Assembly: GCA_964426555.1 (NCBI GenBank)
Contig: CAYRQJ010000005.1
Location: 5,901 to 69,900, forward strand
Reading direction: 5' to 3'
Length of the DNA stretch: 64,000 nucleotides
From: an uncultured Candidatus Saccharibacteria bacterium
Lineage (GTDB): Bacteria; Patescibacteriota; Minisyncoccia; Phycocordibacterales; UBA9973
Shown: positions 1 to 64,000 of the stretch, in pieces
How positions within the stretch are numbered: position 1 is the first letter of the stretch
Layout: each line of letters starts with the position of its first letter
The notes under the pieces: model-generated
Databases searched by the model: none
The model's input: the letters and a program-made list of their open reading frames with translations, nothing else
Told to the model about the DNA's origin: nothing
Made by a program: the position numbers and the translations under genes

Positions 1-835
1 TACTCAGGATCCAGATGAAATAATAAACATTGTACAAAATATTTCACCAGTTTTTGGAGCAATAAATTTGGAAGACATATCCAGTCCAAGATGTTTTCAT
101 ATTGAACAAGCTTTACGTGAAAAATTAAATATTCCAGTAATGCATGATGACCAATGGGGTACAGCTACAGTTGTTTTGGCTGGTCTTATAAATTCTTTAA
201 AGTTAAAAAATTTAAATTTATCAGACGCGCGTATTATTGTTTCTGGTCTTGGTGCTGCTGGGGTTGCCGTATCAAGATTACTTTTTTCAGCTGGTGCAAA
301 ATATATTAGTTTTGTAGATAGTCATGGAATAGTAAATAAAAATCGCACAGATTTAAACAAAGAAAAAATTGAACTAATTGAAAAATCAAAATCAAATCCA
401 ATTGATGGGCAATTAGTGGATGCTATTAAAGACTGTGATGTGTTTATTGGGCTTTCAAAACCTGGGGTATTAACTGCTGAAATGATAAAGTCTATGAATA
501 CTGAACCAATTATTTTTGCATTAGCTAACCCAACTCCTGAAATAATGCCAGACATTGCTAAATCAGCTGGAGCATATGTTATTGCAACTGGACGTAGTGA
601 TTTTCCTAACCAAGTCAATAATGCATTGGTATTTCCTGGTATATTTAAAGCTGCTTTGTCTGTCAATGGTTGCCAGTTTACTGACGAGGTTTTTATAAAC
701 TGTGCACATGCATTGGCGAATATTATTACAGAACCAAAGGAAGATTATATAATCCCAAGTCCATTTGATGAACATGTGGTAAATGCAATATATGATTCTG
801 CTCGCGAAATCTTCCTAAAACAAGTAAATAAATAA
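1..835 (+). CDS. NAD(P)-dependent malic enzyme, C-terminal part (5' end lies outside window)
   Basis: Reading frame is open from position 2. The translation contains the GAINLEDI and GLGAAG (Rossmann) motifs of the malic enzyme NAD-binding domain. ORF-track entry 68..835 is only the first in-frame Met. Confidence 0.8.
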   Translation, partial: TQDPDEIINIVQNISPVFGAINLEDISSPRCFHIEQALREKLNIPVMHDDQWGTATVVLAGLINSLKLKNLNLSDARIIVSGLGAAGVAVSRLLFSAGAKYISFVDSHGIVNKNRTDLNKEKIELIEKSKSNPIDGQLVDAIKDCDVFIGLSKPGVLTAEMIKSMNTEPIIFALANPTPEIMPDIAKSAGAYVIATGRSDFPNQVNNALVFPGIFKAALSVNGCQFTDEVFINCAHALANIITEPKEDYIIPSPFDEHVVNAIYDSAREIFLKQVNK

Positions 836-851
836 AATTTTGTGATTTTTA

Positions 852-885
852 CCTCCTTGATAAAGGAGGGTTAGGGAGGATTTTT
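852..885. repeat. GC-rich hairpin repeat (CCTCCTT-GATA-AAGGAGG + GTTAGGGAGGA + T5), member of a dispersed hairpin family
   Basis: Perfect 7-bp stem followed by a partial direct copy of the 3' arm and a T-run. The same architecture recurs at 41309, 41692, 48625 and 52025. Confidence 0.5.
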
Positions 886-891
886 ATATGC

Positions 892-897
892 TATAAT
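892..897 (+). promoter_or_regulatory. Extended -10 element (TGcTATAAT) 8 nt upstream of the ATG at 906
   Basis: tatGcTATAATccatttacATG. Same arrangement is seen at many genes in this window. Confidence 0.4.
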
Positions 898-905
898 CCA
901 TTTAC

Positions 906-2567
906 ATGACCCAAGATGACGCATTACAAATCTTAAAAACAGGAGCCAATGTATTCCTAACAGGGGAACCGGGTAGTGGTAAAACTTATACTTTAAACCA
1001 GTATATTGATTATTTAAAAGGGCATGGTGTATGTCCTACTATAACCGCCAGTACTGGTATAGCTGCAACGCATGTTAGTGGAATAACAATTCATTCTTTT
1101 CTTGGTCTAGGTAGTAGAAAGGAATTTTCAGTTTACGATATTGAAGCCATTGCCACAACTGAACGAATTGTAAAAAAAGTTAGTAAAGCCAAAGTTCTAA
1201 TAATTGATGAAATTTCAATGCTTTCTGGCTCTACACTAAATGCAATAGACCAAATCTTAAAATCAATTCATGGTAATAATGATGCATTTGGGGGGATTCA
1301 AGTTGTATTAGTAGGAGATTTTTTTCAACTACCACCAATAACAAATTTTAACGAAGAAGTAAATTTTGCATTTCAAAGTTCTTCTTTTCGAAATGCTAAT
1401 TTTGTTACTTGTTATTTAGAAGAACAGCATCGGCAGTCTTCAGGAGAATTGCTAGATATTTTATCTGCTATTCGGGAAAATAATATTAAAGATATTCATA
1501 GAAAAATCTTAAACAATAAAATAAAAGATAAATTAGTAATAAATGATGATACAAAATTATTTACACACAATAAAAATGTTGATGCTATTAATTTAGTTGA
1601 ACTAAAAAAAATATCTGGCAAAACTCATACTTTTAAAATGACAAATAAAGGTAAAGATAGTTTAGTTGATGCTCTAATTCGGGGGTGTCTCTCACCTGAA
1701 ATTCTAGATTTAAAAATTGGAGCCAGAGTAATGTGTACTAAAAATAATACTCAGCGCGGTTTTGTAAATGGAACAATTGGAACCGTGGTTTCTTTTGGTT
1801 ATGGTAATGATTATCCTATTATCCAAACCAAAAACGGTGAAGAAATTTTAATAGAACCAATGACTTGGCAAATTGAAGAAGATGGTAAAGTAAAAGCAGA
1901 AATTACTCAGGTTCCGCTAAGACTGGCTTGGGCGATAACTGTACATAAATCTCAAGGTATGAGTTTAGACAGCGCTAGTATTGATTTAACTAATGCATTT
2001 GAATATGGACAGGGTTATGTGGCATTGTCTCGTGTTAAAAACATTAATGGTTTAAATTTGCTTGGTTTGGGAGACAAGTCATTGCTTGTTCATCCTGATG
2101 TACTAAATATAGACGAATATTTTAAAAATGAAAGTTTGAAAACTGAATCATATTTAATAACTGTCCCAGTAGCTGATTTACAGGTTTTATTTGATAAATT
2201 TATTATTTATATTGGTGGGTCACTAAAGAATACTGGTATTGTAGAAAAAAATCGTGATACTTATACTAAAACTTTAGAATTAATAAAAAATAATTCTAAT
2301 TTAGAAGAAATAATAAGAGAAAGAGATTTAAAACTGGGAACAATAATAGACCATATACATGTTTTGTATGAAAAAGGGGATATTACAATGCATGAAATTG
2401 TTAACATTGTGCCAGTCAAATTAATGAATGATTTAAAGAAAGTCTATAAAGCGTTTGATGAGTGTGGTACAGAAAAATTGTCTCCAGTTTTTGAGTTTTT
2501 AAATAAAAAGATTAGTTACGATGATTTAAAATTATTAAGAGTTCTTTATAATGCTTCATATAAATAA
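906..2567 (+). CDS. PIF1/RecD-family ATP-dependent DNA helicase with C-terminal HTH-like extension
   Basis: Walker A motif GEPGSGKT. Helicase motifs LIIDEISML, VLVGDFFQLPP and ITVHKSQGMSLD. Confidence 0.8.
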   Translation: MTQDDALQILKTGANVFLTGEPGSGKTYTLNQYIDYLKGHGVCPTITASTGIAATHVSGITIHSFLGLGSRKEFSVYDIEAIATTERIVKKVSKAKVLIIDEISMLSGSTLNAIDQILKSIHGNNDAFGGIQVVLVGDFFQLPPITNFNEEVNFAFQSSSFRNANFVTCYLEEQHRQSSGELLDILSAIRENNIKDIHRKILNNKIKDKLVINDDTKLFTHNKNVDAINLVELKKISGKTHTFKMTNKGKDSLVDALIRGCLSPEILDLKIGARVMCTKNNTQRGFVNGTIGTVVSFGYGNDYPIIQTKNGEEILIEPMTWQIEEDGKVKAEITQVPLRLAWAITVHKSQGMSLDSASIDLTNAFEYGQGYVALSRVKNINGLNLLGLGDKSLLVHPDVLNIDEYFKNESLKTESYLITVPVADLQVLFDKFIIYIGGSLKNTGIVEKNRDTYTKTLELIKNNSNLEEIIRERDLKLGTIIDHIHVLYEKGDITMHEIVNIVPVKLMNDLKKVYKAFDECGTEKLSPVFEFLNKKISYDDLKLLRVLYNASYK

Positions 2568-2605
2568 ACTTGCAGGATTAAATAAATTACAGTATATATA
2601 AATGT

Positions 2606-3679
2606 ATGATAGTTAATTTATTTGAACAATATTTAAAAGCATTAACCGGGCAAGATTTCTTGTTTGTCTTTATTTCGGTTTTTATTGGTTTTGGTTTAGG
2701 TTTTTTATTTGAGAGAGTTATTTTAAAATTAATTAGTAAAATATTATCTTTTATTCCTAAAAAAATTGGTGAATCTATCAGCCATTCTTTAAAGTTCATG
2801 CCCATATTTTGGGGTATTATTTTAGGGCTATATTTTTCTTTGAAACATATTGGAATGGGTCCAAAAATGACTTTTGCAGTTAGAGAAATTTTAATAGTTT
2901 GTGCAACTTTGTCTATTGGTTTTGTAATATCTAGATTTTTTGCCGCTAGGATAAAGTATAAAGCCCAAGAATCAGACAGTGTAATTGTGTCTACTAGTAT
3001 ATTCGGTAATATTATAAAAGTTTTAATTTTGTTTATTAGTGTATTGGTTGCACTACGAATTTTAAATGTACCAATTGGTCCAGCATTAACTGCACTGGGT
3101 GTTGGGGGAATAGCAGTAGCGTTAGCTTTAAAAGATACATTAGAAAATTTCTTCGGAGGGTTACAAATTATTTTTTCAAAGCAAGTTCGTATTGGTAACT
3201 ATATAATGCTTACAACAGGAGAAGAAGGCTTTGTACGAGATATTACTTGGCGTAATACCAGTATTGAGACTCCGTATAATACAACTTTGATTATTCCAAA
3301 TTCCAAATTATCTAGCGCGTATGTTACGAATTGTTCTGTGCCAGATGAATCTACAATTAGTAGAATAAAATTTATTGTCTCAGCTTATGCTGATGTAAAT
3401 AATGTAGAAAAAATTACTACAAATATTGCGAATAAAATTCAAGATAGCTCTATTTATAAAAGCAGTCACGAATATAAGCCATTTGTGCATTTACGTGATT
3501 TGGGGCAATTTGGGCAAGAATGGTGGGTGTATTTATTAACAGACCATGCTGAAAATATAAATAGAATAAGACATGAATTCTTAAAAGAGCTTATATTTGA
3601 ATTTCAAAATCAAAAAATAGAGCTTTTCCCGGTAGGAGAAGACCGAAAATACCAAGAATCAAGGCAGCCTTTGGTATAA
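2606..3679 (+). CDS. Small-conductance mechanosensitive channel (MscS family)
   Basis: N-terminal TM helices. MscS-domain stretch LKDTLENFFGGLQIIFSKQVRIGNYI. Confidence 0.8.
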   Translation: MIVNLFEQYLKALTGQDFLFVFISVFIGFGLGFLFERVILKLISKILSFIPKKIGESISHSLKFMPIFWGIILGLYFSLKHIGMGPKMTFAVREILIVCATLSIGFVISRFFAARIKYKAQESDSVIVSTSIFGNIIKVLILFISVLVALRILNVPIGPALTALGVGGIAVALALKDTLENFFGGLQIIFSKQVRIGNYIMLTTGEEGFVRDITWRNTSIETPYNTTLIIPNSKLSSAYVTNCSVPDESTISRIKFIVSAYADVNNVEKITTNIANKIQDSSIYKSSHEYKPFVHLRDLGQFGQEWWVYLLTDHAENINRIRHEFLKELIFEFQNQKIELFPVGEDRKYQESRQPLV

Positions 3680-3803
3680 TGCAATTAATTTTTAATTGTG
3701 GTATTATATTTTTGTAAAAGAATCTGGCTATTTTTGTCTCCGAGCATAGTGTGTAAGGATACGAGGTGCAAGAGTTTACACATTATAAGGAAGCATATAT
3801 ATC

Positions 3804-4055
3804 ATGGTAACAAAACTTTTCATTGGTTCACTCGCTTGGGCAACTCGCGATGAAACTCTTATGAGTCATTTTTCAACTATTGGTGAAGTAGAATCAGCAC
3901 GAGTAGTAATGGATAAAATGACAGGCAGATCAAAAGGTTTCGGTTTCGTTGAATACAAAAACGAAGCTGATGCTGCAACTGCAATCGAAAAACTAAATGG
4001 TAGCGAGCTTGATGGACGTAATATTACAGTTCAAGAAGCTAAAGCTAGAGAATAG
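3804..4055 (+). CDS. RRM-type RNA-binding protein
   Basis: RNP2 motif LFIGSL and RNP1 motif KGFGFVEY. Preceded by a ~120-nt leader containing a GTGTAA/TTACAC stem. Confidence 0.85.
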   Translation: MVTKLFIGSLAWATRDETLMSHFSTIGEVESARVVMDKMTGRSKGFGFVEYKNEADAATAIEKLNGSELDGRNITVQEAKARE

Positions 4056-4067
4056 TAATTCATTATA

Positions 4068-4094
4068 AAAGCCCCCGCATGCGGGGGCTTTTAT
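4068..4094 (+). terminator. Intrinsic terminator (20-nt perfect palindrome GCCCCCGCATGCGGGGGC + T-run)
   Basis: 4071-4090 is a perfect palindrome followed by TTTT. Confidence 0.8.
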
Positions 4095-4095
4095 A

Positions 4096-4611
4096 ATGCA
4101 TAAATATGCAGTACAATATGTATATATGGATCAAGCAATAGATAATGAAAAACAAGTTCTTTATTCTTTTACTACAAAAGAACATACTTATTATGAAAGA
4201 AGTATAGATTTTTATTGGGCCGTTGGAATAATTGGTGCAGTCTTGGCAACACTGGCTTTTATCTTTAAAGATGCATTGTTTGGAATTTTGATTATTATTG
4301 GATTTTTCCTGTATGGTTATTCTTCTTACAAAAGACCAAAAGATGTAGACGTTATAGTGACTAATAAAGATATAACAATAGGGGATGATGTGTTTAATAT
4401 TGCAAAAATTTCTGCTTATAGAATTTTAGACATTGGCAACGAAAAAGATGTAGTTTTTTTAATTAAAAGATCTTATCAACCACGAGTATCGGTAACACTG
4501 CCAGAAGGAATTGCAGACTCATTAAAAAATGCGTTAAATCAAATCTTAGAAGAAGATACTACTATTGTGCCGCATGTTGGACGCAGGTTCATGGCACGAT
4601 TTAAGATATAA
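4096..4611 (+). CDS. Hypothetical membrane protein (2 TM)
   Basis: Long ORF with hydrophobic helices. No recognisable domain. Confidence 0.45.
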   Translation: MHKYAVQYVYMDQAIDNEKQVLYSFTTKEHTYYERSIDFYWAVGIIGAVLATLAFIFKDALFGILIIIGFFLYGYSSYKRPKDVDVIVTNKDITIGDDVFNIAKISAYRILDIGNEKDVVFLIKRSYQPRVSVTLPEGIADSLKNALNQILEEDTTIVPHVGRRFMARFKI

Positions 4612-4666
4612 AAAAATACAACCGCACCATTTGTGATGGCACGGCTGTCTTGGGATTTTCCAGATT

Positions 4667-4879
4667 TTAATGTCCACCGTGATGGTGTGCATATTTCTCC
4701 GGATTTTTTGAAATTTTCTTAAATGCTGATTTCAGTAAAGTTTCAGCCAAATTCTTGGCTTCTTTTTTACTGTATCCTGCATCTTTGGTTTGCTGCATTA
4801 GAGCTACCATGTTTGGGCCAATTACTTGCGCCGCATTTTGTTTTAGCATTTTTAATGCCATTTTTTGATTTTTTGCCAT
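4667..4879 (-). CDS. Small hypothetical protein with C-terminal His-rich tail (HHHGGH)
   Basis: 70-aa ORF with a Lys-rich helical body. The overlapping ORF 4767..4997 is judged spurious. Confidence 0.3.
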   Translation of the reverse strand: MAKNQKMALKMLKQNAAQVIGPNMVALMQQTKDAGYSKKEAKNLAETLLKSAFKKISKNPEKYAHHHGGH

Positions 4880-4933
4880 GTTTATATAGTTGAATACATA
4901 TTATAGCATATTTAGGTGTAAAGTCAAGGTATA

Positions 4934-4964
4934 CAAAAAAGGCTACATAATGTAGCCTTTTTTG
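4934..4964. terminator. Bidirectional hairpin terminator (A-run, GGCTACA-TAA-TGTAGCC, T-run)
   Basis: Stem at 4941-4957, flanked by A6 upstream and T6 downstream. Confidence 0.6.
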
Positions 4965-5053
4965 TATTTCGTCGTGAATCTTACAGATTCTGTACACCTT
5001 TCATATCGTACTCACTAAGTTCCGTGCGATATACTCAAGGTCAGCACAACGTA

Positions 5054-5084
5054 CAAAAAAATCCTCAGTAGTGAGGATTTTTTC
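5054..5084. terminator. Bidirectional hairpin terminator (A7, ATCCTCA-GTA-GTGAGGAT, T6). Terminates the minus-strand tRNA.
   Basis: Stem at 5061-5078 with flanking A-run and T-run. Confidence 0.65.
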
Positions 5085-5091
5085 GTCGTTG

Positions 5092-5163
5092 TGCTCCCGC
5101 TAGGAATCGAACCTAGATTTTGTGTTCCGCAAACGCATGTCCTATCCATTGAACGACGGGAGC
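5092..5163 (-). tRNA. tRNA, probable tRNA-Arg (anticodon GCG), 72 nt
   Basis: Minus-strand sequence GCTCCCG-TC-GTTC-AATGGATA-GGAC-A-TGCGT-TTGCGGA-ACACA-AAAT-CTAGG-TTCGATT-CCTAG-CGGGAGC-A. Acceptor and T arms are perfect (T-loop TTCGATT). The anticodon stem has one C·A mismatch. No CCA encoded. Confidence 0.55.
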
Positions 5164-5244
5164 GATTTGATTACAGTAACACAAAATTACTGCTTTTTCA
5201 AGGAAGTTTGGGGTGAGGTTAATTTTGTGCTATATTCAAAATAC

Positions 5245-5631
5245 ATGAAATATCTTGGCATAGATTATGGCAAAAAATATATAGGGCTAGCAGTATCTGA
5301 TGATTCTGGAGTTATGGCTTTTCCGTTACATGTTTTAAAAAACAATAAAACAGTAATTGCAGTAATTCAAAAAATTTGTAAAGAACGAAATATAGATCAA
5401 ATTATAATTGGTGATTCTGTAGACCAAAAAGGAGAAAAAAATGACATTGCAGAAGATGCTGAAAAATTTGCAAAAATTTTGGAAAAAGAAACCGGTTTAA
5501 AAATAGCTTACGAAAAAGAAGGTTTTACATCGGCTCATGCACGACATGGTGGTGGGGAAACAGTAGGTAGAATAGATGCAGCCGCAGCAGCATTGATCTT
5601 ACAAAGATTTTTAGATAAATTTAATAAATAA
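5245..5631 (+). CDS. ruvX: Holliday-junction resolvase-like RuvX/YqgF
   Basis: MKYLGIDYGKKYIGLAVSD N-terminus plus downstream acidic motifs. ORF-track start 5122 overlaps the tRNA, so the in-frame ATG at 5245 is preferred. Confidence 0.75.
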   Translation: MKYLGIDYGKKYIGLAVSDDSGVMAFPLHVLKNNKTVIAVIQKICKERNIDQIIIGDSVDQKGEKNDIAEDAEKFAKILEKETGLKIAYEKEGFTSAHARHGGGETVGRIDAAAAALILQRFLDKFNK

Positions 5632-5636
5632 TTTTT

Positions 5637-5963
5637 ATGATAAATATAGACACATTTAAACAAACAGAAATTCGCATTGGTAAAATTATCAGCGCAGAGA
5701 AAGTTGAAAAATTAGACAAAATTTTAAAACTACGCGTTGATTTTGGAGAATTAGGGGAAAGACAAATATTGTCCGGTATTGCAATGACATTTACTGACCC
5801 AGCTGTACTAGTTGGACGTCTTTGTCCTTTTGTTACAAACCTTGAACCAAGAATAATTAACGATCTTGAATCACAAGGTATGATATTGGCAATGAAAGAT
5901 GAAAATGGAATTGTCTTATTGTCACCTGAGCGTGAAATAACACCCGGTTCACTTGTTGGTTAG
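5637..5963 (+). CDS. Stand-alone tRNA-binding domain protein (CsaA/Trbp111/MetRS-C-terminal-like OB fold)
   Basis: IRIGKIISAEKVEKLDKILKLRVDFGE resembles EMAP/MetRS C-terminal tRNA-binding domain. Confidence 0.7.
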   Translation: MINIDTFKQTEIRIGKIISAEKVEKLDKILKLRVDFGELGERQILSGIAMTFTDPAVLVGRLCPFVTNLEPRIINDLESQGMILAMKDENGIVLLSPEREITPGSLVG

Positions 5964-5990
5964 TCTATATTTTTGCTATAATTGCCATGT

Positions 5991-7070
5991 ATGGCACACT
6001 CGAAACTTTTAAGATTTTTTCCTGTTCCACAATATATTGTGATGCCGTCTTTTGGTTTGGAAATTTCTGAGAGAACAGTAAAATATTTAGAAGTAAAAGA
6101 TAGTTACTTGGGCTTAACTGTTGGTAATTATGGGTTAGAACGTATCCCCGAAGGTGCTGTAGTAAAAGGTGTAGTTGTTGACCCATCTAAACTTGTTCCA
6201 GTTTTGGCTAATATTAAAAAAACTAAAGGCGTAAATGCTGTGAGATTATCAATTCCTGAAGAACAGGTTTATACTTTTCAAATTGATATTGAATATATTC
6301 CTGGTATGGAATTGCGTGACGCAATACTATTAAATTTAGAAGGTTACATTCCTGTTTCAGCAAGTGAGGTAGAATTTGATTATGATATTATTTCTCAAAT
6401 TGGTAATAAGATAAAAATCCAAGTTGCTGCAGCCGAGAGAAATGCAATAGAAAGTTATATAAATGCATGTAATATGGCTGGCATAGAAGTATTATCTTGC
6501 GAATATGAATGCCAAGCATTAGCCAGAGCAATAACAAAACCTAAAGAAAAATCAGTAATTTATATTATAGATATTGGGAGAGCATCAACTACGTTGTCAG
6601 TAGTGCAAGATGGAGTTGTTGTTTCTTCAAACACAATAGCTCGTGGCGGAGAAGAAGCTACAACTGCAGTTTCTGAAAAATTTGGAATTGACCGTATTGA
6701 TGCTGAAATTTTAAAACACAAAATTGGCATGAATGGTAAAGACGAATACAAAGAATTACCAGAAATTTTAAAAGCGTCGTATGCGCCACTTTTTGAAGAA
6801 ATAATTAGTCAGTACAATGCTTGGCTTTCTTATATAAGAGAGAAGTCAAATATTTATAGACCAATTGAATCTGTGCAAATATTTGGAACTGAAGCATTAA
6901 CTCCTGGAATTATTGATCTTTTTCAAGCTACATTTCATAAACCAGTTTATATGGCGAATGTTTGGACAAGAATTGAAGCAGTTAGTACATTTGTCCCTAA
7001 AATTCATTTTAATGATTCGTTAGTTTATGGTACAGCAATTGGACTAGCTTTAGGGGCTTTTGAAGTATAA
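5991..7070 (+). CDS. Type IV pilus assembly ATPase-fold protein PilM-like
   Basis: Actin-like fold signature (FGLEIS...). Followed by PilN-like and PilO-like genes. The ORF-track TTG start at 5982 is replaced by the ATG at 5991; an alternative ATG at 6043 is possible. Confidence 0.6.
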   Translation: MAHSKLLRFFPVPQYIVMPSFGLEISERTVKYLEVKDSYLGLTVGNYGLERIPEGAVVKGVVVDPSKLVPVLANIKKTKGVNAVRLSIPEEQVYTFQIDIEYIPGMELRDAILLNLEGYIPVSASEVEFDYDIISQIGNKIKIQVAAAERNAIESYINACNMAGIEVLSCEYECQALARAITKPKEKSVIYIIDIGRASTTLSVVQDGVVVSSNTIARGGEEATTAVSEKFGIDRIDAEILKHKIGMNGKDEYKELPEILKASYAPLFEEIISQYNAWLSYIREKSNIYRPIESVQIFGTEALTPGIIDLFQATFHKPVYMANVWTRIEAVSTFVPKIHFNDSLVYGTAIGLALGAFEV

Positions 7071-7072
7071 AC

Positions 7073-7621
7073 ATGATTAATTTATTACCACAAGACAGGA
7101 AAAACATTTTAAGAAAAACTCATAAAGCAAATTTGTTAGTAGCTTTTGTGACAATGTTTTCTTTTGCTATATTACCACTGGGTATAACCGCAGGGGTTTT
7201 ATCTTTTAGTGAATATATAAATTTAAATATTATAAAAAAAGATTATAACACAGCAAATGAAGCTTTGTTTAAAAGTGGACTTGGAGATGTAATCCAAAAT
7301 TTAAATAACACAAATGATAAAATAAATTTTTTAAAAAATGATTTTAAAAAATCAAAATCAGTGTATGTTATTTTAGAAAAAATTCTTTCTTTAAAACCTA
7401 ATACAATAAAAATTAATTCAATTAACTACGTTGGTGGTGAAAAATCAAATACAATTACAATTTCTGGGACCGCCGACAACAGAGACGCCGTAATTTCATT
7501 TGGGTCAATACTTTCTTCTAAAGATAATAAAATTTGTAGCAACATTAAATTACCCGTATCAACCTATACAAAAAAAATAAATGTACCATTTACAGTAAAT
7601 TGTGATGTTATTTATGAATAA
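7073..7621 (+). CDS. PilN-like pilus assembly protein
   Basis: N-terminal MINLLPQDRK (INLLP signature) followed by a single TM helix. Confidence 0.55.
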   Translation: MINLLPQDRKNILRKTHKANLLVAFVTMFSFAILPLGITAGVLSFSEYINLNIIKKDYNTANEALFKSGLGDVIQNLNNTNDKINFLKNDFKKSKSVYVILEKILSLKPNTIKINSINYVGGEKSNTITISGTADNRDAVISFGSILSSKDNKICSNIKLPVSTYTKKINVPFTVNCDVIYE

Positions 7622-8288
7622 AAAAAATATAAAAATTCATTTGGGGTTATCTATACTATTGTTTCTTTTTGTATGTGGAGCAATATTTTTTAGTTTAAAA
7701 ATTTTAAATAGTGCTACTTCAAAAATCTATGTTTTAAATAAAACAATTTTAAATATTAAATCTGAATCAGAGAATGAAACCAAAATAAAATCAGAACTTG
7801 AGAATTATGCAGCTGCTATTGAGTCTGTGGATAATCATATTATTACGAAAGAAAATGATGTTCCTAAGATTATTGAAAACATTGAATCTTTAGGGAATAA
7901 ACTTGGGTTAGATATTAAAATTGACAATATTTCGATTCCTGGAGCTCAGCCAGGCAAGGTGGGTGGTGTAGCCACAACTGATGATATTGAAAATTCAAAA
8001 AAGAATTCAATTACTGGAGTTGTAAACAGTATCCCTAAAAATCCATCAAAACCAATCATTGTAGATATGACAACCAATGGGTCTTTTGATAAATTATTTA
8101 AATTTATGTATTTAATTGAAAATAATGATTACATTATGAATATTCAAAGCTACAAAATAGAACAAGTATATGTAAATAGTTCATCTGATGGTCAAACTTA
8201 TTCTCCTGTTTTACAAAACATCGATCCAAACAAAAAAATGACTTGGCTTTTAAATATTAAATTAGTTATCAATACAGCAATAAAATAA
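7602..8288 (+). CDS. PilO-like pilus assembly protein (tentative)
   Basis: N-terminal TM plus coiled-coil region, and position after pilN. Confidence 0.4.
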   Translation: MMLFMNKKNIKIHLGLSILLFLFVCGAIFFSLKILNSATSKIYVLNKTILNIKSESENETKIKSELENYAAAIESVDNHIITKENDVPKIIENIESLGNKLGLDIKIDNISIPGAQPGKVGGVATTDDIENSKKNSITGVVNSIPKNPSKPIIVDMTTNGSFDKLFKFMYLIENNDYIMNIQSYKIEQVYVNSSSDGQTYSPVLQNIDPNKKMTWLLNIKLVINTAIK

Positions 8289-8289
8289 C

Positions 8290-8682
8290 ATGAATAAAAT
8301 TAAAGAATTAATCTTAAAATTTAAAAATAGAAAAAATAAAACCATATTAAAAATCCAAGATATGGACCCAGTTAAATATTGGAGAATTATTGTGGTTACA
8401 ATATTGTTTGTTTTGTTGTTTATTTCTGTATTATGCGTGTTGCTTGTATTTTTTGTACAAAAGGGGTATTTTGTTAGTAATGCTAGTAAAGAACAAATAT
8501 CTCAATTAAAAAATACAGAATTTAATTCAAAAAATATAGAAGACATTGTTGCAAAATTTAATGAAAGAAAGATTAATCAGGAGAATATGTTAAATTCAAA
8601 AGAAATTATCTTAGACCCAAATAAAAATACACCCGTAGCCCCAGCCCCAATTGTACCGGTTATTATAAATAAACAAAATTAA
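8290..8682 (+). CDS. Hypothetical membrane-anchored protein (pilus operon member)
   Basis: Single TM helix and Pro-rich C-terminus. Confidence 0.35.
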   Translation: MNKIKELILKFKNRKNKTILKIQDMDPVKYWRIIVVTILFVLLFISVLCVLLVFFVQKGYFVSNASKEQISQLKNTEFNSKNIEDIVAKFNERKINQENMLNSKEIILDPNKNTPVAPAPIVPVIINKQN

Positions 8683-8683
8683 T

Positions 8684-9013
8684 ATGGTTAACTTAAAAGA
8701 ACTTCAGCACGAAGTAATGCGCAACAAATTAGAAAAAGGATTTAATACTACAGATGTAGCTTTGGAATTTTGTCGTGCACATGAAGAATTGTCCGAAGCT
8801 TTTTCAAAATACAATAAAAATCAAGATGGTGTAGCAGAAGAATTTGCAGATGTTATGATTTTTATTTTAGGGATGTGTGAAACTTTGGGTTATGATTTAG
8901 AAACTGAATTAGTTAAAAAAATTGAGACAAACAAAAATCGTAAATATATAAAATCAAAATCTCCCGATGGTAAAGATGTTTTTATAAGAGTTAAGACTGA
9001 TATAGACCCGTAA
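8684..9013 (+). CDS. MazG-like all-alpha nucleoside-triphosphate pyrophosphohydrolase (single domain, 109 aa)
   Basis: EEFADVMIFIL matches the EExx(E/D) metal-binding motif of the MazG/dCTPase fold. Confidence 0.65.
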   Translation: MVNLKELQHEVMRNKLEKGFNTTDVALEFCRAHEELSEAFSKYNKNQDGVAEEFADVMIFILGMCETLGYDLETELVKKIETNKNRKYIKSKSPDGKDVFIRVKTDIDP

Positions 9014-9017
9014 ATAA

Positions 9018-9040
9018 AATCCCCTAAATAGGGGATTTTA
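9018..9040. terminator. Bidirectional terminator (ATCCCCT-AAAT-AGGGGAT) shared by convergent mazG-like and thyA-like genes
   Basis: Stem at 9019-9036 with flanking A-run and T-run. Confidence 0.7.
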
Positions 9041-9874
9041 TTATAGTGCAATTGTCAGTCCTTCTATTTGGGGCAATGGATTGTATTGGGTCAGTAGTGG
9101 GTCCAGTATTTCGTTTATTAAATTCTCATCTAATTTTTCTGCTCTGTCGTATGTATTATCCGGTAATGTTATAAATATATTTTTATGATCGTTTATTCGT
9201 GAAATTATTTCATTTGCACCAGTGTAATGGTTATCATATATGTGTGCATTAGATACAGAGTGAGTGTATATTCCAGGTTTTACATTTAATTTTTGAGCTA
9301 AAATACATTGTAATAAACAAAATCCAAATGTATCAAAAGGACACCCAAGCATCATGTCGTTTGATCTTATAATATTATGTAAATGTAATCGTCCACCAAT
9401 AATATTTACTGTAAAAGTATATGGGCAGGGTACATTTTTTTTAGGGATACCTCCGTGACCATCTTCTCGTGGGTCCCAAGTAACAATTACACCATGCCGA
9501 GAACTGGGTTCGTTTTGTAATAATTTTACAAGTTCACCTAATTGATCTCGTTCAAATGCATGACGCCAACGGTAACCATATGCTGCAGCCAGTGTACCAT
9601 CCTCTTCTAAAAAAGCGTCCCACATTTTAGTATATTTTCTTAAAAATGTTGTATCTTTAACACCGGATATAAACCAAAGCATTTCAGCTATTGCTGACTT
9701 AAATGGATTTTTTCGAAGTGTAAGAATAGGGAATCCATCATTTTCGATATCTATTTGAAATGTTAACCCTGGTAGAGCTTTTGTTTTTTTACCAGTTCTA
9801 ACATTTAATTCTTCGATACCATTTTCCATGATATTTTTTAGTAAGCCTTGGTATATAAGGTCAAAATTAGTCAT
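9041..9874 (-). CDS. Thymidylate-synthase (ThyA) family enzyme carrying Asp at the Asn177 specificity position; predicted deoxycytidylate C5-methyl/hydroxymethyl-transferase rather than canonical dUMP-dependent TS
   Basis: Aligns along its whole length with ThyA (FPILTLRK...LWFISG, AYGYRWR, catalytic Cys in VPCPY, RSNDMMLGCPFDTFGF vs E. coli RSCDVFLGLPFNIASY). The residue after the conserved PF is Asp, not Asn. A leaderless-type promoter (TATAAT, 6 nt, ATG) lies on the minus strand at 9881-9886. Confidence 0.8.
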   Translation of the reverse strand: MTNFDLIYQGLLKNIMENGIEELNVRTGKKTKALPGLTFQIDIENDGFPILTLRKNPFKSAIAEMLWFISGVKDTTFLRKYTKMWDAFLEEDGTLAAAYGYRWRHAFERDQLGELVKLLQNEPSSRHGVIVTWDPREDGHGGIPKKNVPCPYTFTVNIIGGRLHLHNIIRSNDMMLGCPFDTFGFCLLQCILAQKLNVKPGIYTHSVSNAHIYDNHYTGANEIISRINDHKNIFITLPDNTYDRAEKLDENLINEILDPLLTQYNPLPQIEGLTIAL

Positions 9875-9930
9875 ATTGTGATTATACCAAAGCTGTGTAT
9901 AATGAGCAAAATAATGATAATATAAATAAT

Positions 9931-10416
9931 ATGAGAAAAAGTGATTATCTTCCAGATGGTAGAATTATTAAATATGTGGCTAATGATAATGAATTTATAC
10001 TAGCTGCTAAAACATATGCCAAACAATATTCATTAGACAAGGTTATGCCAACAGGGGCCGTATTGGTTAAAAACGGTACTATAATTGGTATGGGAGCAAA
10101 TGGTAGTGATTACCACGAAAAAAATGGTTGTGAAAGGGTTCGCCAAAATATACCTAGTGGAGAAGGGTATGAATTATGTAATGGTTGTAACCCTAATAAT
10201 CATGCAGAACCAAAAGCTATTGAAAATGCAAAGCAAATTGGGAATGATCCCATAGATTCTGATTTGTATTTGTGGGGACATTTTTGGTGTTGTGAGCCAT
10301 GTTGGAATTCTATGATTAAGAATGGAATTAAAGATGTATTTTTAATGCAAGATAGTAAAATTCTTTTTGATAAAGATGAACCTCGTAATATTGTAGGTAA
10401 ACAATTCACTATTTAA
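9931..10416 (+). CDS. dCMP deaminase (ComEB/DCTD-type, with extra Zn-site insert)
   Basis: HAEPKAIENA (H-x-E) and CCEPC (PC-x-x-C) motifs plus the Cys-rich insert typical of dCMP deaminases. The ORF track starts at GTG 9895; the ATG at 9931 is preferred. Confidence 0.8.
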   Translation: MRKSDYLPDGRIIKYVANDNEFILAAKTYAKQYSLDKVMPTGAVLVKNGTIIGMGANGSDYHEKNGCERVRQNIPSGEGYELCNGCNPNNHAEPKAIENAKQIGNDPIDSDLYLWGHFWCCEPCWNSMIKNGIKDVFLMQDSKILFDKDEPRNIVGKQFTI

Positions 10417-10462
10417 GTTAAGATATAAATTTTTACTATAGGTCAAAAACCTATAGTATTTT

Positions 10463-10969
10463 TTATTTCTTATAAACTACAAAATCAAATTCAAATTCGT
10501 GGTCAGTATCTTTTTCATGGTGAATACGAGATGTTTCTTTAAAAATATTTTTATCAAATTCTGGAAAGAATGTGTCAGCATAAGGGAAAGCACCATTAAC
10601 TTCTGTAAGATAAATTGTATCTACAAAAGGAAGTCCCTGGCGATAAACTTCACCTCCGCCAATTATAAAAATTTCATTATTGTATTCACTATTGTTTCTT
10701 AAAAAATCCTCGGCTTTTTCTATAGCATCAGTGATATTTTTTGCAGTTATAACACTGTCTTGTTGCCAGTCGTCCTGACTAGTTATGACTATAGATTTAC
10801 GACGGGGTAGTGGGCGACCAATGGATTCGTATGTTTTTCTACCCATTATCATTACGGTATTGTTTGTTTTCTCTTTAAAATAAGCAAAGTCTTTTGGTAA
10901 ATGCCACAGTAATGACCCGGATTTTCCCAGTTCACGGTTTTGGCCAATAGCAGCAATTAATGAAATCAT
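10463..10969 (-). CDS. folA: Dihydrofolate reductase
   Basis: MISLIAAIGQNRELG...LPW-like N-terminus, MGRKTYESIG and FIIGGGEVY motifs. Confidence 0.85.
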   Translation of the reverse strand: MISLIAAIGQNRELGKSGSLLWHLPKDFAYFKEKTNNTVMIMGRKTYESIGRPLPRRKSIVITSQDDWQQDSVITAKNITDAIEKAEDFLRNNSEYNNEIFIIGGGEVYRQGLPFVDTIYLTEVNGAFPYADTFFPEFDKNIFKETSRIHHEKDTDHEFEFDFVVYKK

Positions 10970-11064
10970 AGGTCTATTTTACCCTTTATTCTAATAAATT
11001 CAAACTTCTTTTTATTTTGCCCGCAAATGCTATAATGGCTGTATTAATATAATCTTTGCTTTTT

Positions 11065-12285
11065 ATGATAGACAAACAAGTAGAAAAACTAATATTAGCT
11101 GAAGACAAACGCCAAAAGAGCGTAATGAACTTAATCGCATCAGAGAACTATGTAAGCAAAGACGTATTAGATGCATTGGGTAGTAATTTGCAAAACAAAT
11201 ATGCCGAAGGTTATCCTGGACGCAGATATTATGGGGGTAATGAAATTATCGACCAAGTAGAAAATCTTTGTATTGAACGAGCCTTAAAACTTTTTAAACT
11301 GGATAGTAAAAAATGGCATATGAATGTGCAAGCATTGTCTGGTTCACCAGCAAACTTTGCATTGTATTGCGCATTGGTTCCACCAGAATTTGGTAAAGAC
11401 GGAAAACCAACAAAAAAAATAATGGGTATGAAGCTAACCAGTGGTGGACATCTTACACATGGGCACCCATTATCTATGACTGGTAAATTGTGGAAGCCAG
11501 TTCAATATTCATTGGATACAAAAACTGAAGTAATAAATTATAAAGAATTGGAAAAGTTGGCAATGGCAGAAAAGCCCGACATTATCGTAGCTGGGTTTAC
11601 TGCATATCCGCGCGTTGTGGACTTTAAAAAGTTTCGTCAAATTGCTAACAAATGTGGAGCGTTGCTACATGTTGATATGTCACACTTTGCAGGGTTAGTT
11701 GCTGGGGAACAATACCCATCGCCATTTCCATATGCTGACAGTGTAATGACTACTACTCACAAATCTTTGCGTGGTCCACGTCATGCATTAATGTTTGTAA
11801 AACGTGACAAGAGAGAGTTAGATAAAAAGCTGGATAAGACTGTAATCCCAGGGCTATACGGTGGCCCGCATGAAAATACTATTGCAGCAGTAGCAGTGAC
11901 AATGAAAGAAGCCAACACACCAGCCTTTAAAAGTTACGCAAAGCAAGTTATAAAAAATGCGCAAGCGCTAGCTAATGAACTACAAAAATTAGGCTGGCAT
12001 ATTATTTCTGGTGGGACTGATTCACATTTGATATTAATGGATACTTGGATGGAAGGAAAAGTAAATCCGCTGGGAGCCGGATCTGTACCAGGTTCAGTTG
12101 CTAGTAAAAAATTGGAACTTGCAGGAATAATAGTAAACATGAATACTATTCCTGGCGAAACTCGCAGTGCAATGGACCCGTCTGGAATTCGTTTAGGTAC
12201 ATGCGCGGAAACTACTCGTGGTAAAAAGGAAAAAGATATGGTAGCTATTGCCAAAAAGATAGACAAAGTTTTAAGAAGCAAATAA
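11065..12285 (+). CDS. glyA: Serine hydroxymethyltransferase
   Basis: PLP-lysine region TTTHKSLRGPR and SGSPANFA motif. The ORF-track TTG start at 11056 is replaced by the in-frame ATG. Confidence 0.9.
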   Translation: MIDKQVEKLILAEDKRQKSVMNLIASENYVSKDVLDALGSNLQNKYAEGYPGRRYYGGNEIIDQVENLCIERALKLFKLDSKKWHMNVQALSGSPANFALYCALVPPEFGKDGKPTKKIMGMKLTSGGHLTHGHPLSMTGKLWKPVQYSLDTKTEVINYKELEKLAMAEKPDIIVAGFTAYPRVVDFKKFRQIANKCGALLHVDMSHFAGLVAGEQYPSPFPYADSVMTTTHKSLRGPRHALMFVKRDKRELDKKLDKTVIPGLYGGPHENTIAAVAVTMKEANTPAFKSYAKQVIKNAQALANELQKLGWHIISGGTDSHLILMDTWMEGKVNPLGAGSVPGSVASKKLELAGIIVNMNTIPGETRSAMDPSGIRLGTCAETTRGKKEKDMVAIAKKIDKVLRSK

Positions 12286-12288
12286 TTC

Positions 12289-12552
12289 ATGGAAGTCAAA
12301 GATAAAAATATTTGGTTTAAGAGAAAATCTTATGGATGGGGCTGGACACCAGTTTCTTGGCAGGGATGGGTGGTGTTATTTATATATGTATTATTAATGA
12401 TTAGTTTTTCGTATATTAATCACACCGAGCTTCCAGACGGTAATTTGTTTGTTGGTTTTGTTTTTCCTTTTGTAATTTTTACATCAATTTTAATATTGAT
12501 TTGTTATAAAAAAGGGGAATCTCCAATATGGCAATGGGGCAAAGATAAATAA
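12289..12552 (+). CDS. Hypothetical small membrane protein
   Basis: Trp-rich N-terminus and two TM helices. Confidence 0.35.
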   Translation: MEVKDKNIWFKRKSYGWGWTPVSWQGWVVLFIYVLLMISFSYINHTELPDGNLFVGFVFPFVIFTSILILICYKKGESPIWQWGKDK

Positions 12553-12618
12553 ACATGCTTCTTGCTAAAATTTGTGCTATAATATACTCATATTCGTATT
12601 AATAATTATATATAAATC

Positions 12619-13050
12619 ATGTTAGGAATCTTTCTTTTGCCTTTAGTAGGCGCAGTTATAGTTACAGTTATCGGAACATTATGGTACGGTCCAATTTTTG
12701 GCAAAGCGTACATGCGTGCAATGGGAGTAAATCCTGAAATGGCACCAGCTAACAAAAAAGGCATGATCGGCAAAGTTGTTTTAGACTTTATAATGACTTT
12801 TATTCTTTTATTCGGTTTTCTTAATGTAATGAATTTTGCTTATGCAGGTACATACAGTGCAGCATTTATTTTTGCATTATTGTTCTGGTTCTTTATTGTT
12901 ATGCCTATGAAAGCAAGTGGCGCTATTTGGAGCGGACGCGACAATAAATCTTCATGGACATTGTTTGGTCTAGGAGCAGGGTATTCTTTAATCTCATTTG
13001 CTATTGCTGGTCCACTATTTATTTGGCTTATTGGATTTTTTGTAAAATAA
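12619..13050 (+). CDS. Hypothetical membrane protein (4 TM)
   Basis: Hydrophobic 143-aa ORF. No domain recognised. Confidence 0.4.
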   Translation: MLGIFLLPLVGAVIVTVIGTLWYGPIFGKAYMRAMGVNPEMAPANKKGMIGKVVLDFIMTFILLFGFLNVMNFAYAGTYSAAFIFALLFWFFIVMPMKASGAIWSGRDNKSSWTLFGLGAGYSLISFAIAGPLFIWLIGFFVK

Positions 13051-13053
13051 AAA

Positions 13054-13431
13054 ATGAAAAGAAATATCTCAGAATTTAAAAGTTTTGCTTTAAAGGGTAA
13101 TGTAATGGATTTAGCCATTGCAGTTATAATAGGAGCTGCCTTTGGTAAAATAATCGAATCAGTAGTAGCTGATATTGTAATGCCGATACTGGGTATATTT
13201 ATCGGAGGAGTAGATTTTACAAAACTTGCTTTTGGTATTGGGGACGCACAAATTACTTATGGTAATTTCTTGCAAGCAATATTTAATTTAGTAATTGTTG
13301 CATTAGCTTTGTTTGTACTAATAAAAGCAATAAACAAACTAAAAAAAGAAAAGAAGGTAGAAGAAGGTGTACCCCCAGTAGCGCAAGATATTGTTTTGCT
13401 TACTGAAATTCGCGACTTACTTAAAAAATAG
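13054..13431 (+). CDS. mscL: Large-conductance mechanosensitive channel
   Basis: FKSFALKGNVMDLAIAVIIGAAFGKII is the MscL signature. Confidence 0.85.
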   Translation: MKRNISEFKSFALKGNVMDLAIAVIIGAAFGKIIESVVADIVMPILGIFIGGVDFTKLAFGIGDAQITYGNFLQAIFNLVIVALALFVLIKAINKLKKEKKVEEGVPPVAQDIVLLTEIRDLLKK

Positions 13432-13444
13432 AACTATAAAAAAC

Positions 13445-13473
13445 TGCCAAGCTTAATGCTTGGTGGTTTTTTA
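13445..13473 (+). terminator. Intrinsic terminator (CCAAGC-TTAAT-GCTTGG + T-run)
   Basis: Stem at 13447-13463 followed by T7. Confidence 0.7.
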
Positions 13474-13490
13474 TTTGGTATAATATATCT

Positions 13491-14801
13491 ATGAAAAAAA
13501 TCTTTATTCCAACAGAGACCCGCACTGGATTATTAGTTATTATTGGTTTGTTTATTGCACTATTGGCATTTATGCCTTGGATCTACGGTACACTAACTCC
13601 AATGTTTGCATTACTTGACCAACATGTTGTTTTTAATTCGGCTCTATTTTTTGCTTTGATTGGTTTAACTATTTACTTTATACATAAAGCTAATAATTTA
13701 TTAAATATACCGTATGCTGTTAGTTCAATTATATTTGGAATGTCTGGTTATCTTATTTGGAATCAGTTGTTCCCAATACCGGTAAATTTATTTTTAATAC
13801 TGGGAACTTTTGCTGTAGCTATAATTTTATTTAGACAAGGATTAGAAATAGAAACAAACATTCACCAAAAAAGCTTTTGGAAAGATGTTTTAATTGGGGT
13901 AGTGTCTGCAATTGTTTTATTTTTAGCTACACAATTTATTTTAAAACTAGCATTTCCTTTTATTAGTGAATTTTTGAAATATAGCATTCCTACTTTGTTT
14001 TTAATTTTTGGAGCTAGTTATTTGGGTGGGAATAAATCTACAAATTTAATTAAATTTGTGTATGATCTTACTTTGGTGATTATACTTTATAATTTTCTTT
14101 ATTTTAGTACCCGTCTAATGCCAGGATCTTTTACTAATCTTAGTAGTATTAGTAGTTTATACAGTGTCTCATTTGTCAGCACTGTTTTTGGAATATTCGT
14201 TGGTTTAATTGGTTCATATGTTATTCATCGCCATCATTTTTTATGGAAAGATAAAACAGAATCTCAAAATCAAAATTTGTATGCCGCTACAATTGTTATT
14301 GGGTTGGTGGCATTATCTTTAATTATTGGAGCAAATCCATTTATTGCTGCTGCTATTTCAGGAATGTTTATTAGTTTAAAAGATAAAATTGATAACCCAG
14401 AAGAAAAAATATTAAACAAAACTGAAAAGAATTTAGCAATAATTGCTTATTTTTTAATTGGTACAAGTTTATCTTTTGAAGCGTTTACTCAGTTTGGAAT
14501 AAACGGATTAATTTTGGGGGTATTTACAACTATAATTGCTCCAATAATTTTATTTATTTTTTGGATTATTTTGTCAAAATTTAATTTACTTTCTACTAAA
14601 TCACCACAAATTATATTCAGTGATATTTTCAAAAGAAAAGGCTCAACTGTATTAATGGGTTCACTTTGCTTGTTTGCTATTAGTTTTAGTCGGGGAGAAG
14701 ATTTTGTTATTTCAGCGCTTTGTTTTGTTGCTGTATTGATAATTAATTATTTATATCCTTGGGCTACTAGTTTATTAAATAGGGATATTTTGAATAAATA
14801 A
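13491..14801 (+). CDS. Hypothetical polytopic membrane protein (10 or more TM)
   Basis: 436-aa hydrophobic ORF. Preceded by TGgTATAAT at 13476-13484 plus a 6-nt spacer. Confidence 0.5.
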
Positions 14802-14824
14802 GATTATTTAGTATAATTTGCTTT

Positions 14825-15376
14825 ATGAATAAAAAGAATGATTACAAAGTATGGCTAGGTATTTTAATACTGGCTTTAATTATTATAATATCAGTTTACG
14901 GTTATAAAAAATTTGGTAACAATGTTGCAGTACCACAAGTCGGAGATGGTATTATAACTGAAGAAAAAGTAGATGTGCTACCAACAGGTAGTGAATTACT
15001 AGACAAAAAAGACAAACAAAGTATGAATCCTGTTCAAATTATTAAAAAAGACAATGGGTTAGTAATAGAAATAATCAGCGAGGGAACTGGTGAAGGTGTA
15101 CGCAGTATGCAAACTGTCTCTGTGGATTATCGTGGGATGCTAACTGATGGTAAAGTTTTTGATGAATCTTATAAACGTGGGCAGCAATTTTCTTTTACTG
15201 TTGGCGGAGGTCAAGTTATCAAAGGTTGGGATGAAGGACTACTAGGTATGAAAGTAGGCGAAAAACGTCGTCTTACAATACCAGGTGATTTAGCTTATGG
15301 TCCCAATGGTATTCCAGGAGTTATCCCAGCAAATGCTACACTTATTTTTGATATTGAATTACATTCAATAAAATAG
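14825..15376 (+). CDS. FKBP-type peptidyl-prolyl cis-trans isomerase (membrane-anchored)
   Basis: [16 protein letters not shown]...[20 protein letters not shown]...ATLIFDIEL. Confidence 0.85.
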
Positions 15377-15612
15377 TGTCATTACGCTAAATAATCTTTT
15401 TAGAAAGTCCTCGGGTTGGCTCACCAGACATTTCAAAAAAGACAATTTAGCTGCATTTGTTTTCTTATTAAAATAGAGCGCCCCGCTATGCGGGGCGCTC
15501 TTGCAATATCTAAATCTTTATGTTATTTTAACTGGGTATATCCCGCAGGCGGGATTTTAATAGTAGTGTACGGTTATTCGAATATCTGGCGGGTAAAAGT
15601 ACTAATAGATAA

Positions 15613-16038
15613 ATGCCAACAGTAAATCAACTAGTTCGAAAAGGAAGAGTTAAGGTGGTTAAAAAATCAAAAGCCGTGGCTTTAGCGCGCGGATTTAATC
15701 AACTTAAAAATCGTCCAGTATTATACTCCTCACCATTCAAAAGAGGTGTATGTACAAAAGTTACTACTACAACTCCTAAAAAGCCTAACTCAGCTGTTCG
15801 TAAGATTGCTCGTGTGCGTCTTACTAATGGTATGGAAGTTACAGCTTATATCCCAGGTATGGGTCACAATCTACAGGAACACTCTGTGGTTATGATTCGC
15901 GGTGGTCGTGTAAAAGACCTTATCGGAGTACGTTACCACATAGTTCGTGGTCGTCTTGACGCTTCAGGCGTAGATAAGCGTCGTAAAGAACGCAGTAAGT
16001 ACGGTGCAAAACGCCCAAAAGCTGACGCTAAGAAATAA
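15613..16038 (+). CDS. rpsL: 30S ribosomal protein S12
   Basis: [12 protein letters not shown]...PKKPNSA. Confidence 0.95.
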
Positions 16039-16055
16039 AATACACGATTGATAAT

Positions 16056-16526
16056 ATGCGAAGAAAAGTAACAAATAGAAATATAGTTAGTGCCGACATG
16101 CATTATAACTCTGAAAAACTTTCAAAGTTTATCAATGTTATTATGTGGAACGGACAAAAAAATACAGCACAAAAAATTGTGTATGGGGCATTTGAAATAA
16201 TCAAAGAAAAAACTGGTAACCCAAATCCTCTTGAAGTTTTTGATTTAGCAATTAAAAATTCTAGTCCGCTTATTGAAGTAAGATCTCGCCGTATTGGGGG
16301 AGCTAACTACCAAGTTCCAAGAGAAGTAAGAAAAGAAAGACAACAAGCATTAGCTATTCGTTGGATTATTACTGCAGCAAGATCTGTAAAAGGTAAACCA
16401 ATGGCAGAAAAATTAGCTGATGAATTAATCTTAGCATCTAAAAATGAAGGTACTGCTGTTAAAAAACGCACAGATACTCATAAAATGGCTGAATCTAACA
16501 AAGCCTTTGCTCACTTTGCTTGGTAA
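16056..16526 (+). CDS. rpsG: 30S ribosomal protein S7
   Basis: S7 signature; str-operon order. Confidence 0.95.
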   Translation: MRRKVTNRNIVSADMHYNSEKLSKFINVIMWNGQKNTAQKIVYGAFEIIKEKTGNPNPLEVFDLAIKNSSPLIEVRSRRIGGANYQVPREVRKERQQALAIRWIITAARSVKGKPMAEKLADELILASKNEGTAVKKRTDTHKMAESNKAFAHFAW

Positions 16527-16561
16527 TTTAATTATAAATAAAATTTTAAAATCATATCTAT

Positions 16562-18715
16562 ATGGAAAGAGATTATCCACTGGAGAAAGTTCGTAATTTC
16601 GGTATTATTGCTCACATTGATGCTGGTAAAACTACTACATCTGAACGTGTTCTTTATTATACCGGAGTTTCTCATAAAATCGGGGAAGTTCACAATGGTG
16701 AGACCACGACTGACTGGATGGAACAAGAAAAAGAACGTGGTATCACTATTACATCTGCGGCTGTTACATGTTTTTGGACACCAACATACGCACTAAAAGA
16801 TGGTAAAGCTGACAATACTAAAAAAACTCGTTTTAACATTATTGATACACCAGGGCACATTGACTTTACTGTAGAAGTAAAGCGGTCTCTTCGTGTACTA
16901 GATGGTGCTGTAGTTGTGTTTGATGGTGTTGCTGGTGTTGAACCTCAATCTGAAACAAACTGGCGCTATGCTGACGAAGCAAATGTTCCAAGAATTTGTT
17001 TTATTAACAAACTTGACCGTACAGGAGCTAGTTTTGAAAAATCTTTTGCATCTATTCTTGATCGTCTTTCAAAAAAAGCAGTTCGTGCACAATTACCAAT
17101 TGGTCTTGAAGAAAACCATGAGGGAGTAGTTGATTTGCTTACTAAGACAGCTTATAAATTTGAAGGTGAAATGGGAATAAAAGTAGTAACTACTGAAATC
17201 CCAGCTGATATGATTTCTGATGTTGAAAAATACCGTGCAGAACTTATTGAAAAAATCGCACTGAATGACGAAGCAATGATGAATGAATATCTTGAAGGTA
17301 AAGAAATTCCAGTTGCTAAATTGAAAGAAGTTTTACGTAAGGCTGTTATTGCTAACGAAATTTTCCCGGTATTTGCAGGTAGTGCTTTGAAAAACAAAGG
17401 TGTTCAATTAGTACTAGATGCTGTTGTAGATTATCTTCCATCACCGTTAGATATTCCACCTATTCCAGGAGTAAACCCATCTGACGATTCACCAATGGTT
17501 CGTCATGCTGACGATAAAGAACCTTTTGCTGCACTTGCTTTTAAATTAGCTAGTGACCCATATGTTGGACAATTAGTATTCTTCCGTGTTTATTCAGGAA
17601 CTTTAGAAGCAGGTAGTTATGTATACAACCCTCGTACAAGAAACAAAGAAAGAATTGGAAGAATCTTGCGTATGCATGCTAATGATCGTGAAGAAGTTAA
17701 AAAAGTTTTCGCTGGGGAAATTGCAGCTGCTGTTGGTCTAAAAGACACAATTACATCTGACACAATTTGTAGCGAAACTAGTCCTATTGAACTGGACCGT
17801 ATTGTATTTCCAGAACCAGTTGTGTCACTGCGTATTGAACCAAAAACAAAAGCTGACCAAGAAAAAATGGGTATGGCATTGTCTCGTCTTGCTCAAGAAG
17901 ATCCAACATTTAAAGTTTCAACAGACCAAGAAACAAACGAAACAATTATTGCTGGTATGGGAGAACTACATTTGGAAATTATTGTTGACCGTATGAAGCG
18001 TGAATTCACCGTAGAAGCTAATGTTGGTAAACCAATGGTGGCATACAGAGAAACTATTACATCACCTGCAGAAGCTGAAGGTAAATACATTAAACAATCT
18101 GGTGGACGTGGTAACTATGGTCACACACGTATCCGTATTAAACCAATGGACATGTCTGTAGATGTAAATGATTTACCAAAGAACACAAAGCGTGATGATC
18201 ATTTTGAATTCGTAAACACAATCAAAGGGGGGGCTATTCCTACAGAATATATTCCAGCTTGTGAAAAAGGTTTCCGCGAAGGTCTTGATCGCGGAGTTGT
18301 TGCTGGATTTAAGATGGTAAATGTATCTGTAGAATTATACGATGGATCTTACCACGATGTTGACTCTAACGAAATGGCTTTCAAAATTGCAGCAAGTATG
18401 GCTATGCAAGACGCATGTCGTCTAGCACGTCCAGTGATTCTAGAACCAATGATGAAAGTAGAAGTAGTAACTCCTGAAAAATTCATGGGAGACGTTACTG
18501 GAAACTTGTCTTCAAAACGTGGTCTTGTAGAAGGAATGGAAGACCGTGGTATGAACAAAGTTATTCGTGCTACTGTGCCATTGTCTGAAATGTTTGGTTA
18601 TATTAACTCATTAAGAAGTATGACCGAAGGCCGCGCATCATTTACTATGGAATTCTCTCGTTATGACATTGTTCCACCAAATGTGGAAAAAGATATCGTA
18701 GCTGCAAGAAAATAA
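16562..18715 (+). CDS. fusA: Elongation factor G
   Basis: [17 protein letters not shown] and NKLDR G-motifs, with domains II-V. Confidence 0.95.
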
Positions 18716-18729
18716 TATTAAATTTATTC

Positions 18730-18758
18730 AAAAAATCCCTAGAAATAGGGATTTTTTG
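18730..18758 (+). terminator. Intrinsic terminator (ATCCCTA-GAA-ATAGGGAT + T-run)
   Basis: Stem at 18735-18752 followed by T5. Confidence 0.75.
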
Positions 18759-18797
18759 AATTTCGTAAAATTGGCTAATTTATGTTATATTTTAAGC

Positions 18798-20399
18798 ATG
18801 AAAGAAAAAATTTCCACACAAATTGCAATAATCTTAAATAAAATAAAGACTTATTTTGTAGATTTTAAAACATTACCAACAAAGAAAAAGATAACTCGCA
18901 TAGTAATTCTGCTTGTGATTTTGTTTATAATTTGGAATGTTGTAAAACCTAAAACAATTGACCCTAATTTAATTACAGTTATACCTGTTGAAACAACAAA
19001 TATTATATCAACTGTAAAATCATCCGGTGTTGTAACATCTGTTACTGATTTAAATTTATCTTTTAAAAATAGTGATTTGGTTCAAACATTGAATGTATCA
19101 GTTGGTGACAAAGTCTCTACTGGACAAATTCTTGCGACTTTGAAAAATGGGAACGAGCTTGGGGCTTTAACTCAAGCCAGAGCATCACTTGCATCAGCTC
19201 AAGCTTCACTTCAAAAAACTATCGAAGGCAGTAGTAGTGAAGAAGTTCGTGTGGCAGAAGTTAGTTTAGAAAATGCAAAACGCAGTTTAAATAATACTCA
19301 GAAATTACAAGATACATTAGTAAAAAATGCACGAATAAATTTATACTCTAATGGGCTTACTGCTGTGTCTTCTTATACTAATTCCAGTACTACTGCGCCT
19401 GTGATTTCAGGAACATATTACGGAGAAACTGAAGAAGAATATACTATAAATATATACGGTACAGGTAATGGTAGTTACGCTAACATTACTAGTACTGGCG
19501 GTGATAGTGGTAGTATCCCTGTAACTACAAATGGTCCAGTAAAGCTGGGGACTCGCGGTCTTTATGTTCAATTTAGTTCTGCGAATTCTTCTTCTTCTGA
19601 ATCTTGGAAAATAAAAGTTCCAAATACTGCAAGTTCTACTTATTCTACAAATCTTAGTGCTTATAATAGTGCATTAGAAACAAAAGATTCTGCAATAGAG
19701 ACTGCTCAGGCTACAGTTGATAATGCAAGTGCAAATCTAGATCTTAAAAAAGCTGCCGCAAGACCAGTAGATATAGATTTAAAACAAGCTGAAGTACTGC
19801 GTGCACAAGGGCAACTTCAAAGTGCACAAGGGGCTTATGAAAATACAATTATTCGCGCTCCAGCAAATGGCACAATAACCAAAGCTGACTTAAAAGTAGG
19901 AGAGCTTGCAAAATCTCTTGATCCAGTAATTGTGCTTCAAGATGTAAGCAAGCTTTATGTTGAATCAAATATTAATGAATCAAATATTACCGAAGTGTTT
20001 GCTGGACAAACAGTTGAAATAACAATTGACGCTTATGGTCCAAATAAATTATTTACCGGAATAGTTACAATGGTTGAACCCGGAGCTACGATTACTGATG
20101 GTATTGTTAACTATAAAGTAAAAGTTTCTCTTGATGTAAATGACGTAAATATAAAACCAGGAATGAATGCTAACTTGGTAATCAAAACTGGTGAAAAAAA
20201 TAATGTGCTAGCAATTCCAAATGCATCTGTAGAAAAAAGAGATGGAAAAAATTATGTTTCGGTTATTACAAACGAAAGTAAGAAAAAATACATAGAAAGA
20301 GAAGTTGTAACCGGTATTGTTGGTAGTGGTAATTTAGTAGAAATTGTATCAGGGCTTGCCACTGGTGAAAAAGTAGCTCTAGTAGAAAAAGAAAAATAA
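18798..20399 (+). CDS. Efflux periplasmic adaptor (HlyD/MacA-like membrane fusion protein) with Ser/Thr-rich low-complexity insert
   Basis: N-terminal TM, biotinyl/lipoyl-like hairpin, coiled coil and beta-barrel C-terminus. ORF track starts at 18756. Confidence 0.7.
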   Translation: MKEKISTQIAIILNKIKTYFVDFKTLPTKKKITRIVILLVILFIIWNVVKPKTIDPNLITVIPVETTNIISTVKSSGVVTSVTDLNLSFKNSDLVQTLNVSVGDKVSTGQILATLKNGNELGALTQARASLASAQASLQKTIEGSSSEEVRVAEVSLENAKRSLNNTQKLQDTLVKNARINLYSNGLTAVSSYTNSSTTAPVISGTYYGETEEEYTINIYGTGNGSYANITSTGGDSGSIPVTTNGPVKLGTRGLYVQFSSANSSSSESWKIKVPNTASSTYSTNLSAYNSALETKDSAIETAQATVDNASANLDLKKAAARPVDIDLKQAEVLRAQGQLQSAQGAYENTIIRAPANGTITKADLKVGELAKSLDPVIVLQDVSKLYVESNINESNITEVFAGQTVEITIDAYGPNKLFTGIVTMVEPGATITDGIVNYKVKVSLDVNDVNIKPGMNANLVIKTGEKNNVLAIPNASVEKRDGKNYVSVITNESKKKYIEREVVTGIVGSGNLVEIVSGLATGEKVALVEKEK

Positions 20400-20402
20400 T
20401 CT

Positions 20403-21695
20403 ATGGATCCTGTACTTGACCGTGAAAAAATTAAAAAAGAAAATTCATTTTCTCAAAATTTGCGCGTTGGTTTCTTTTTAGCAAAAAGAGATATAAAACG
20501 CGCAAACATTTGGACTACGGCATTGATTGTGTCTGTAATGATTTTTACTTTTTTGAATTTAGTTGTTGTTGCTGGAATACTTGTTGGTTTGATTGAAGGA
20601 AGTGAAAACGCAGCACGAAATTATGGTTCAGGGGATGTTGTGGTTTCTGCTTTTTTAAACAAATCAAATATTGAGCATACTCCAGAAATTGTAGACATAA
20701 TCAAAACTTATCCTGGTTATAAAAGCCATACTGTTCGTTATATTGCGTCTGCCAAAGTTTCGTCAGATTATCGCAGTACTATAAAACCAGGAGATTTAAG
20801 AAATGGAGCCGGTGGAACATTAACTGGAATAGATGTAAATCAAGAAGAAGCTTTTTCAGGATTTTCAAAATTCGTAATCCGCGGAGAAGTTTTAACTCCA
20901 ACAGATTTTGACAGTGTTTTGATTGGTAAAAATCTTCTATATGAATTTACACCTATTGAATCTCCTGGATTCCAAACACTAAAAAATATAAATATAGGAG
21001 ACCGCGTCAAAGTAACAGTAGGGAATAACTCTAAAGAATATTTTGTAAAAGGAATACTTTCTTCAAAAGTAGATGAATTTGATAATGTAATAATGACTGT
21101 TGATAGTGAAGTTCGTAAACTAACAGGACAAGACAATTTAAATGCTGACGGGATTTCTATAAAATTAAAAGATGGATATACCGACACTGGAATGAAACAG
21201 TTTTTAATGAATAGTGGTGTAGGAGATTATGCACGTGTGCAAACTTTTGATGAAGCTATCCCAAAATTCTTAAAAGACATAAAGGGTACTTTTGCAATAT
21301 TGGGTAACGCAATTTCTGGTATTGGGTTAATAGTTGCTTGTATTACAATATTTATTGTTATTTTTGTGAACGCAATTACTCGTCGCAGATTTATTGGTAT
21401 TCTAAAAGGTATTGGGATAAACAAAAAAGCTATACTTTATTCATACATGATGCAGGCTATGATATATGCATTTATGGGAATAATAATTGGGATGATATTA
21501 ACTTTTGGTTTAATCAAACCATACTTTGCAGCAAACCCAATTGATTTTCCTTTTTCTGACGGAATACTGGTAGCTACATTTGTGGGAACACTACAGCGTG
21601 CGGGAATATTGTTAATAGCTACTCTTATTTCAGGATATATACCAGCCAGAATGGTCGTAAAACAAAATACACTGGATGCAATTTTAGGAAGATAA
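20403..21695 (+). CDS. ABC transporter permease, MacB/FtsX-like
   Basis: N-terminal TM, large periplasmic domain, C-terminal FtsX-type 3-TM bundle. Confidence 0.8.
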   Translation: MDPVLDREKIKKENSFSQNLRVGFFLAKRDIKRANIWTTALIVSVMIFTFLNLVVVAGILVGLIEGSENAARNYGSGDVVVSAFLNKSNIEHTPEIVDIIKTYPGYKSHTVRYIASAKVSSDYRSTIKPGDLRNGAGGTLTGIDVNQEEAFSGFSKFVIRGEVLTPTDFDSVLIGKNLLYEFTPIESPGFQTLKNINIGDRVKVTVGNNSKEYFVKGILSSKVDEFDNVIMTVDSEVRKLTGQDNLNADGISIKLKDGYTDTGMKQFLMNSGVGDYARVQTFDEAIPKFLKDIKGTFAILGNAISGIGLIVACITIFIVIFVNAITRRRFIGILKGIGINKKAILYSYMMQAMIYAFMGIIIGMILTFGLIKPYFAANPIDFPFSDGILVATFVGTLQRAGILLIATLISGYIPARMVVKQNTLDAILGR

Positions 21696-21704
21696 AATAA
21701 ATTT

Positions 21705-22379
21705 ATGATACAAATAGAAAACATTAGTAAAATATTTCAAAGCGGAGACAGTGAGATTAGAGCAATAGATAATTTATCTTTCTCTATCCCAGCAGGACAA
21801 TTTGTTACTATTTCTGGGAAATCTGGGTCAGGTAAATCAACATTGCTATACCAATTGGGATTACTGGATGAACCAACTCATGGCTCTATTAAAATAGATG
21901 GTGTTGAAATGGTTGGGCTAGATGAAGAAGAAAGAACAATGATAAGACTAAATGATTTGGGCTATGTTTTTCAAGACTATGCTGTTATTCCATCATTAAC
22001 TGCAATTGAAAATGTAATGGTGCCACTATTAATGCAAGGTGATACAGAAGCCATGGCAAAAACAAAATCCATAAATGCAATGGAGAAAGTTGGATTAGGA
22101 AATAGATTAGATAATCTACCTTCACAGCTTTCAGGGGGGCAACAACAGCGTGTGGCAATTGCGCGGGCTATAGCGCACAACCCCAAGATTATTTTTGCCG
22201 ACGAGCCAACAGCTAATTTAGATTCTGAAACTTCAGACCAAGTAATACATACTTTTCTTAAATTAAATCAGGAAGGTCAAACCATAGTTATGGTTACCCA
22301 CGAACCCGAATATGCTCAAATGGCCCACAGGACAATTTATCTTGCAGATGGTAAAATAGTAGAAGATAAGATGAATTAA
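21705..22379 (+). CDS. ABC transporter ATP-binding protein
   Basis: Walker [10 protein letters not shown], signature LSGGQQQR, Walker B IIFADEPT. Confidence 0.9.
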
Positions 22380-22397
22380 TAGTTAACGATAAATTAT

Positions 22398-23204
22398 ATG
22401 AATACAATTTTCGACAATAAAAAAACATTACAAGGAATAATAATTGCAGTTGCAGTGTGTCTTTGTGTTTTCTTTTTAGCGCAGGCTAGTAGTGCAATAA
22501 AAGAAGAAAGCAAAAATGATATGCCAGCTACAATTACAGTAACAGGTGACGGTGAATTTTTTGCAGTTCCTGATACTGCAACATTTACTTTTAGTGTAGA
22601 GAAAGAGGGGAAGACTCAGAAAGAAGCTAACGATACTGGTGCAACTATAATGAACAAAATAATAGATACACTGAAAAAAGATTATGGTATGAGTAGTACA
22701 AAAGATTTAAAGACTATTAGTATGTCTGTAAATCCAAAATACGAATATTCTGTACCAAAGCCATGTTACGGTGAAATTTGTCCAGCATATATGCCAGTAT
22801 CTCAACAAAAAATAGTTGGCTACACATTTAGTCAAACTGTAACTGCAAAAATAAACAACCTTGATAAAGCCGGAGAAATTTCTGCAAAGCTTAGCGAACT
22901 GGGCGCTACAAATGTAAACGGTCCAGAATTTACTTTGAAAGACGAAGACGTAGCTAAAGAAACAGCTCGTAAAGACGCAATTACAAATGCACAAGAAAAA
23001 GCAAAAATATTAGCAGACCAATTGGGAGTAAGACTGGGTAAGATTCAAAATTTCTCTGAAAATGCTGGTGGCGGAATGTACCCAGTAGCTTATGGTGGAG
23101 ACATGATGCGTTCTGCTACTATGGAAAAATCTGTTGCTCCAGAAATGCCAACAGGGGAGAACAAATATATTTCTAATGTGTCTATAACTTATAAAATAAA
23201 ATAA
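22398..23204 (+). CDS. SIMPL-domain (DUF541) periplasmic protein
   Basis: ITVTGDGEFFAVPDTATFTFSV matches the SIMPL family N-terminal motif. Confidence 0.65.
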   Translation: MNTIFDNKKTLQGIIIAVAVCLCVFFLAQASSAIKEESKNDMPATITVTGDGEFFAVPDTATFTFSVEKEGKTQKEANDTGATIMNKIIDTLKKDYGMSSTKDLKTISMSVNPKYEYSVPKPCYGEICPAYMPVSQQKIVGYTFSQTVTAKINNLDKAGEISAKLSELGATNVNGPEFTLKDEDVAKETARKDAITNAQEKAKILADQLGVRLGKIQNFSENAGGGMYPVAYGGDMMRSATMEKSVAPEMPTGENKYISNVSITYKIK

Positions 23205-23215
23205 GATAAATACTA

Positions 23216-23246
23216 ATAAAAAGCCCTGAAATCAGGGCTTTTTATG
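23216..23246 (+). terminator. Intrinsic terminator (AAGCCCTGA-AA-TCAGGGCTT + T5)
   Basis: Stem at 23221-23240. Confidence 0.75.
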
Positions 23247-23249
23247 TGT

Positions 23250-23278
23250 TTGACTTTTGGGGGTAAATACGGTAGTAT
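23250..23278 (+). promoter_or_regulatory. Sigma70-like promoter, TTGACT, 17 nt, TAGTAT, for secE-nusG
   Basis: TTGACT at 23250-23255 and TAGTAT at 23273-23278. The block GTGTTTGACTTT is repeated at 50001-50012. Confidence 0.5.
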
Positions 23279-23334
23279 ATCTATATAGGGCCCCGAAAGG
23301 GCTTTTAAAATTGCCCGAATTAATTTATATTTTT

Positions 23335-23520
23335 ATGGAAAAAATTACAAACTATTTAAAAGCAACAAAGTTAGAAATGGCAAATGTTGTATGGCCAAAG
23401 AGAAACATGGTGTTTGTGCACACTATTATTGTAGTTGTTATTGCACTTTTTGTTGGTTACCTTTCAGGATTTTTGGATTCTCTGTTTAAAATGGGACTTG
23501 GAAAATTACTTGGATTTTAA
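23335..23520 (+). CDS. secE: Preprotein translocase subunit SecE
   Basis: MEKITNYLKATKLEMANVVWP + single TM; followed by nusG. Confidence 0.8.
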   Translation: MEKITNYLKATKLEMANVVWPKRNMVFVHTIIVVVIALFVGYLSGFLDSLFKMGLGKLLGF

Positions 23521-23540
23521 TAATTAAATTTTAAAAACAT

Positions 23541-24086
23541 ATGGCAAAACAAGGCGAAGGAAACCGTAACTGGTATGCAGTGCATACATATGCAGGTTAC
23601 GAAAATGCAGTCCTAAGAAATTTGCGTCAACGTATTGATTCACTGGGGATGCAAGAAAAAATATTCAATGTTGTTGTTCCTACTGAAAAGAAAATAAAAA
23701 TCAAAGGTAACAAGCGCGTAGAAGTAGAAGAAAAAACTTATCCCGGTTATGTGCTAGTAGATATGATAGTAACTGATGATTCATGGTATGTAGTACGAAA
23801 TACTCCTAGAGTTACAGGATTCGTTGGGGCAGGGGTAAACCCAGTTCCATTAACTGACAAAGAAGTAGAATCGTTATTTAAAACAATGAATACTGAAAAT
23901 GAAGTAATCTACACATCTCTATATTCAGTAGACGAACCAATAAGAATTACTGATGGTCCATTTAAAGACTTAGAAGGTGTTGTTTCCGAAGTAGATACAG
24001 TTCATGGTAAAGTAAAAGTATTAGTATCTCTTTTTGGAAGAGAAACACCGGTAGAATTAGACTTTTTACAAGTAAAGAAATTATAA
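23541..24086 (+). CDS. nusG: Transcription termination/antitermination factor NusG
   Basis: NGN domain WYAVHTYAGYE plus C-terminal KOW. Confidence 0.9.
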   Translation: MAKQGEGNRNWYAVHTYAGYENAVLRNLRQRIDSLGMQEKIFNVVVPTEKKIKIKGNKRVEVEEKTYPGYVLVDMIVTDDSWYVVRNTPRVTGFVGAGVNPVPLTDKEVESLFKTMNTENEVIYTSLYSVDEPIRITDGPFKDLEGVVSEVDTVHGKVKVLVSLFGRETPVELDFLQVKKL

Positions 24087-24173
24087 GAAAAAATATTCGT
24101 TTCTGGGGCTCAAATATATGTCGCGAGCAAGCTTCTCCCAGGGCGACAAAATAGTTAATTAATTAATAAATTT

Positions 24174-24602
24174 ATGGCAACTAAGAAAATAATCAAAAAC
24201 GCAAAATTTCTTGCACCAGCAGGTAAAGCAACACCAGCTCCACCACTTGGTCCAGTATTAGGTCAAGCCGGAGTAAACATTGCCGAATTCTGTCAAAAAT
24301 TTAACGCTGCATCACAAGAATTTCTTGGAGAAACAGTAGGTGTAAAACTAACAGTTTACGAAGACAGAACTTACGATTTCTTTATTAAAACTCCGCCAGT
24401 TACAGGTATGATTTTAAAAGCTGCTGGTATGGAAAAAGGAGCTGCAAAAGCAGGTTCAAGTAAAGCAGGTAAAATCACTCGTGCTCAAGCTGAAGAAATT
24501 GCAAAAAGAAAAATGCAAGATCTAAATGCTAAAGATTTAGAAGGTGCAGTAAAAATTATTGCTGGATCTGCTCGATCTATGGGTATCCAAATTGTAGACT
24601 AA
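24174..24602 (+). CDS. rplK: 50S ribosomal protein L11
   Basis: PAGKATPAPPLGPVLGQAGVNI. Confidence 0.95.
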   Translation: MATKKIIKNAKFLAPAGKATPAPPLGPVLGQAGVNIAEFCQKFNAASQEFLGETVGVKLTVYEDRTYDFFIKTPPVTGMILKAAGMEKGAAKAGSSKAGKITRAQAEEIAKRKMQDLNAKDLEGAVKIIAGSARSMGIQIVD

Positions 24603-24618
24603 ATAGAAATATTCATTA

Positions 24619-24641
24619 TTACCCCCGCAAGGGGGTTTTAT
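24619..24641 (+). terminator. Intrinsic terminator (ACCCCC-GCAA-GGGGGT + T-run)
   Basis: Stem at 24621-24636. Confidence 0.75.
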
Positions 24642-24677
24642 TGTTGGAGTATCTTTATGGTGGTATAATATAATTAT

Positions 24678-25520
24678 ATGGAAAACAATAATTCATCCAG
24701 CAGTGTTATGTCTTTAATAAAAAGTAGCACTCGTTTTTTTAAACAAAATTACCAGCTATATCTACCAGTCTTAGTAATATTGTATGTATTTACAATACTG
24801 CGTATCCCAACAGAAGAAGGAAATCAATTTTCTTTACTTGGTTTAATTCTTCAAATTGGATACCTATATTTTTTAATAGGATTTATGAAACTAGTTGTTA
24901 GTAATAACAATACAAGTCAATTGTCTGTTAAAAATATTTTTCCAAATATTAAAACTATAATTCGTCCAGTTGCAACATTGGTTTCTTTGGTTGTTGCTAT
25001 GATGGTTATTTATTTACCTTTTGTTTTGCTTATAGCAAGTAGTTTTATAAAAAATATTACAAATAATATAATGCCCAAAGAAGCAATATACAGTATGTTC
25101 CCTGTAATTTTGGTTTTTATTATTTTAGTAATTTTGACTTCTTTTATTTTAAATTCAACACTACTATTCTCAATAAAAAACAATACTTGGCCAATGCGCT
25201 CTGTTAAAGATTTCTTTAAATCCGTAAAAGGAAGACTCTTTAAAACTTTTGGTAAAATAATGCTTTTAACTTTTTACATGCTGTGTATTGTTATGGTTAT
25301 GGCATTACTATTTACGTTAGTTACAATTGGTTTTGGGTCTGAATATATTTCTATGGTTATATTGCTTGCAGTATTTCAACTAACTATTTTCCCTGTATAT
25401 TATATTTGTTTTACTAAAATAGTTTTACCAATAGATAACGAAAACCATAATTTACCTGAAATTCAGCCATTAGAAGTTAATCCGCCAGTAGAAATTGATT
25501 CTGTTGGTCAAAATATATAA
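24678..25520 (+). CDS. Hypothetical polytopic membrane protein
   Basis: 280-aa hydrophobic ORF. TGgTATAAT at 24661-24669 plus an 8-nt spacer. Confidence 0.45.
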   Translation: MENNNSSSSVMSLIKSSTRFFKQNYQLYLPVLVILYVFTILRIPTEEGNQFSLLGLILQIGYLYFLIGFMKLVVSNNNTSQLSVKNIFPNIKTIIRPVATLVSLVVAMMVIYLPFVLLIASSFIKNITNNIMPKEAIYSMFPVILVFIILVILTSFILNSTLLFSIKNNTWPMRSVKDFFKSVKGRLFKTFGKIMLLTFYMLCIVMVMALLFTLVTIGFGSEYISMVILLAVFQLTIFPVYYICFTKIVLPIDNENHNLPEIQPLEVNPPVEIDSVGQNI

Positions 25521-25677
25521 TATGTTTTTTACAAAAGTCTTAAGTCACATTCAAACAATAGGGTATGTCTATTTTTTGCTTATAATCGTAGCAGATATAA
25601 TACTTTGGAAGATTCATCCAGTGTTAGGAGTCTTAGGGGTTCTATTCACATTTGCATTTCTTCTTGGTTGGCTATAA
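25495..25677 (+). CDS. Small hypothetical membrane protein
   Basis: 60-aa ORF with two TM helices. Weak support. Confidence 0.25.
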   Translation: MILLVKIYNMFFTKVLSHIQTIGYVYFLLIIVADIILWKIHPVLGVLGVLFTFAFLLGWL

Positions 25678-25713
25678 TTTGTTTTAAAATAAAATAAAAT
25701 TATTTTTTTAGTA

Positions 25714-25747
25714 ACCCAAAAAGCTTCCTATAGGAAGCTTTTTGGGT
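25714..25747. terminator. Bidirectional terminator: 34-nt perfect palindrome ACCCAAAAAGCTTCCTATAGGAAGCTTTTTGGGT
   Basis: Perfect palindrome with embedded A-run and T-run. Confidence 0.7.
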
Positions 25748-25901
25748 TATGGTATTGACTACAGTAAATATAAATTTTCTAACCCCCAAAAACACCTCTT
25801 TTTGGGTTTTCCACTGTTTTTTTTCGGGCCAAATTTTGGTATTATGATAGTCCATGCAGGTAACTATGTCGCATGCATTATAATAATATATCAATTTATC
25901 C

Positions 25902-28436
25902 ATGTCGATCTTTATAACCCATCGTGACGGTACAAAAGAAGAGTTTAATGCTGACCACATTAACCGTTCTATTGAAAAAGCCGCAGCTAACCTTACTGAC
26001 ATCACTGCAAAAGTGATGCAAATTGCTTCAGAAACACAGCTCACATTGTATGATGGTATAACAACCGACGAACTTGATATTGCAACTATAAATGCAGCAC
26101 TTCAAAATGCTCAAGAAGATTTAGAATTCGACAAAATTGCTACACGACTACTTTTAAAAGTAATTTATAAAAGAGTATTAGGTGCATACCCAGAAGAAGA
26201 ATTAGATAACGCACACAAAAATGGTTTCAAAGAATTTATTTCAAAAGGTATTGAAATTAATGTTCTAAACAAAAATTTGGGAGAACTTTTTGATCTAGAT
26301 GCTCTTTCCAATGCACTGGATTTATCTCGTGATGAACTATATTCTTATTCTGGAATTTCTTCAATGCAAAATCGCTACCTTACAAAAGGAACCGATGGTC
26401 ATGCAATTGAAACACCACAATATTTTTGGATGCGTGTAGCTATGGCAATGTCTACAAACGAAGTAGACCGTAATGCTTGGGCAATAAAGTTTTATGAAAA
26501 AATGTCAAAACTTGAGTATCTTTCAGCAGGATCAACTAACATTGGTGCAGGTACAAACAAATCCAGTTTGTCTAACTGTTACTTAATGGAAATGCACGAC
26601 GACATGGCACATATTGGTAAAACAATATCTGACGTCTTACTGCTTTCTAAAGCAACAGGTGGTATTGGTCTTTCTGTAACAAAGCTTCGCGCAGAAGGCA
26701 GTATGCTCTCATCTACAAATACAGCATCCAGTGGTCCAATTCCATTTTTACATACTATTGATTCTGCAATTCGTGCAGTACAACGTGGTGGTAAAAAATT
26801 AGGAGCATTATGTTTCTATATGGAAAACTGGCATCTTAATTTTCAAGATTTTCTAGATCTAAAACAAAATGCAGGAGATGACTATCGTCGTGCGCGTACA
26901 GCAAATACTGCTGTGTTTATATCAGACGAATTTATGCGCCGAGTTAGTGCTGGAGAAGACTGGTATCTTTTTGACCCTAATGAAGTAAAAGATTTAAATG
27001 AGCTTTATGGAGATGCCTTTACAAAAAGATATACTGAATATTGCCAAATGGCTGAAAATGGACAAATTAAAATTTGGTCAAAATTACCAGCATCACAACA
27101 ATATAAAAATATTATTGTAATGCTAGAAACTACTTCACACCCATGGCTTACTTGGAAAGATACTATTAATGCCAGAGCATTAAATAATAATACTGGTACA
27201 ATTCACTGTTCTAATTTGTGTACAGAAGTAACATTACCTACTGACCGGGACAATATTGCTGTATGTAATCTTATTTCAATTAACTTGGCAAAACACATTA
27301 ATGGTACTGAAATAAACTGGCCACTACTTGAAGAATCTACTCGTCTTTCAATTCGCCAGTTAGATAATCTTATTGATGTGAATGTTCCACCAATTCCAGA
27401 AGCTAAAAAAGCTGATAAAGAAAATCGTGCAGTTGGTCTTGGTCTTATGGGACTAACCGACACAATTGAAAAGTTGGGAATGTCTTATGAAGATAGTGAT
27501 GCCGCAGAATTAACTGATAAAGTTTTTGAATTTATATCATATTGTGCAATTGATGAGTCTGCTAACTTAGCGGAAGAGCGTGGAAGTTATGGAAATTTCC
27601 CTGGATCAGGCTGGAGTAAAGGTATGGTTCCAATTGATACACTAGCAGTACTAGAATACGAGCGTGGAGAAGAATTAACTGTTTCAAAAGTTTCTTCTTA
27701 TGTTAACCCAATAGTTGATTGGGATAAGTTACGAGCAAAAGTAAAAAATGGAGTTCGTAATGCTACAGTAATGGCAATTGCACCAAATGCAAACATTGGT
27801 CTTGTGGCAGGAACCAGCCCGGGTATTGACCCAAGATTTGCGCAAATGTTTTCAAGAAATAAAATCTCAGGAAAATATTTAGAAGTTAATCCAAACTTGG
27901 TTCATGATTTAAAGAAAGAAGGACTATGGGAAAAAGTTCGTGGTGCAATACTTGAAAACCATGGTGACATTTCAGAAATTGACAGTATTCCAGAAAAAAT
28001 AAAACATATTTACAAAACTTCTTTTTCAATCTCACCATATGCATTTATTGAAATTGCAGCTCGTGCTCAAAAATGGGTAGATCAAGCAATCTCTCGTAAT
28101 ATGTATCTAGAAACTAGAGACATTGAAGAAGTTACAAATGTATATATGCAAGCTTGGAAGAAAGGTCTTAAGACTACGTATTATCTACATATGAAACCTC
28201 GTCATAGCGCTGAACAAAGTACAACCAGTGTAAATAAATCTCAAACTATGGGTAAAGTTGGATTTGCATCATTAAGAATGAAAGCAATTCCTGTAGCTAA
28301 TATTGAAACTATTGATCCTGTTATTTCTTCAGCTGAAACAGATGTAGTAATTCCAGCACATAACGAAGAACCAAAAATAAAAGTTCATGTCGTAAACGAT
28401 CCTCAAGATGCTCTTCTTTGTGAAGGTTGTCAATAA
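25902..28436 (+). CDS. nrdA: Ribonucleoside-diphosphate reductase alpha subunit (class I, with ATP-cone)
   Basis: N-terminal ATP-cone, catalytic NLCTEV region, C-terminal CEGCQ. Confidence 0.9.
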   Translation: MSIFITHRDGTKEEFNADHINRSIEKAAANLTDITAKVMQIASETQLTLYDGITTDELDIATINAALQNAQEDLEFDKIATRLLLKVIYKRVLGAYPEEELDNAHKNGFKEFISKGIEINVLNKNLGELFDLDALSNALDLSRDELYSYSGISSMQNRYLTKGTDGHAIETPQYFWMRVAMAMSTNEVDRNAWAIKFYEKMSKLEYLSAGSTNIGAGTNKSSLSNCYLMEMHDDMAHIGKTISDVLLLSKATGGIGLSVTKLRAEGSMLSSTNTASSGPIPFLHTIDSAIRAVQRGGKKLGALCFYMENWHLNFQDFLDLKQNAGDDYRRARTANTAVFISDEFMRRVSAGEDWYLFDPNEVKDLNELYGDAFTKRYTEYCQMAENGQIKIWSKLPASQQYKNIIVMLETTSHPWLTWKDTINARALNNNTGTIHCSNLCTEVTLPTDRDNIAVCNLISINLAKHINGTEINWPLLEESTRLSIRQLDNLIDVNVPPIPEAKKADKENRAVGLGLMGLTDTIEKLGMSYEDSDAAELTDKVFEFISYCAIDESANLAEERGSYGNFPGSGWSKGMVPIDTLAVLEYERGEELTVSKVSSYVNPIVDWDKLRAKVKNGVRNATVMAIAPNANIGLVAGTSPGIDPRFAQMFSRNKISGKYLEVNPNLVHDLKKEGLWEKVRGAILENHGDISEIDSIPEKIKHIYKTSFSISPYAFIEIAARAQKWVDQAISRNMYLETRDIEEVTNVYMQAWKKGLKTTYYLHMKPRHSAEQSTTSVNKSQTMGKVGFASLRMKAIPVANIETIDPVISSAETDVVIPAHNEEPKIKVHVVNDPQDALLCEGCQ

Positions 28437-28460
28437 TTATAAATTAACTAAATATCATAT

Positions 28461-29477
28461 ATGTTATTAGGAAAACCAGCACCAGCAGACACAACACTTC
28501 ACCCAATGCATTACAAATGGGCTTATGATTTATATCAGCAAGCTGTTCGTAATACTTGGTTCCCACACGAAATTGCATTAGGTGAAGATTTGGCGGATTG
28601 GAAAAAAATGACCGACGATGAAAAGCATGCACTGTCTTTTCTTATGGCATTTTTTAACCCAGCCGAACTAATTGTTAATCGTTCACTTGCACTAGGAGTG
28701 TATCCTTATGTAAAAGCTCCAGAAGCTCATCTATATTTAGCAAAACAAATGTGGGAAGAAGCAAACCACTGTGTAGCTTTTGAATATGTACTGGAAACTT
28801 TTCCACTAGACCGTGAAGAAGTATACAAAGTCCATTTAAATACTGAAAGTATGATCGCTAAAGAAGCTTTCATTGAAAAATATTTAACTCGCATGACAGA
28901 AATGAGTATAGATATTGAAACAATTGAAGGTAAAAAAGATTTTATTAGAAATCTTGTAGCTACAAATATCGTAATGGAAGGTGTATGGTTTTACACTGGG
29001 TTTATGGTGGCGCTTTCTTTCCGACAAAGAAACTTGCTTCGTAACTTGGGTTCAATGATCAACTGGGTTGTTCGTGATGAATCTCTACATCTTAAATTTG
29101 GAATTGGTTTAATCATGCAAGGTCTTGAAGAAAACCCAGAAATGTTAACCGAAGAATTTGCAGACGAAATTAGAAACATTGTTATAGAAGGAGTAGACTT
29201 AGAATGTAATTACAATAAAGATTTATTCCCTCATGGAATTCTTGGATTAAACGCTGACTATGTTAACCAATATGTTCAATATATTGCAGACCGAAGATTG
29301 GAAGAGCTGGGACTACCAGCCCATTACAATGTTACAAATCCTGCAAAATGGATGAGTACAGCAAATGATGTGTTTGAACTAGTAAATTTCTTTGAATCTC
29401 AAAATACAAACTACGAAGTTGATGCTGGTGGCCACAGTAATACAAAAAAAGAAGAAGATAAAGAAGAAAGTAAATAA
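28461..29477 (+). CDS. nrdB: Ribonucleoside-diphosphate reductase beta subunit
   Basis: Di-iron ligands EEANHCVAFEYVLE and RDESLH, plus tyrosyl-radical region. Confidence 0.9.
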   Translation: MLLGKPAPADTTLHPMHYKWAYDLYQQAVRNTWFPHEIALGEDLADWKKMTDDEKHALSFLMAFFNPAELIVNRSLALGVYPYVKAPEAHLYLAKQMWEEANHCVAFEYVLETFPLDREEVYKVHLNTESMIAKEAFIEKYLTRMTEMSIDIETIEGKKDFIRNLVATNIVMEGVWFYTGFMVALSFRQRNLLRNLGSMINWVVRDESLHLKFGIGLIMQGLEENPEMLTEEFADEIRNIVIEGVDLECNYNKDLFPHGILGLNADYVNQYVQYIADRRLEELGLPAHYNVTNPAKWMSTANDVFELVNFFESQNTNYEVDAGGHSNTKKEEDKEESK

Positions 29478-29479
29478 TA

Positions 29480-29506
29480 AAAAGCCCCGCAATGCGGGGC
29501 TTTTTA
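29480..29506 (+). terminator. Intrinsic terminator (GCCCCGC-AAT-GCGGGGC + T5)
   Basis: Stem at 29484-29500. Confidence 0.8.
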
Positions 29507-29535
29507 ATTTACTCATTTTAGAGTATATTGAAGCT

Positions 29536-30285
29536 ATGAAATTAGAAGACATTATACTTTTTGAAGACGAGGATATTATTCTTATAAACAAGCCTGCAGG
29601 TCTAACTGTACATCCAGATGGCAAGGCTGAATTTGAGACTTTGTCTGAAATGATATTGTCAGAAAGAAAAGACATGAAAAATGTCGGGGAACCCATTATA
29701 ACAGCTGATGGGGATGTAATAATGCGCCCTGGTATTGTCCACAGGCTTGATAGAGACACTACAGGTGTAATGGTTATAGCTAAGACCAACGACGCATATG
29801 AAAGCCTTAAAGAGCAATTTAAAGACCATAAGGTAAAGAAGAATTATCGAGCATTAGTAGTAGGTAGTTTCCGTAGTCCTCGTGGTGTAATCAAAGAACA
29901 AATTGGTAGATCAAATCAAGACATTCGTAAATGGGCTGCTGGTGTGCACGCTCGTGGTGAAAAAAGAGATGCATTGACTCGCTATATGGTAAAGCGATCT
30001 GGTAAAGTTAACGATGCATCAGGGGTTGCTCAAACTATTTCTTATATTGATGTATTTCCGGAAACTGGTCGTACTCATCAAATTCGTGTACATATGCAGT
30101 ATATTCAGCACCCAATTATTGGTGACGAGCTTTATGCATATTATGTTCCAAAATTTAGCGGAGTAAATCGCCAAATGCTTCATGCTTATTCAATTACTTT
30201 TACTCACCCAAAGACAAACAAAAAAGTTAGTTATATTGCTCCATTGCCAGTAGATTTAGAAAACGTTGTTAATTCAATGGAATAA
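29536..30285 (+). CDS. RluA-family pseudouridine synthase
   Basis: HRLDRDTTGVMVIAKT catalytic-Asp motif. The ORF track starts earlier, at 29392, overlapping the nrdB terminator. Confidence 0.8.
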   Translation: MKLEDIILFEDEDIILINKPAGLTVHPDGKAEFETLSEMILSERKDMKNVGEPIITADGDVIMRPGIVHRLDRDTTGVMVIAKTNDAYESLKEQFKDHKVKKNYRALVVGSFRSPRGVIKEQIGRSNQDIRKWAAGVHARGEKRDALTRYMVKRSGKVNDASGVAQTISYIDVFPETGRTHQIRVHMQYIQHPIIGDELYAYYVPKFSGVNRQMLHAYSITFTHPKTNKKVSYIAPLPVDLENVVNSME

Positions 30286-30287
30286 TT

Positions 30288-30992
30288 ATGGCAAAAAAAA
30301 CCAAAGGTAAATTTATTGTTATTGATGGTACTGATGGGTCAGGTAAAGCAACTCAGGTAGAATTTTTATTAAAGAGACTTAAAAAAGAAGGCTACAATAT
30401 AAAAACTGTAGATTTTCCAGAATATTACAAAAACTTTTTTGGTGAATTTATTGGGCATTGTTTAGCGGAGCAATATTATAATTGGGTCAAAGTTCACCCA
30501 AAAATTGCATCTGTAATTTACGCAGCAGACAGATGGGAATCCAGCCAGCAAATAAAAGATTGGTTAGATAAAGGATATGTTGTGGTTGCAAATCGTTATG
30601 TTTCTTCAAACCAAATTCACCAAGGTGGTAAAATAACCGATCCTAAAAAAAGAAAAGATTTTTTAAAATGGTTAGACACAATGGAATACGAAGTTTTTAA
30701 AATTCCGCGTCCTGATATTGTATTTTATCTAGAAGTACCAATAAAAGTAACTCAAAAATTAATGGTTGAAAGAGACCAAAAACATGCTCGTCAATATTTA
30801 AAAAAGAAAGGGGATGTTCATGAGAATGATCCAGTATTTCTAGAAAATTCTCGTAAGTCAGCATTGAAATTAATCAAAGAACTAAATAATTTTATAAAAA
30901 TTTCTTGTGTTCGCGGTATGAATATGCGCACCCGTGAAGATATTCACGAAGATGTGTACACCGAAGTAAAAAAAGTAATTACTAAAAAATAA
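30288..30992 (+). CDS. tmk: Thymidylate kinase family (dTMP/dNMP kinase)
   Basis: P-loop IDGTDGSGKAT and DRY-like NRY motif. Confidence 0.7.
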   Translation: MAKKTKGKFIVIDGTDGSGKATQVEFLLKRLKKEGYNIKTVDFPEYYKNFFGEFIGHCLAEQYYNWVKVHPKIASVIYAADRWESSQQIKDWLDKGYVVVANRYVSSNQIHQGGKITDPKKRKDFLKWLDTMEYEVFKIPRPDIVFYLEVPIKVTQKLMVERDQKHARQYLKKKGDVHENDPVFLENSRKSALKLIKELNNFIKISCVRGMNMRTREDIHEDVYTEVKKVITKK

Positions 30993-31015
30993 ACCCACAA
31001 TTGTGGGTTTATTTT
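30991..31015. terminator. Bidirectional terminator (palindrome AACCCACAATTGTGGGTT + T-run)
   Basis: Perfect palindrome at 30992-31009. Confidence 0.7.
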
Positions 31016-31016
31016 T

Positions 31017-31535
31017 CTACATTACCAAGTTATAAATAAATTTTACTATTGGGTCTATGTCTGGGCCGTAGACTATTGCAGCGCCCAGTGCACCAGTGAT
31101 GGTTACTGCGATGAAGCCAAATATTATAGACAATATTATAATAAATCTATTGTTTAAAATATAGTTTGCAATTTTTTGTTTTAAAATCCAAATTTTATTT
31201 ATTATACTTTCAGGTTTGAAATTAAATACATTATTTACTGAAAGAATTTTTATTAAATACAGTACTGCAATTACTCCAAATACTGCATTTGTAGTTCCAG
31301 CCCAAAAACTGTGTGTTTCGATTAGATTATGTAGATCAGGAAAATTGTCTTCAATTGCTTCACCAGAGCTTGCCGCAAGTAGGCCGCCGATAAATCCGGC
31401 AATTACTAAAATTGCTTTTGTATTTAATAGCCAAATTTTATCTGATAATTTTTTTTTACTAATTAATTCTAAAAAAGAATACAAAACTAAAAATGCAATA
31501 GGGAAATGTACTAAAAGTGGGTGTATATTTGTCAT
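31017..31535 (-). CDS. Hypothetical membrane protein (DUF2231-like HPxxVHFPIA N-terminus)
   Basis: 172-aa ORF with 4-5 TM helices. Confidence 0.45.
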   Translation of the reverse strand: MTNIHPLLVHFPIAFLVLYSFLELISKKKLSDKIWLLNTKAILVIAGFIGGLLAASSGEAIEDNFPDLHNLIETHSFWAGTTNAVFGVIAVLYLIKILSVNNVFNFKPESIINKIWILKQKIANYILNNRFIIILSIIFGFIAVTITGALGAAIVYGPDIDPIVKFIYNLVM

Positions 31536-31574
31536 GCTTTAATTTTACTCTTGTTTAATATAGAATACAAATAC

Positions 31575-31997
31575 ATGCAAATAAAAGTTAAAAAACTAAA
31601 AGAAAATGCAAAACTGCCAACTTATGCTCATCCAGGCGATGTAGGAATGGACATGTATGCTATGGAAACAGTTACTATACCGCCAATGGGCCAGCATCGT
31701 TTTTTCCACGGATTTGCTTTAGAATTTCCAATTGGTTATGGAGCTTTTGTTATGGACAAAAGCAGTATTTCTAAAGCCGGCCTGCAAACTATGGGTGGAG
31801 TCTTTGATGCTGGATATCGTGGTGAATATAATACGCATTTAATTAATCTTTCAAGTGAATCTTATACCGTAGAAATTGGTGACAAAGTAGGGCAACTTGT
31901 TATTGTTCCAGTTAATATTGCTGAGCTTGAAGTAGTAGAAGAATTAACTGATAGTTCTCGTGGAATGGGAGCATTTGGTAGTACTGGTAAAAAATAA
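31575..31997 (+). CDS. dut: dUTP diphosphatase (trimeric dUTPase)
   Basis: Motif 3 GVFDAGYRGE and motif 5 RGMGAFGSTG. The ORF-track start at 31521 overlaps the upstream gene. Confidence 0.85.
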   Translation: MQIKVKKLKENAKLPTYAHPGDVGMDMYAMETVTIPPMGQHRFFHGFALEFPIGYGAFVMDKSSISKAGLQTMGGVFDAGYRGEYNTHLINLSSESYTVEIGDKVGQLVIVPVNIAELEVVEELTDSSRGMGAFGSTGKK

Positions 31998-32020
31998 AAT
32001 ATAAAACAAAAAGCAGCCAG

Positions 32021-32251
32021 TTATTCTCCAGCTGCTTTTTGTTTATTCTTATCGTCGTCAGTTTTTTGATTTTCTTTTTCTACTTCTTTTTCCGTACTTT
32101 GTTGCTTCTTTTTATCGTCTTCATTATTTTCTTCGTTTGGTTCTGTTACGGGATCGTCAGTTTTTTCAGGTGCTTTTTCTTTACCTTTACCACCATCTGC
32201 TACTATTGCAGTACTTGGCATTTCAATTTTTTTCATTAATTCTCTGAACAT
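32021..32251 (-). CDS. Hypothetical Lys/Glu/Asp-rich low-complexity protein
   Basis: 76-aa ORF between terminator-like hairpins. Low complexity, weak support. Confidence 0.3.
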   Translation of the reverse strand: MFRELMKKIEMPSTAIVADGGKGKEKAPEKTDDPVTEPNEENNEDDKKKQQSTEKEVEKENQKTDDDKNKQKAAGE

Positions 32252-32307
32252 TTTATTATTATTAGCTTATTTACATATATTGTCAAATAGGGTAATATAT
32301 AAATATA

Positions 32308-32475
32308 AGCGCTTGAGAGGTTATCAGCCTTTAGCTTTGGGAAGAAACCCTAAACATTAAATTTAGTGTTCGGGCTAGTAGAACCCAGTAAATGAGAAGT
32401 AATTAAGGTGGTACCACGAGTGAAGCTCGTCCTTATATAACAATTAATTTTGTTGTATGTGGACGAGTTTTTTTA
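32308..32475 (+). promoter_or_regulatory. T-box riboswitch leader, Ile-specific (specifier AUC), upstream of ileS
   Basis: Stem I with GAGAGG; specifier loop ttATCa (32323-32325). T-box sequence AATTAAGGTGGTACCACGAG at 32401-32420. Terminator GAAGCTCGTCC...GGACGAG + T7 at 32422-32474. Confidence 0.75.
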
Positions 32476-32489
32476 GTTAATTAAATTTT

Positions 32490-35400
32490 ATGGAAGAAGA
32501 AAAAAAGATAAAAACAAATAACGAACACGAATTGGACGTAATAGAATTTTGGAAGAAAAACCAAATTTTTGAAAAGTCTTTAGAGAAAGATTCACCAAAT
32601 GGAGAATTTGTGTTTTATGATGGCCCTCCTACAGCTAACGGTCGTCCGGGAATTCACCATCTTGAAGCTCGAGCTTTTAAAGATGCAATTCCACGATATA
32701 AAACTATGCAAGGATACCACGTTCGTCGTAAAGGTGGATGGGACACACATGGACTACCTGTAGAACTTCAAGTTGAAAAAGCATTAGGTTTAACAAACAA
32801 AAAACAAATCGAAGAATACGGAATTGCTAAGTTTAATCAAGAATGTAAACAAAGTGTTTGGACTTATATTGATGAATGGGAAAAATTTACTGACCGTATT
32901 GGTTATTGGGTAGACCATAAAAATCCGTACGTTACATATCATAATAGCTATATTGAATCTCTGTGGGATGTAGTAAAAGAAATAAATAAAAAAGATATAT
33001 TATATAAAGATGATCGTATTGTGCCATGGTGTTCACGTTGTGGAACTGCACTGTCTTCTCACGAATTAGCCCAAGGTTATAAAGACGTAAAAGATCTTTC
33101 AGTTACCGCTAAATTTAAAGTAGTAGGGGTTGATAATACTTTTATACTGGCTTGGACTACAACACCTTGGACACTGCCGGGGAATGTTGCACTGGCAGTA
33201 AACGAAAAATTAACTTACGTAAAAATACAAGCAGGGGAAGAGCGATTTATTTTAGGTAAAGATAGGCTGTCTATTATTCAGGGTGAATTTAATATAATCG
33301 AAGAATTTACAGGAGATAAATTAATTGGTTTAGAATACGAGCCTTTGTATTCTTATTTTGCTGAACAATTTAAAGTTCAACAAAAATTAAATCCAACTAC
33401 TAACATGGGTGATATAGAAAAAGCATACCGCGTTTATGCTGCTGACTTTGTAACTGCAAATGATGGTACAGGTATTGTACATACTGCTGTAATGTATGGT
33501 CAAGATGACTTTGTATTGGGTACAAAACTAGGTTTGCCAAAATATCATTTAGTAAATTTAGATGGGACATTTAAAGATGGAATGGATTTTTTGTCTAACA
33601 GATTAGTAAAATCTATAGCAGAAAATGGCGAAGATACTGTTGCCATAGATATAATTAAAGATTTAGCACACAAAGGTCTTTTATTTAAAAAAGAAAAATA
33701 CGAACACAGTTATCCGCATTGTTGGCGCTGCCAAACACCACTTATATATTACGCTCGAGATTCTTGGTATATCCGTATGAGTGATTTACGTGAAGATTTA
33801 ATAATGAATAACAATTTTATTAACTGGGAACCAAAACACGTTTCTCAGGGTAGATTTGGTGAATGGATTAGTGAAGTAAAAGATTGGGCAATATCTCGCG
33901 AAAGATATTGGGGGACACCACTACCAATTTGGGAAGATACAAATGGAGTTCGTCATATTTTTACTAATAAAGCAGAATTAATAAAAAGTTCTAAAAATTC
34001 TGGTAATAATTATACAATGATTCGTCATGGTGAAGCACAAAGTAATTTAACTAAAACTTGTAGTTTTGCTAATGGAAATATTATTGATTTAACAGAGACA
34101 GGGGTAGAACAAATAAAGACTGCAGCCAGTGAATTAAAAGATAAAAAATTTGATTTAATTTATACTTCACCATTTCTTCGGACTCGTCATACTGCAGAAA
34201 TTATTGCAGATCAGCTGGGTATTCCACATGTAAATATTATTACAGATGATCGATTAGTAGATTTGAATACTGGAATTTTTGAAGGCAAAACTTGGCCAGA
34301 ATATTTTGATTTCTTTTCTGATAAAGATCGCTACAATGTTCCATCTCCTGGTGGAGAAAGTGTTCTAGATGTTAAAAGAAGAATTGGAGATTTTGTTTAT
34401 GAAATTGAAAAAAATACAAACGGTAAAAATATTTTAATTGTAGCTCATGGGATTAGTCTTTGGATGCTTGAATGTGTAGCAAAGGGGGCAGATATTCCAG
34501 GAATGAAAAAAATTCGTGAAGATTTAAATCATGATATTCACCAAGATTCACTTCCAAATGGTGCACATAAAGAATTAAATTTTGTACCAATGCCACATAA
34601 CCTTGATTATGAATATGACCTGCATCGTCCTTTTATTGATGAATTTCCAGTATTTAACGAAGCTGGAGAAAAGCTTACAAGAGTCAGCGAAGTAATGGAT
34701 GTCTGGTTTGACTCTGGGGCTATGCCATACGCACAAGATGGTTATCCAAATTTAACTGATAATATTCATTTCCCAGCAGATTATATTTGTGAAGGTATGG
34801 ACCAAACTCGTGGATGGTTTTATACTCTGCACGCTGTTTCGGCGTTACTTGGGCGTGGTCCAGCTTATAAAAATGTAATATGTCTGGGGCTTATTTTAGA
34901 TAAAGAAGGTCAAAAAATGAGTAAATCTCGTGGCAATGTTACATCACCTTGGGAGATGTGTGAAAAATACGGAGCAGATGCATTACGTTTTTGGATGTAT
35001 TCAGTAAATCAACCAGGAGACAGTAAAAATTTTGATGAAAAAACAGTTGATGAGGTTGTAAAAAAAGTTTTTAATCTTATCCGTAATGTTTATGCATTTT
35101 ATGATTTATACCGAAATCGAGATAGTGAGAAAACTTATGAAGAAAATACATTATCTAAAAACGTATTAGATAAATGGATATTAGCAAAGTTAAGTAATTT
35201 AATTACAAACACTACAAATTCATTGGATGCTTATTCATTGCTTAACCCCACTCGCGACATAAGAAGTTTTATTGATGATTTGTCTACTTGGTATTTGAGA
35301 CGCAGTCGTGACCGTATGCGTGAACTTGACCCACAGGCACTGCAAACAATTTATATTGTTTTAAAAAATTTAGCGAAATTAATTGCACCTTTTGCTCCAT

Positions 35401-35966
35401 TTATTGCAGAAGAATTATGGCTTGATTTAAAAAATGAAAAAGATGAACAAAGCGTTCATCTATCAAATTGGCCCAAATCCATAAACATTCCAGAAAACGA
35501 AATGTTATTAGAATCAATGGAGATGGTTCGTGATTTATGTACAGGGGGTCATGCTTTGCGTAAGTCAGTAAATATTCCTGTACGGCAGCCACTACTTTCA
35601 TTTACTATCGATAAAGAAATAGATGAAGAATTGCAAGATTTAATTCGTGAAGAATTAAACGTAAGAAATATTGTAATTTCAAATAAAATAGCATTAAATA
35701 CTGAAATTACAGATGAACTAAAAGACGAAGGTAATTTTAGAGAATTTGTTCGTTTTCTTCAGGATAATCGAAAATCTCAAGGGCTTAACGCTGGGCAAGT
35801 TGTTGATATAAAAATAAAATCAAATCATGATGCTTTTGAATTTATAAATCGTTGGCAAGAACAAATTAAAAAAGAGGTTTCTATTAATGAAATAATCACA
35901 GATAATTCTTTGAATAGTGAAATATTAAAAATAGAAAACATGGAATTTGCTATAATGTTCGTATGA
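32490..35966 (+). CDS. ileS: Isoleucyl-tRNA synthetase with a nested histidine-phosphatase (phosphoglycerate-mutase-like) domain
   Basis: IleRS CP1 motif TTPWTLPGN and KMSKS. An insert at ~34017-34545 carries RHGEAQSN, SPFLRTRHTAE and ILIVAHGIS (branch-1 histidine phosphatase motifs), placed between the PIW and DLHRPFID segments. Confidence 0.9.
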   Translation: MEEEKKIKTNNEHELDVIEFWKKNQIFEKSLEKDSPNGEFVFYDGPPTANGRPGIHHLEARAFKDAIPRYKTMQGYHVRRKGGWDTHGLPVELQVEKALGLTNKKQIEEYGIAKFNQECKQSVWTYIDEWEKFTDRIGYWVDHKNPYVTYHNSYIESLWDVVKEINKKDILYKDDRIVPWCSRCGTALSSHELAQGYKDVKDLSVTAKFKVVGVDNTFILAWTTTPWTLPGNVALAVNEKLTYVKIQAGEERFILGKDRLSIIQGEFNIIEEFTGDKLIGLEYEPLYSYFAEQFKVQQKLNPTTNMGDIEKAYRVYAADFVTANDGTGIVHTAVMYGQDDFVLGTKLGLPKYHLVNLDGTFKDGMDFLSNRLVKSIAENGEDTVAIDIIKDLAHKGLLFKKEKYEHSYPHCWRCQTPLIYYARDSWYIRMSDLREDLIMNNNFINWEPKHVSQGRFGEWISEVKDWAISRERYWGTPLPIWEDTNGVRHIFTNKAELIKSSKNSGNNYTMIRHGEAQSNLTKTCSFANGNIIDLTETGVEQIKTAASELKDKKFDLIYTSPFLRTRHTAEIIADQLGIPHVNIITDDRLVDLNTGIFEGKTWPEYFDFFSDKDRYNVPSPGGESVLDVKRRIGDFVYEIEKNTNGKNILIVAHGISLWMLECVAKGADIPGMKKIREDLNHDIHQDSLPNGAHKELNFVPMPHNLDYEYDLHRPFIDEFPVFNEAGEKLTRVSEVMDVWFDSGAMPYAQDGYPNLTDNIHFPADYICEGMDQTRGWFYTLHAVSALLGRGPAYKNVICLGLILDKEGQKMSKSRGNVTSPWEMCEKYGADALRFWMYSVNQPGDSKNFDEKTVDEVVKKVFNLIRNVYAFYDLYRNRDSEKTYEENTLSKNVLDKWILAKLSNLITNTTNSLDAYSLLNPTRDIRSFIDDLSTWYLRRSRDRMRELDPQALQTIYIVLKNLAKLIAPFAPFIAEELWLDLKNEKDEQSVHLSNWPKSINIPENEMLLESMEMVRDLCTGGHALRKSVNIPVRQPLLSFTIDKEIDEELQDLIREELNVRNIVISNKIALNTEITDELKDEGNFREFVRFLQDNRKSQGLNAGQVVDIKIKSNHDAFEFINRWQEQIKKEVSINEIITDNSLNSEILKIENMEFAIMFV

Positions 35967-36412
35967 CATCATTTTTCCTAACATTTGCTAGATTTTTTAG
36001 AGCATTAAAAAGAAGCGTTAAAGATTCTGAATTTAGAAAATTATTTTTAGTTGTGCTTGCATTACTTTTTTCTGGGATGCTTTTTTATCACCTTGTAGAA
36101 GGCTGGAGATTAATTGATGCTCTTTATTTTAGCGTTACAACACTAACAACGGTTGGAACAAATTTTGTTCCACAGCACGATGTAAGTAAAATATTTACCA
36201 TGGTTTATTTAATTGTGGGTATTGGAGTAATGCTTTCTTTTATTACCCACGTTGCAGAACAAGCTAGAAAAGAAGCGTCTGTTTCCAAAGCTATTGCAAT
36301 AGAATCCTATGAACAAACTAAAAAAATAATAAATTCAATGAGTAATATGTTTGAACCCAAGGAAGAAAATGAAACAAAAAAAGAAATAAAAAATCTAAAT
36401 AAAGAATTATAA
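35963..36412 (+). CDS. Two-TM ion channel, K+-channel-like pore (filter TTVGTN)
   Basis: TM1, pore helix FSVTTLTTVGTN, TM2. TGcTATAAT promoter at 35947-35956 lies inside the ileS 3' end. Confidence 0.55.
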   Translation: MTSFFLTFARFFRALKRSVKDSEFRKLFLVVLALLFSGMLFYHLVEGWRLIDALYFSVTTLTTVGTNFVPQHDVSKIFTMVYLIVGIGVMLSFITHVAEQARKEASVSKAIAIESYEQTKKIINSMSNMFEPKEENETKKEIKNLNKEL

Positions 36413-36417
36413 TATCT

Positions 36418-36969
36418 ATGGCATATGATGTTTATTCACTAACCGGGTTTGTTGTTGATGTTCGAGATCATAAGGAATTCGACAAGGTTTTTACATTTTT
36501 TTCCAAAGAGCAAGGGTTTGTTGATATTTATGCTACATCTATTTCAAAACCAGAATCAAAGTTAAGATCTTTTATTGTTAGATATTGTTATTTAGATATA
36601 GAAATAGTTCACGGTAAAACTGGGTATCGGCTAATTCGTGCAAGAAGTAATGAAAATGGTTTTTTGGTTCACAAAAAAGAAGCATATTTTTTATTAAACA
36701 AATTTTGTAATTTATTAAAAAATTTAATACCTAAAAATGTACCGGACAGTTTGGCTTTTATGGTTCTTGTTAGTTTAACAAATCATATTTTAAATAATGT
36801 AATTACAAGCTCAGACGTGGAAAAAATATTTTTAATAAAAGCTCTAGAGCTTTTTAGCGCCATGGGCTATAGAGAAAAAGATAAATCTCTTGAGAATATT
36901 TCTGTATTTGAAATGAAGACTGAATACGAAAGCATTTTAGATGAAAATGGTTTAACAAATATGATATAA
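36418..36969 (+). CDS. RecO-like DNA repair protein (short, N-terminal OB domain)
   Basis: FVVDVRDHKEFDKVFTFFSKEQGFVDIYA...KLRSFIVRYCYLDIEIV resembles the RecO N-terminal OB fold. Confidence 0.5.
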   Translation: MAYDVYSLTGFVVDVRDHKEFDKVFTFFSKEQGFVDIYATSISKPESKLRSFIVRYCYLDIEIVHGKTGYRLIRARSNENGFLVHKKEAYFLLNKFCNLLKNLIPKNVPDSLAFMVLVSLTNHILNNVITSSDVEKIFLIKALELFSAMGYREKDKSLENISVFEMKTEYESILDENGLTNMI

Positions 36970-36977
36970 TTGTATTT

Positions 36978-38870
36978 ATGGAATACGGGGGAGACAAAGA
37001 ATCAAATTTTATAAACGACAAAGAAACAAATCTTTATAGTACTTCTCGTGGGTCAGGTAACCCTGTTACTCATGAATTATCTGGAACAGCATTCAGGGTT
37101 CGTCAAAAAATTGATGATACTATTTTAGTTGATAAAAAAAATCCAAAAACTCGTGGAGGTTTAGCAAAAAAATTTTTCTTAATCTCATTTCTTATTCTTT
37201 GTATTGCTACTTTCTATGCTGGGTATAAATTATTTTTTTCAGAATCCAGAGAAGATTTTATTTCAAGACATATTGATGTAGTTATGGAAACCGCGCCATT
37301 TACTCGCGGGGGTGAACCTTTGAATTTAAATATATCTGTTACCAATAAAAACAATGTAGCGCTTCAAAATGTAAGTGTTGAAATAGAATATCCTCGGGGG
37401 AGCGAAGCTGTTACCCGGGATGATTTTGAAAGACAAACAGTAGAATTGGGGAATATTAATCCTGGCCAAAAGATAGAAAAGAATGTTACTTTAATTTTAT
37501 ATGGTGAACAAGGTAGTTATAAAGATTTAAAAGCAAATCTTGAATATTCTATTCCTGATTCTTCTTTGTCTTATAATAAAATTAGTAAAGCTGGAATAAC
37601 TATTAGTTCTTCTCCAATAATAATGGAAATTGATGCACCAAAAGATATTGCACCAAGCCAGCTTTATACAATGAGAATTAGAATAACTCAAAACACAAAA
37701 GCTTTACCAAACAATGCGTTGTTTACTATTGTTTTTCCTAGAGACTTTACTGTAGAAACTTTTTCACGTAAACCAGACTATGGTGTTGGAACGTGGCTTT
37801 TAAAATCAGTTAAAGAAGGTGATTATGAAGATATTATAATAAATGGAAGATTTAATTCTCAAGAAGGGGACGAGAGATCTTTTAAATTTTTATCCGGAGT
37901 TCCCGAGAGCGCTGACAAAAATGAAATCAAAACAAGCTATGTTAGTAAAACCCATGTAGTAACTGTAGCTAAACCATTACTTGATGCTTATATTGTTTTA
38001 GGTGAAGAAAAAGGTAAAACCATTGCTGTTGATCCTGATTCTTATGTAACAGGAACTTTGATATATCGTAATCGTTCTAATACTGCGGTTAAGGATCCAA
38101 AATTTAGAATAAAATTAACTGGTTCAGCGTTGGAAGAAGCTTCAATTTCTCCAATAGAAGGTTTTTATGATTCAAATACAAAAGAAATTTTTTGGGATAA
38201 AAATACTCTTCCTGCGTTAAACAATATTCCTGCGGGTCAAGAAGGGCGACTAACTTTTTCTTTCCGTGTTCTACCAAGATCAGTAAATGGGCCATCTTTT
38301 GTAAAAGAACCAATTGTAAATCTGGCACTTTCTTATTCAGGAGTTCGTGATGATGAAAGCCAAACATTTCAAAGTCTTGAAAATATTGAAAATGCTAGTG
38401 TTAGAGTATCTACTGAATTAAAAATTTCAGCTGATGTTATTCATGCTACTGGGGCTTTACCACCAAAAGCTGGAAGTGAGACAACATATCAAATTACATT
38501 AACGCTTACAAATACTCATAATGATGTTACCGGTGCAAAATTAATTTCTAAAATTCCATTTTATATGAAATGGGTTGGCAAGGTTAGTAAAAACGAAAAA
38601 ATTTCTTACAACCCAGATACTAGAGAAGTTATTTGGAATTTAGGTGATATAAAAAGCGGTAGTGGAACATCAGCTAATGAACGTAAAGGTGTATTTCAAG
38701 TTTCAATTATTCCATCTATCTCTCAAGCAGAATCTGCTCCAGAAATATTACAAAATATTCGTTTTTCAGGAACTGATTTGTTTTCAAATAAAGATGTAAA
38801 AGCAATATACCCAAATCTTACAACTAGAATTAGTAATGGTACAGACCAAGATGGTCTTGTAACCCAATAA
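36978..38870 (+). CDS. Hypothetical membrane-anchored protein with large beta-rich extracytoplasmic region
   Basis: N-terminal cytoplasmic segment, one TM, ~540-aa exported part. No recognisable domain. Confidence 0.5.
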   Translation: MEYGGDKESNFINDKETNLYSTSRGSGNPVTHELSGTAFRVRQKIDDTILVDKKNPKTRGGLAKKFFLISFLILCIATFYAGYKLFFSESREDFISRHIDVVMETAPFTRGGEPLNLNISVTNKNNVALQNVSVEIEYPRGSEAVTRDDFERQTVELGNINPGQKIEKNVTLILYGEQGSYKDLKANLEYSIPDSSLSYNKISKAGITISSSPIIMEIDAPKDIAPSQLYTMRIRITQNTKALPNNALFTIVFPRDFTVETFSRKPDYGVGTWLLKSVKEGDYEDIIINGRFNSQEGDERSFKFLSGVPESADKNEIKTSYVSKTHVVTVAKPLLDAYIVLGEEKGKTIAVDPDSYVTGTLIYRNRSNTAVKDPKFRIKLTGSALEEASISPIEGFYDSNTKEIFWDKNTLPALNNIPAGQEGRLTFSFRVLPRSVNGPSFVKEPIVNLALSYSGVRDDESQTFQSLENIENASVRVSTELKISADVIHATGALPPKAGSETTYQITLTLTNTHNDVTGAKLISKIPFYMKWVGKVSKNEKISYNPDTREVIWNLGDIKSGSGTSANERKGVFQVSIIPSISQAESAPEILQNIRFSGTDLFSNKDVKAIYPNLTTRISNGTDQDGLVTQ

Positions 38871-38905
38871 TTAACCTGTTGGTTAAATTATGCTAGAATA
38901 AAAAA

Positions 38906-40285
38906 ATGGAAGAGAAAAACGACATATTTGAAAAGGTTGTTAGTTTAACTAAACGCCGTGGATTTATATACCCCAGTTCTGAAATTTATGGGGGGTTTGC
39001 TGGTGTATACGACTATGGCCCAATGGGTGTCTTGTTAGCTAACAATATAAAATCTCAGTGGTGGAAAAGTATGGTTCAAAAAAGACCAGATATTGTAGGG
39101 CTGGATAGTGGTATTTTTATGTCGCCAAAGATCTGGGTAGCATCGGGCCATGTGTCTGGATTCTCTGACCCACTAATGGAAAATAAATTGACTCACGAGC
39201 GTGTACGAGCTGACCATATCTTAGAAGAAATCGGCATACTAGCTGACGAGAAAATGGAAATTGTTGAAATAAATAATCTTCTTCAAGAAAATAAAATTGC
39301 TTTAAAAAATATTGGCTACAATGTTGACGATTATACTGAAGCTAAAAGATTTAATCTACTTGTGGAATCAAATCTTGGAGATTTTACTGGAACTGGCGAA
39401 AACAAATCATATCTTCGTGGTGAAACTTGCCAAGGTATATATGTAAACTACAAAAACGTGCTAGATACTACAAATGTAAAATTACCTTTTGGTATTGCAC
39501 AAGTTGGTAAAGCTTTTCGTAATGAAATTGCAGCTCGCCAATTTGTATTTCGTACTCGTGAATTTGAACAAATGGAAATGCAATATTTTATAACTCCAGA
39601 TGAAGAAATGGTGGAATATGATGCATTAAAAGAATACCGTTGGAAATCTCTACTTTCATTAGGTATTAAAGAAGAAAATTTACGTTGGCACAAACACGAG
39701 AATTTGGTTTTTTATGCTAAAGAAGCTTATGATATAGAATTTAAATATCCTTTTGGCTTTAAAGAATTAGAAGGTATTCATGCGCGTGGAAATTATGATC
39801 TTACACAGCACAGTACGCACAGTGGACAAAATTTAACTTATTTTGATGAAGAGAAAAAAGAACATTTTATTCCGCACATTATAGAATCTTCTATTGGAGT
39901 GGGGAGACTGCTTTTAGCTATACTTTGTCAGTCATATTTTGAGGAAGAAGTAGGAGGCGAAACACGCGTAGTAATGCGTATTCCAAAAAAGATTGCACCT
40001 ATTCAAGTAGCCATATTACCACTTTCTAAAAAAGAAGAATTATCTATTCCAGCCAGCCAACTTTTTGAAGAACTATCTGAGAATTTTATGTGCCAATATG
40101 ACGAAACTCAAAGTATTGGTAAAAGATATCGCAGACAAGACGAAATTGGTACACCGTATTGTATTACTTATGATTTTGATAGTATCAACGACAATGCCGT
40201 AACTGTACGCGACCGTGACACTATGCAGCAAGAGCGAATTCCTGTAGCTGAATTAACTCAGTATTTACAAAGTAAATTTGTGTAA
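38906..40285 (+). CDS. glyQS: Glycyl-tRNA synthetase (class II, alpha2 type)
   Basis: RRGFIYPSSEIYGGFAGVYDYGP N-terminus and class II motifs. TGcTAGAAT at 38891-38899 plus a 6-nt spacer. Confidence 0.9.
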   Translation: MEEKNDIFEKVVSLTKRRGFIYPSSEIYGGFAGVYDYGPMGVLLANNIKSQWWKSMVQKRPDIVGLDSGIFMSPKIWVASGHVSGFSDPLMENKLTHERVRADHILEEIGILADEKMEIVEINNLLQENKIALKNIGYNVDDYTEAKRFNLLVESNLGDFTGTGENKSYLRGETCQGIYVNYKNVLDTTNVKLPFGIAQVGKAFRNEIAARQFVFRTREFEQMEMQYFITPDEEMVEYDALKEYRWKSLLSLGIKEENLRWHKHENLVFYAKEAYDIEFKYPFGFKELEGIHARGNYDLTQHSTHSGQNLTYFDEEKKEHFIPHIIESSIGVGRLLLAILCQSYFEEEVGGETRVVMRIPKKIAPIQVAILPLSKKEELSIPASQLFEELSENFMCQYDETQSIGKRYRRQDEIGTPYCITYDFDSINDNAVTVRDRDTMQQERIPVAELTQYLQSKFV

Positions 40286-40290
40286 TTCTT

Positions 40291-40509
40291 ATGTTAGAAG
40301 GTTTAAGTAATATACCCCTTGATCCAAATGAAAAAGGGAAAGATGTAAATAACGAGGAAAGTAAAAAAGAATCATATAGTGGAGAGCAAGATATGCACGA
40401 CACTGATTCTGCTTACGAGACCGACAATGATGGTTCCGAATATGATGGTGTTACAAAACCACATAATAAAGATATGGACACAAATCCTTGGGGTGATGAA
40501 GAAGAATAG
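40291..40509 (+). CDS. Hypothetical acidic protein
   Basis: 72-aa Asp/Glu-rich ORF immediately after glyQS. Weak support. Confidence 0.3.
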   Translation: MLEGLSNIPLDPNEKGKDVNNEESKKESYSGEQDMHDTDSAYETDNDGSEYDGVTKPHNKDMDTNPWGDEEE

Positions 40510-40511
40510 AT

Positions 40512-40546
40512 TGAAAAAACAGCTTAGTTATCTAAGCTGTTTTTGT
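40512..40546. terminator. Bidirectional terminator (A6, CAGCTTAG-TTAT-CTAAGCTG, T5)
   Basis: Stem at 40520-40539. Confidence 0.7.
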
Positions 40547-41250
40547 TTGAAATAATCTAGTATTGCAAAGTTATCATGGTGCCATTTGGGGCCTAATTCT
40601 TTTTGTGCTTTTATAGAAGAATTTTCTTTTGGCATATACGAATATACTTTTGCATTCCATTCTAAATTCATTTGGCCAATGGTTTGCAAAGCTAAAGATA
40701 AATAATAATCTTCCGCCCAAAAATAAAGTTTTAATTCATCTTTTAATTTTATAATAGGATCCAACCCACCAACTTTTTCATAATCATTTTTTCTGCATGC
40801 AAAACATGCGCCAGAAGCAAATTTGTTTAATTCATTGTTTCTAAACTTTCGAAAAAAATATTGTCTTAGCATTGAAATTTTCCAAAATAAATTATTTAGA
40901 AAAACTACACGCCCAGCAGACAATGTTATGTCTGGGTTCTTTAGCAGTGGGGCAGTAATGTTTTTTAGCCAATTTTTATCTGCCCATGCATCACCATCAA
41001 TACAAGCCACAATATCTCCAGTTACTTCTTGGAAGCCTTTTATGCGCGCATATGGTTGGCCATGTGGTCCATTATATTCTACTACCTTTATAATATTAAA
41101 TTTTTTAGCAATAGCTACGGTATTATCAGTACAATTATGAGATATCAATACTATTTCGTCAGGAGTTATTGTTTGATTTAAAATGCTCTCTATACATTTT
41201 TCAATCCATTCTTCTTCGTTATGGGCAATAATTAGTACTGAAATTTTCAT
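40528..41250 (-). CDS. Family-2 glycosyltransferase
   Basis: ISVLIIAHNEEEWIEKCIESILNQT and DxD-type motifs. Confidence 0.8.
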   Translation of the reverse strand: MKISVLIIAHNEEEWIEKCIESILNQTITPDEIVLISHNCTDNTVAIAKKFNIIKVVEYNGPHGQPYARIKGFQEVTGDIVACIDGDAWADKNWLKNITAPLLKNPDITLSAGRVVFLNNLFWKISMLRQYFFRKFRNNELNKFASGACFACRKNDYEKVGGLDPIIKLKDELKLYFWAEDYYLSLALQTIGQMNLEWNAKVYSYMPKENSSIKAQKELGPKWHHDNFAILDYFKQKQLR

Positions 41251-41292
41251 AAAATGATTATATCATTTATGGTATAATTTATAAATTAATCA

Positions 41293-41731
41293 CCACCTCT
41301 CCCTTAATCCCTCTCCTTGTAAAGGAGAGGGAAACGCAAAAAATGACAATATTAAACAATAAACAAAATTTTAAAGAAAGAAGAAGAGAGCTAAGAAAAA
41401 ATGCTACAAAAGCTGAACAAATTCTTTGGGAACATTTAAGAAGAAAAAGTTTTCAACTTAAATTTAAACGCCAAAATTCAGTAGGACCTTATATTATTGA
41501 TTTTTATGCACCAACTATTAAATTGGCAGTAGAACTGGACGGTGAAATACATAAACAAAATAAAGATTATGATTTAGATAGAACTAATTATTTAAATGAT
41601 AAAGGCATTAAAATTCTAAGATTTTGGAATAGTGAAGTAGAAAATAATATTGATAAGGTTTTAGAAAAAATAAAGCAAAATATGTAGTTAACCCCCTCTG
41701 CCTTTACAAGGAGAGGGGGTAGGGGGAGAGG
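41293..41731. mobile_element. DUF559 endonuclease gene bracketed by ~24-bp inverted GC-rich hairpin repeats (MITE-like/selfish-cassette candidate)
   Basis: Left hairpin CCCTCTCCTT-GTA-AAGGAGAGGG at 41309-41331. Right hairpin CCCCCTCTGCCTT-TAC-AAGGAGAGGGGG at 41692-41719 is its reverse complement. Each is accompanied by a partial direct repeat of one arm. Confidence 0.45.
41343..41687 (+). CDS. DUF559 (Vsr/restriction-endonuclease-like fold) domain protein
   Basis: AEQILWEHLRRK...FKRQNSVGPYIIDFYAPTIKLAVELDGEIH is the DUF559 signature. Confidence 0.75.
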   Translation: MTILNNKQNFKERRRELRKNATKAEQILWEHLRRKSFQLKFKRQNSVGPYIIDFYAPTIKLAVELDGEIHKQNKDYDLDRTNYLNDKGIKILRFWNSEVENNIDKVLEKIKQNM

Positions 41732-41756
41732 TTTGCACTTGTGCTATAATTTATTT

Positions 41757-41990
41757 ATGACTTACATAAAACTATTTGGCTGGTTGGGGACACTGCTACT
41801 AATGGCAACATATTTGTTAAATATTTTTGGCATGATTACAGCACAGTCTTTAATATATTTATTCTTAAATTTATTTGCTGCAATATTCTTGGGTCTACGA
41901 GTTTATAAAGACCGAAATTTCTCTAATGTATTCTTGGAAATCTTTTGGGCTGGGGTAGCCATAATTGGGATAATTAAATATTTCTATTAA
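41757..41990 (+). CDS. Small hypothetical membrane protein (2-3 TM)
   Basis: TGcTATAAT at 41742-41750 plus a 6-nt spacer, then ATG. ORF-track TTG start at 41733 is rejected. Confidence 0.35.
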   Translation: MTYIKLFGWLGTLLLMATYLLNIFGMITAQSLIYLFLNLFAAIFLGLRVYKDRNFSNVFLEIFWAGVAIIGIIKYFY

Positions 41991-42009
41991 GAGTGCTATA
42001 ATCTCCAAT

Positions 42010-43272
42010 ATGAAATACAGCATAAAGACACTAAAGAATGGTTTACGGGTTGTAACCGTGCCAATGAAGGATAATCCTACTGTGACAGTTTTAACTATTG
42101 TAGGGACTGGTAGCGACTATGAGCAAAAAGATTTAGGTGGAATATCTCACTTCTTAGAACATATGTGTTTTAAGGGCACCACAAAGCGCCCTACATCGTC
42201 TATAATCTCTCACGAACTGGATTCACTGGGTTGCGAATACAACGCTTTTACCGACCACGAAATGACTGGTTACTATGCCAAAGGTGATAGTAAACATTTC
42301 AAAAAACTACTAGATGTAGTAGGGGATATTTATCTAAATTCTACTTTCCCCGAAAAAGAGATAGAAAAAGAAAAAGGTGTAATTGTAGAAGAATTAAACA
42401 TGTACGAAGACATGCCTCAGCGTCGAGTGTACGACTTGTTTGACGAATTAGTTTATGGGGATACTTCAGCGGGTAGAAATATTGTTGGTACAGTTAAAAC
42501 AATAAATTCTATGAATCACGATAAATTTGTGCAATATAAAAATGCGCAATATACAGCTCCAAACACTATTGTTGTTATTTCTGGAAATATCGATGCAAAT
42601 AATTCTTTCAAGGAAGTAGAAAAAATATTTGGGAATTTAAATAATAAAAATCCAAACAAAAAAGAAAAATCTATAATTCAAAATAATTCTAAATTAAAAA
42701 TTCAAAACAAAAAAACTGACCAAGTTCATCTTATGCTTGGGTTGCGTGCTTATGATCGAAAAAATCCTAAAAATAAAACTTTAAGAATGCTTTCTTCAGT
42801 ATTGGGGGCGGGGATGTCGTCACGACTTTTTAATAAATTACGTGAAGAAATGGGGGTTTGTTATTATGTTGGGGCACATGTTTCTACTAGAAAAGAAACA
42901 GGAATTTTTGCTATAAATGCCGGGGTAACTACTGCTCGTACTAACGAAGTTATAAAAGTCTTACTTGAAGAATTAAAAAAATTAACCACAGAATTAGTCC
43001 CTGAATCTGAATTAAAAAAAGTCCAAAATCTTTTAATTGGTAATATGAAACTGGGGTTAGAAAGCAGTGACGACATTGCCAGTTTCTATGGTAACCAGTT
43101 ACTACTGCGTGGAGAAATAAAAACACTAAAAGACAAAGAGCGTGATATTATGTCTGTGTCTGCTAAAGATATTATGAAATTAGCAAAAGAAATAGTAAAA
43201 ACCGAAAATCTGCGTCTAGCCATTGTTGGCCCTGAAACGTTAAAAATAGACGGGAATATTCTAAAATTCTAA
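42010..43272 (+). CDS. M16-family zinc metallopeptidase (pitrilysin-like)
   Basis: HFLEH inverted zinc motif and downstream E. Confidence 0.8.
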   Translation: MKYSIKTLKNGLRVVTVPMKDNPTVTVLTIVGTGSDYEQKDLGGISHFLEHMCFKGTTKRPTSSIISHELDSLGCEYNAFTDHEMTGYYAKGDSKHFKKLLDVVGDIYLNSTFPEKEIEKEKGVIVEELNMYEDMPQRRVYDLFDELVYGDTSAGRNIVGTVKTINSMNHDKFVQYKNAQYTAPNTIVVISGNIDANNSFKEVEKIFGNLNNKNPNKKEKSIIQNNSKLKIQNKKTDQVHLMLGLRAYDRKNPKNKTLRMLSSVLGAGMSSRLFNKLREEMGVCYYVGAHVSTRKETGIFAINAGVTTARTNEVIKVLLEELKKLTTELVPESELKKVQNLLIGNMKLGLESSDDIASFYGNQLLLRGEIKTLKDKERDIMSVSAKDIMKLAKEIVKTENLRLAIVGPETLKIDGNILKF

Positions 43273-43329
43273 ACAAAGGGCTGGCTGGTATTGTTTTATG
43301 AGATTAGGATTTTATGTTATAGTTATCTT

Positions 43330-44409
43330 ATGTCAAAAGAATCTAGAACAGTACATGTAAATATAAACACAGGTACAATTGTGCGTATTATTTTATTCAT
43401 AGTATTAGGGTTTTTACTGTATAAGCTAAGTAATTTGTTATTTTTACTATTAGTTTCTATTGTTATTGCTACTTTTGTTGATGCAGTTGCAAGAAAATTA
43501 AAGAAATACAGAATACCAAGAACTCTTAGTGTTATTGCAGTATTTCTTTTACTGATTGCATTTTTAGCAGCAATGTTTTATGCCATTGTGCCGGTTTTAT
43601 TTAATGAACTTTCTCATGCATTAACAATGATTTCAAAATATGTACCCCAGGATAAACTAAAAGCCATCATTGACCCAAATGCAATCAAAAGTATAGACAA
43701 TTTTATAAATGCTGTGGGGGCTCAAGTCCCAGCATCTCAAGTAGCTAGCACTACAAAGACTTTGATCAGTAATATTTCCGGAGCTTTTTATGGAACAGTT
43801 CAAGCATTGTTTGGTAGTATTGCAAACTTGGTGGTTATATTTGTTTTGTCATTTTATTTGTCTATTCAAGAAAAAGGAATTGAAAATTTCTTGAAACTAG
43901 TTATGCCAATAAAATATGAAGCATATGTTGTGGATTTATGGGGTAGATCAAGTCGTAAGATTGCACACTGGTTACGTGGACAAATGACATTGGCTGTTTT
44001 AATTGCAATTATTACATTTGCTGTACTTTATTTCTTAAATGTTCCGTATGCATTACTTTTGTCTTTACTAACTATGGTTTGTGAACTTATTCCTTTTGGA
44101 ATGATTTTTGCAACTATTCCAGCAACTTTAGCCGGAATTTCTGCAGGGGGGATAGAATTAGGTGTAATAATTTTGATATTTTATTTCTTATTACAGCAAT
44201 TAGAAGGCTATGTTTTTGTGCCATTGATGAACAAAAAAACCACAGGGATTTCACCATTAATGGTTATACTATCACTGTTAATTGGAGCACAACTTGCTGG
44301 ATTTTGGGGTCTAATTCTTGCAATGCCAGTAGCGTTGTTTTTACTGGAATTAATGAATGATTTTGAATCTCACAAAGAAAATTTGCGTAAAATAATTCAA
44401 GAAGATTAA
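43330..44409 (+). CDS. AI-2E family transporter (UPF0118/PerM-like)
   Basis: 8-TM protein with AI-2E core. TGtTATAGT at 43315-43323 plus a 6-nt spacer, then ATG. The ORF track starts at 43291. Confidence 0.7.
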   Translation: MSKESRTVHVNINTGTIVRIILFIVLGFLLYKLSNLLFLLLVSIVIATFVDAVARKLKKYRIPRTLSVIAVFLLLIAFLAAMFYAIVPVLFNELSHALTMISKYVPQDKLKAIIDPNAIKSIDNFINAVGAQVPASQVASTTKTLISNISGAFYGTVQALFGSIANLVVIFVLSFYLSIQEKGIENFLKLVMPIKYEAYVVDLWGRSSRKIAHWLRGQMTLAVLIAIITFAVLYFLNVPYALLLSLLTMVCELIPFGMIFATIPATLAGISAGGIELGVIILIFYFLLQQLEGYVFVPLMNKKTTGISPLMVILSLLIGAQLAGFWGLILAMPVALFLLELMNDFESHKENLRKIIQED

Positions 44410-44414
44410 AAAAT

Positions 44415-45857
44415 ATGTCCAAAAATTTCTATATTACAACTACATTACCGTATGTAAATGCACCGCTTCATATGGGGCATGCATTGGAATTTGTGCGTGC
44501 AGACAGTATAGCCAGATATAAAAAACAAACTGGGTTTAATGTATTTTTCAATACCGGAACCGATGAACACGGAATGAAAATTTTTGAAAAAGCTAAAGAA
44601 AATAATCTTACTGCTCAGGCTTTTGTAGATCAAAATTTTGTAGTTTTTAAAGAGCAATTACAAATATTTGGCATTAGTGAAGACGCACATTATATTCGTA
44701 CTACTGACACAAATCACGAAGCAGGGGCTATAGAATTTTGGAACCGGGTAAATAGCAATGGTTTTATTTATAAAAAAAATTATGAAGCAAAATATTGTGT
44801 AGGTTGTGAAGCTGAAAAAACCGACAGTGATTTAATGGACGATGGCACATGCCCGCACCACCCAGGAATACAATTGGAAATTATTAATGAAGAAAATTAC
44901 TTTTTCAAATATTCTGCTTTCCAAGATTTGCTTTTGGAATTTTATGATAAAAATCCTAATTTTATAATTCCTGATTTTAGATTTAATGAAGTAAAAACTT
45001 TTATAAAAAATGGCTTACAGGATTTTTCTATTTCTCGTCGTAAAGAAAAAATGCCATGGGGTATACCAGTACCAGGGGACAGTGACCATGTAATGTATGT
45101 ATGGTTTGATGCATTAACTAATTATATAAACACACTGGGCTGGCCTGATACTGCTGGTGACTTTGACAAATACTGGGTCAACGGTACACCCACACAATAC
45201 TGCGGTAAAGACAATACTCGTTTCCAAGGTGCAATGTGGCAAGCAATGCTAATGGCTGCAGATGTGCCAAATTCTCACCAAATCATTGTAAATGGGTTTA
45301 TTATGGGCGGCGGCGGAGTCCGTATGAGTAAAACATTAGGTAACGTTGTAGATCCGCGTGACGTAGTAAATGAATACGGGATAGATGCGTTGCGATATTT
45401 TTTACTGCGCGAAGTTAGTAGTTTTGAAGATAGTCCATTTACAATGGAAAGGTTTAAAGACGCGTACAACAGTGGTCTTGCAAATGGTATAGGTAATTTA
45501 ACTTCAAGAATTTTAACTTTGTCAGAAAAATATTTACCAGATGGTGTTGAATTGGGTGATGCAGATTTTGACCAAGAATTTAATGATGCAATAGAACTAT
45601 ATAATATTTCACATGCGGTAAATCATGTATTTGAATTGGCTAATAATTTGGACCGTCATATTCAAGTAACTGAACCTTTTAAAGTTGTAAAAACAGATTT
45701 AGAAAAAGGTAAAGATTTGATAAAAAATAATGTATTGGAATTATATAAAATTGCATACATGCTAACTCCATTTTTACCACAAACATCTGAGAAAATAATT
45801 TCTGCTATTAAAGAAAACAAAAAACCAACCGAGCCACTATTTTTACGAAAAGATTAA
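44415..45857 (+). CDS. metG: Methionyl-tRNA synthetase (core enzyme without C-terminal tRNA-binding domain)
   Basis: HMGHALEF (HIGH-type) and VRMSKTLGN (KMSKS). No Zn knuckle Cys pairs visible. Confidence 0.9.
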   Translation: MSKNFYITTTLPYVNAPLHMGHALEFVRADSIARYKKQTGFNVFFNTGTDEHGMKIFEKAKENNLTAQAFVDQNFVVFKEQLQIFGISEDAHYIRTTDTNHEAGAIEFWNRVNSNGFIYKKNYEAKYCVGCEAEKTDSDLMDDGTCPHHPGIQLEIINEENYFFKYSAFQDLLLEFYDKNPNFIIPDFRFNEVKTFIKNGLQDFSISRRKEKMPWGIPVPGDSDHVMYVWFDALTNYINTLGWPDTAGDFDKYWVNGTPTQYCGKDNTRFQGAMWQAMLMAADVPNSHQIIVNGFIMGGGGVRMSKTLGNVVDPRDVVNEYGIDALRYFLLREVSSFEDSPFTMERFKDAYNSGLANGIGNLTSRILTLSEKYLPDGVELGDADFDQEFNDAIELYNISHAVNHVFELANNLDRHIQVTEPFKVVKTDLEKGKDLIKNNVLELYKIAYMLTPFLPQTSEKIISAIKENKKPTEPLFLRKD

Positions 45858-45861
45858 ATAA

Positions 45862-45888
45862 AAATCCCCGCAGTAATGTGGGGATTTT
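45862..45888 (+). terminator. Intrinsic terminator (ATCCCCGC-AGTAAT-GTGGGGAT + T-run)
   Basis: Stem with one G·T pair, followed by TTTTATTT. Confidence 0.65.
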
Positions 45889-45890
45889 AT

Positions 45891-46082
45891 TTAATATTTT
45901 ATTTTTCTATGATCATTAGATAGACTTTTTTTAGTATTTATTTGCTGTGTTTTTAGATTACTTTTTTCTTTTTTAATAAAATCAATAAGTTTTTTGTCAT
46001 CATTTTTACTTCTTGTATTAATCGGGGTTTTTGCATTTTTTGTTAGCTCTAACAAAATTTGCCTTATATTTTTTTCTTCCAT
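45891..46082 (-). CDS. Small basic hypothetical protein
   Basis: 63-aa Lys-rich ORF in an otherwise ORF-free 370-nt AT-rich spacer. Weak support. Confidence 0.2.
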   Translation of the reverse strand: MEEKNIRQILLELTKNAKTPINTRSKNDDKKLIDFIKKEKSNLKTQQINTKKSLSNDHRKIKY

Positions 46083-46232
46083 AATTTTAATTAATTTAAT
46101 TAAACTACAAAATATTTTTTAATGCAAATTAACCAATATTTTTAAGAAAAGACTAAAACCAGCCCCAATATCATGGTTTTCTTTTTGTCTAAATATATGC
46201 TACTTTTAGCTTAAATAAAAACTAAATTTATT

Positions 46233-47351
46233 ATGAAAAATGATAACAAAATAATACATGTCCCCATTAGTGGTGGGCCATGTTCAGCTAAAACTAGCAG
46301 CTCTGTTCATATCAGGGAAAAAGCTATGCAATTAGGTATAAAAACCATATTTGTACCAGAAGCTGCGCGTTCTTATTTTCAGGCTATTGGACGAGGTACA
46401 GAAAGTATTTATGCTCAACAAAGAGGAATATTTTCTCTACAATTAGCCAATGAGGCTTTTTATAGAAAAAAGGCGCAGCAAATTCTGGAATTTACAAATT
46501 CAAGAGTTCTTGTTATCTATGATCGAAGTCTGATGGACAACAAGGCTTATATGCCAAAACATCAATGGATCGATTTAATGAAGGATTTTTCTACTAGTGA
46601 ATTTAAAATATCTAAAAGATACACAAATCCATTACATTTAGTTACGGCAGCTGATGGTGCAGAAAAATTTTATGTAAATGACCCAGAAAGACCAGAATCT
46701 CCATCCGAAGCTAGGGTTATTGATCAAAAATTACAAACTATTTGGAATGGGTTAGCTGATCATGTTTCGATTATAAAAAATAAACCAGGTGGGCTTGATC
46801 AAAAAATGAATGAATCTTGGGCTGCAATTCTTAAAATAATGGGGTTGCCAATTCCAATTGAAGATGAACTTTGGTTTTCTGTTAAAGAAAATTTTGATCC
46901 GTCTCAAATTCATGTTCCTTATACCAAAATATACATTGAACAAGATTATCTTTTTACTAAAAATTCAGAAGACGAGCTGCGTGTTCGAATGAAAGAAATC
47001 AGTGGAGAAAGAATGTACATTATGACTTCAAAAAGAGAAATTGGTGGTTCAAAAAGAGAAGAGATAGAAAGACAGCTAACGCCTGATCAGTATCTTAAAA
47101 TCCTAAATGAAAAAAGAAGTAATCTTCATCGAACAATAAAAAAATGGAGATATTGTTTTATTTATAATTATCAATATTTTGAGTTGGATGAAATTATTGA
47201 TTATGAAGAATATGGGTTACCTCGTTTTAAAATGGAGTTTTCTCGGACACTTGAAAATCAAAAAGTTTTACTTCCTCCTTTTATCCCAATTTTAAATGAT
47301 GTTACTGGTGAGAAAAATTACAAAACCAGTCAAATGGCTTTAGTTCATTAA
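46233..47351 (+). CDS. Fusion of P-loop NTPase/kinase-like domain (AAA_28/NadR-like) and CYTH (triphosphate tunnel metalloenzyme) domain
   Basis: N-terminal P-loop PISGGPCSAKTS...VPEAAR. C-terminal region IYIEQDYLF, ELRVRMKE, MTSKRE, REEIERQL and YFELDEI carries the CYTH acidic/basic motifs. Confidence 0.55.
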   Translation: MKNDNKIIHVPISGGPCSAKTSSSVHIREKAMQLGIKTIFVPEAARSYFQAIGRGTESIYAQQRGIFSLQLANEAFYRKKAQQILEFTNSRVLVIYDRSLMDNKAYMPKHQWIDLMKDFSTSEFKISKRYTNPLHLVTAADGAEKFYVNDPERPESPSEARVIDQKLQTIWNGLADHVSIIKNKPGGLDQKMNESWAAILKIMGLPIPIEDELWFSVKENFDPSQIHVPYTKIYIEQDYLFTKNSEDELRVRMKEISGERMYIMTSKREIGGSKREEIERQLTPDQYLKILNEKRSNLHRTIKKWRYCFIYNYQYFELDEIIDYEEYGLPRFKMEFSRTLENQKVLLPPFIPILNDVTGEKNYKTSQMALVH

Positions 47352-47354
47352 ATT

Positions 47355-47390
47355 ACACCTCCTGAAATACGGAGGTTTTTTCTTTTTGAC
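47355..47390 (+). terminator. Intrinsic terminator (ACCTCC-TGAAATAC-GGAGGT + T-run)
   Basis: Stem followed by TTTTTTCTTTTT. Confidence 0.65.
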
Positions 47391-47439
47391 TTTATTAGGG
47401 TTAAGTGATATAAAAAATCTAACTTAAAATATAAACGTT

Positions 47440-47757
47440 ATGGAAAATCAAAAAATAGTAAAAAATCTAACTGAAAAACAGTATGGATTATTAAAATACT
47501 TCTGCAATTTTCATGAAAAAGATTTTGGGCAATCAAATCAGCCAATCGACGGGAAAGAAGTAAAAGTTGAAACCAGAAAGAAAGATTTAAATAATTACCC
47601 TGGGATTCATATAGTCCTGAAAAAGTTCATTTTTAATGACGACTCACCATCAACATACACAGTGGAACTATCTTCCAGTGATGAAGAAAATTTAAAATCA
47701 AGTTCTACCGCACTTTTTAAAAGAATAGGTATGGAAGAAGAAGAAGCTTCATTTTAA
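47440..47757 (+). CDS. Hypothetical acidic protein
   Basis: 105-aa ORF with a terminator at both ends. Confidence 0.4.
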   Translation: MENQKIVKNLTEKQYGLLKYFCNFHEKDFGQSNQPIDGKEVKVETRKKDLNNYPGIHIVLKKFIFNDDSPSTYTVELSSSDEENLKSSSTALFKRIGMEEEEASF

Positions 47758-47777
47758 ATAAATTTAAATAAATTTTT

Positions 47778-47802
47778 AGAGCACAATTGTGCTCTTTTTT
47801 TA
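47778..47802 (+). terminator. Intrinsic terminator (palindrome AGAGCACAATTGTGCTCT + T7)
   Basis: Perfect palindrome at 47778-47795. Confidence 0.75.
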
Positions 47803-47817
47803 TGCTATTATAATCTT

Positions 47818-48624
47818 ATGAAATTCAATTATTTTGATGTGCATTCGCATTTAAATCTCTCTCCTTTACTGGAGAATAAAGACGAAATTATAAATACACT
47901 GCGAGACCAGGGTATAGGTACTATTACTGTTGGTGTAGATTACAATACATCAGTTATAGCGCTAGAGATGGCAAATGAAAATCCGGATATTCTTTGGGCT
48001 ACAGTTGGTCAGCATCCTAATGACAACCCAGAAGAAATTTTTGACTATAATAAATTTTTAGAATTATCTCGCGACCCAAAAGTTGTAGCTATTGGCGAAT
48101 GTGGAATTGACTATTATCGTCTAAAAGGCAGTGAAGAAGAAAAAGATATAGAAACAAAAAGACAAAAAGATTTGTTTATTCAGCATATTAAATTAGCCAG
48201 TGAAACTGGTAAACCTTTAATGATCCATGCTCGTCCACACATGAATAGTCAAGATGCTTATATTGATGCCATAAGAATTTTAGAAGAAGAAAAATTTAGT
48301 GGCCATGCAAACTTTCATTTTTTTGTAGGCGATATTGAAACTGCACAAAAAATAGTAGAAAAAAATTGGAGCGTGTCTTATGACGGTCCAATTACATTTA
48401 GTTCTGAATATGACGAAGTTATAAAATCTATTCCAATACAAAATATAATGTGTGAGACCGATGCACCTTTTGCAGCACCTGCTCCATATCGCGGGCAAAC
48501 AAATTATCCGCAATATGTAGAACATGTATATAAAAAAATAGCTGAAATAAAAGTTGTTACCCCTGAATTTATGCGTGAAGTAATGCAAGAAAACATAAAA
48601 AGAGTATTTGGGATTGAGTTTTAA
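47818..48624 (+). CDS. tatD: TatD-family metal-dependent hydrolase/DNase
   Basis: FDVHSHL N-terminus, GECGIDY, MIHAR, and the HANFHFF...D series. Confidence 0.85.
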   Translation: MKFNYFDVHSHLNLSPLLENKDEIINTLRDQGIGTITVGVDYNTSVIALEMANENPDILWATVGQHPNDNPEEIFDYNKFLELSRDPKVVAIGECGIDYYRLKGSEEEKDIETKRQKDLFIQHIKLASETGKPLMIHARPHMNSQDAYIDAIRILEEEKFSGHANFHFFVGDIETAQKIVEKNWSVSYDGPITFSSEYDEVIKSIPIQNIMCETDAPFAAPAPYRGQTNYPQYVEHVYKKIAEIKVVTPEFMREVMQENIKRVFGIEF

Positions 48625-48663
48625 AAAGTCCTCCTCCTGCGAAGGGGAGGATTTAGGTGGGGT
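48625..48663. repeat. 39-nt GC-rich hairpin repeat, copy 1 (AAAGTCCTCCTCCTGCGAAGGGGAGGATTTAGGTGGGGT)
   Basis: Identical except for one base to 52025-52063. Confidence 0.7.
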
Positions 48664-48707
48664 TAGCTAATCTTTACTTTTAATAAAAATTGTGCTATAT
48701 ATAGACC

Positions 48708-49244
48708 ATGAGTATTAATAAAGAAGACATGTTAGTCAAGGTCTACGAGCTTGGCTACCACCTGATTCCGACATTAGCGGAAGAAGAGGTTCCACAATAT
48801 GTCAATAAAATCAAAGATGCGCTCGACTCGTACGGGGCGGTTATTATTAGTGAAGAAATGCCAAAACGTATGGAATTGGCATACACAATGAACCCAAGTG
48901 TTAAAAACAAAAAACAAAAGTTCGCCAAAGCTTATTTTGGATGGATCAAGTTTGAAGTAGACACAGAGTCAGCTAACGCTTTTAAGAAATTAATAGAAGA
49001 TATGGATGAAGTATTTCGTTCACTTCTAATTATTACAGTTCGTGAAAACACAATGGCTCCAAAGAAATTGTTTAGTGCTCCAAAGAAAAGAACAACTCAC
49101 CACGCAAGTAGTGACGAAAAGATTGATGTTGCAGTAGTAGACAAAGAAATTGATGCTCTTGTTGACGGAGAAACTGAAGATGCAATTACTGCTCCAGAAG
49201 TAGAAGAAGTAACAGAAGACACAACACCAGAAGATACAATTTAG
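48708..49244 (+). CDS. rpsF: 30S ribosomal protein S6 with acidic C-terminal extension
   Basis: YELGYHLIPTLAEEE...KAYFGWIKFE...LIITVRE. Followed by ssb and rpsR. Confidence 0.8.
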   Translation: MSINKEDMLVKVYELGYHLIPTLAEEEVPQYVNKIKDALDSYGAVIISEEMPKRMELAYTMNPSVKNKKQKFAKAYFGWIKFEVDTESANAFKKLIEDMDEVFRSLLIITVRENTMAPKKLFSAPKKRTTHHASSDEKIDVAVVDKEIDALVDGETEDAITAPEVEEVTEDTTPEDTI

Positions 49245-49276
49245 AAAACAATTAATAATAATTAATATAAAACTAT

Positions 49277-49741
49277 ATGTACTATAACCAAGCTCTAATA
49301 ATAGGAAACCTAACTCGCGACCCAGAACTAAAAGCATTGCCAAGTGGTATCAAAGTAGCAACATTTACAATTGCCACAAACCGTACTTGGAAAAATCCCC
49401 AAGGTCAAAAAGAAACAGCAACTGACTATCATAATGTAGTAGCATTTGGTAACCAAGGCGAAACAATCGCACGGTACATGAAAAAAGGTAACATCATGAT
49501 GATAAACGGACGCATGCAAACTCGTTCTTGGGATGGCCCAGACGGAACAAAGCGTTACCGTACAGAAATAGTTACTGATGGATTCCAATTTGGACCAAAG
49601 ATTAGTAATGGTAGTGAAATGGGAGTAGCTGGACCATCTGCATTCAAAGGCGAAGATACATCTATGGATGGGTCAGCTGATGATTTCGGACCAATCGATT
49701 ACCCGCAAGAAGATAATAACCTGGAAGACATTCCTTTTTAA
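49277..49741 (+). CDS. ssb: Single-stranded DNA-binding protein
   Basis: OB fold, and a C-terminal DIPF tail. Confidence 0.9.
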   Translation: MYYNQALIIGNLTRDPELKALPSGIKVATFTIATNRTWKNPQGQKETATDYHNVVAFGNQGETIARYMKKGNIMMINGRMQTRSWDGPDGTKRYRTEIVTDGFQFGPKISNGSEMGVAGPSAFKGEDTSMDGSADDFGPIDYPQEDNNLEDIPF

Positions 49742-49751
49742 TTTATAAATT

Positions 49752-49955
49752 ATGAATAAACAAGATTTTTTTACTCAAAATAATCTAAAGCATGTGGACT
49801 ATAAAGACACAGAACTATTAAAAAAGTTCTTGGCTCCAAATGCAAGATTACTTTCTCGTCGTAAGACAAACCTTACAGCAAAAAACCAACGCAAGATGGA
49901 AGAAGCTGTAAAGCGCGCAAGATTTATGGGATTACTTCCATTTATCGCAAAATAA
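49752..49955 (+). CDS. rpsR: 30S ribosomal protein S18
   Basis: RRKTNLTAKNQRKMEEAVKRARFMGLLPF. Confidence 0.9.
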   Translation: MNKQDFFTQNNLKHVDYKDTELLKKFLAPNARLLSRRKTNLTAKNQRKMEEAVKRARFMGLLPFIAK

Positions 49956-49974
49956 TAGTTTTTTAAAACACAAC

Positions 49975-50034
49975 AAAAGCCTCAGAAATGGGGCTTTTGT
50001 TGTGTTTGACTTTCTTTAAAATTTGTTTTATAAT
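49975..50034 (+). promoter_or_regulatory. Terminator hairpin followed by sigma70-like promoter (TTGACT, 17 nt, TATAAT) for dgkA-like gene
   Basis: AAGCC...GGCTT hairpin + T-run. TTGACT at 50006-50011 and TATAAT at 50029-50034. The block GTGTTTGACTTT is shared with 23246. Confidence 0.5.
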
Positions 50035-50053
50035 ATGTAAAATTATTTAAAAT

Positions 50054-50401
50054 ATGAAAAAATTCTTTAAAGGTTTTGTGTATGCCGCGAATGGTATTGC
50101 CGAAGCAATAAAAGTTAGAGGAAATATTCTTGTGCACTTATGTGCTGGAATAATTTCCATTTTTATGGGCTTTTATTTTAATATTAGCCAAATAGAATGG
50201 GTGTTTGTCACCATACTTATTGTTCTAGTTATTGCAGCGGAAATGATAAATACATCTATTGAAAAAGTTGTAGATATGATTTCTCTTAATAAAAATGAAC
50301 AAGCTCGAATTATAAAAGATATCAGTGCTGGGTCAGTATTGGTTATCTCAATTGGAGCATTAATAATTGGGTTAATAATATTTATCCCAAAAATTTTCTA
50401 A
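50054..50401 (+). CDS. Diacylglycerol/undecaprenol kinase (DgkA family)
   Basis: EMINTSIE motif and 3 TM helices. Confidence 0.8.
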   Translation: MKKFFKGFVYAANGIAEAIKVRGNILVHLCAGIISIFMGFYFNISQIEWVFVTILIVLVIAAEMINTSIEKVVDMISLNKNEQARIIKDISAGSVLVISIGALIIGLIIFIPKIF

Positions 50402-50417
50402 AAATTATTTTTTTAAA

Positions 50418-50446
50418 GAAACCCGGAATGATTTCGGGTTTTTATT
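50418..50446 (+). terminator. Intrinsic terminator (AACCCG-GAATGATTT-CGGGTT + T-run)
   Basis: Stem followed by TTTTATTTT. Confidence 0.7.
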
Positions 50447-50464
50447 TTGTGCTATAGTTAGATT

Positions 50465-51169
50465 ATGGAAAAAAATAATAGCTTAGAAACTATGAAAAAA
50501 TGCGCAGCAATGGGGGATAAAATTTTTGCCCAAGTTTGTGTTCAGCTAAAAAAGCATGCTTTAAAAACAGAAATTGAATTAGCAGATTATATAAAAAATG
50601 AGATATATAAACTGGGGGCAAAAGAATCTTTCCCGGTAATTGTTACATCTGGTCCAAGAGCAGGGAATAATATTCATCCCACTCCGACTACTGCTGTAAT
50701 ACAGGGATTTGTGATTATAGATTTTGGTATAAAGCTGGGCGGGTATTGTAGCGACATGACCCGTACAGCATATGTTGGTAAGCCAATGAAAGATGAGATT
50801 GCAGTATATAATACCGTTTTAAGAGCCCAAATTGGCTCTACAAGCTACCTTAAGTCTGGTTTACCAGTATCTGCACCAGACGCATTTGTACGAGGGATTT
50901 TGGCTGAAAATAGGTATAAAGGCAGGGAACTGGGGCAATATTTTATTCATACATTAGGGCATGGAATATCTAAAAAAGTCCACGAATCTCCAAAGATTTA
51001 TTATAAATCAAAAGAAATTTTTAAAATGGGTAAAGTTGTCACATCCGAACCTGGGATATATATTCCTAAAACCTTGGGCATAAGAATAGAAGACATGTAT
51101 TTGATTACTGACGGAGAACCGCAACAAATTACCAAAAGTAAAAAAGAGTTATTAGTTTTTCATAAATAA
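50465..51169 (+). CDS. M24-family metallopeptidase (Xaa-Pro aminopeptidase-like catalytic domain)
   Basis: IIDFGIKLGGYCSDMTRT, HTLGHGIS, VHESP and SEPGIY metal ligands. TGcTATAGT promoter 6 nt upstream of the ATG. Confidence 0.7.
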   Translation: MEKNNSLETMKKCAAMGDKIFAQVCVQLKKHALKTEIELADYIKNEIYKLGAKESFPVIVTSGPRAGNNIHPTPTTAVIQGFVIIDFGIKLGGYCSDMTRTAYVGKPMKDEIAVYNTVLRAQIGSTSYLKSGLPVSAPDAFVRGILAENRYKGRELGQYFIHTLGHGISKKVHESPKIYYKSKEIFKMGKVVTSEPGIYIPKTLGIRIEDMYLITDGEPQQITKSKKELLVFHK

Positions 51170-51173
51170 AAAT

Positions 51174-51196
51174 CCCAGACGTCCAACGTCTGGGAG
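51174..51196. terminator. Palindromic hairpin (TCCCAGACG-TCCAA-CGTCTGGGA)
   Basis: 9-bp stem preceded by an A-run on the + strand. Confidence 0.5.
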
Positions 51197-51220
51197 TCGA
51201 AAAAGGGAAGTAGTATATAC

Positions 51221-51250
51221 TAAAAAAGCCTTAAAAATAAGGCTTTTTTA
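51221..51250. terminator. Bidirectional terminator (A6, AAGCCTTA-AAAAT-AAGGCTT, T6) between convergent M24 peptidase and efp
   Basis: Stem at 51227-51246. Confidence 0.7.
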
Positions 51251-51295
51251 GTAATTTTGTTTAAATATCCTTATAAAATAAGGCTAAATGGGGAA

Positions 51296-51874
51296 TTAAG
51301 AAGTTACTCTTTCTGCGTATTCGCCACTGTCAGTATTTATACGTACAGTTTCGCCTTCGGCAATAAACAGTGGAACTTCTACTTGAGTACCGTTTTCCAA
51401 AGTAACACGCTTGTTACTACCACTGGCAGATGCGCCTTTTATAGCTGGTGGGGCTTCTTTAACTACAAAATCCATTTTTACTGGTAGTTTGATACCAATT
51501 ATTTTTTCTTCGTCATCAAAATCAAATATCATTGATTCAACTTCACTGTTTGGTTTTAACCATTTTTTGTTGTCACCAACCAATGTATCTTCCAAAGTGA
51601 ATCTATTTGACGGGTTTTTGATATCACAAAACCAATGTTCAGTCCCCTTTGAATATAAAAATTTTATTGGGCGCTTTGTAATGTCGGCTTCATCCACACT
51701 GTCAGAAGCATGAAAAACTGTGTTTACTCCACGACCACTAACTAACGAACGCATTTTTACTTGGTTCTGAGGTTTTCTTTGTTGAGTGCGGGCTATATGA
51801 TAGTCTAAGACTACATAAGGTTCATTTTCGTAGATTATAACCTTGCCTTTCTTTATTTCGCTGTATTCTAACAT
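51296..51874 (-). CDS. efp: Elongation factor P
   Basis: Three OB/KOW-like domains; start sequence KGKVIIYENEPY. A conserved Lys32-equivalent loop is present. Confidence 0.9.
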   Translation of the reverse strand: MLEYSEIKKGKVIIYENEPYVVLDYHIARTQQRKPQNQVKMRSLVSGRGVNTVFHASDSVDEADITKRPIKFLYSKGTEHWFCDIKNPSNRFTLEDTLVGDNKKWLKPNSEVESMIFDFDDEEKIIGIKLPVKMDFVVKEAPPAIKGASASGSNKRVTLENGTQVEVPLFIAEGETVRINTDSGEYAERVTS

Positions 51875-52024
51875 GGGTATATCTTAACTTAGTAATTAGT
51901 ATTTTTCAAGCTATATAAAAATAAGCTCTTTTCAAAATGCACACATAATTCTTTGAGAAGAATTTGCTCTGCTCGAAGGATGGACCTTCTGCGCAAGGCA
52001 TTTTTCAAAGACTTATTTTCTAAA

Positions 52025-52063
52025 GTCCTCCTCCTGCCAAGGGGAGGATTTAGGTGGGGTGCG
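52025..52063. repeat. 39-nt GC-rich hairpin repeat, copy 2
   Basis: AAAGTCCTCCTCCTGCCAAGGGGAGGATTTAGGTGGGGT; one mismatch to 48625-48663. Confidence 0.7.
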
Positions 52064-52067
52064 CGTT

Positions 52068-52403
52068 TTAATCTACTTTAAACTTTTCGATCATTGGTAG
52101 ATAACCTTTGTGTTTACCAGCAAATGATTTTGTCATATCTTCGCCACATTTAAATATATCACCACCTGTATGTTGTGATTTAAATTCAGTTACATCATAA
52201 TTACCACCTTGAATTGTGATTATACATCTTTCACCTTCTGCTAATTTTTCTTTTTCACCGTCAGTATTTACGGTTGCAGATTGTTCTGTGTCTACAGTGT
52301 AATTGTATTCTTTGTATTGTTTTTTGCCTTTTACAATTCCAAAAGCAATTATCACTACTGCCAAGATTACAATAACTAATGTAATTTTCTTATTTGTTGT
52401 CAT
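52068..52403 (-). CDS. Membrane-anchored cytochrome b5-like heme-binding domain protein (tentative)
   Basis: YDVTEFKSQHTGGDIF...CGEDMTKSFAGKHKG resembles the cytochrome b5 H-P-G-G and AG-D-A-T-x-x-F motifs. N-terminal TM helix. Confidence 0.45.
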   Translation of the reverse strand: MTTNKKITLVIVILAVVIIAFGIVKGKKQYKEYNYTVDTEQSATVNTDGEKEKLAEGERCIITIQGGNYDVTEFKSQHTGGDIFKCGEDMTKSFAGKHKGYLPMIEKFKVD

Positions 52404-52449
52404 ATTACTAAACTTTATTTTTTATAAACTTTTAATCTTATAAATTAAT

Positions 52450-53556
52450 TTATTCTCCTGACTGCGCAGGCAGGTCTTCACTAGCACTAGTCTTCAAAAA
52501 ATTTCCTTGCATTACATCAAATTGACTTTTAATGTCTTCAAAAATTGCTTTTGCTAATTTTGGGTTTTCTTTTAAATATGTACGTGTAGCGTCATATCCA
52601 CGAGCCAGTTTTATTTCTTCTTCGCCAGCTTTTGGTTTTACAGGAGTATAGCTATACGAGGATCCTGATTTCGAGACTACTTTACATTGTTCACCCAGTG
52701 CAATTAATTCACCTTCGTGAGATATGCCTTCACCATAAATAATATCAAATTCAGTTTGTTTAAAAGGAGCTGCAACTTTGTTCTTCACTACTTTTACACG
52801 AGTTCGCGACCCCACAACATCTTCACCTTTTTTGATTTGAGCAATTCTACGAATGTCTAATCTTATGGAAGTATAAAATTTCAAAGCTTTACCGCCTGGA
52901 GTAGTTTCTGGGTTACCAAACATTACACCTATTTGCATACGAATTTGGTTGATAAATATTACCACAGTGTGCGAGCGTGCCACAATTGCTGTTAGTTTGC
53001 GCAAAGCTTGAGACATTAGTCTAGCTTGTTTACCCATATGAGATTGACCCATGTCGCCTTCGATTTCGTCTTTTGGAGTCAATGCTGCTACAGAGTCAAT
53101 AACAATTACGTCAATTTTTCCAGAACGTATCAATGCTTCGGTAATTTCTAAAGCTTGTTCACCATGGTCAGGTTGAGATATCAATAATTCTTTTGTATTT
53201 ACACCCAAATTCTTTGCGTATTCTGGATCCATTGCGTGTTCGGCATCAATATATGCACAAGTACCACCTTTTTTCTGAGATTCAGCAACAATATGTAATG
53301 CCAATGTTGTCTTACCACTAGATTCTGGTCCAAAGATTTCAATAATTCTTCCACACGGGACTCCACCAACACCCAGAGCCATATCTAGTCCTACTGATCC
53401 AGTTGGGATAACTGAAAGATTTACTTTAGGTTTGTCACCCAATTTCATTATTGCACCTTCACCGTATTTAGATTCTATAGACCGCAAGGTTGCTTCTAAT
53501 GCGGATGAACCCAGTTCTTCTTTTGGAGCCTTTTTTGCTTTTTTTGTAACTGCCAT
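52450..53556 (-). CDS. recA: Recombinase RecA
   Basis: Walker [11 protein letters not shown]1/L2 loops, Lys/Glu-rich N-terminal extension. Confidence 0.95.
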
Positions 53557-53579
53557 ACAATTATTTTTATTACTTTTAA

Positions 53580-53993
53580 TTAATTTTTATTTTCATCTAA
53601 ATTTAAATGCGCAAATTCTTTTCCTATTTCATGAATACTCATGCTACCGCTCATTGTTATTTCTTTTGTGTGTGTACGCCCACGAACATCTTCAGCGGTG
53701 ATTGTAATTTTATTCATTCCGGGTATCAAAACTAATTCATCAGCAAAATCTCCATGGGTGTTTATTAGTACAGCTCGTCCATTTATAAACAAAGTTCTTG
53801 CATGGTTTGCATTACCTGTAATTACAAATGAGTCTGGGGTATTGTTGTCACTAATTGTATCAAAGATTTTTATATCAACACCACGCATCACAGGAATAAT
53901 TCTCATCACTCCATATACCAAAACCATTGACCCAAAGCCAACCAGTAGCCATTTCCATAATTTTCCTCCGATAGTGTTGATAGAATTTGTCAT
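53580..53993 (-). CDS. Hypothetical membrane-anchored protein
   Basis: 137-aa ORF with an N-terminal TM and a beta-rich domain. Confidence 0.4.
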
Positions 53994-53996
53994 ATA

Positions 53997-56258
53997 CTAT
54001 ATTTCAACTTCGTTATTTATTTCACTGTCGTGTTTGACCAATACTTCTCGTGGTTTTGCACCGTCTGCTGATCCAATTATACCACGGTCTTCTAGCATAT
54101 CCATTAGTCTTGCAGCTCGGGCGTAACCAACTTTCAGTTTTCTTTGTAGATACGAAGTACTAGCGCGTCCAGCATTCATAATCTCTTGTTTTGCTAACTC
54201 ATACATTTCATCGTCATCGCCACTGTCACCATCAAGAGACGCTGAGAATATATCAGTATTACTGCCAGCATTGTTGCTGGTTTGGAAATTTACTTCATTA
54301 GGTAATTCGTCTTTAAATGCATTTACAAGATAAGCCACGACATTTTTAACTTCGTCTTCAGATATAAATGCAGATTGCAGTCTTTCTGGTTGAGGTGAAT
54401 CACTGGATAGATATAGCATATCTCCTCGGCCCAATAATTTTTCAGCACCAGGCTGGTCTATAATAGTACGAGAATCAATTTGTGATGCTACTTGCAATGC
54501 TACACGTGTAGGGATATTGGCTTTGATTAGTCCAGTAATGACTTCCACGCTTGGTCTTTGTGTAGAAACAACAAGATGAATACCCACAGCACGAGACATT
54601 TGGGCCAGTCGCACAATTGCAGATTCCAATTCTCTTGGATATGCTTGCATTAAATCAGCCAGTTCATCAATCACAATTACTATATATGGCATTGGGTCTA
54701 CACCAGACTTTTCTGCATTTTTAGCTACAGTATTGTGATAAGATTCAATATCGCGAACTTTGCAGTCTTCCAGTATATCGTAACGGCGCTCCATTTCTTT
54801 TGCGGCCCATTTTAATGCCATGATGGCTTGTTTTGGTTGAGTAATAACTGGAGACAATAAATGAGGAATACCATTGTACAATGTTAACTCTACGCGTTTT
54901 GGATCTACGAATATTAGACGCAATGCATCTGGTCCATTTCTATATAGTAGTGATGTTATCAATGTATGAATAGTTACAGATTTACCAGACCCTGTAGTAC
55001 CAGCAATCAAAGCATGTGGCATCTTTGCGAGATCTGCTACTACAGATTTACCAGACAAACCTCGTCCCAATGCTACAAGTAATGGCTTCTTACCTTCCGC
55101 ATAATTAGAATCCGAGAAAAGACTAGCCAAACCAACCATAGATTTAACTTTGTTTGGTATTTCGATCCCCACCAAAGATTTACCAGGAATAGGTGCTTCG
55201 ATACGAATTGGGTGCGCCGCCAATGCCAATGCCAAATCTTGTTGTAGTGCAATAATCCGAGTTAGTTTTACACCTTGAGCAGGTTTCAATGCGTAACGGG
55301 TTACTGTTGGTCCAACAGTGATTTCGTCCATTTCTACATCTATACCAAAGTTAGCCAATGTGCGTTTTATAATATTTGAATTAGCCTTAATGTCACCAAC
55401 ATTTGGTTTACCTTTGTCAGTCTCTAGTAATGACAGTGGTGGTGGGGTATACACACTGCGTTTGTGAACTTTGACTTCAAAATCGGCACTTGGAATAGTT
55501 TGCATACCTGTAACTTTGACTTCTTTTTGGGTAGTAGGGGAGATTTTTTTAGGAGATAAAATATTCTTCATTTCATCTTCTAATGATTCTGTTTCTTCCT
55601 CGTCATCTTCATTTTCGTCATCAATAGCATCTTCTTCGTATTCATATTCGTCCTCGTTTTCTTCTTTTTTAGATCGCATAAATGCTGGCAATTGTAGCTT
55701 GAATGTGGGTAGATTAAATCTGTTGGCGTCAATATTGACATGACCAGAATCAGACAGTAATAGTACACAAACTATCAGTACTCCTGCGAGTAATACCGCA
55801 CTGGTAATTGGCCCAATTTGACTACGCAAACTAGTAGCTAATACGTCTCCGGCAGTGCCACCCATGTGTGCAACGGGGCCCAAAATATTTAGCAATGCCA
55901 AGAAAACAAAAACCAAAATCAAGGTCAAAATTGATGGTAAAATTTTGAAACTTATCTTCTTTTGAAACAATAATTTTACACCCAAAATTGTCGTAAATAA
56001 TGGTAGTAATGGGTACAGTAAACCGAACACATTTTCCAACTTTTTATACAGCGAAATTCCAAAATTTCCAGCTTGTCCAAATGGTCCCAAAATCAGTATT
56101 AAAGACACCACAATTAGTAGTAAACCCAACAAAGTTTTTTTAGTTTTTGAGCTCACGGAAACGGGCTTGATTTCGGGGATAGAAAACCGTGGCAGAGATA
56201 AATCTCCGTCTTTAATTCCCAGCAACTTGCCACCTTTTTTTGATTTTGTTTTTGCCAT
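53997..56258 (-). CDS. ftsK: DNA translocase FtsK/SpoIIIE
   Basis: N-terminal 4-5 TM, acidic linker, motor domain with P-loop GTTGSGKS, C-terminal gamma wHTH. Confidence 0.9.
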   Translation of the reverse strand: MAKTKSKKGGKLLGIKDGDLSLPRFSIPEIKPVSVSSKTKKTLLGLLLIVVSLILILGPFGQAGNFGISLYKKLENVFGLLYPLLPLFTTILGVKLLFQKKISFKILPSILTLILVFVFLALLNILGPVAHMGGTAGDVLATSLRSQIGPITSAVLLAGVLIVCVLLLSDSGHVNIDANRFNLPTFKLQLPAFMRSKKEENEDEYEYEEDAIDDENEDDEEETESLEDEMKNILSPKKISPTTQKEVKVTGMQTIPSADFEVKVHKRSVYTPPPLSLLETDKGKPNVGDIKANSNIIKRTLANFGIDVEMDEITVGPTVTRYALKPAQGVKLTRIIALQQDLALALAAHPIRIEAPIPGKSLVGIEIPNKVKSMVGLASLFSDSNYAEGKKPLLVALGRGLSGKSVVADLAKMPHALIAGTTGSGKSVTIHTLITSLLYRNGPDALRLIFVDPKRVELTLYNGIPHLLSPVITQPKQAIMALKWAAKEMERRYDILEDCKVRDIESYHNTVAKNAEKSGVDPMPYIVIVIDELADLMQAYPRELESAIVRLAQMSRAVGIHLVVSTQRPSVEVITGLIKANIPTRVALQVASQIDSRTIIDQPGAEKLLGRGDMLYLSSDSPQPERLQSAFISEDEVKNVVAYLVNAFKDELPNEVNFQTSNNAGSNTDIFSASLDGDSGDDDEMYELAKQEIMNAGRASTSYLQRKLKVGYARAARLMDMLEDRGIIGSADGAKPREVLVKHDSEINNEVEI

Positions 56259-56364
56259 CTTTTTTATAAAAAAATATGTATATATTATATGTTTTTTTAC
56301 ACAAAAACAAAAGGGGAAAAGCTCTTATATTTCAGCATAAAATGTGTTCTAAATTTTTAATTTA

Positions 56365-56474
56365 TTACGGACATTTTACAGGTCTTACGGACATAAAATC
56401 TTATTAAAGACATTTGCATCTTTATAAAAGACATGTATAATAACAATATCAATTTCTTACGGACATGGATGTCC
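56365..56474 (+). promoter_or_regulatory. Operator-like array: three direct TTACGGACAT repeats and a GGACAT-GG-ATGTCC palindrome between a TATAAT box and the 56509 start
   Basis: Copies at 56365-74, 56385-94 and 56457-66. Palindrome at 56461-74. TATAAT at 56436-41. A second palindrome, GGACAT-CT-ATGTCC, lies at 56570-83 inside the CDS. Confidence 0.5.
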
Positions 56475-56508
56475 ATGAGATAAAATTATAAAGGACAATG
56501 AATAAATT

Positions 56509-57315
56509 ATGGCTGAATTAGAAAACACACAAATCGAAAAAAAGTCTTATATTACAACAACTTCCTATCGGACATCTATGTCCTTGATAAAGAAATTGCA
56601 ACAAATAACGATGGCTGTATACATGGTAACTGATTGTGTGGAAGATTCTGAACCATTGCGCTACGAAGCCCGCTCAGCCGCATTAAGCGCCATGAAATCA
56701 ATCTCTAAAGTTATGGGTTATCCGCAGACCAGTTCAGTAGAATTTCGTGCTGCAAATGCATCTGTAAAATTGGTAAAAGAACACATTTCAATACTGGAAA
56801 TCATGGGCTATGTTTCATCTATGAATGCCAACATTTTGATCAGCGAAATTGATAAATTTATTGCCCGTTTAGACACATCATTACTCGACATTGATTCACC
56901 TCATGAAGCCAAAATTCCCCTACGATCTGATATGACATTTGGTATAGACTTAGGAGAGCTTTTCTTTAAAAATAATACTGAAAATAACAGCCAAAATAAC
57001 CCTGAAAATGAGACCTATAATGAGGCACAATTTGCAGGAGAAGATATGGTTCAAAAACCCCTTGGCCGCCTGGAAAAAGAGATGGGTAAATTAAAGAGAA
57101 AAAGCCTGATTTTGAAGCTATTCCGCGAGCTACCATCACCCAATGGTTTCAAGGAACTAACCATGAACGAACTGGTGGAAAAATACAGCCGTTATGGTGG
57201 GGAAGGCCAGATCAGTGAAAAGACAATTCAACGCGAATTAGGGGAGCTAACTTTGGACGGAACCTTGGAAAAAATTGGCCAAAAAAGATGGGTCAAATAT
57301 CGTCTAAAAAAATAA
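56509..57315 (+). CDS. Hypothetical protein with C-terminal winged-helix-like DNA-binding region (putative regulator)
   Basis: C-terminal ISEKTIQRELGELTLDGTLEKIGQKRWVKYRL resembles wHTH recognition helix plus wing. GC content and codon usage differ from neighbours. Confidence 0.45.
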   Translation: MAELENTQIEKKSYITTTSYRTSMSLIKKLQQITMAVYMVTDCVEDSEPLRYEARSAALSAMKSISKVMGYPQTSSVEFRAANASVKLVKEHISILEIMGYVSSMNANILISEIDKFIARLDTSLLDIDSPHEAKIPLRSDMTFGIDLGELFFKNNTENNSQNNPENETYNEAQFAGEDMVQKPLGRLEKEMGKLKRKSLILKLFRELPSPNGFKELTMNELVEKYSRYGGEGQISEKTIQRELGELTLDGTLEKIGQKRWVKYRLKK

Positions 57316-57996
57316 ATCGGGGGCTATACATTTGCTGTGGATAACCTTGCGAAAAATAGCTCTATTATGTTATACTAATTTCAGTGGACGGATTTTATTC
57401 GTTCACCCATTCGGACCGATCATTGAAAACTGAATATCGACCGTGAACGCATCATATGTGTTTGCATCAACTTCAGTTCGGTTTTCGCACAGTGATGCTC
57501 TGATTATTTTTTATTAAATTTTCTTAGCATGATAGACACTTTGCGGATATCGGTTTCACTGTCGGCATCCGTATCGGCCCTGTCGACAAGGCGGATAGCA
57601 TTGCTAAAAATAGTGTACTATTACGCTGTTACAATGTTTTCTGGGCAAATTATTTGTTAATTCAAATATGGCGCCACCGGAGATTGAAAGATACTTTAAA
57701 AATATTTTTTAATCTTTGCGTTCTCATACACTGCGCTACGTTTTCGTGTATGTTCCGGACAGATTATTTCACGGAAGTTGAAAATTTATTTCTAAATAAA
57801 TTTTTACAAGTTTATAAATTCGGATAGAGGAATTTATTAACAAGAAATATATTTGGTGCATCTTCGCTTATACTTATCTAATTAATTTTAGAAGGTGTCG
57901 AAATAAGCAATAAATTATGCATCGTAGAATACATATATATGTACATGTTTATTTTATAGACAATGGCATGTGTAGGTATCACCTACAAAAAACAAA

Positions 57997-60900
57997 TTGA
58001 ATTTTATTATGACTAAGTCAAAAATCGTCGCTTTCGTAGCTGCGTTTGCTGTTCTTGTTTCAGCTGGTACAACATCAGCTGCTTACATGTTCAACACAAA
58101 CCTTGGCTTCGGAATGCGCAATAGTGATGTTAAAGAACTTCAAATGCGTCTAAACGCAGAAGTTGCTACAACATTGCCTGGTACAACATACTTCGGATCT
58201 TTAACTAAATCTGCAGTACAAAAATACCAAGCTATGAAGTCAATTTCTACAACTGGATTCGTTGGTCCTTTGACTCGTGCTGCTCTTAATGGTTCTACAG
58301 CTCCATCAGGAAATCTTCCTGCAGGTTGTACAACAACTTCTGGATTTTCTCCAATATCAGGTGCTCCATGTAATGGAACAACAGGAAACACACAAACAGG
58401 TCCTGTAACAGCAATGTTAGCTACAACTAACCCAGCTTCAAGTACTCTTGTTGCAGGTCAAGCTACAGCAAACATGGCTCAATTCACATTTAGTGGAACA
58501 GGTACAGTTACAAGTGTAACTCTACAAAGAATTGGAGTATCAGCTGACTCAACTCCTTCAAACGTGTACCTATTTGATGGTGCTACTCGTTTGACAGATG
58601 CTGCTGCTGTTACAAACAATGGTATGGTAACATTTAACAATCCTTCAGGTATCTTTATGGTAAGTGGTTCAAAAACTATTTCTGTAAAATCTGATATTGC
58701 TTCTGGAACTTCAGGGCAAACTGTTGGATTTAGTTTGAACTCATTTGCTACTTCAGCAGGTACAACTACAGCTAATATCTCTGGAAACATCCACTCAATA
58801 GCTTCAGCTACTCTTGCTACAGTTGCTCACAACACAGTTACTCCTTCATCTGCTACAGTTAATCCTGGTTCAGGAATTACTGTTTGGCAAGATACATTTA
58901 CTATCTCAAACAGAGATGTAATGATGAAGCGTTTAGCTCTTCGCCAAGTTGGTTCAGCTCCTGCTAGTTCTTTCCAAAACTTCAAACTATATGTAAATGG
59001 TTTGCAAGCTGGAACAGCTACTGGTGTTGACGCAATGGGATATGTTACATTTGACATGTCTGCTGCTCCAGTTTCTCTTGTTTCTGGATCACGCGTAGTT
59101 CGTGTTGATGCTGACATCGTTTCAGGTTCTTCAAGAACATTCCAATTTTCACTTCGTCAAGCTGCTGATGTTGACTTCGTTGACTCATCATTTGGCGTAA
59201 ATATTACACCTGGTATCTTTACAGGTTCTACATGTACAAGTTCATGTACTCCTTGGACTTCTGCGGCTGCTAACACAATCTCAGGAACATCAGGAGGAAC
59301 ACTTACAATTCAAAAAGATAATGCATCTCCTTCAACAAGTCTTACTTTAAATGGAAATGACGTTAATCTTGGAACATTCAAAGTAACTGCTTACGGTGAA
59401 GCAATCAAAATTGAAACATTAACACCAGGATTTACATTTACAGATGGTGGTGCAGCTAACGCTGCTGCTACTTTACGTAATGGACGTCTTTTGATTAATG
59501 GTGTCGCTTATGGTTCAACAGCAACATTGCTTGCTGCTGGTACATCATTTACTACAAACTATACAGTGTACCCAGGTACTCCTGTAATGGTTGAAGTACA
59601 TGCTGATGTATACGATAACGATGGAACAGGATCACTTGATACAAGTGATACTATCCAAGCAAAAATCGTAACTGGTTCATCAAATGCACAACGCATGGAT
59701 TCATTGGGTTCATTTAACGCTCCTTCAAGTCCTGTTACAGCTAACACACTTCCTATAGCTACAGGAACAATGACTCTTGCAAAAAATGGTACATATGTTA
59801 ACCAAACAACAACACTTCCTACAACTAACTTCAAAGTTGGTTCATGGAATCTTACAGGTTCTTCAACAGAAGATATTCTTCTAACAACACTTTCACTTGA
59901 TGTTGATGCAGTTTCTGACAACTCATTTGAAAATGGTGATTTGACAAACATGTATGTAGTTGTAAAAAATGGTTCAAATGTAGTTGCTCAACCTTCTGCT
60001 CGTCAAACTGCTACAGCTGCAGATAATAATTTCTCAATAAACTACACTCTTCCAAAGGGTCAAACTTTGAGTATTGAATTATATGCTGATTTAGCTGATG
60101 ATGGTCTTAATGCTGCAGCTGGTTCTGAAGCTATTACTTCAACTGATTCAGTTAAGACAGATCTTACTGTTACAGGTATTTCACTTGTTGGTAATACTTC
60201 TGTAACTGCAACTTCTGCTGATACTGATGGTCAAACAATTGCTTACGGTGCTCCTACTCTAACAGCTACTCTAGATGCTTCATCTCCAGTAATTGCTATG
60301 GTTAGTGATAACCAAACAACAGATTCTGCTGCGTTTAAATTCTCAGCATTAACTGCTAATGCTACTGTTACTGATCTTACATTTACACTTCCAGCTGCTG
60401 CTGCGACAGTTGTTAATAATGTACATCTTTACGAAGGTTCAACTTTGATCGCTTCAAGAGCAGGTGCTACAACAGTTACATTCTCTGGTCTAACATGGGG
60501 TGTTACTGCTAACACATCAAAAGTTCTAACAGTTAAACTAGAATTAGGTTCAATTGGTTACGGTGCTGGTACAACAGGTGCTACATTAACTACAACACTT
60601 ACAGGATTTACTGCTGTTCAAGCAGGAGTTTCTGATGCTTCAGCAAACGATGCTGGTCCATCTATTGAAAATGATCCAGCAGGTGTTGCGTTAATTACTC
60701 GCGCTGCTGTTCCTTCAATATCACAAGGTACACTTTCAACTTCATTAGTTAATGCTATTGAAAATGATATGTACAGCTTCACAGTTTCTCCAGCTGGTGG
60801 TTCAGTTGCTGTAAAACAATTGAAATTCACAGTTGTTGTTAACGATAACGTAGGTACAAACGACACATTGACAGTTGGTTCATTCAAACTGTTCCGTGGT

Positions 60901-61407
60901 TCAACAGATATCACTTCATTAGTTGATATCCACAATACTGCAGGTGCTACAATCGAGAGTACAAACTCTTTGGCTGAAGGTACTTCAACAGCTATTGTTA
61001 CATGGGCAACTGAAGAACAAATTAGTACAGCTACAACATTCACTTTGAAGGCAACTCCAACTGGATTTAGTACTGCTGCTGATGATGATTACATCAATGT
61101 AAACATGGCTTACGATAGTGCAGCTCATACTGCAGCTAATAGTTACTTGATCGACCTTGACACTACAGGGGCACAAGCAACTATCGGTCTTGCACCAACA
61201 GGTGGTGCAGCTCAAGATGATTCAACTCATGGTACTGATGGTGCTACAGTTACTGATGGTCCAAATGTAATTTGGTCTGATATTTCTGCTCTGCCTCACT
61301 CTGAGACAGTTGTAGATGCAGGAACTACTGCTACTTCATCAGCTGATTGGGCTAATGGTTACTTGATACAATCAATGCCTCTAACTGGTCTAACTAAGAA
61401 CAACTAA
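57997..61407 (+). CDS. Large secreted cell-surface protein with N-terminal peptidoglycan-binding domain and long Thr/Ser/Ala/Gly-rich beta-repeat region (S-layer/adhesin-like)
   Basis: Signal peptide, then PG_binding_1-like DVKELQMRLN...GSLTKSAVQKYQA...GPLTRAAL, then ~1000 aa low-complexity beta-rich region. Codon usage is strongly biased and compositionally distinct. Confidence 0.6.
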   Translation: MNFIMTKSKIVAFVAAFAVLVSAGTTSAAYMFNTNLGFGMRNSDVKELQMRLNAEVATTLPGTTYFGSLTKSAVQKYQAMKSISTTGFVGPLTRAALNGSTAPSGNLPAGCTTTSGFSPISGAPCNGTTGNTQTGPVTAMLATTNPASSTLVAGQATANMAQFTFSGTGTVTSVTLQRIGVSADSTPSNVYLFDGATRLTDAAAVTNNGMVTFNNPSGIFMVSGSKTISVKSDIASGTSGQTVGFSLNSFATSAGTTTANISGNIHSIASATLATVAHNTVTPSSATVNPGSGITVWQDTFTISNRDVMMKRLALRQVGSAPASSFQNFKLYVNGLQAGTATGVDAMGYVTFDMSAAPVSLVSGSRVVRVDADIVSGSSRTFQFSLRQAADVDFVDSSFGVNITPGIFTGSTCTSSCTPWTSAAANTISGTSGGTLTIQKDNASPSTSLTLNGNDVNLGTFKVTAYGEAIKIETLTPGFTFTDGGAANAAATLRNGRLLINGVAYGSTATLLAAGTSFTTNYTVYPGTPVMVEVHADVYDNDGTGSLDTSDTIQAKIVTGSSNAQRMDSLGSFNAPSSPVTANTLPIATGTMTLAKNGTYVNQTTTLPTTNFKVGSWNLTGSSTEDILLTTLSLDVDAVSDNSFENGDLTNMYVVVKNGSNVVAQPSARQTATAADNNFSINYTLPKGQTLSIELYADLADDGLNAAAGSEAITSTDSVKTDLTVTGISLVGNTSVTATSADTDGQTIAYGAPTLTATLDASSPVIAMVSDNQTTDSAAFKFSALTANATVTDLTFTLPAAAATVVNNVHLYEGSTLIASRAGATTVTFSGLTWGVTANTSKVLTVKLELGSIGYGAGTTGATLTTTLTGFTAVQAGVSDASANDAGPSIENDPAGVALITRAAVPSISQGTLSTSLVNAIENDMYSFTVSPAGGSVAVKQLKFTVVVNDNVGTNDTLTVGSFKLFRGSTDITSLVDIHNTAGATIESTNSLAEGTSTAIVTWATEEQISTATTFTLKATPTGFSTAADDDYINVNMAYDSAAHTAANSYLIDLDTTGAQATIGLAPTGGAAQDDSTHGTDGATVTDGPNVIWSDISALPHSETVVDAGTTATSSADWANGYLIQSMPLTGLTKNN

Positions 61408-61461
61408 TGTTCATAGTTTAACCAACAAAGGTTAAAAAGTATCTTTCTTTAAAAAAGAAAC

Positions 61462-61490
61462 AAAAACACCCCGAAAGGGGTGTTTTTGTT
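61462..61490 (+). terminator. Intrinsic terminator (ACACCCC-GAAA-GGGGTGT + T-run)
   Basis: Stem at 61466-61483. Confidence 0.75.
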
Positions 61491-61517
61491 TTGGTTAATT
61501 TTTGCTATAATGACTGT

Positions 61518-62177
61518 ATGAAAAATCAAAAAATAAAAAATATAATTATATTATTAACAGTAATATTAGCAGGTTTTCTAATTTTTTCTTATTATTCGAA
61601 ACCAAAAGAATCCTTAAACAATAGTGAAAATACACAAAATCAAGAAGAAGTTACTACAATAGTTGATAAAAATAAAGATACTGGATCTGTTACCCAATCT
61701 TCTGATCTTGAACAAAAATTTAATGCGTCTATGGTTTCAGCTCGAAATGCTATGCTAAAAGCTGATTATTCTTCTGCAATCAAATATTACAATCAAGCTT
61801 TAGAATATAAACAAGATGATACTGCTTACGCTGGTTTGTTTACGGTATATTTAACACAAAAAAATTGGCAAAAAGCTTTTGATTCAGTTAATAAAGCTAT
61901 ATCAATTAGTCCTGTTTGGGGTGATTATTGGAAATGGAAAATATTAGTTATGAACGAAGGCCTGAAAGCAACCTTTACAGATCTAAAAAAAGTTTACGAA
62001 GAAGGGTATTTAAAAACTAAGACAGAAGAAAAAATTAATCTTGTTACTTATTTTGCTAGTATTGCTAGTTCAAAGAATCAAAAAGAATACGCAATTTCTT
62101 TATGGCAAAAAGCTATAGAATTATCTCCCGAAAATAAAGCTACTTATCAAGCAGAAATAGATAGATTAAATAAGTAA
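61518..62177 (+). CDS. Membrane-anchored TPR-repeat protein
   Basis: TPR-like AIKYYNQALEY...AYAGL...WQKAF repeats. TGcTATAAT at 61503-61511 plus a 6-nt spacer. The ORF track starts at 61491. Confidence 0.55.
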   Translation: MKNQKIKNIIILLTVILAGFLIFSYYSKPKESLNNSENTQNQEEVTTIVDKNKDTGSVTQSSDLEQKFNASMVSARNAMLKADYSSAIKYYNQALEYKQDDTAYAGLFTVYLTQKNWQKAFDSVNKAISISPVWGDYWKWKILVMNEGLKATFTDLKKVYEEGYLKTKTEEKINLVTYFASIASSKNQKEYAISLWQKAIELSPENKATYQAEIDRLNK

Positions 62178-62183
62178 GGTCTA

Positions 62184-62206
62184 TATATACAAAATCCCCC
62201 TGATGG
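62184..62206 (+). terminator. Intrinsic terminator (ATCCCCC-TGAT-GGGGGAT + T-run)
   Basis: Stem at 62184-62201. Confidence 0.75.
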
Positions 62207-62249
62207 GGGATTTTGTAATTGTATTATCCATATAATCAATCTAAACTCA

Positions 62250-62304
62250 CCCAATACTTATCCACATGTATAGGTCTTGCCTTAACATGTGGATAAGTAT
62301 TGGG
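62250..62304. repeat. 55-nt perfect palindrome containing a reverse-orientation REP-like unit (copy A)
   Basis: CCCAATACTTATCCACATGT-ATAGGTCTTGCCTTA-ACATGTGGATAAGTATTGGG. The 15-nt core is the reverse complement of the core in copies B and C. Confidence 0.8.
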
Positions 62305-62343
62305 TATTGCTAGTTTTGTTTATTTGTGTTATGGTAGCTTATT

Positions 62344-62850
62344 ATGAAATTACAAGAAATCAAGGCAAAATTATTAAATAAAGTTGATAGCAAAATAGCT
62401 TGGACTATTGTTGGGACATTAGCTATTGTTCTAATCGTTGTGGTACTAGTTTGTAACACAAAAACTAACAAAATTAGTCAAGATGTATTAGATGGTAATA
62501 CAGCAGACAAGACTACTGAATCTAAAGAAGACATTGTAAAGCCAGTTGCTACCACAAAGCCAGTAGTAAAAATGAGTTATGCAAATGCATTAAATATTTA
62601 TAAAGACCGTCGTATTCAATTAAATGACGCTTGTCAGGCTATTCCAAATACAATGACTTTTAAAAACGGTACTACTATAATGATAGATAATCGTTCAAAG
62701 ACAGCTCGTAAACTAAATATAAATGGCGCGTATACTGTGGGATCATACGACTACATAACAGTAAAATTAACTTCAAACACACTACCTAAAACAATTTTAA
62801 TTGACTGTGGAGCTAGTCAAAACGTAGCAACAATCCTGTTACAAAAGTAA
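62344..62850 (+). CDS. Hypothetical membrane-anchored protein, lying between REP-like copies A and B
   Basis: 168-aa ORF with an N-terminal TM helix. Confidence 0.4.
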   Translation: MKLQEIKAKLLNKVDSKIAWTIVGTLAIVLIVVVLVCNTKTNKISQDVLDGNTADKTTESKEDIVKPVATTKPVVKMSYANALNIYKDRRIQLNDACQAIPNTMTFKNGTTIMIDNRSKTARKLNINGAYTVGSYDYITVKLTSNTLPKTILIDCGASQNVATILLQK

Positions 62851-62885
62851 AATAATTTTTAACTTTTAAAAATAAAAATTCCTAC

Positions 62886-62918
62886 TTATCCACATGTTAA
62901 GGCAAGACCTATACATAT
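62886..62918 (+). repeat. REP-like unit copy B (TTATCCACATGT-TAAGGCAAGACCTAT-ACATAT)
   Basis: Direct match to copy C. Confidence 0.8.
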
Positions 62919-63021
62919 CTGTATATGTATATATCTCAAAAGAGCAGCTTTATTGGCTGCTCTTTTTGTTTATACTGAACACCGCTTATTTAGTCTTTAG
63001 GATGTGTTTTCCTAAACTAAG

Positions 63022-63750
63022 TTATCCACATGTTAAGGCAAGACCTATACATGATAAAATTATAATAGTTATGAGTACAAGAAAAGTTTCATTTGTTTTG
63101 GGTGAATATTATCATCTGTATAACAGGGGTAATAGTAAACAACTAATTTTTCTTGATGATTCTGATAAAAGACATTTTATAAATCTTCTTTATTTATCAA
63201 ATACAACAAAAAGAGTTGTGATTGATCGTGTATCTAAAAATATATATGATTTCGACAGGGAAGAATGTCTAGTTTCAATAGGTGCGTATTGTTTGATGCC
63301 GAATCATTTTCATATTTTAATTACCGAAAAAACAAATGGTGGAATAAGTAAATTTATGCAAAAGTTAACAACTGCTTATTCAATGTATTTTAATAAAAAA
63401 TATAATAGAACTGGGGCATTATTTGAAGGAAAATTTAAATCACAACACTTGAATAAAGATGAATACTTGAAATATGTCTTTTCTTATATACACCTAAATC
63501 CTTTAAAATTAATAGATAAAGATTGGAAAATAAATGGAATACAAGATAAAACAAAAGCTTTGAATTACTTAAACACGTATCAAGAAAGTAGTTATTTAGA
63601 CTACCTTGATATTAATCGCAAGCAAGGACTGATACTTGATAGAGGATTATTCCCAGAATATTTTCCAAATAAATATTCTTTCGAAATCGAAATATTTGAC
63701 TGGTTATCTTATAACGAAGATGTATAGGTCTTGCCTTAACATGTGGATAA
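63022..63750 (+). mobile_element. REPtron-like unit: IS200-like/RAYT Y1 transposase gene flanked by inverted REP-like hairpin repeats (copies C and D)
   Basis: Copy C at 63022-63054 (forward) and copy D at 63718-63750 (reverse) bracket the transposase CDS. The stop codon lies inside copy D. Confidence 0.7.
63071..63727 (+). CDS. REP-associated tyrosine transposase (RAYT)/IS200-like HuH Y1 transposase
   Basis: YHLYNRGN, HuH motif LMPNHFHILI, and catalytic-Tyr region YVFSYIHLNPLK. The ORF-track start at 62894 reads through repeat copies B and C, so the ATG at 63071 is preferred. Confidence 0.8.
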   Translation: MSTRKVSFVLGEYYHLYNRGNSKQLIFLDDSDKRHFINLLYLSNTTKRVVIDRVSKNIYDFDREECLVSIGAYCLMPNHFHILITEKTNGGISKFMQKLTTAYSMYFNKKYNRTGALFEGKFKSQHLNKDEYLKYVFSYIHLNPLKLIDKDWKINGIQDKTKALNYLNTYQESSYLDYLDINRKQGLILDRGLFPEYFPNKYSFEIEIFDWLSYNEDV

Positions 63751-63800
63751 CTATGTTTATTTAGTGTTGTGCTTTTTAAAAATTGTTATAATTTAGTTAT

Positions 63801-64000
63801 ATGAATATAAGACAGTTTTATGTGCTGATCTTTACTTTTTTATTAACAAATATTTTTGGAACTAATTTAGTTTTTGCTGATACGACATACAATAATGCTT
63901 TCCAGTTACAAGCTGAAGCTATAAATAACGGGGGATATATAAGGCTAACCAAATCTGGTTCGCCTTATTTTTTTCCTAATAGCTTACAAATTGAAGCAAA
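63801..64000 (+). CDS. Partial CDS: secreted hypothetical protein (3' end outside window)
   Basis: Signal peptide MNIRQFYVLIFTFLLTNIFGTNLVFA. TGtTATAAT at 63784-63792 plus an 8-nt spacer, then ATG. Confidence 0.4.
   Translation, partial: MNIRQFYVLIFTFLLTNIFGTNLVFADTTYNNAFQLQAEAINNGGYIRLTKSGSPYFFPNSLQIEA

Follow-up and report, generated by a model that had tools for sequence, protein, structure and literature searches.

Extended -10 promoters of the sigma-70 type are likely to produce leaderless mRNAs in about half of the transcription units of a low-GC CPR window. The window is the whole stretch of DNA analysed, 64,000 nucleotides from an uncultured Candidatus Saccharibacteria bacterium (contig CAYRQJ010000005.1), an ultrasmall member of the Patescibacteria (CPR) with a chromosome of the Parcubacteria type. 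The boxes stand 6–8 nt before ATG, so that transcripts probably begin with the initiation codon. The proposed consensus reads T-R-T-G-n-T-A-t-a-A-T with no more than a weak TTG at -35, and the final T of the box would lie 6 nt, or more rarely 7–9 nt, before the ATG. RNA polymerase usually starts 7 nt past the -10 box, on a purine preceded by a pyrimidine, which would place the A of the ATG at or near the 5′-end of the transcript, as its first base or 1–2 nt in. What was observed directly is the motif with its placement, enrichment, conservation and resemblance to a promoter, together with the lack of Shine-Dalgarno sequences; the leaderless state of the window genes is what we infer from the placement of the promoter boxes. 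A preliminary description had attributed this arrangement to most operon-leading genes. The arrangement itself holds, but "most" has to be replaced by about half: 22 strong and at most four weaker sites among some 43–45 protein-coding units, a total that is our own count.

All 15 sites of the preliminary list were found where it had placed them, each composed of TGn, a TATAAT-like hexamer, 6–8 nt and ATG, and TG, which it had ascribed to nearly all of them at -15/-14, is present in 15 of 15. The list of 14 or more starts was nevertheless incomplete, since it missed 5245, 9931, 10969 (minus strand), 14825, 18798, 36978, 41250 (minus strand) and 62344; eight of the 22 strong sites lie beyond it, the corrected start 5245 among them. 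Sites are on the plus strand unless marked otherwise. A spacer of 8 nt follows TGcTATAAT at the genes for a PIF1-like helicase (906–2567; site 889–908; matrix score 12.5, top 0.008% of window positions) and a pilM-like protein leading a five-gene unit (5991–7070; 5974–5993), TGcTATATT at start 5245 (5228–5247), TGgTATAAT at a 280-aa protein without a Pfam match, directly 3′ of rplK (24678–25520; 24661–24680), TGtTATGGT at a 168-aa protein (62344–62850; 62327–62346) and TGtTATAAT at an ORF continuing to the window end (63784–63803). The spacer is 7 nt at a dCMP deaminase gene divergent from thyA (9931–10416; TGaTAATAT, 9915–9933), a 630-aa protein (36978–38870; TGaTATAAT, 36962–36980; same layout in the relative L081) and an M16 peptidase (42010–43272; TGcTATAAT, 41994–42012; a layout common in distant orthologues).

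The remaining strong sites have a spacer of 6 nt. TGgTATAAT precedes thyA, encoding thymidylate synthase (9041–9874; 9872–9889, minus strand), and a membrane protein gene with a hairpin and T-run close upstream (13491–14801; 13476–13493). TGcTATAAT precedes an ion-channel gene whose promoter lies within the ileS 3′-end (35963–36412; 35948–35965), a 77-aa membrane protein (41757–41990; 41742–41759; score 14.8) and a TPR protein with an upstream hairpin and T-run (61518–62177; 61503–61520). TGtTATATT stands before a HlyD-like gene leading an ABC-type unit (18798–20399; 18783–18800), TGcTAGAAT before glycyl-tRNA synthetase (38906–40285; 38891–38908; TGgTATAAT, 6 nt and ATG in L081), and TGaTATAAT before a family-2 glycosyltransferase (40528–41250; 41248–41265, minus strand) and TGtTATAGT before an AI-2E transporter (43330–44409; 43315–43332), both with the same layout in L081. 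At TatD (47818–48624; 47778–47820), a terminator hairpin (47778–47795) and T-run are followed by TGcTATTAT, and at an M24 peptidase (50465–51169; 50417–50467) a terminator hairpin (50417–50443) is followed by TGcTATAGT; L081 has a hairpin, TGtTATATT, 6 nt and ATG at the latter. One listed site, at 48696, is weak; it belongs to rpsF (48708–49244; 48693–48710). Its hexamer, TGcTATATA with the TG, lacks the final T, and the 15 nt up to the ATG are identical in L081.

Weaker sites, all without TG, precede the genes for dihydrofolate reductase (10463–10969; GGgTAAAAT, 6 nt, ATG; 10967–10984, minus strand) and an FKBP isomerase (14825–15376; TAgTATAAT, 7 nt, ATG; 14809–14827), and dUTPase is a weak candidate (31575–31997; TAGAAT, 8 nt, ATG; 31558–31577; score 3.8). 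Clearly leadered units are those of ileS, rpsL, the ribonucleotide reductase gene, 12619 and 41343. The ileS unit (start 32490) is leadered because a reduced T-box leader precedes it (32303–32437), and the gene at 12619 has TGcTATAAT 35 nt before its ATG, with a leader of about 28 nt (12575–12621); neither of these two counter-examples has a Shine-Dalgarno site.

The start codons corrected by means of the motif were upheld. A motif-blind rule taking the first ATG in the ORF returned the same starts at 5991, 43330 and 61518, and for 41757, whose 77-aa product is under the 90-aa limit of the motif-blind caller, reading the sequence showed that no ATG of the ORF comes earlier. Pfam profiles and L081 orthologues align with the corrected proteins from residues 1–20. 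In addition, 5245 replaces the start of the ORF 5122/5137–5631, whose longer form overlaps the tRNA-Arg gene.

The arrangement is far more frequent than AT composition predicts. TATAAT-N6-8-ATG was observed 21 times; dinucleotide shuffles contained 6.4 ± 2.8, and 0 of 100 of them reached 21. Exact TGNTATAAT, searched on both strands, was followed in 12 of 21 cases by an ATG at 6–8 nt that opens an ORF of at least 66 aa. Measured from ATGs with ORFs of at least 80 aa, hexamer offsets peaked at -12/-13/-14 (10 + 2 + 4), with about 0.4 per offset elsewhere. A -10 matrix trained on independent CPR contigs only gave a top-0.1% site at a spacer of 5–9 nt for 20 of the 67 window gene starts, compared with a mean of 0.6 of 67 at other spacings and 8 of 2188 non-start ATGs (0.37%; binomial P ~1e-32). 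These eight ATGs bear a motif comparable to that of the leaderless sites and count against the preferred explanation. At least one site was present in 50 of 60 CPR contigs, its presence was uncorrelated with GC content (rho = -0.02) and clear cases occurred at 48–52% GC; the pattern is therefore not an effect of AT-richness. A generic -35/-10 scan yielded 59 matches against 79.9 in shuffles, fewer than chance, and the extended -10 is the only informative form among such scans.

The promoter signature was compiled from 159 sites in CPR contigs L081–L160, and the positions reported were outside the site-selection criteria. Separated from the hexamer by exactly 17 nt, a TTG is seen at -35, its three bases having frequencies of 0.64, 0.61 and 0.31, and directly before TG the sites show T (0.70) and A/G (0.83), which gives a TRTG -16 motif. 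Spacers of 6, 7, 8 and 9 nt were counted 88, 38, 13 and 19 times. The commonest, 6 nt, is the canonical distance between a -10 box and +1 and would put +1 on the A of ATG. Spacers of 7–9 nt may add 1–3 bases to the transcript. The -1 base is a pyrimidine in 75–94% of sites versus 60% in other genes, and at a spacer of 6 nt with ORFs of at least 100 aa the codon was ATG 110 times, GTG once and TTG never. These features are those of a sigma-70 promoter rather than of a ribosome site. The earlier prediction of +1 at the A of ATG or 1–2 nt before it was strengthened, as every computational test run agrees with extended -10 promoters.

In the window, TGnTAnnnT at a spacer of 5–9 nt preceded 36% of leading and 10% of internal genes; the shares were 64% and 0% in L081/L082, and 28% and 16% in the distant contigs carrying the M16 gene. 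The contrast is a matter of degree, since the motif precedes 16% of "internal" genes in the distant contigs. For the contigs, starts were assigned with a crude "first ATG" caller. CPR contigs found via glycyl-tRNA synthetase gave a weak signal (9% versus 4%), so CPR members differ in how far they show the trait. The non-CPR controls had the motif at 1 of 510 leading genes. Internal genes had been said to abut or overlap their predecessors, which is true of some, but gaps range from -17 to about 35 nt. Terminator-like hairpins numbered 19 against 8.1 expected, two of them directly before leaderless promoters. The motif also precedes RNA genes. The window tRNA-Arg has a promoter (5173–5201, minus strand; TTGAAA, 17 nt, TGtTACTGT) that stops 9 nt short of the mature 5′-end at 5163. 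Of the ten tRNAs in CPR contigs with enough upstream sequence, four further ones have the motif, three of them within 50 nt.

The absence of Shine-Dalgarno sequences stated in the preliminary description was confirmed: GGAG, GAGG or AGGA occurred at -18 to -4 in 2 of 61 window genes, equal to the control region, and there was no G enrichment at -15 to -5. A spirochaete control locus had the motif at 8 of 21 genes versus 1 in the control region. Genes without the -10 motif showed diffuse A-richness only.

The arrangement is conserved in relatives. In L081, whose M16 peptidase is 76% identical, TG, T-A---T and the length of the spacer are retained at seven syntenic orthologues, while the base at n and those within the spacer vary. 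About 25 of 66 M16-peptidase orthologues (45–76% identity) have TGnTAnnnT 6–8 nt before ATG as judged by eye; many of those without it abut the stop of the upstream gene.

Three other explanations were weighed. The promoters could be real but minor or conditional, with most protein made from longer transcripts started upstream and the genes only partly leaderless. Four promoters (5991, 14825, 35963 and 36978) either follow a same-strand upstream gene by at most 27 nt or overlap its 3′-end, so that the ATG would be internal in any read-through transcript, and some genes (43330, 9874) have a second good -10 further upstream. This is nonetheless unlikely: about 16 strong sites are preceded by a terminator, a divergently oriented gene or an interval of 35 nt or more, and a second good -10 is absent from the 120 nt around them; a read-through ATG could not rely on a Shine-Dalgarno site; and the conservation of the exact spacer length implies selection for starting at the ATG.

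Still less probable is that the motif is no promoter but a ribosome-binding signal in a longer mRNA, as in group B of GeneMarkS-2 or by pairing with an altered 16S 3′ tail. Another signal could be expected in a lineage without Shine-Dalgarno motifs, the motif lies at ribosome-site distance and before 10–16% of genes scored internal, and promoter boxes and ribosome sites in GeneMarkS-2 share the 6–8 nt distance (PMC6028130). However, TTG exactly 17 nt upstream and TG one base off the hexamer are RNA polymerase contacts, meaningless to a ribosome, and the motif is also found before tRNA genes and directly behind terminators. It favors leading over internal genes 2–4 times, whereas group B motifs are equal at both (PMC6028130), and motif-less genes have nothing beyond their diffuse A-richness. 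A by-product of AT-rich composition, with start codons chosen to fit, is refuted by the controls and retains a negligible chance. Although the window has 32–33% GC with TATAAT about 130 times over the two strands, and the earlier starts were picked with the motif in mind, the shuffles, other spacings and non-start ATGs were 3- to 30-fold lower; motif-blind starts were identical and agreed with the Pfam and orthologue alignments; and the pattern is present at 48–52% GC and was not seen in AT-rich Bacteroidota controls.

Leaderless transcription from extended -10 boxes, our preferred reading, can be compared with known systems. In the mycobacterial leaderless transcriptome, reportedly described by Cortes in 2013 and Shell in 2015, many genes are transcribed from a TANNNT box with the start codon at the 5′-end. 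Mycobacteria use both ATG and GTG in this position, and their leadered genes retain Shine-Dalgarno sites, whereas sites of the window type have ATG 110 to 1 over GTG at spacer 6 and no Shine-Dalgarno use was seen. Gram-positive bacteria have extended -10, or "-16 region", promoters of the TRTGn form, reportedly described by Voskuil and Chambliss in 1998. The window promoters resemble these in T-R-T-G-n before TATAAT and a weak or dispensable -35; the Gram-positive ones normally drive leadered mRNAs with Shine-Dalgarno sites. Translation without such sites in Bacteroidota was reportedly documented by Baez et al. in 2019. As in Bacteroidota, the non-leaderless window genes are A-rich and G-poor upstream and have no Shine-Dalgarno site, but Bacteroidota control loci lack a -10 box beside the ATG (1 of 510 leading genes). 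Bacteroidota are an example of group B of GeneMarkS-2, with translation without Shine-Dalgarno sites (PMC6028130).

GeneMarkS-2 group C comprises bacteria with leaderless transcription, mostly Actinobacteria and Deinococcus-Thermus, with a Pribnow box 6–8 nt before the start codon of operon-first genes in about 25–50% of operons (Lomsadze et al. 2018, PMC6028130). Deinococcus deserti exceeds this, with 167 of its 262 mapped genes (PMC6028130). The box position is the same here, and about 50% is at the top of that range. Unlike high-GC group C members, the window belongs to a CPR genome of 33% GC, its -10 box has the extended TRTGn form, and its internal and leadered genes have no Shine-Dalgarno sites where other group C genes use ribosome-binding sites. 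The arrangement is thus already known from bacterial leaderless genes; the host group, CPR, is one in which it is undescribed in the literature searched, as no paper on CPR leaderless mRNA was found under Parcubacteria, Patescibacteria or candidate phyla radiation. Haloarchaea such as Haloferax volcanii are described as having mostly leaderless transcripts and leadered ones without Shine-Dalgarno sites (PMC3986360), and both traits coincide in the window too. Haloarchaea have archaeal initiation factors, and the box of their archaeal promoters lies some 26 nt upstream (PMC6028130), while the window promoter appears to be of the bacterial sigma-70 type. About half of Parcubacteria lack the anti-Shine-Dalgarno motif, and in a subgroup where uL1 is missing along with that motif no SD helix is expected to form (Tsurumaki et al. 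2022, PMC9297842). The window may belong to this subgroup, which it fits in having no Shine-Dalgarno motifs and an rplK without rplA behind it. That study covers the ribosome side only.

Where transcription begins and how the ribosome binds are predicted here from the DNA. The resulting mRNAs would have neither a 5′ untranslated region nor a Shine-Dalgarno site, and the ribosome would need to recognize the 5′-terminal AUG directly, together with initiator tRNA. Such recognition has been shown for leaderless mRNAs of other bacteria. The downstream and leadered genes, also without Shine-Dalgarno sites, have A-rich, G-poor upstream regions or a stop codon abutting the start, which suggests that they are served by re-initiation or by initiation on unstructured A-rich RNA.

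A preliminary description had listed 15 gene starts in the window at which a TGnTATAAT-like extended -10 box precedes the ATG by a spacer of 6-8 nt, counted from the end of the hexamer. All 15 coordinates were right, and the TG one base before the hexamer, which had been claimed for nearly all sites, was present in 15/15. The spacer is 6 nt at nine of these sites, 7 nt at one and 8 nt at five. The weak member of the list is the site at 48696, where the hexamer is TATATA. In total, the window has 22 strong sites, and TG together with T1, A2 and T6 of the hexamer is found in 20 of them, as well as in 15/15 listed sites. Sites at 5245, 9931, 10969 (-), 14825, 18798, 36978, 41250 (-) and 62344 were missing from the list. 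Up to four sites are weak, i.e., 31575, 48708, 51874 (-), with the hexamer TAAGAT and a spacer of 6 nt, and 4126, a possible alternative start.

The association of the box with gene starts was quantified in several ways. The exact sequence TGNTATAAT occurs 21 times on both strands, and in 12 cases a long ORF begins with an ATG located 6-8 nt further on. When offsets were measured from the ATGs of long ORFs, 16 motifs were located at -12 to -14 and about 0.4 per offset elsewhere. The arrangement TATAAT-N6-8-ATG was found 21 times, compared to 6.4 +/- 2.8 in dinucleotide-preserving shuffles. To avoid circularity, a -10 weight matrix of 12 columns was trained on 167 sites from unrelated CPR contigs (L083-L160) before the window was scored. 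A site within the top 0.1% of all window positions was present at a spacer of 5-9 nt in 20/67 gene starts, while twenty other five-base windows used as control spacers produced 0-2 each (mean, 0.6). Only 8/2188 non-start ATGs had such a site (binomial P ~1e-32), and one of these eight, at 5245, opens a 128-aa ORF. ORF 5122/5137-5631, the longer form of which overlaps tRNA-Arg, evidently starts there. A scan for the generic arrangement TTGACA-N16-18-TATAAT was dropped because it returned 59 matches versus 79.9 in shuffles, and was replaced by the extended -10 motif and the matrix.

To define the architecture of the element, 159 non-redundant sites from the CPR contigs L081-L160 were aligned on the hexamer. 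These sites had been selected on TG and T1, A2 and T6 only, and the positions free to vary show the remaining features of a sigma-70 promoter. Exactly 17 nt upstream of the hexamer, T, T and G reach frequencies of 0.64, 0.61 and 0.31 (background, approximately 0.3, 0.3 and 0.18); this TTG is a weak -35 element. A T (0.70) and an A/G (0.83) directly before the TG form the TRTG '-16' motif known in Gram-positive promoters, and the unselected positions of the hexamer lean to TATAAT. Spacers of 6, 7, 8 and 9 nt were counted 88, 38, 13 and 19 times in the CPR contigs, with few beyond, and those of 6, 7 and 8 nt were counted 10, 3 and 3 times in the window, where the mode is also 6. Since the usual distance between a -10 box and the transcription start is six bases, this peak would make the A of the ATG the +1 nucleotide. 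The base at -1 is a pyrimidine in 75-94% of the sites versus 60% in other genes which, followed by a purine start, agrees with the pyrimidine-purine rule for start sites.

The motif is preferentially located at the first gene of a transcription unit. It was found at 36% of leading and 10% of internal genes in the window, and at 64% and 0%, respectively, in L081 and L082, the closest relatives. The contrast was weaker in the distant CPR M16-peptidase contigs (28% and 16%), and non-CPR controls had 1/510 and 1/196. At control spacers of 15-19 nt, the values for the window, L081/L082 and the distant contigs were 0-1%. The proposal that most operon-leading genes are leaderless must be toned down: by our tally of the gene table, sites are present at half or slightly more of the ~43-45 protein-coding units. 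Likewise, internal genes, described as abutting or overlapping their predecessors, are separated from them by -17 to ~35 nt, with many gaps of only 1-5 nt. Terminator-like hairpins number 19 in the window versus 8.1 expected. Two of them, at 47778-47795 and 50417-50443, lead straight into leaderless promoters, and hairpins followed by T-runs also precede 13491, 24678 and 61518. The tRNA-Arg promoter (5164-5201 (-)) consists of TTGAAA, 17 nt and TGtTACTGT. The distance from the end of the -10 box to the mature 5' end is 9 nt and, in this single case, the precursor leader would thus be at most ~2 nt long. The motif was also found in 4/10 other tRNAs with enough upstream sequence in the CPR contigs (3 within 50 nt). 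These tRNA promoters are supportive, from a small sample of only 11 tRNAs in ~1.3 Mb of CPR loci.

Other explanations for the arrangement were considered. The GC content of the window is 31-37%, and an AT-rich composition could by itself place TATAAT near ATG. The claim that the arrangement exceeds such a background was borne out, as shuffles, control spacers and non-start ATGs were all far lower. Furthermore, the rate of these starts in the CPR contigs is unrelated to GC content (rho -0.02), and clear cases exist within GC-rich sequence of contigs with 48-52% GC; therefore, AT-richness does not account for the pattern. The box could also be read as a ribosome-binding motif. Such a motif would not explain the -35 TTG, the TRTG, the pyrimidine at -1, the bias to unit-leading genes, the terminators or the tRNA promoters, and this reading was rejected in favor of a promoter. 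If, instead, translation started at upstream TTG or GTG codons, the box would lie within the coding sequence. These extensions would add only 3-13 residues, contain the promoter and are not kept in L081, and the Pfam alignments run from the ATG. Thus, the upstream codons were discarded as true starts.

The preliminary description had corrected the starts given by an ORF caller at 5982, 41733, 43291 and 61491. When starts were called blind to the motif, as the first ATG that follows the in-frame stop upstream, the result was 5991, 43330 and 61518, and also 11065, 9931, 31575, 18798 and 58009. The 77-aa gene at 41757 is below the size limit of the motif-blind caller, and in the sequence listing no ATG of this ORF lies further upstream. 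Pfam profile alignments begin at residues 1-22 from the proposed starts and the L081 orthologues aligned from residue 1, so all four corrections hold. At a spacer of 6 nt, long ORFs begin with ATG in 110 cases, GTG in 1 and TTG in 0, in keeping with the fact that leaderless translation is known to depend on an AUG at the 5' end. ORF lists stretched to the furthest TTG or GTG carry wrong N-termini at these four positions and at 5122, where the tRNA is overlapped. The -10 box is an independent start signal, practical for calling starts in metagenome-assembled CPR genomes.

Shine-Dalgarno sequences had been reported as absent from these gene starts, and the same was observed throughout the window. 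The motifs GGAG, GAGG or AGGA are found at -18 to -4 in 2/61 window genes, a number equal to that in the control region, while the same test gave 8/21 versus 1 in a spirochaete locus and 7/12 versus 5 in a Lachnospiraceae locus. Across the window, L001-L021 and L081-L160, virtually no gene is preceded by a Shine-Dalgarno motif, and the non-leaderless genes are A-rich and G-poor at -11 to -2. The 387 CPR genes that have no -10 box nearby show no enrichment of G at -15 to -5, and A rises to 0.43-0.50 at -11 to -2. The correlation between leaderless use and Shine-Dalgarno loss across loci (rho -0.21, P 0.12) is uninformative because Shine-Dalgarno motifs are near zero everywhere. Intergenic hairpins rich in GGAGG/CCTCC are located at 848-880, 41290-41335, 41700-41740, 47357-47376 and 48632-48651 (-), and T-runs follow some of them. 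Close to genes, GGAGG-like strings seem to be confined to such hairpins, 30-45 nt from the ATG, and not to lie in ribosome sites. A search for the conserved 3' end of 16S rRNA, from which the anti-Shine-Dalgarno tail could be read, found no 16S gene in the window or in any of the 160 loci. Downstream of rplK (24174-24602 (+)) lies not rplA (uL1) but an unrelated 280-aa gene (to 25520), which matches no Pfam family and has a leaderless promoter of its own. About half of Parcubacteria are reported to be devoid of the anti-Shine-Dalgarno motif, and these overlap with the lineages without uL1 (Tsurumaki et al. 2022, PMC9297842). The absence of Shine-Dalgarno motifs reported here matches this loss, and the rplK without a following rplA in the window would fit the uL1-lacking Parcubacteria of that study.

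The clearly leadered units in the window are all devoid of a Shine-Dalgarno site. The ileS gene is preceded by a reduced T-box leader (32303-32489 (+)) with the T-box sequence and the terminator just before the ATG. Its match to Rfam RF00230 scores 39 bits (E 3.5e-7) versus a gathering score of 93, and the element would be missed by standard annotation. Both the GGTGGTACCACG T-box sequence and the terminator (ctcgtcc...ggacgagttttttt) are readily recognized, and L081 also has the start of this sequence upstream of its ileS gene. Other units have a promoter site 35 nt upstream of 12619 (TGCTATAAT), 64 nt upstream of 41343, 56 nt upstream of the ribonucleotide reductase gene (25902) and 11-28 nt upstream of 11065, 50054 and 56509. 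An unlisted 70-aa ORF (MAKNQKMALK...HHHGGH; 4667-4879 (-), in the region 4667-4908) is located between two terminators in an apparent non-coding gap of 480 nt. Its near-consensus promoter consists of TTGACT, 16 nt and TGCTATAAT, with 20 nt to the ATG, for a leader of ~13 nt without a Shine-Dalgarno sequence. Gaps of 300-700 nt without an ORF of at least 80 aa or an Rfam match at gathering score are found at 57316-58008, 45858-46232, 25521-25901 and 49742-50053, and may contain small genes, leaders or RNAs of a new type.

The window includes the chromosomal housekeeping genes rpsL, rpsG, fusA, secE, nusG and rplK, those for the Ile, Gly and Met synthetases, recA, ftsK, thyA, folA, glyA and ribonucleotide reductase. 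It has one tRNA gene and no other Rfam family at gathering score. The best matches of its glycyl-tRNA synthetase (GlyRS, 38906), at 61-62% identity, are metagenome-assembled genomes of Patescibacteria, Moraniibacteriota, Kerfeldbacteria and Paceibacterota, and identity to species genomes is at most 62% among the matches listed. No identical GlyRS protein is on public record. These matches suggest a CPR bacterium of the Parcubacteria type as the source of the window. Five third-party assembled genomes (L005, L007, L008, L009 and L010) are labeled 'uncultured Gammaproteobacteria', 'Micavibrio' or 'Bdellovibrionales'. Their GlyRS proteins are ~60% identical to that of the window, which is the range of the listed CPR genomes, and the labels may be wrong.

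The M16 peptidases of L081 and L082 are 76% identical to that of the window, and L081 is syntenic with 32-51 kb of the window. The layout is kept in L081 at the orthologues of 36978, 38906, 41250, 42010, 43330, 48708 and 50465. The TG, the T-A---T and the spacer length are constant, but not the n base or the bases within the spacer, as in TGcTAGAAT-aaaaaa-ATG at 38906 and TGgTATAAT-cgttta-ATG at its L081 ortholog. The 15 nt upstream of rpsF (TGCTATATATAGACC; 48693-48707, L081 ~14811-14825) are identical in both, even though protein identity is just 80% and the other promoters differ; this identity and the unusual TATATA hexamer may reflect added regulation of the ribosomal-protein unit. Among distant M16-peptidase orthologues (45-59% identity), TGnTAnnnT was recognized by eye 6-8 nt before the ATG in ~25/66. 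Many of the remaining ones adjoin the stop codon of the upstream gene, which indicates that they are operon-internal. At least one such start is present in 50/60 CPR contigs of at least 9 kb, and they account for at least 20% of the genes in 30/55 contigs, with gene starts taken from a simple caller and metagenome contigs as the closest relatives. The signal was weaker in CPR contigs found through GlyRS (9% versus 4%), indicating that the trait varies among CPR lineages.

In these genomes, promoter-like elements are fixed where +1 would coincide with the ATG, their distance is under selection, the start codon is ATG only and Shine-Dalgarno sequences are absent. Transcription would start at the A of the ATG, or 1-2 nt earlier with spacers of 7-9 nt, and the ribosome would then bind the 5'-terminal AUG with the initiator tRNA. 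Initiation on leaderless mRNAs with initiator tRNA is established in E. coli, mycobacteria and Deinococcus. For cistrons further downstream, translation would depend on re-initiation or on A-rich unstructured RNA. Group C of GeneMarkS-2, mostly Actinobacteria and Deinococcus-Thermus, has a Pribnow box 6-8 nt from the start at first genes of operons, with 25-50% of operons leaderless (PMC6028130). The arrangement described here is the same in the enriched box, its distance from the start codon, the bias to leading genes and the AUG codon. It differs in that it belongs to another host lineage, has a box of the extended TRTGn form and leaves the remaining genes, too, without Shine-Dalgarno sequences. 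The last of these differences is reminiscent of Haloferax (PMC3986360) and Bacteroidota. Among the open-access papers searched, none pairs leaderless with Parcubacteria, and leaderless initiation in Patescibacteria, the candidate phyla radiation or Saccharibacteria receives only incidental mentions.

We propose tentatively, as something possible though short of probable, that Parcubacteria-type and many related CPR lineages gave up Shine-Dalgarno pairing wholly, with first cistrons translated from a 5'-terminal AUG and later ones via re-initiation or A-rich unstructured RNA. This mode would be co-adapted with the reductions reported for CPR ribosomes, in which the anti-Shine-Dalgarno tail, uL1 and bS21 are missing and bS1 is short. 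The window and ~140 related contigs suggest a testable answer to how ribosomes of Parcubacteria lacking the anti-Shine-Dalgarno motif find start codons, and the proposal, if true, would explain how these bacteria start translation. A leaderless unit with its promoter in the T-run of a terminator or in the end of the previous gene can begin within ~20 nt of the previous unit, a compact layout that fits the small genomes of these organisms. If the proposal is correct, the CPR would be a bacterial clade with leaderless initiation as the default route, as in haloarchaea. A large, deeply diverged bacterial group would thus join the heavy users of leaderless initiation, which bears on the view of it as the ancestral mode.

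Follow-up and report, generated by a model that had tools for sequence, protein, structure and literature searches.

The dCMP methylase of phage Xp12 belongs to the thymidylate synthase family. This Xp12 homolog makes 5mdC in vivo, the deaminases adjoining such homologs are 5mC-selective and have been proposed as suppliers of dT, and in phages the deamination of a 5-methyl-dC nucleotide to a dT nucleotide has already been described (bioRxiv 10.1101/2024.12.05.627091). The only phage deaminase studied in detail, mSCD-B5, uses the triphosphate, 5mdCTP, and not 5mdCMP. Xp12, PaMx28, Mallos and RcSimone-Hastad each combine a PRA-PH-type pyrophosphatase, an Asp-type synthase, a dCMP-deaminase-family gene and dihydrofolate reductase (DHFR). 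Phage contigs that modify cytosine are best told apart by positions 177 and 147 (E. coli ThyA numbering, used throughout for the synthase) (PMC8670742). At position 177, in the pyrimidine-recognition site, the engineered change of Asn to Asp (N229D in L. casei, N177D in E. coli) gives dCMP methylases that methylate reductively and release dihydrofolate (DHF) (Liu & Santi 1992; Hardy & Nalivaika 1992; both as cited in PMC8670742 and PMC13326640). T4 gp42 also has Asp at the specificity position, with Thr and Ser replacing His147 and Asp205, and receives dCMP from the gp56 dCTPase. Its product is hydroxymethylated without release of DHF, and hydroxymethylases have Asp or Glu at position 143 (PMC13326640).

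We analysed a 64,000-nucleotide window from an uncultured Candidatus Saccharibacteria bacterium, a member of the ultra-small Patescibacteria (candidate phyla radiation, CPR). A preliminary description had reported five neighbouring genes, all of which were found where it placed them, and Pfam matches bore out its mention of dut and nrdAB elsewhere in the window (Table 1).

Table 1. Features of the window discussed in the text
Feature	Position	Strand	Support
MazG-like all-alpha NTP pyrophosphatase, 109 aa	8684-9013	+	PF12643, 29.3 bits (cut-off 27)
Thymidylate-synthase homolog, 277 aa	9041-9874	-	PF00303, 188.9 bits; AlphaFold
Divergent intergenic region synthase/deaminase, 56 nt	9875-9930	.	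ORF coordinates
dCMP-deaminase-family zinc deaminase, divergent, 161 aa from ATG	9931-10416	+	PF00383, 42.6 bits
FolA-type dihydrofolate reductase (DHFR)	10463-10969	-	PF00186, 178 bits
Serine hydroxymethyltransferase (SHMT)	11056-12285	+	PF00464, 484 bits; NCBIfam PRK00011, 473 bits
NrdA and NrdB, class I ribonucleotide reductase	25902-29477	+	Ribonuc_red_lgC 537 bits, Ribonuc_red_sm 253 bits
Thymidylate kinase Tmk (dTMP to dTDP)	30288-30992	+	PF02223, 78 bits
Canonical trimeric dUTPase Dut	31521-31997	+	PF00692, 82.5 bits

The synthase homolog has the full-length thymidylate synthase fold and retains the catalytic Cys. HMMER alignments without gaps to solved thymidylate synthases, together with MAFFT alignments, put an Asp exactly at Asn177 (RSNDMMLGCPF-D versus RSxDxxLGxPF-N). 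The preliminary description had claimed this Asp as well as the catalytic Cys, and the claim stands, as the alignments reveal neither a one-residue shift of the Asp nor a substitute Asn near site 177. The same alignments gave Pro at His147 (PC-P versus PC-H), also as claimed, and Asn at Asp205 (S-N-AHIY versus G-D-THLY), which had been proposed with less certainty. When the window protein was aligned with those of 80 species-level Patescibacteria genomes (56-86% identity), Asp177, Asn205, Asn143 and Phe83 were present in all 81 sequences and Pro147 in 80. Site 177 is encoded by GAT in 63 sequences and GAC in 18, and site 205 by AAT in 48 and AAC in 33; at both sites a single transition would restore the canonical residue, which none of the 81 has. 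The invariance is not a product of chance: since Asp and Asn are a single transition apart while synonymous codons vary, the site is under selection. Ser167 is retained in this alignment and, following PMC5175136, may point to a deoxyribose substrate.

The nearest relatives of the synthase are all of the Asp type. Among cluster representatives ranked best, to a limit of about E = 1e-39, all have Asp177 (65 sequences; two fragments stop short of the site) and have the Xp12 signature F83, N143, C-P147 and D177 in common. In 197 of 200 neighbour-joining bootstraps a split set the CPR sequences together with four phage enzymes apart from every Asn-type sequence, placing the synthase in one clade with Xp12-type enzymes. 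Of the characterised relatives the Xp12 methylase is the nearest, with 33-41% identity to Xp12-type enzymes (E 1e-46 to 1e-51) compared to 19% to T4 gp42. Among 12 residues listed as lying within 6 Å of C5 (PMC13326640), the CPR synthase agrees with the Xp12 type at 142K, 143N, 147P and 177D, carries an aliphatic residue at 165, like the phage enzymes, and is unlike E. coli ThyA at six. Xp12-type and CPR synthases also share an NVPCP motif and a four-residue insertion before the catalytic Cys. The two pockets are nevertheless not identical, since Arg127 of the phages is His or Gln in CPR and position 205 is Asn instead of His, and a thymidylate-synthase-like hydrophobic C-terminus is present in the CPR enzyme but absent from Xp12.

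Compared to canonical ThyA (EC 2.1.1.45; E. coli, L. casei), the fold is the same, and Cys146, Glu58, Tyr94, Arg21/126/166, Ser167, Asp169, His207, Tyr209, Trp80, the hydrophobic C-terminal tail and linkage to DHFR and SHMT are shared. The AlphaFold model (pLDDT 91; TM about 0.8 to solved thymidylate synthases) has thymidylate synthases proper as its nearest solved folds, and the TIGR03284 score exceeds the cut-off. Identity is only 24-31%, however, and the differences comprise Asn177 to Asp, His147 to Pro, Leu143 to Asn, Asp205 to Asn, Trp83 to Phe, Arg127 to His/Gln and Gln165 to Ile/Val. Unlike the N229D and N177D mutants, the CPR enzyme has a co-evolved second shell (143, 147, 165, 205) conserved family-wide. 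In the absence of an assay we infer its activity from homology to Xp12 and predict a dCMP C5-methyltransferase that would release 5-methyl-dCMP and DHF.

The MazG-like gene is convergent with the synthase gene, as previously described, with a gap of 27 nt, and lies within 2.6 kb of it in 49 of the 80 loci (61-90% identity). Its metal-binding motifs EExxE and EExxD are invariant in 21 orthologs. A PDB profile search returned archaeal MazG, DCTPP1/RS21-C6 (E about 1e-3) and MazZ; similarity to human DCTPP1, mouse RS21-C6 and phage MazZ is weak but significant (E 1e-3 to 7e-3) and the metal-binding pattern is the same, although the CPR protein is much shorter and only distantly similar, and sequence cannot give its substrate. 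We propose, as an inference, that it is a dCTP (or 5-methyl-dCTP) pyrophosphatase yielding the monophosphate. A further 22 loci carry in its place beside the synthase a gene of the dCTP-deaminase (DCD) fold, and the two are mutually exclusive, a direct observation of one pyrophosphatase type displaced by another. Because all 20 DCD-fold sequences examined have Pro where the catalytic Glu should be, we predict a non-deaminating dNTP pyrophosphatase; the dUTPase-like motifs RSS and IDxGYxGxL are retained, and a separate true Dut coexists with this gene.

The deaminase gene adjoins the synthase in 74 of the 80 loci, and the divergent layout, with gene centres ~700 bp apart, is kept in most of these. 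A spacing of ~20 nt had been reported for the window, but the deaminase ATG is 56 nt from the synthase start, and the shorter figure holds only if the possible upstream GTG at 9895 is used. The intergenic region is presumed, without promoter analysis, to be a shared promoter region. Across 34 orthologs the HAE and CxxC zinc motifs do not vary, nor does an additional cluster of Cys residues, and the best PDB relatives by profile are the dCMP deaminases 2hvv and 4p9c (E about 1e-7). While the gene and its divergent orientation were as described, the label "bona fide" dCMP deaminase cannot be kept for a family this divergent, which scores 27.5 bits against the NCBIfam ComEB cut-off of 219. We propose that it converts 5-methyl-dCMP to dTMP, again an inferred substrate.

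Together these genes place the four functions of the Xp12-type module (Xp12, PaMx28/PaMx74, Mallos, RcSimone-Hastad) side by side in CPR loci, where, unlike in the phages, SHMT, Tmk and Dut are integrated as well. DHFR is no more than 8 kb from the synthase in 70 of the 80 loci, and SHMT is present in 30. Searches with tblastn detected Tmk in L091-L093 and in 24 of the 80 loci from the genome scan (ORF clustering estimates 20 loci), and in the relatives L091 and L093 it follows the deaminase or SHMT immediately in the same operon.

We lean, without assays, towards the reading that the "ThyA" of this genome belongs to the Xp12-type dCMP C5-methyltransferase branch of the thymidylate synthase superfamily and anchors a conserved cellular thymidylate pathway that methylates first and deaminates second. 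With an Xp12-type active site in what databases call thymidylate synthase, these cells would probably make thymidine through methylation and then deamination of a cytosine nucleotide. Ribonucleotide reductase would supply dCDP and dCTP, and a dedicated pyrophosphatase, MazG-like here and the deaminase-dead DCD-fold protein in other lineages, would convert dCTP to dCMP. The Asp177 enzyme would then methylate dCMP at C5, transferring and reducing the one-carbon unit from methylene-THF and giving 5-methyl-dCMP and DHF; the adjacent deaminase would form dTMP, and Tmk would phosphorylate this to dTDP. DHFR would recycle DHF and SHMT regenerate 5,10-methylene-THF, with Dut limited to dUTP sanitation. 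The position of Tmk in L091 and L093 points to a route at the monophosphate level. While the residues, clade membership, gene linkage and pyrophosphatase displacement are direct observations, we infer which substrates the three enzymes use, in what order the steps run, and that 5-methyl-dC nucleotides are kept from DNA. The central inference of the preliminary description, cytosine-specific reductive methylation linked to pyrophosphatase, deaminase, DHFR and SHMT, gains support from every test made, namely the relatedness to Xp12, the first-shell residues, the bootstrapped split, the phage module and conservation in 80 species. The chemistry has phage precedent, so the novelty lies in the cellular setting; in the literature searched we found no report of a methylate-first thymidylate route in cellular genomes, and if the proposal is true, cells use a thymidine route demonstrated until now in viruses alone.

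Several observations do not sit easily with this proposal. Dut is clustered with the module in 21-35 of the 80 loci, yet its dUMP would have no consumer; the mSCD-B5 preference for a triphosphate may, by analogy, count against deamination of 5mdCMP; and the CPR deaminase and pyrophosphatases belong to subfamilies other than those of the phages, without detailed homology, so phage specificities cannot be transferred to them. The classical order (dCTP, dCMP, dUMP, dTMP) fits the pyrophosphatase, deaminase, synthase and Tmk equally well, and the swapped order rests only on the synthase residues and clade. An odd synthase may therefore simply methylate dUMP from the deaminase and Dut, its Asp177 being protonated and mimicking Asn, or the enzyme being bispecific. 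The gene set for this, from pyrophosphatase through DHFR, SHMT and Tmk to Dut, is complete; Asn177/229 mutants retain some dUMP activity, and the fold, the TIGR03284 score and the clustering of Dut agree. We consider it unlikely but quite conceivable, given the invariance of Asp177, Asn143 and Asn205 (and of Pro147 in all but one sequence) when a single transition would give the canonical residue, and the nesting of the synthase among Asp-type enzymes whose tested members yield 5mdCMP; the Asn-to-Asp mutation, as cited in PMC8670742, makes a thymidylate synthase a dCMP methylase. It is not excluded that the enzyme still uses some dUMP in the classical order, nor that 5mC enters DNA. In the latter case 5-methyl-dCTP would enter replication as in phages, much or all genomic C would be 5mC, the pyrophosphatase would deplete dCTP and the deaminase would divert part of the pool to dT. 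The four-gene content is that of Xp12 and PaMx74, phages reported with complete replacement of C by 5mC, the pyrophosphatase is the most conserved module member, as expected if dCTP exclusion matters, and the best-studied phage deaminase acts on 5mdCTP; the absence of C5-methyltransferase motifs from about 1 Mb of related loci adds only very weak evidence. Nevertheless, we judge this outcome distinctly improbable: among the conserved neighbours we found Tmk but no dedicated 5-methyl-dCMP kinase, Tmk directly after the deaminase points to a dTMP intermediate, and to our knowledge no cellular organism has a fully substituted base. Sequence carries no information on DNA modification, and the two hypotheses put forward earlier, dTMP via 5-methyl-dCMP or modified dC for DNA, are inseparable at that level.

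Asp177 is common to T4 gp42, MilA and RB69 gp48, and a dCMP (or CMP) hydroxymethylase or 5-hydroxy-dCMP synthase making modified cytosine for DNA or a metabolite was weighed on that ground, but it is very hard to reconcile with the pocket, in which 143 has the Asn of Xp12 rather than Asp/Glu, 169 is Asp and not Asn, and 167 is Ser and not Ala. T4 gp42 is the more distant relative, and the Asp143 that admits water and the short, different C-terminus of gp42 have no counterpart in the thymidylate-synthase-like fold and C-terminus seen here. The earlier argument that DHFR linkage indicates reductive methylation of the thymidylate synthase type is strengthened by the frequency of that linkage and by Asn143, Asp169 and the C-terminus, all of which favour a methyl over a hydroxymethyl product. 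The closest homologs with known function, like the architecture of the module, come from phages, which could also suggest a viral contig, a prophage or an island recently derived from a phage, a reading that we regard as refuted. No close viral relative of the synthase was found in IMG/VR (best 30% identity), the deaminase and pyrophosphatase are remote from phage counterparts, and in the deaminase family (1112 members at E<=1e-5) every named match among the best 120 is from Patescibacteria. The surrounding genes are housekeeping genes, the window encoding EF-G, IleRS, FtsK and ribonucleotide reductase, and related contigs reach 704-729 kb. Unlike its phage relatives, the gene resides in a cellular genome and is apparently inherited vertically across a bacterial class, the synthase cluster occurring in at least 147 Patescibacteria genomes that represent species, across which identity declines gradually from 86% to 56%.

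The five ORFs between positions 8684 and 12285 of the window were recovered as the preliminary description had them, and each has a Pfam match. They are bordered by unrelated genes, upstream by a PilM operon and downstream by genes for DUF1761, MscL and transporters, and the window also encodes EF-G, IleRS, FtsK, a class I ribonucleotide reductase, dUTPase (Dut), thymidylate kinase (Tmk), NusG and ribosomal protein L11. The DNA is cellular, and the names of homologs point to Candidatus Nomurabacteria/Paceibacterota within Patescibacteria (the candidate phyla radiation, CPR).

Features of the gene cluster, of the remaining window and of related loci (L060, a synthase locus; L091 and L093, loci from deaminase-homolog lookups)
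Feature	Sequence	Position	Strand	Remarks
PIF1-like helicase	window	906-2567	+	C-terminal HTH_40 domain
MazG-like protein, 109 aa	window	8684-9013	+	Pfam PF12643, 29.3 bits (cut-off 27)
Thymidylate-synthase homolog, 277 aa	window	9041-9874	-	Pfam PF00303, 188.9 bits
Zinc deaminase	window	9931-10416	+	Pfam PF00383, 42.6 bits; alternative GTG start 9895
FolA-type DHFR	window	10463-10969	-	Pfam, 178 bits
SHMT	window	11056-12285	+	Pfam, 484 bits
ORF opposite deaminase gene	window	10200-10409	-	
ORF opposite DHFR gene	window	10499-10702	+	
ORF opposite SHMT gene	window	11934-12299	-	
IleRS, 1158 aa	window	32490-35966	+	His_Phos_1 domain at residues 510-676
Terminus-like region	window	about 50000-54000		
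FtsK	window	53997-56258		
Protein of 1136 aa	window	57997-61407	+	N-terminal PG_binding_1 domain
DCD-like protein	L091	7960-8613		
HD-domain protein, 422 aa	L091	11219-12487		
DCD-like protein	L093	873-1526		
IleRS	L093	9028-12525		His_Phos_1 domain
ORF of 168 aa	L060	10480-10986		RibD_C-like appearance

Three antisense ORFs (67-121 aa) lie opposite the deaminase, DHFR and SHMT genes, and antisense ORF families are found again in related loci; most likely they do not code for protein and merely shadow the conserved genes.

An AlphaFold model of the synthase (pLDDT 91) superposes over its full length on solved thymidylate synthases (TM 0.76-0.84), including the C-terminal segment with its hydrophobic, thymidylate-synthase-like tail (...GLTIAL). 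The catalytic set is kept (Cys146, Glu58, Tyr94, Arg21/126/166, Ser167, Asp169, His207, Tyr209 and Trp80, in E. coli ThyA numbering). At position 177 (Asn229 in L. casei), where the Asn of ThyA selects uracil and excludes cytosine, the synthase carries Asp. The segment RSNDMMLGCPF-D falls on RSxDxxLGxPF-N without a gap in HMMER alignments to solved thymidylate synthases, MAFFT concurs and there is no Asn anywhere near, so the displacement by one residue that would have refuted the preliminary description is excluded. The Pro (PC-P) and Asn (S-N-AHIY) that it placed at positions 147 and 205 were likewise borne out. The second-shell ThyA residues His147, Leu143, Asp205 and Trp83 are replaced by Pro, Asn, Asn and Phe, respectively, and Arg127 by His. 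Among family models, the synthase exceeds the cut-off of NCBIfam TIGR03284 (121.5 against 108.35) and remains below those of all PRK01827 sub-models (87-148 against 325-427). Foldseek against the PDB was of no use as a test of specificity, returning only canonical thymidylate synthases and confirming no more than the fold, since to our knowledge no structure has been solved for the Xp12 type, the kin of the phage Xp12 dCMP C5-methyltransferase.

A single scan of species-representative genomes gave 147 relatives, the best 80 of which, all from Patescibacteria metagenome-assembled genomes with contigs of up to 704 kb, were analyzed together with the window synthase. In these 81 sequences (56-86% identity) Asp177, Asn205, Asn143 and Phe83 are invariant, so that every one fails the Asn177 test for a canonical ThyA, and Pro147 is found in 80. 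Cys146, Glu58, Tyr94, Arg166, Ser167, Asp169, His207 and Tyr209 are conserved in 80 or 81, the single shortfall being an alignment gap at Glu58. Position 177 is encoded by GAT (63 sequences) and GAC (18) only and Asn205 by AAT (48) and AAC (33); synonymous change has therefore occurred at both sites, yet the canonical residue, a single transition away at each, was never found. Judged by this codon and residue pattern, the synthase family is under selection and is no one-off. A scan of IMG/VR for close viral relatives found none above 30% identity, and a recent viral origin of the synthase was rejected, the best match being only 30% identical. The cluster has long been part of cellular genomes and is no prophage.

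In a HMMER search over 1.8 billion cluster representatives, Asp177 was present in every sequence covering the site among the 65 best-ranked (to about E = 1e-39; 2 are fragments that stop short of it), with the signature F83, [Q/H/R]127, N143, C, P147, x, D177, and canonical W-R-L-C-H-F-N-D sequences ranked only below this block. The best matches among 50,697 phage records were Xp12, Mallos, PaMx28/74, AAT-1, phiH1/H2 and RcSimone-Hastad (32-41% identity, E 1e-45 to 1e-51). Those phage enzymes that we inspected carry NVPCP, PYD and AHAHLY and, like the CPR synthase, have 4 extra residues inserted ahead of the catalytic Cys. A neighbor-joining tree of 149 sequences recovered a split with all CPR sequences and four phage enzymes, and without any sequence bearing Asn at 177, in 197 of 200 bootstraps; monophyly of the CPR set was weak (87/200).

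Positions 177 and 147 are the two that best discriminate modified from unmodified contigs (PMC8670742). Twelve residues lie within 6 Å of C5, and position 143 correlates with a methyl or hydroxymethyl product, being Leu in ThyA and Asp or Glu in hydroxymethylases (PMC13326640). The CPR synthase differs from E. coli ThyA at 6 of these 12 positions and resembles the Xp12 type in Lys142, Asn143, Pro147, an aliphatic residue at 165 (Ile/Val), Asp177 and Phe83, differing from it at 205 (Asn for His), 168 (Asn for Ser) and 127 (His/Gln for Arg). The T4 hydroxymethylase gp42 (19% identity; sequence verified against PDB 1B49) has at 143 an acidic Asp that admits water, where the CPR synthase has its invariant Asn. 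Ribo-specific members have Ser167 replaced by Ala (PMC5175136), and the CMP hydroxymethylase MilA/BcmA has this Ala together with Lys for the partner Arg, whereas the CPR synthase has Ser167 in 81/81 and keeps Arg126; with His/Gln at 127, it is undetermined which Arg corresponds to MilA Lys133. The 5-hydroxy-dCMP synthases RB69 gp48 and DLP3 gp80 have Glu at 143 and, at 169, the Asp-to-Asn change that marks this activity (PMC13326640), in contrast to Asp169 (81/81) and Asn143 in the CPR sequences. Asp177, the first-shell signature with the insertion, the clade placement and the gene neighborhood all agree with an Xp12-type enzyme; conversion of dCMP and methylene-THF to 5-methyl-dCMP and DHF is inferred for the CPR synthase and has been demonstrated for the Xp12 homolog only.

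Within 8 kb of the synthase, the deaminase is found in 74 of the 80 related loci, mostly divergent from the synthase and with gene centers about 700 bp apart, and DHFR in 70. The MazG-like gene, 61-90% identical and better conserved than the synthase, is present in 49, SHMT in 30, Dut in 21-35 and Tmk in 20 (by ORF clustering) to 24 (by tblastn). The flanking genes vary between loci, so what is conserved is the module as such. Loci from two deaminase-homolog lookups have an operon of a dCTP-deaminase-fold (DCD-like) gene, DHFR and synthase, followed divergently by deaminase, (SHMT), Tmk and (Dut); these synthases also have Asp177, and in L093 a canonical Dut is a separate gene of the same cluster.

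DHFR varies among loci in both position and type. The closest relatives (L004, L005, L007 and L031) have a window-like FolA, 73-82% identical, beyond the deaminase, and most other species a FolA only 30-48% identical directly after the synthase; in L060 an ORF stands in place of FolA. The pattern of sequences suggests that DHFR may have been replaced repeatedly. In one lineage (L091) the gene immediately after Tmk in the thymidylate cluster encodes an HD-domain protein, possibly a dNTP triphosphohydrolase or some other nucleotide hydrolase with a part in the pathway.

In the MazG-like protein the EExxE...EExxD metal-binding motifs are invariant, and matches in a PDB profile search support the family; a single-sequence PDB search was less informative, its top matches, to designed helical repeat proteins and EF-hand proteins, being spurious. 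The DCD-like gene (217 aa) occurs in 22 loci (L058-L079), all without a MazG-like gene, and also at L091, L092 and L093. Beside the Asp-type synthase the two are mutually exclusive (22 against 49 loci, none with both, all loci searched). The DCD-like protein is closest to dCTP deaminases (Pfam DCD, 121.7 bits; PDB 4xjc and 2qlp), but in tool alignments of 20/20 orthologs the catalytic Glu of these enzymes (..TLEL..), which we take to be Glu138 of E. coli Dcd, is replaced by Pro (..xxPI..). It retains RSS and IDxGYxGxL motifs that resemble those of dUTPases and is predicted to be a non-deaminating dNTP pyrophosphatase. That two unrelated folds with only the conversion of dNTP to dNMP and PPi in common alternate at one place suggests that the pathway includes a dedicated pyrophosphatase; from context and mutual exclusion we infer that it is, in the simplest case, either a dCTPase that provides dCMP or an enzyme acting on 5-methyl-dCTP. 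T4 (gp56) and Xp12-like phages are arranged likewise.

The deaminase had been called a bona fide dCMP deaminase. Its zinc-binding HAE and CxxC motifs (PF00383) and its best solved relatives, which are dCMP deaminases, sustain the family, but not an equivalog, given a ComEB score (NCBIfam) of 27.5 bits against a cut-off of 219. At E<=1e-5 the family comprises 1112 proteins; the best 120 are saturated with close Patescibacteria members, and all named matches among them are Patescibacteria. BLASTP found no significant similarity to the Xp12 and PaMx28 deaminases, nor did the CPR deaminase and MazG-like protein show meaningful similarity to Xp12/PaMx28 proteins or any phage record, so their specificity cannot be transferred by homology.

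In the proposed pathway, a MazG-like or DCD-like pyrophosphatase would convert dCTP to dCMP, the Asp177 enzyme would form 5-methyl-dCMP and DHF, the deaminase would yield dTMP and Tmk dTDP, with methylene-THF regenerated by DHFR and SHMT. All substrate assignments are inferences. A methyl rather than hydroxymethyl product is supported by Asn143 as in Xp12, the thymidylate-synthase-like C-terminus and the tight linkage to DHFR, an argument already made in the preliminary description. Deamination at the monophosphate level is suggested by the position of Tmk directly after the deaminase or SHMT. The route itself, raised earlier as a hypothesis, has a precedent in phages, in published work on Xp12-type enzymes and in a gene order that we confirmed in four phages: Xp12, PaMx28, Mallos and RcSimone-Hastad each have a PRA-PH-domain protein, an Asp-type synthase, a PF00383 deaminase and DHFR. 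The Xp12 homolog and 5 of 7 metagenomic homologs make 5mdC in an E. coli assay. In 70% of viral contigs with modified cytosine, such homologs have a dCMP-deaminase-family gene beside them; PRA-PH pyrophosphatases co-localize with these genes, and many of the deaminases are 5mC-selective. The role proposed for the deaminases is to draw dT from the pool of 5-methyl-dC, and enzymes of this kind are under development for methylome sequencing (bioRxiv 10.1101/2024.12.05.627091).

The CPR genes are also compatible with the classical order from dCTP through dCMP and dUMP to dTMP, against which stand only the active site and clade of the synthase. Clustering with Dut is mildly awkward for methylation before deamination, as dUMP would then have no consumer. 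Neither the window nor 0.96 Mb of related loci, which together cover only a little of each genome, contains a real ORF with the ThyX motif RHRxxS, and no intact Asn-type synthase copy was noticed in the related loci, an incidental observation without a dedicated search and on a small genome fraction. A methylate-first pathway could also feed DNA, as the preliminary description had considered: Paceibacteria-class Patescibacteria might both use 5-methyl-dCMP as a thymidylate intermediate and incorporate 5-methyl-dCTP genome-wide, with the pyrophosphatase removing dCTP. We consider this improbable, and there is no sequence evidence on the DNA; a slim chance of 5mC in DNA remains because the module is identical to that of fully 5mC-substituted phages. 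A C5-DNA-methyltransferase motif scan of about 1 Mb of related loci found none and is uninformative on genomic 5mC. If true, these would be the first cellular organisms in whose DNA another base stands, largely or wholly, in place of a canonical one, as it does in phage Xp12, with protection from host or phage nucleases in epibiotic life as a plausible benefit. With the module identified, the existence of any cell with bulk 5mC-substituted DNA becomes a directly testable question.

The chemistry and the module are already known from phages; we found no earlier report of the module as a thymidylate cluster that is apparently core and vertically inherited throughout a bacterial class. The finding ties cellular housekeeping to the toolkit with which phages modify their DNA, and prompts one to ask which of the two is older. 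No report of a cellular dCMP-methylase route, or of Patescibacteria with thymidylate synthase and dCMP, was found in the literature, most subscription journals being outside coverage; one paper on Patescibacteria assigns thyA to dTMP synthesis of the ordinary kind. Should the inference be right, an essential precursor of DNA is made throughout a large bacterial radiation from dCMP through 5-methyl-dCMP, bypassing dUMP, a cellular route that textbooks do not list. Automated annotation systematically names the key enzyme ThyA, a mislabel on this reading, since public names (NCBI PGAP, JGI) for the Asp177 proteins (that of the window and P0001-P0120) read "thymidylate synthase" and TIGR03284 is passed. 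Revision would be needed for CPR metabolic reconstructions, for what is assumed about sensitivity to antifolates or 5-FdUMP and for models of how dUTP and dUMP are handled, and the group would be a source of hundreds of diverse natural dCMP methylases and of candidate 5mC-nucleotide deaminases and pyrophosphatases.

Elsewhere in the window, cumulative GC skew has its maximum near 52 kb, where genes switch from the plus strand before to the minus strand after; with FtsK nearby, this region looks like a replication terminus. The histidine-phosphatase domain of IleRS lies within the class I catalytic domain, an architecture identical in the relative L093. A PIF1-like helicase ends in an HTH_40 domain, and the peptidoglycan-binding domain of the 1136-aa protein is the only one recognizable in it.

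Follow-up and report, generated by a model that had tools for sequence, protein, structure and literature searches.

A likely active histidine phosphatase nested in a T-box-controlled type-2 isoleucyl-tRNA synthetase, as its putative dedicated partner

Why would an isoleucyl-tRNA synthetase (IleRS) carry a histidine phosphatase within its own polypeptide, and on what might such a domain act? Few enzymes have been studied as closely as the aminoacyl-tRNA synthetases, whose accessory domains (for editing, tRNA binding or signalling) have time and again led to new biology; we know of no IleRS reaction that requires a phosphatase. The question is raised by the ileS gene of the window, the 64,000-nucleotide stretch of DNA analysed here, whose host would be a Patescibacteria (Paceibacteria/Parcubacteria-type) bacterium. 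We consider it likely that this gene encodes a T-box-controlled type-2 synthetase (IleRS2) with an active, dedicated phosphatase partner at the tip of its zinc-knuckle hairpin, putatively hydrolysing a small phosphomonoester.

The ileS open reading frame (32490..35966, forward strand, as are all features below; 1158 aa) is continuous, as a preliminary description of this locus had stated, and every IleRS landmark quoted there was located by position. TTPWTLPGN (aa 224-232) lies in CP1. WAISRERYWGTPLPIW (aa 466-481; 33885..33932), nearly invariant in the alignment, is the final IleRS element ahead of the insertion site, and motif position and PDB alignment place the resumption of IleRS sequence past the insert at DLHRPFID (aa 710-717; 34617..34640). 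Conservation was assessed over the 120 best full-length homologues (54-100% identity), with residues numbered as in the query IleRS. All five residues of the KMSKS signature loop (K809, M810, S811, K812 and S813; 34914..34928) are invariant in this sample. The HIGH signature is non-canonical, G-I-H-H (aa 54-57; 32649..32660), with H56 and H57 invariant and G54 and I55 conserved in at least 90% of the homologues; it aligns with GVHH of the 8c8w hyper-resistant mutant, and a G/AXHH 'hyper-resistant' subclass of IleRS2 has been reported (PMC10485003).

The whole protein scored 865.7 bits against the TIGR00392 ileS model (cut-off 621.4), in two stretches with the insert between them. Its closest PDB entries were the IleRS2 structures 8c8w/8c8v, with phmmer scores of 760 bits for IleRS2 and 334 for IleRS1 and a Foldseek E-value of 4e-84 for IleRS2, and Pfam identified Anticodon_1 (PF08264) and DUF5915 (PF19302) at the C-terminus. 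We therefore place the predicted product with IleRS2 and eukaryote-like enzymes and not with IleRS1; its C-terminal domain is of type 2, devoid of the Zn-binding SD3. The MupA/MupB models gave ∼745 bits, under their exception cut-offs. Like the Priestia megaterium enzyme (PmIleRS2; 8c8u/8c8v/8c8w), the protein combines a HUP/Rossmann core, CP1, KMSKS, an anticodon-binding domain and DUF5915 with a GIHH of the G/AXHH type.

A T-box leader with a short Stem I precedes the gene (32303..32437; RF00230, E = 4.3e-7), scoring 39 bits against a gathering score of 93, with ∼70 Stem I positions of the model deleted. It contains an exact T-box core, GGTGGTACCACG (32407-32418), and an ATC specifier (AUC, Ile; 32323-32325) in a hairpin loop (32319-32329). 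RNA folding predicted an intrinsic terminator (32425..32474) with stem GCUCGUCC...GGACGAG followed by a U-run, the 5′ arm region of which is overlapped by the T-box core. The fold of 32300-32480 reached -53.1 kcal/mol (z = -4.2), and 0/200 shuffled sequences were as stable. The exact core was present upstream of ileS in 16/80 related loci, the ATC specifier in 16/17 aligned leaders, and related leaders showed a matching hairpin and T-run. Judged by these elements the leader is a genuine, Ile-specific T-box, as first described, but an atypical one on account of its short Stem I and its score under the Rfam gathering value. A promoter-like site (TTTACA-17-TAATAT, 32270..32298) found just before the leader in a consensus scan is a pattern match only, with 3 such sites present against 2.1 expected by chance. 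The Ile T-box, together with the intact class I signatures (GIHH, KMSKS), the CP1 editing domain and the anticodon-binding domain of the ORF, supports a housekeeping role for this ileS and agrees with its initial description as the functional gene. The AUC specifier of the leader also lends indirect support to the predicted charging of tRNA(Ile) with isoleucine by the gene product.

Alignment to 8c8w, the nearest solved IleRS2, placed query residue 493 opposite residue 468 and query residue 702 opposite residue 479. The net insertion relative to insert-less IleRS2 is thus ∼208 aa (aa 494-701; 33969..34592), made up of an N-linker, the phosphatase domain and a C-linker, in place of the ∼10-residue loop of PmIleRS2 (468-479). 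The insert was correctly noticed at the outset, but the size first given to it (∼176 aa) was too small. The normal spacing of ∼50 residues claimed for this region did not hold either: the W...DLHRP interval is ∼25-30 aa in insert-less relatives. Only a short loop occupies the site in two insert-less proteins (P0041 and P0043) and in the IleRS of the two-gene form described below; in locus L130 the loop reads GSIEELSKKSGKKIEDLHRP.

The site lies in the connective-peptide/zinc-knuckle region, before the HUP core resumes (PmIleRS2 residue 513), and the phosphatase domain splits the Pfam tRNA-synt_1 match. Because it precedes the resumption of the HUP core, the insert is inside the catalytic domain by sequence but outside the core fold. 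Nesting within the catalytic core, as originally proposed, is thus right for the catalytic domain but not for the Rossmann core fold, the host element being the connective peptide. A further difference from PmIleRS2 is that all four zinc-knuckle cysteines are lost in the window IleRS and its close relatives.

Residues 510-676 (34017..34517) form a branch-1 histidine phosphatase domain of the His_Phos_1 family according to Pfam, AlphaFold and Foldseek. PF00300 matched the full ORF with 120.3 bits against a gathering score of 21.7 (E = 1e-34; profile positions 3-170 of 194), and the insert alone with E = 3.8e-36. AlphaFold gave the domain a pLDDT of 91-97 in the full-length model, and the insert alone a pLDDT of 91.9 and a pTM of 0.89; leading Foldseek matches of the insert were PspA, PGM, CobC and PhoE (E about 1e-14 to 1e-12, TM 0.6-0.77). 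These models show with high confidence a predicted alpha/beta His_Phos domain that folds independently. The domain had first been recognised from three branch-1 motifs, and all three were located: MIRHGEAQSN (aa 510-519; nt 34017-34046), SPFLRTRHTAEII (aa 560-572) and ILIVAHGISLWML (aa 648-660). The possibility that a profile search would return no His_Phos_1 match is contradicted by the strongly positive scan, and the structure prediction likewise bears out the identification.

No NCBIfam equivalog cut-off was reached by the insert. CobC (TIGR03162) was the best-scoring equivalog, with 89.1 bits (93.9 for the insert alone) against a cut-off of 162.9. Models of cofactor-dependent phosphoglycerate mutase (NF038349, TIGR01258 and PRK models) also scored below their thresholds (dPGM_arch 79.6 of 225, pgm_1 45.7 of 81.7, PRK far below), as did SixA (38-49 bits). 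PspA (NF045917) gave 64-68 bits of 350, yet it is the best structural neighbour, at 26% identity. Since no equivalog cut-off is reached and the solved relatives are 20-26% identical, the substrate class discussed below is a prior rather than a result. The domain shares its fold, a full catalytic set and a compact ∼175-aa form without dPGM-specific extensions with PspA (4ij5/4ij6), CobC (6e4b, 6nru), PhoE (1h2e) and the riboflavin-pathway HFP (9mmh). Unlike these enzymes, with which it has 20-26% identity, it carries an N-x-Y-x3-RHG signature of its own and is nested in or paired with IleRS, an association known for none of them.

Conservation within the insert is concentrated in the active site. 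Mean identity to the query over the 120 homologues was 0.39 for the insert, against 0.68 for the N-terminal and 0.53 for the C-terminal part of IleRS. Nevertheless, 120/120 sequences retain R512 and H513 of the catalytic RHG (34023..34028), the second phosphate-binding arginine R564 (SP..R; 34179..34181), the distal catalytic histidine H653 (34446..34448), and both N506 and Y508 of the N-x-Y signature ahead of the RHG strand (34005..34013). N519 is kept in 114/120, and the family proton-donor position (RLxE/D), occupied by D591 in the query (34260..34262), is always acidic (108 Glu and 12 Asp). The same catalytic residues are found in standalone relatives (27 sequences), where the D591 equivalent, D97, is invariably Asp and N5 and Y7 are invariant, making N-x-Y common to nested and standalone members of the subfamily. 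Because the catalytic residues are essentially invariant despite ∼40% domain identity, the nested domain is probably a catalytically active phosphatase. Conservation is low in the cap region (aa ∼603-620), as would fit either broad specificity or weak substrate constraint.

The nested architecture is widespread. PF00300 was found in the insert of all 120 homologues and in about 40 fragment homologues, and a genome scan based on a 9-sequence alignment identified the architecture in at least 551 species-representative Patescibacteria genomes. The orthologue search proposed in the preliminary description thus showed the same insert in related genomes. Close matches without PF00300 were considered as insert-less orthologues and proved to be mostly fragments ending inside the insert; only the two proteins named above are truly insert-less. 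Every long protein bearing the phosphatase domain is an IleRS: ten mid-length matches (837-959 aa) checked as candidate ValRS, LeuRS or MetRS were all truncated IleRS, and odd long proteins were IleRS with tandem phosphatase copies (2-4 or more), with the RHG motif intact in every copy. Pairwise identities of insert and body were positively but weakly correlated (Pearson 0.35, Spearman 0.21), a comparison limited by the star-like phylogeny.

The nearest standalone relatives of the domain are proteins of ∼200 aa with the same N-x-Y-x3-RHG signature. We examined their surroundings in 80 metagenome loci, picked for their resemblance to a protein whose gene had already been found beside ileS. Within this set, the phosphatase gene lay directly upstream of an insert-less ileS in 63/78 testable loci (median gap 24 nt by tblastn ends), within 2.5 kb of ileS in a further 5/78, and nested in 9/78. 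The single exception to this linkage (77/78) was locus L156, with no ileS within 5 kb of the phosphatase. The adjacent genes are separate: a stop codon was present in 39 of the 41 directly-upstream loci detailed, with an ORF-based intergenic distance mostly of -4 to +10 nt, and in L081 and L082 the standalone gene lies 2 bp upstream of the insert-less ileS. No second phosphatase copy was found within about 4 kb of nested loci, and the two forms are locally mutually exclusive. Both arrangements persist across deep divergence (37-66% identity). No T-box was detected upstream of the two-gene units (0/71 testable loci; none by Rfam in L081-L083).

Fusion and conserved gene order are together a classical sign of functional partnership, and here they support functional coupling of the phosphatase to IleRS, although gene order within one phylum can partly stem from shared ancestry rather than function. 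The same subfamily thus appears once as an enzyme within an enzyme and once as a tightly coupled gene directly upstream, which would make it a natural case of domain insertion interconverted with a two-gene form. This nested-or-adjacent pairing in hundreds of uncultivated species points to an undescribed enzyme partnership.

We propose that the phosphatase folds independently at the tip of the connective-peptide zinc-knuckle hairpin and serves as a dedicated partner of IleRS. By the established His_Phos_1 mechanism, H513 is the predicted phospho-accepting nucleophile: it would attack a phosphomonoester to form a phospho-histidine intermediate, with the phosphoryl group held by Arg512, Arg564, Asn519 and His653 and the leaving group protonated by Asp591. 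The domain would take no part in aminoacylation chemistry, since insert-less relatives have a complete IleRS. Its most likely role would be hydrolysis of a putative small, probably nucleotide-like phosphomonoester while physically associated with IleRS. The preliminary description had left regulatory, proofreading and purely structural functions open; the data argue against the last, and gene order adds the coupling to IleRS.

Whether the phosphatase is instead an accessory activity acting on IleRS itself, or on something that IleRS binds, is a more tentative matter, and we regard such putative substrates as possible but doubtful. If true, this reading would define a new quality-control or self-protection module in a synthetase, conserved across a class of uncultivated bacteria. 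As candidate activities, the phosphatase might strip an inhibitory phosphate off the synthetase, as an in-built defence against toxin kinases, free the 3′ end of tRNA(Ile) from a blocking phosphate, or break down a phosphorylated, IleRS-directed inhibitor or nucleotide.

The macromolecular form of this idea, in which the substrate would be IleRS itself (e.g., a KMSKS-loop serine phosphate) or a 2′/3′-terminal phosphate of tRNA(Ile) and the phosphatase would keep Ile charging running, appears unlikely. HipA/HipT-type toxin kinases phosphorylate the KMSKS-loop serine of other synthetases, inhibiting them. The partner is strictly IleRS, and tethering or translational coupling would suit a target in cis or bound in the complex, but tandem arrays of 2-4 or more copies fit a geometry-dependent cis reaction poorly, and no partner kinase turned up in the gene neighbourhoods inspected. 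Branch-1 phosphatases do include protein phosphatases, SixA scoring weakly and below its cut-off, whereas the nearest relatives with solved structures act on small molecules. The bifunctional RNase H/acid phosphatase (Rv2228c/RnhC type, NF005567), among the best NCBIfam scores for both the insert and the standalone partner, offers a precedent in which a His_Phos_1 domain is joined to an enzyme acting on nucleic acid; at 79-106 bits against a cut-off of 326, the IleRS phosphatase is not a member of that family, whose fusion to RNase H is end-to-end and not a nested insertion. With a median pI of 5.8 the nested domain is acidic, and it gives no sign of an RNA-binding surface, which speaks against a nucleic-acid target.

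A second alternative, which we judge rather improbable, is that there is no coupling at all: an ordinary gene of the PhoE/CobC/phosphoserine-phosphatase type would have stood beside ileS ancestrally and been fused or co-transcribed for economy in tiny genomes. The JGI label of the standalone relatives, 'broad specificity phosphatase PhoE', and the variable cap region are in keeping with this, and the argS-x-phosphatase-ileS order around the standalone form may be inherited synteny within one phylum. However, a simple read-through fusion would not carry a gene into an internal loop of its downstream neighbour, yet the nested form has been kept in at least 551 species. Linkage in all but one testable locus, with both arrangements retained over such divergence, also speaks against mere economy, as do their local mutual exclusion and the multiplication of the domain in situ in some lineages.

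A purely structural role, with an inactive fold replacing or stabilising the zinc-knuckle hairpin, is very unlikely. It would account for the missing knuckle cysteines in the window protein and its close relatives and for the lower overall conservation of the insert relative to the IleRS body, but it leaves unexplained the invariant catalytic residues of 120 nested and 27 standalone sequences, and a standalone gene product cannot scaffold intramolecularly. Moreover, 57/120 nested homologues retain the CxxC knuckle; replacement of the knuckle was therefore not the origin of the domain.

Finally, a chimera, a mis-joined ORF or the insertion of a mobile element or intein can be set aside as having next to no likelihood: the ORF is continuous, the GC content of the insert (0.31) equals that of its flanks, a 77-kb contig at NCBI encodes the identical protein, each of the nine nested metagenome loci is an ORF in a single frame, matching junctions recur in hundreds of independent assemblies (NCBI, JGI, ENA, Logan), which excludes the assembly chimera first envisaged as a possible refutation, and the insert matched no Pfam family besides His_Phos_1, hence no intein or transposase family.

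The preferred reading, a dedicated phosphatase partner of IleRS, ties a phosphomonoesterase fold with a conserved active site to one synthetase across hundreds of Patescibacteria species, and could bring to light a hitherto unseen level at which symbiotic organisms with minimal genomes control, repair or defend their tRNA charging. In accordance with the initial claim that no synthetase with an embedded phosphatase is known, our literature search for a phosphatase embedded in an aminoacyl-tRNA synthetase or IleRS found no paper on this architecture. The CP1 editing domain provides a precedent for a second catalytic domain in IleRS, as a hydrolase that sits within the class Ia Rossmann fold; in contrast to CP1, which is universal and hydrolyses mis-acylated tRNA, the present insert has a phosphomonoesterase fold, occupies another connective-peptide site and is clade-restricted. 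NF040702 ('ileS_w_GNAT') is a similar precedent for an IleRS joined to an additional catalytic domain. The window protein, scoring 312 where 1999 is required, is not a member, and the extra domain of that family, considered as a possible occupant of the same site, appears to lie elsewhere, since the flanking model positions (∼660 and 696) are only ∼35 residues apart.

One protein combining His_Phos, GNAT and a transposase-like domain (P0347) was considered as a clue to the substrate and set aside, being a truncated, probably decayed gene on a single contig. The sequences of the nested family have been public for years with automatic Pfam labels. At NCBI these essential nested genes bear no more than the name 'class I tRNA ligase family protein', and the name 'isoleucyl-tRNA synthetase' has been wrongly given to some standalone phosphatases; the nested architecture accounts for both the generic label and the mislabelling.

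The ileS reading frame runs without interruption from 32490 to 35966 (+ strand) and encodes 1158 residues. Every motif quoted in the preliminary description was located in its product: TTPWTLPGN (aa 224-232), WAISRERYWGTPLPIW (aa 466-481), MIRHGEAQSN (aa 510-519, nt 34017-34046), SPFLRTRHTAEII (aa 560-572), ILIVAHGISLWML (aa 648-660), DLHRPFID (aa 710-717) and KMSKS (aa 809-813). Pfam identified tRNA-synt_1 in two halves, together with Anticodon_1 and DUF5915, and placed His_Phos_1 between the halves (aa 510-676, E = 1e-34, 120 bits vs a gathering threshold of 21.7). The excised insert matched the same family at 3.8e-36, confirming the phosphatase assignment first made from motifs. The protein scored 865.7 bits against the NCBIfam ileS equivalog (cut-off 621.4), and its nearest solved protein was Priestia megaterium IleRS2 (8c8w/8c8v; 760 bits by sequence, Foldseek E = 4e-84 for the full-length model). 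Its class I HIGH signature, G-I-H-H (aa 54-57, nt 32649-32660, + strand), has the non-canonical G/AXHH form, which in IleRS2 has been linked to mupirocin hyper-resistance (PMC10485003). Across 120 nested homologues, the two histidines (H56, H57) never vary, and conservation is at least 90% at G54 and I55. On sequence grounds, the host synthetase is an ordinary IleRS2 belonging to the G/AXHH subclass.

In the alignment of the 120 nested sequences, R512, H513, R564 and H653 were each present in 120/120, G514 in 119 and N519 in 114; position 591, the proton donor, was Glu in 108 and Asp in 12, the window protein having Asp. Mean identity to the query was 0.39 over the whole insert, 0.68 over the IleRS N-part and 0.53 over the C-part. 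AlphaFold predicted a confident fold for the insert both within the full-length model (mean pLDDT 88, pTM 0.80; insert region 91-97) and alone (pLDDT 91.9, pTM 0.89). The nearest solved structures, at 20-26% identity and E ~1e-14 to 1e-12, were PspA (4ij5/4ij6), a metal-independent phosphoserine phosphatase, small PGMs, CobC, PhoE and a riboflavin-pathway phosphatase. No NCBIfam equivalog cut-off was reached (CobC, 89-94 vs 162.9; dPGM, 80 vs 225; PspA, 64-68 vs 350). These matches assign the predicted fold and chemistry of the insert, those of a bona fide PF00300 member, and place it in no characterised subfamily.

Upon alignment to the Priestia megaterium enzyme, query residues 493 and 702 paired with chain residues 468 and 479, so that ~208 residues (aa 494-701, nt 33969-34592) stand in place of a ~10-residue loop. 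The insert does lie between the motifs originally quoted, but this net size replaces the first estimate of ~176 residues. Its placement inside the catalytic core holds only in part. The HUP core of PmIleRS2 comprises residues 40-168 and 513-632, with connective peptides between (PmIleRS2 structure paper), and yeast IleRS has a CP core, CP1 (editing), CP2 and CP3 (yeast IleRS paper). The insertion point (Pm 468-479) thus falls in the last connective-peptide element, within the catalytic domain by sequence but outside the core fold. In ordinary IleRS2, a CxxC...CxxC zinc knuckle surrounds this position; this, together with two genuinely insert-less close relatives aligned at the site (P0041 and P0043), puts the insertion at the tip of the knuckle hairpin. 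All four knuckle cysteines are gone from the window protein and its close relatives (flanks aa 481-492 and 718-730; nt ~33930-33965 and 34641-34679). Since CxxC is kept in 57/120 nested homologues and, where the region is readable, in IleRS of the two-gene form, zinc binding was lost later than the insertion.

A search with the insert and its flanks recovered ~40 independent fragments carrying PF00133 and PF00300 (37-45% identity); most of its 'PF00300-less' matches that were aligned proved to be fragments ending within the insert. Full-length searching turned up a protein of identical sequence at NCBI, encoded on a 77-kb contig, and PF00300 lay inside IleRS in 120/120 best matches (54-100% identity, 1111-1217 aa, contigs to 808 kb). 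When a single genome from each GTDB species was scanned for two peptide patterns taken from the insert, at least 551 confirmed relatives emerged, so that the same insert is indeed found in related IleRS. The 80 loci kept bore the titles Nomura-, Kaiser-, Lloyd-, Zambryski-, Vogel- and Taylorbacteria, Paceibacterota, Minisyncoccia and Parcubacteria. Recurrence in independent assemblies and even base composition across both insert junctions ruled out an assembly artefact. An exhaustive insert-only search of 1.84 billion cluster representatives returned IleRS-length proteins with the domain at ~residue 500, and also standalone proteins of ~190-210 aa; all long or mid-length domain-bearing proteins checked were IleRS, which argues that the partnership is specific to IleRS. 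Some relatives (P0295, P0361, P0266) carry from 2 to at least 4 tandem His_Phos_1 copies at the same site, with RHG kept in each copy.

Nested-architecture sequences also occurred in bins labelled Nanoarchaeota, Sedimentisphaerales and Bacillota (proteins P0026 and P0023, locus L060), reflecting either mis-binning or horizontal transfer beyond Patescibacteria. In the 1066-aa protein P0347 (locus L164, 5001-8201), the IleRS N-half is broken by a REP-associated tyrosine-transposase-like domain, followed by His_Phos_1 and then a GNAT acetyltransferase, and the IleRS C-half is absent; found on one contig only, it is probably a decayed or chimeric paralogue.

For two standalone matches of the search with insert and flanks (P0119 and P0050; ~200 aa, sharing 36-39% identity with the insert), the source contigs were inspected. 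At loci L081 (a Staskawiczbacteria MAG) and L082, only 2 bp separate the end of the phosphatase gene from an insert-less ileS, which in L081 encodes 952 aa and matches TIGR00392 in a single stretch (873 bits). At a third locus, L083, the order is argS - x - phosphatase - Fic... - ileS. The standalone family comprised 172 matches at E < 1e-10. An N-x-Y three residues ahead of RHG is common to standalone and nested forms (N5 and Y7 invariant in 27 standalone sequences, N506 and Y508 in the 120 nested) and missing from the generic family profile.

Scanning metagenomes with an alignment of the standalone sequences added 80 loci, and all 83 were classed by tblastn with IleRS halves. The phosphatase lay directly upstream of ileS on the same strand at 63 (median gap 24 nt), 1-2.5 kb upstream at five and nested in ileS at nine, contig ends left five unreadable, and one had no ileS within 5 kb, these being loci picked for their resemblance to a protein whose adjacency to ileS was known beforehand, and all from one phylum. 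That one exception among the testable loci is L156, where a P0119-like phosphatase (42% identity) occupies 5001-5513 of the locus, itself part of a 340-kb contig. Forty-one directly-upstream loci examined in detail comprised two genes, with a stop ahead of ileS in 39/41, a different frame in 33/41 and intergenic distances mostly of -4 to +10 nt. Where readable, IleRS at directly-upstream loci had a short zinc-knuckle loop at the insertion site; the HIGH signature of two-gene-form IleRS was GIHH (L116, L130) or HYGH (L151). The nine nested metagenome loci were continuous single-frame ORFs, several with the standalone-type 'RHGQTIYQK'. No second phosphatase copy was found within ~4 kb at nested-form loci, window included. 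In an unbootstrapped NJ tree, all standalone sequences formed one clade, joined by five nested ones, indicating that the nested and two-gene arrangements interconverted at least once.

Fusion with a conserved, translationally coupled gene order is a standard genomic signature of functional coupling. It suggests that the insert is probably an active phosphomonoesterase and a partner dedicated to IleRS. In the known family mechanism, His513 would form a phospho-histidine intermediate, Arg512, Arg564, Asn519 and His653 would bind the phosphoryl group, and Asp591 would protonate the leaving group. As substrate we favour a small, possibly nucleotide-like, phosphomonoester, because its nearest relatives act on small molecules, nested domains have an acidic median pI of 5.8 and in-situ copy-number expansion speaks against a reaction of precise geometry. 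A macromolecular target, either phosphorylated IleRS or a phosphate-blocked tRNA(Ile) end, is a less likely but live alternative, the former being analogous to the phosphorylation of other synthetases by HipA/HipT kinases. Insert-less IleRS are complete enzymes, so aminoacylation chemistry as such does not need the phosphatase domain. A housekeeping phosphatase merely hitch-hiking with ileS is possible, though slightly less likely than a macromolecular target. From its conserved residues the nested domain looks catalytically competent, and a purely structural role is improbable.

Partial precedents exist: the CP1 editing domain as an extra catalytic domain in synthetases, NCBIfam ileS_w_GNAT as an extra domain with IleRS, there apparently at another place, and RNase H/acid phosphatase (NF005567) as His_Phos_1 fused to a nucleic-acid enzyme. 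None pairs a histidine phosphatase with a synthetase, and a full-text literature search found no description of one nested in IleRS, consistent with the earlier statement that no synthetase with an embedded phosphatase was known. Public entries for the nested proteins date back years and bear generic names, many at NCBI only as 'class I tRNA ligase family protein' or 'hypothetical protein'; JGI names two standalone ~200-aa phosphatases (P0416, P0446) 'isoleucyl-tRNA synthetase'. The arrangement, in which a synthetase has an enzymatic accessory as a domain or as a partner, is robustly real.

The Ile T-box reported ahead of ileS was absent from the window leader at the Rfam gathering score; a sensitive scan matched RF00230 at 32303-32437 (39 bits vs gathering 93, E = 4.3e-7), with most of Stem I deleted. 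Related leaders nevertheless upheld it. The exact core GGTGGTACCRCG lies shortly upstream of ileS in 16/80 nested loci, 16 of 17 aligned leaders have ATC (AUC Ile codon) in the loop of a short hairpin, and the aligned leaders share a AGTAGAACCC box, the T-box core and a terminator hairpin followed by a T-run. In the window leader, the specifier occupies 32323-32325, with the core (32407-32418) and the terminator (32425-32474) further downstream, and the predicted fold has -53.1 kcal/mol (z = -4.2). These common features indicate control of ileS by tRNA(Ile) charging, as expected of a working ileS. No T-box leader preceded two-gene forms (0/71).

Leaders of this type (window 32303-32474; loci L001-L004, L008, L009, L015, L018, L042, L048, L055, L059, L066, L073 and L078) have a very short Stem I and the AUC specifier in a small hairpin loop, yet end in an intrinsic terminator. 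Short-Stem-I ileS T-boxes in Actinobacteria are described as translational switches, whereas the Patescibacteria leader is terminator-coupled; scoring far below Rfam gathering, such leaders would escape standard annotation. The interval from the dUTPase gene to the putative ileS promoter (32004-32240) has a strongly T-rich + strand and resembles a small Lys/Glu-rich minus-strand ORF, ending at a hairpin terminator with a 17-bp stem (32044-32004) that could serve both strands. Upstream neighbours of ileS include ribonucleotide reductase, thymidylate kinase and dUTPase, and downstream ones a RecO-like protein and a class II synthetase. The ileS stop overlaps, at 35963-35966, the ATG of the next gene, for a 149-aa Ion_trans_2 potassium-channel-like protein (35963..36412), which suggests that the two are co-transcribed.
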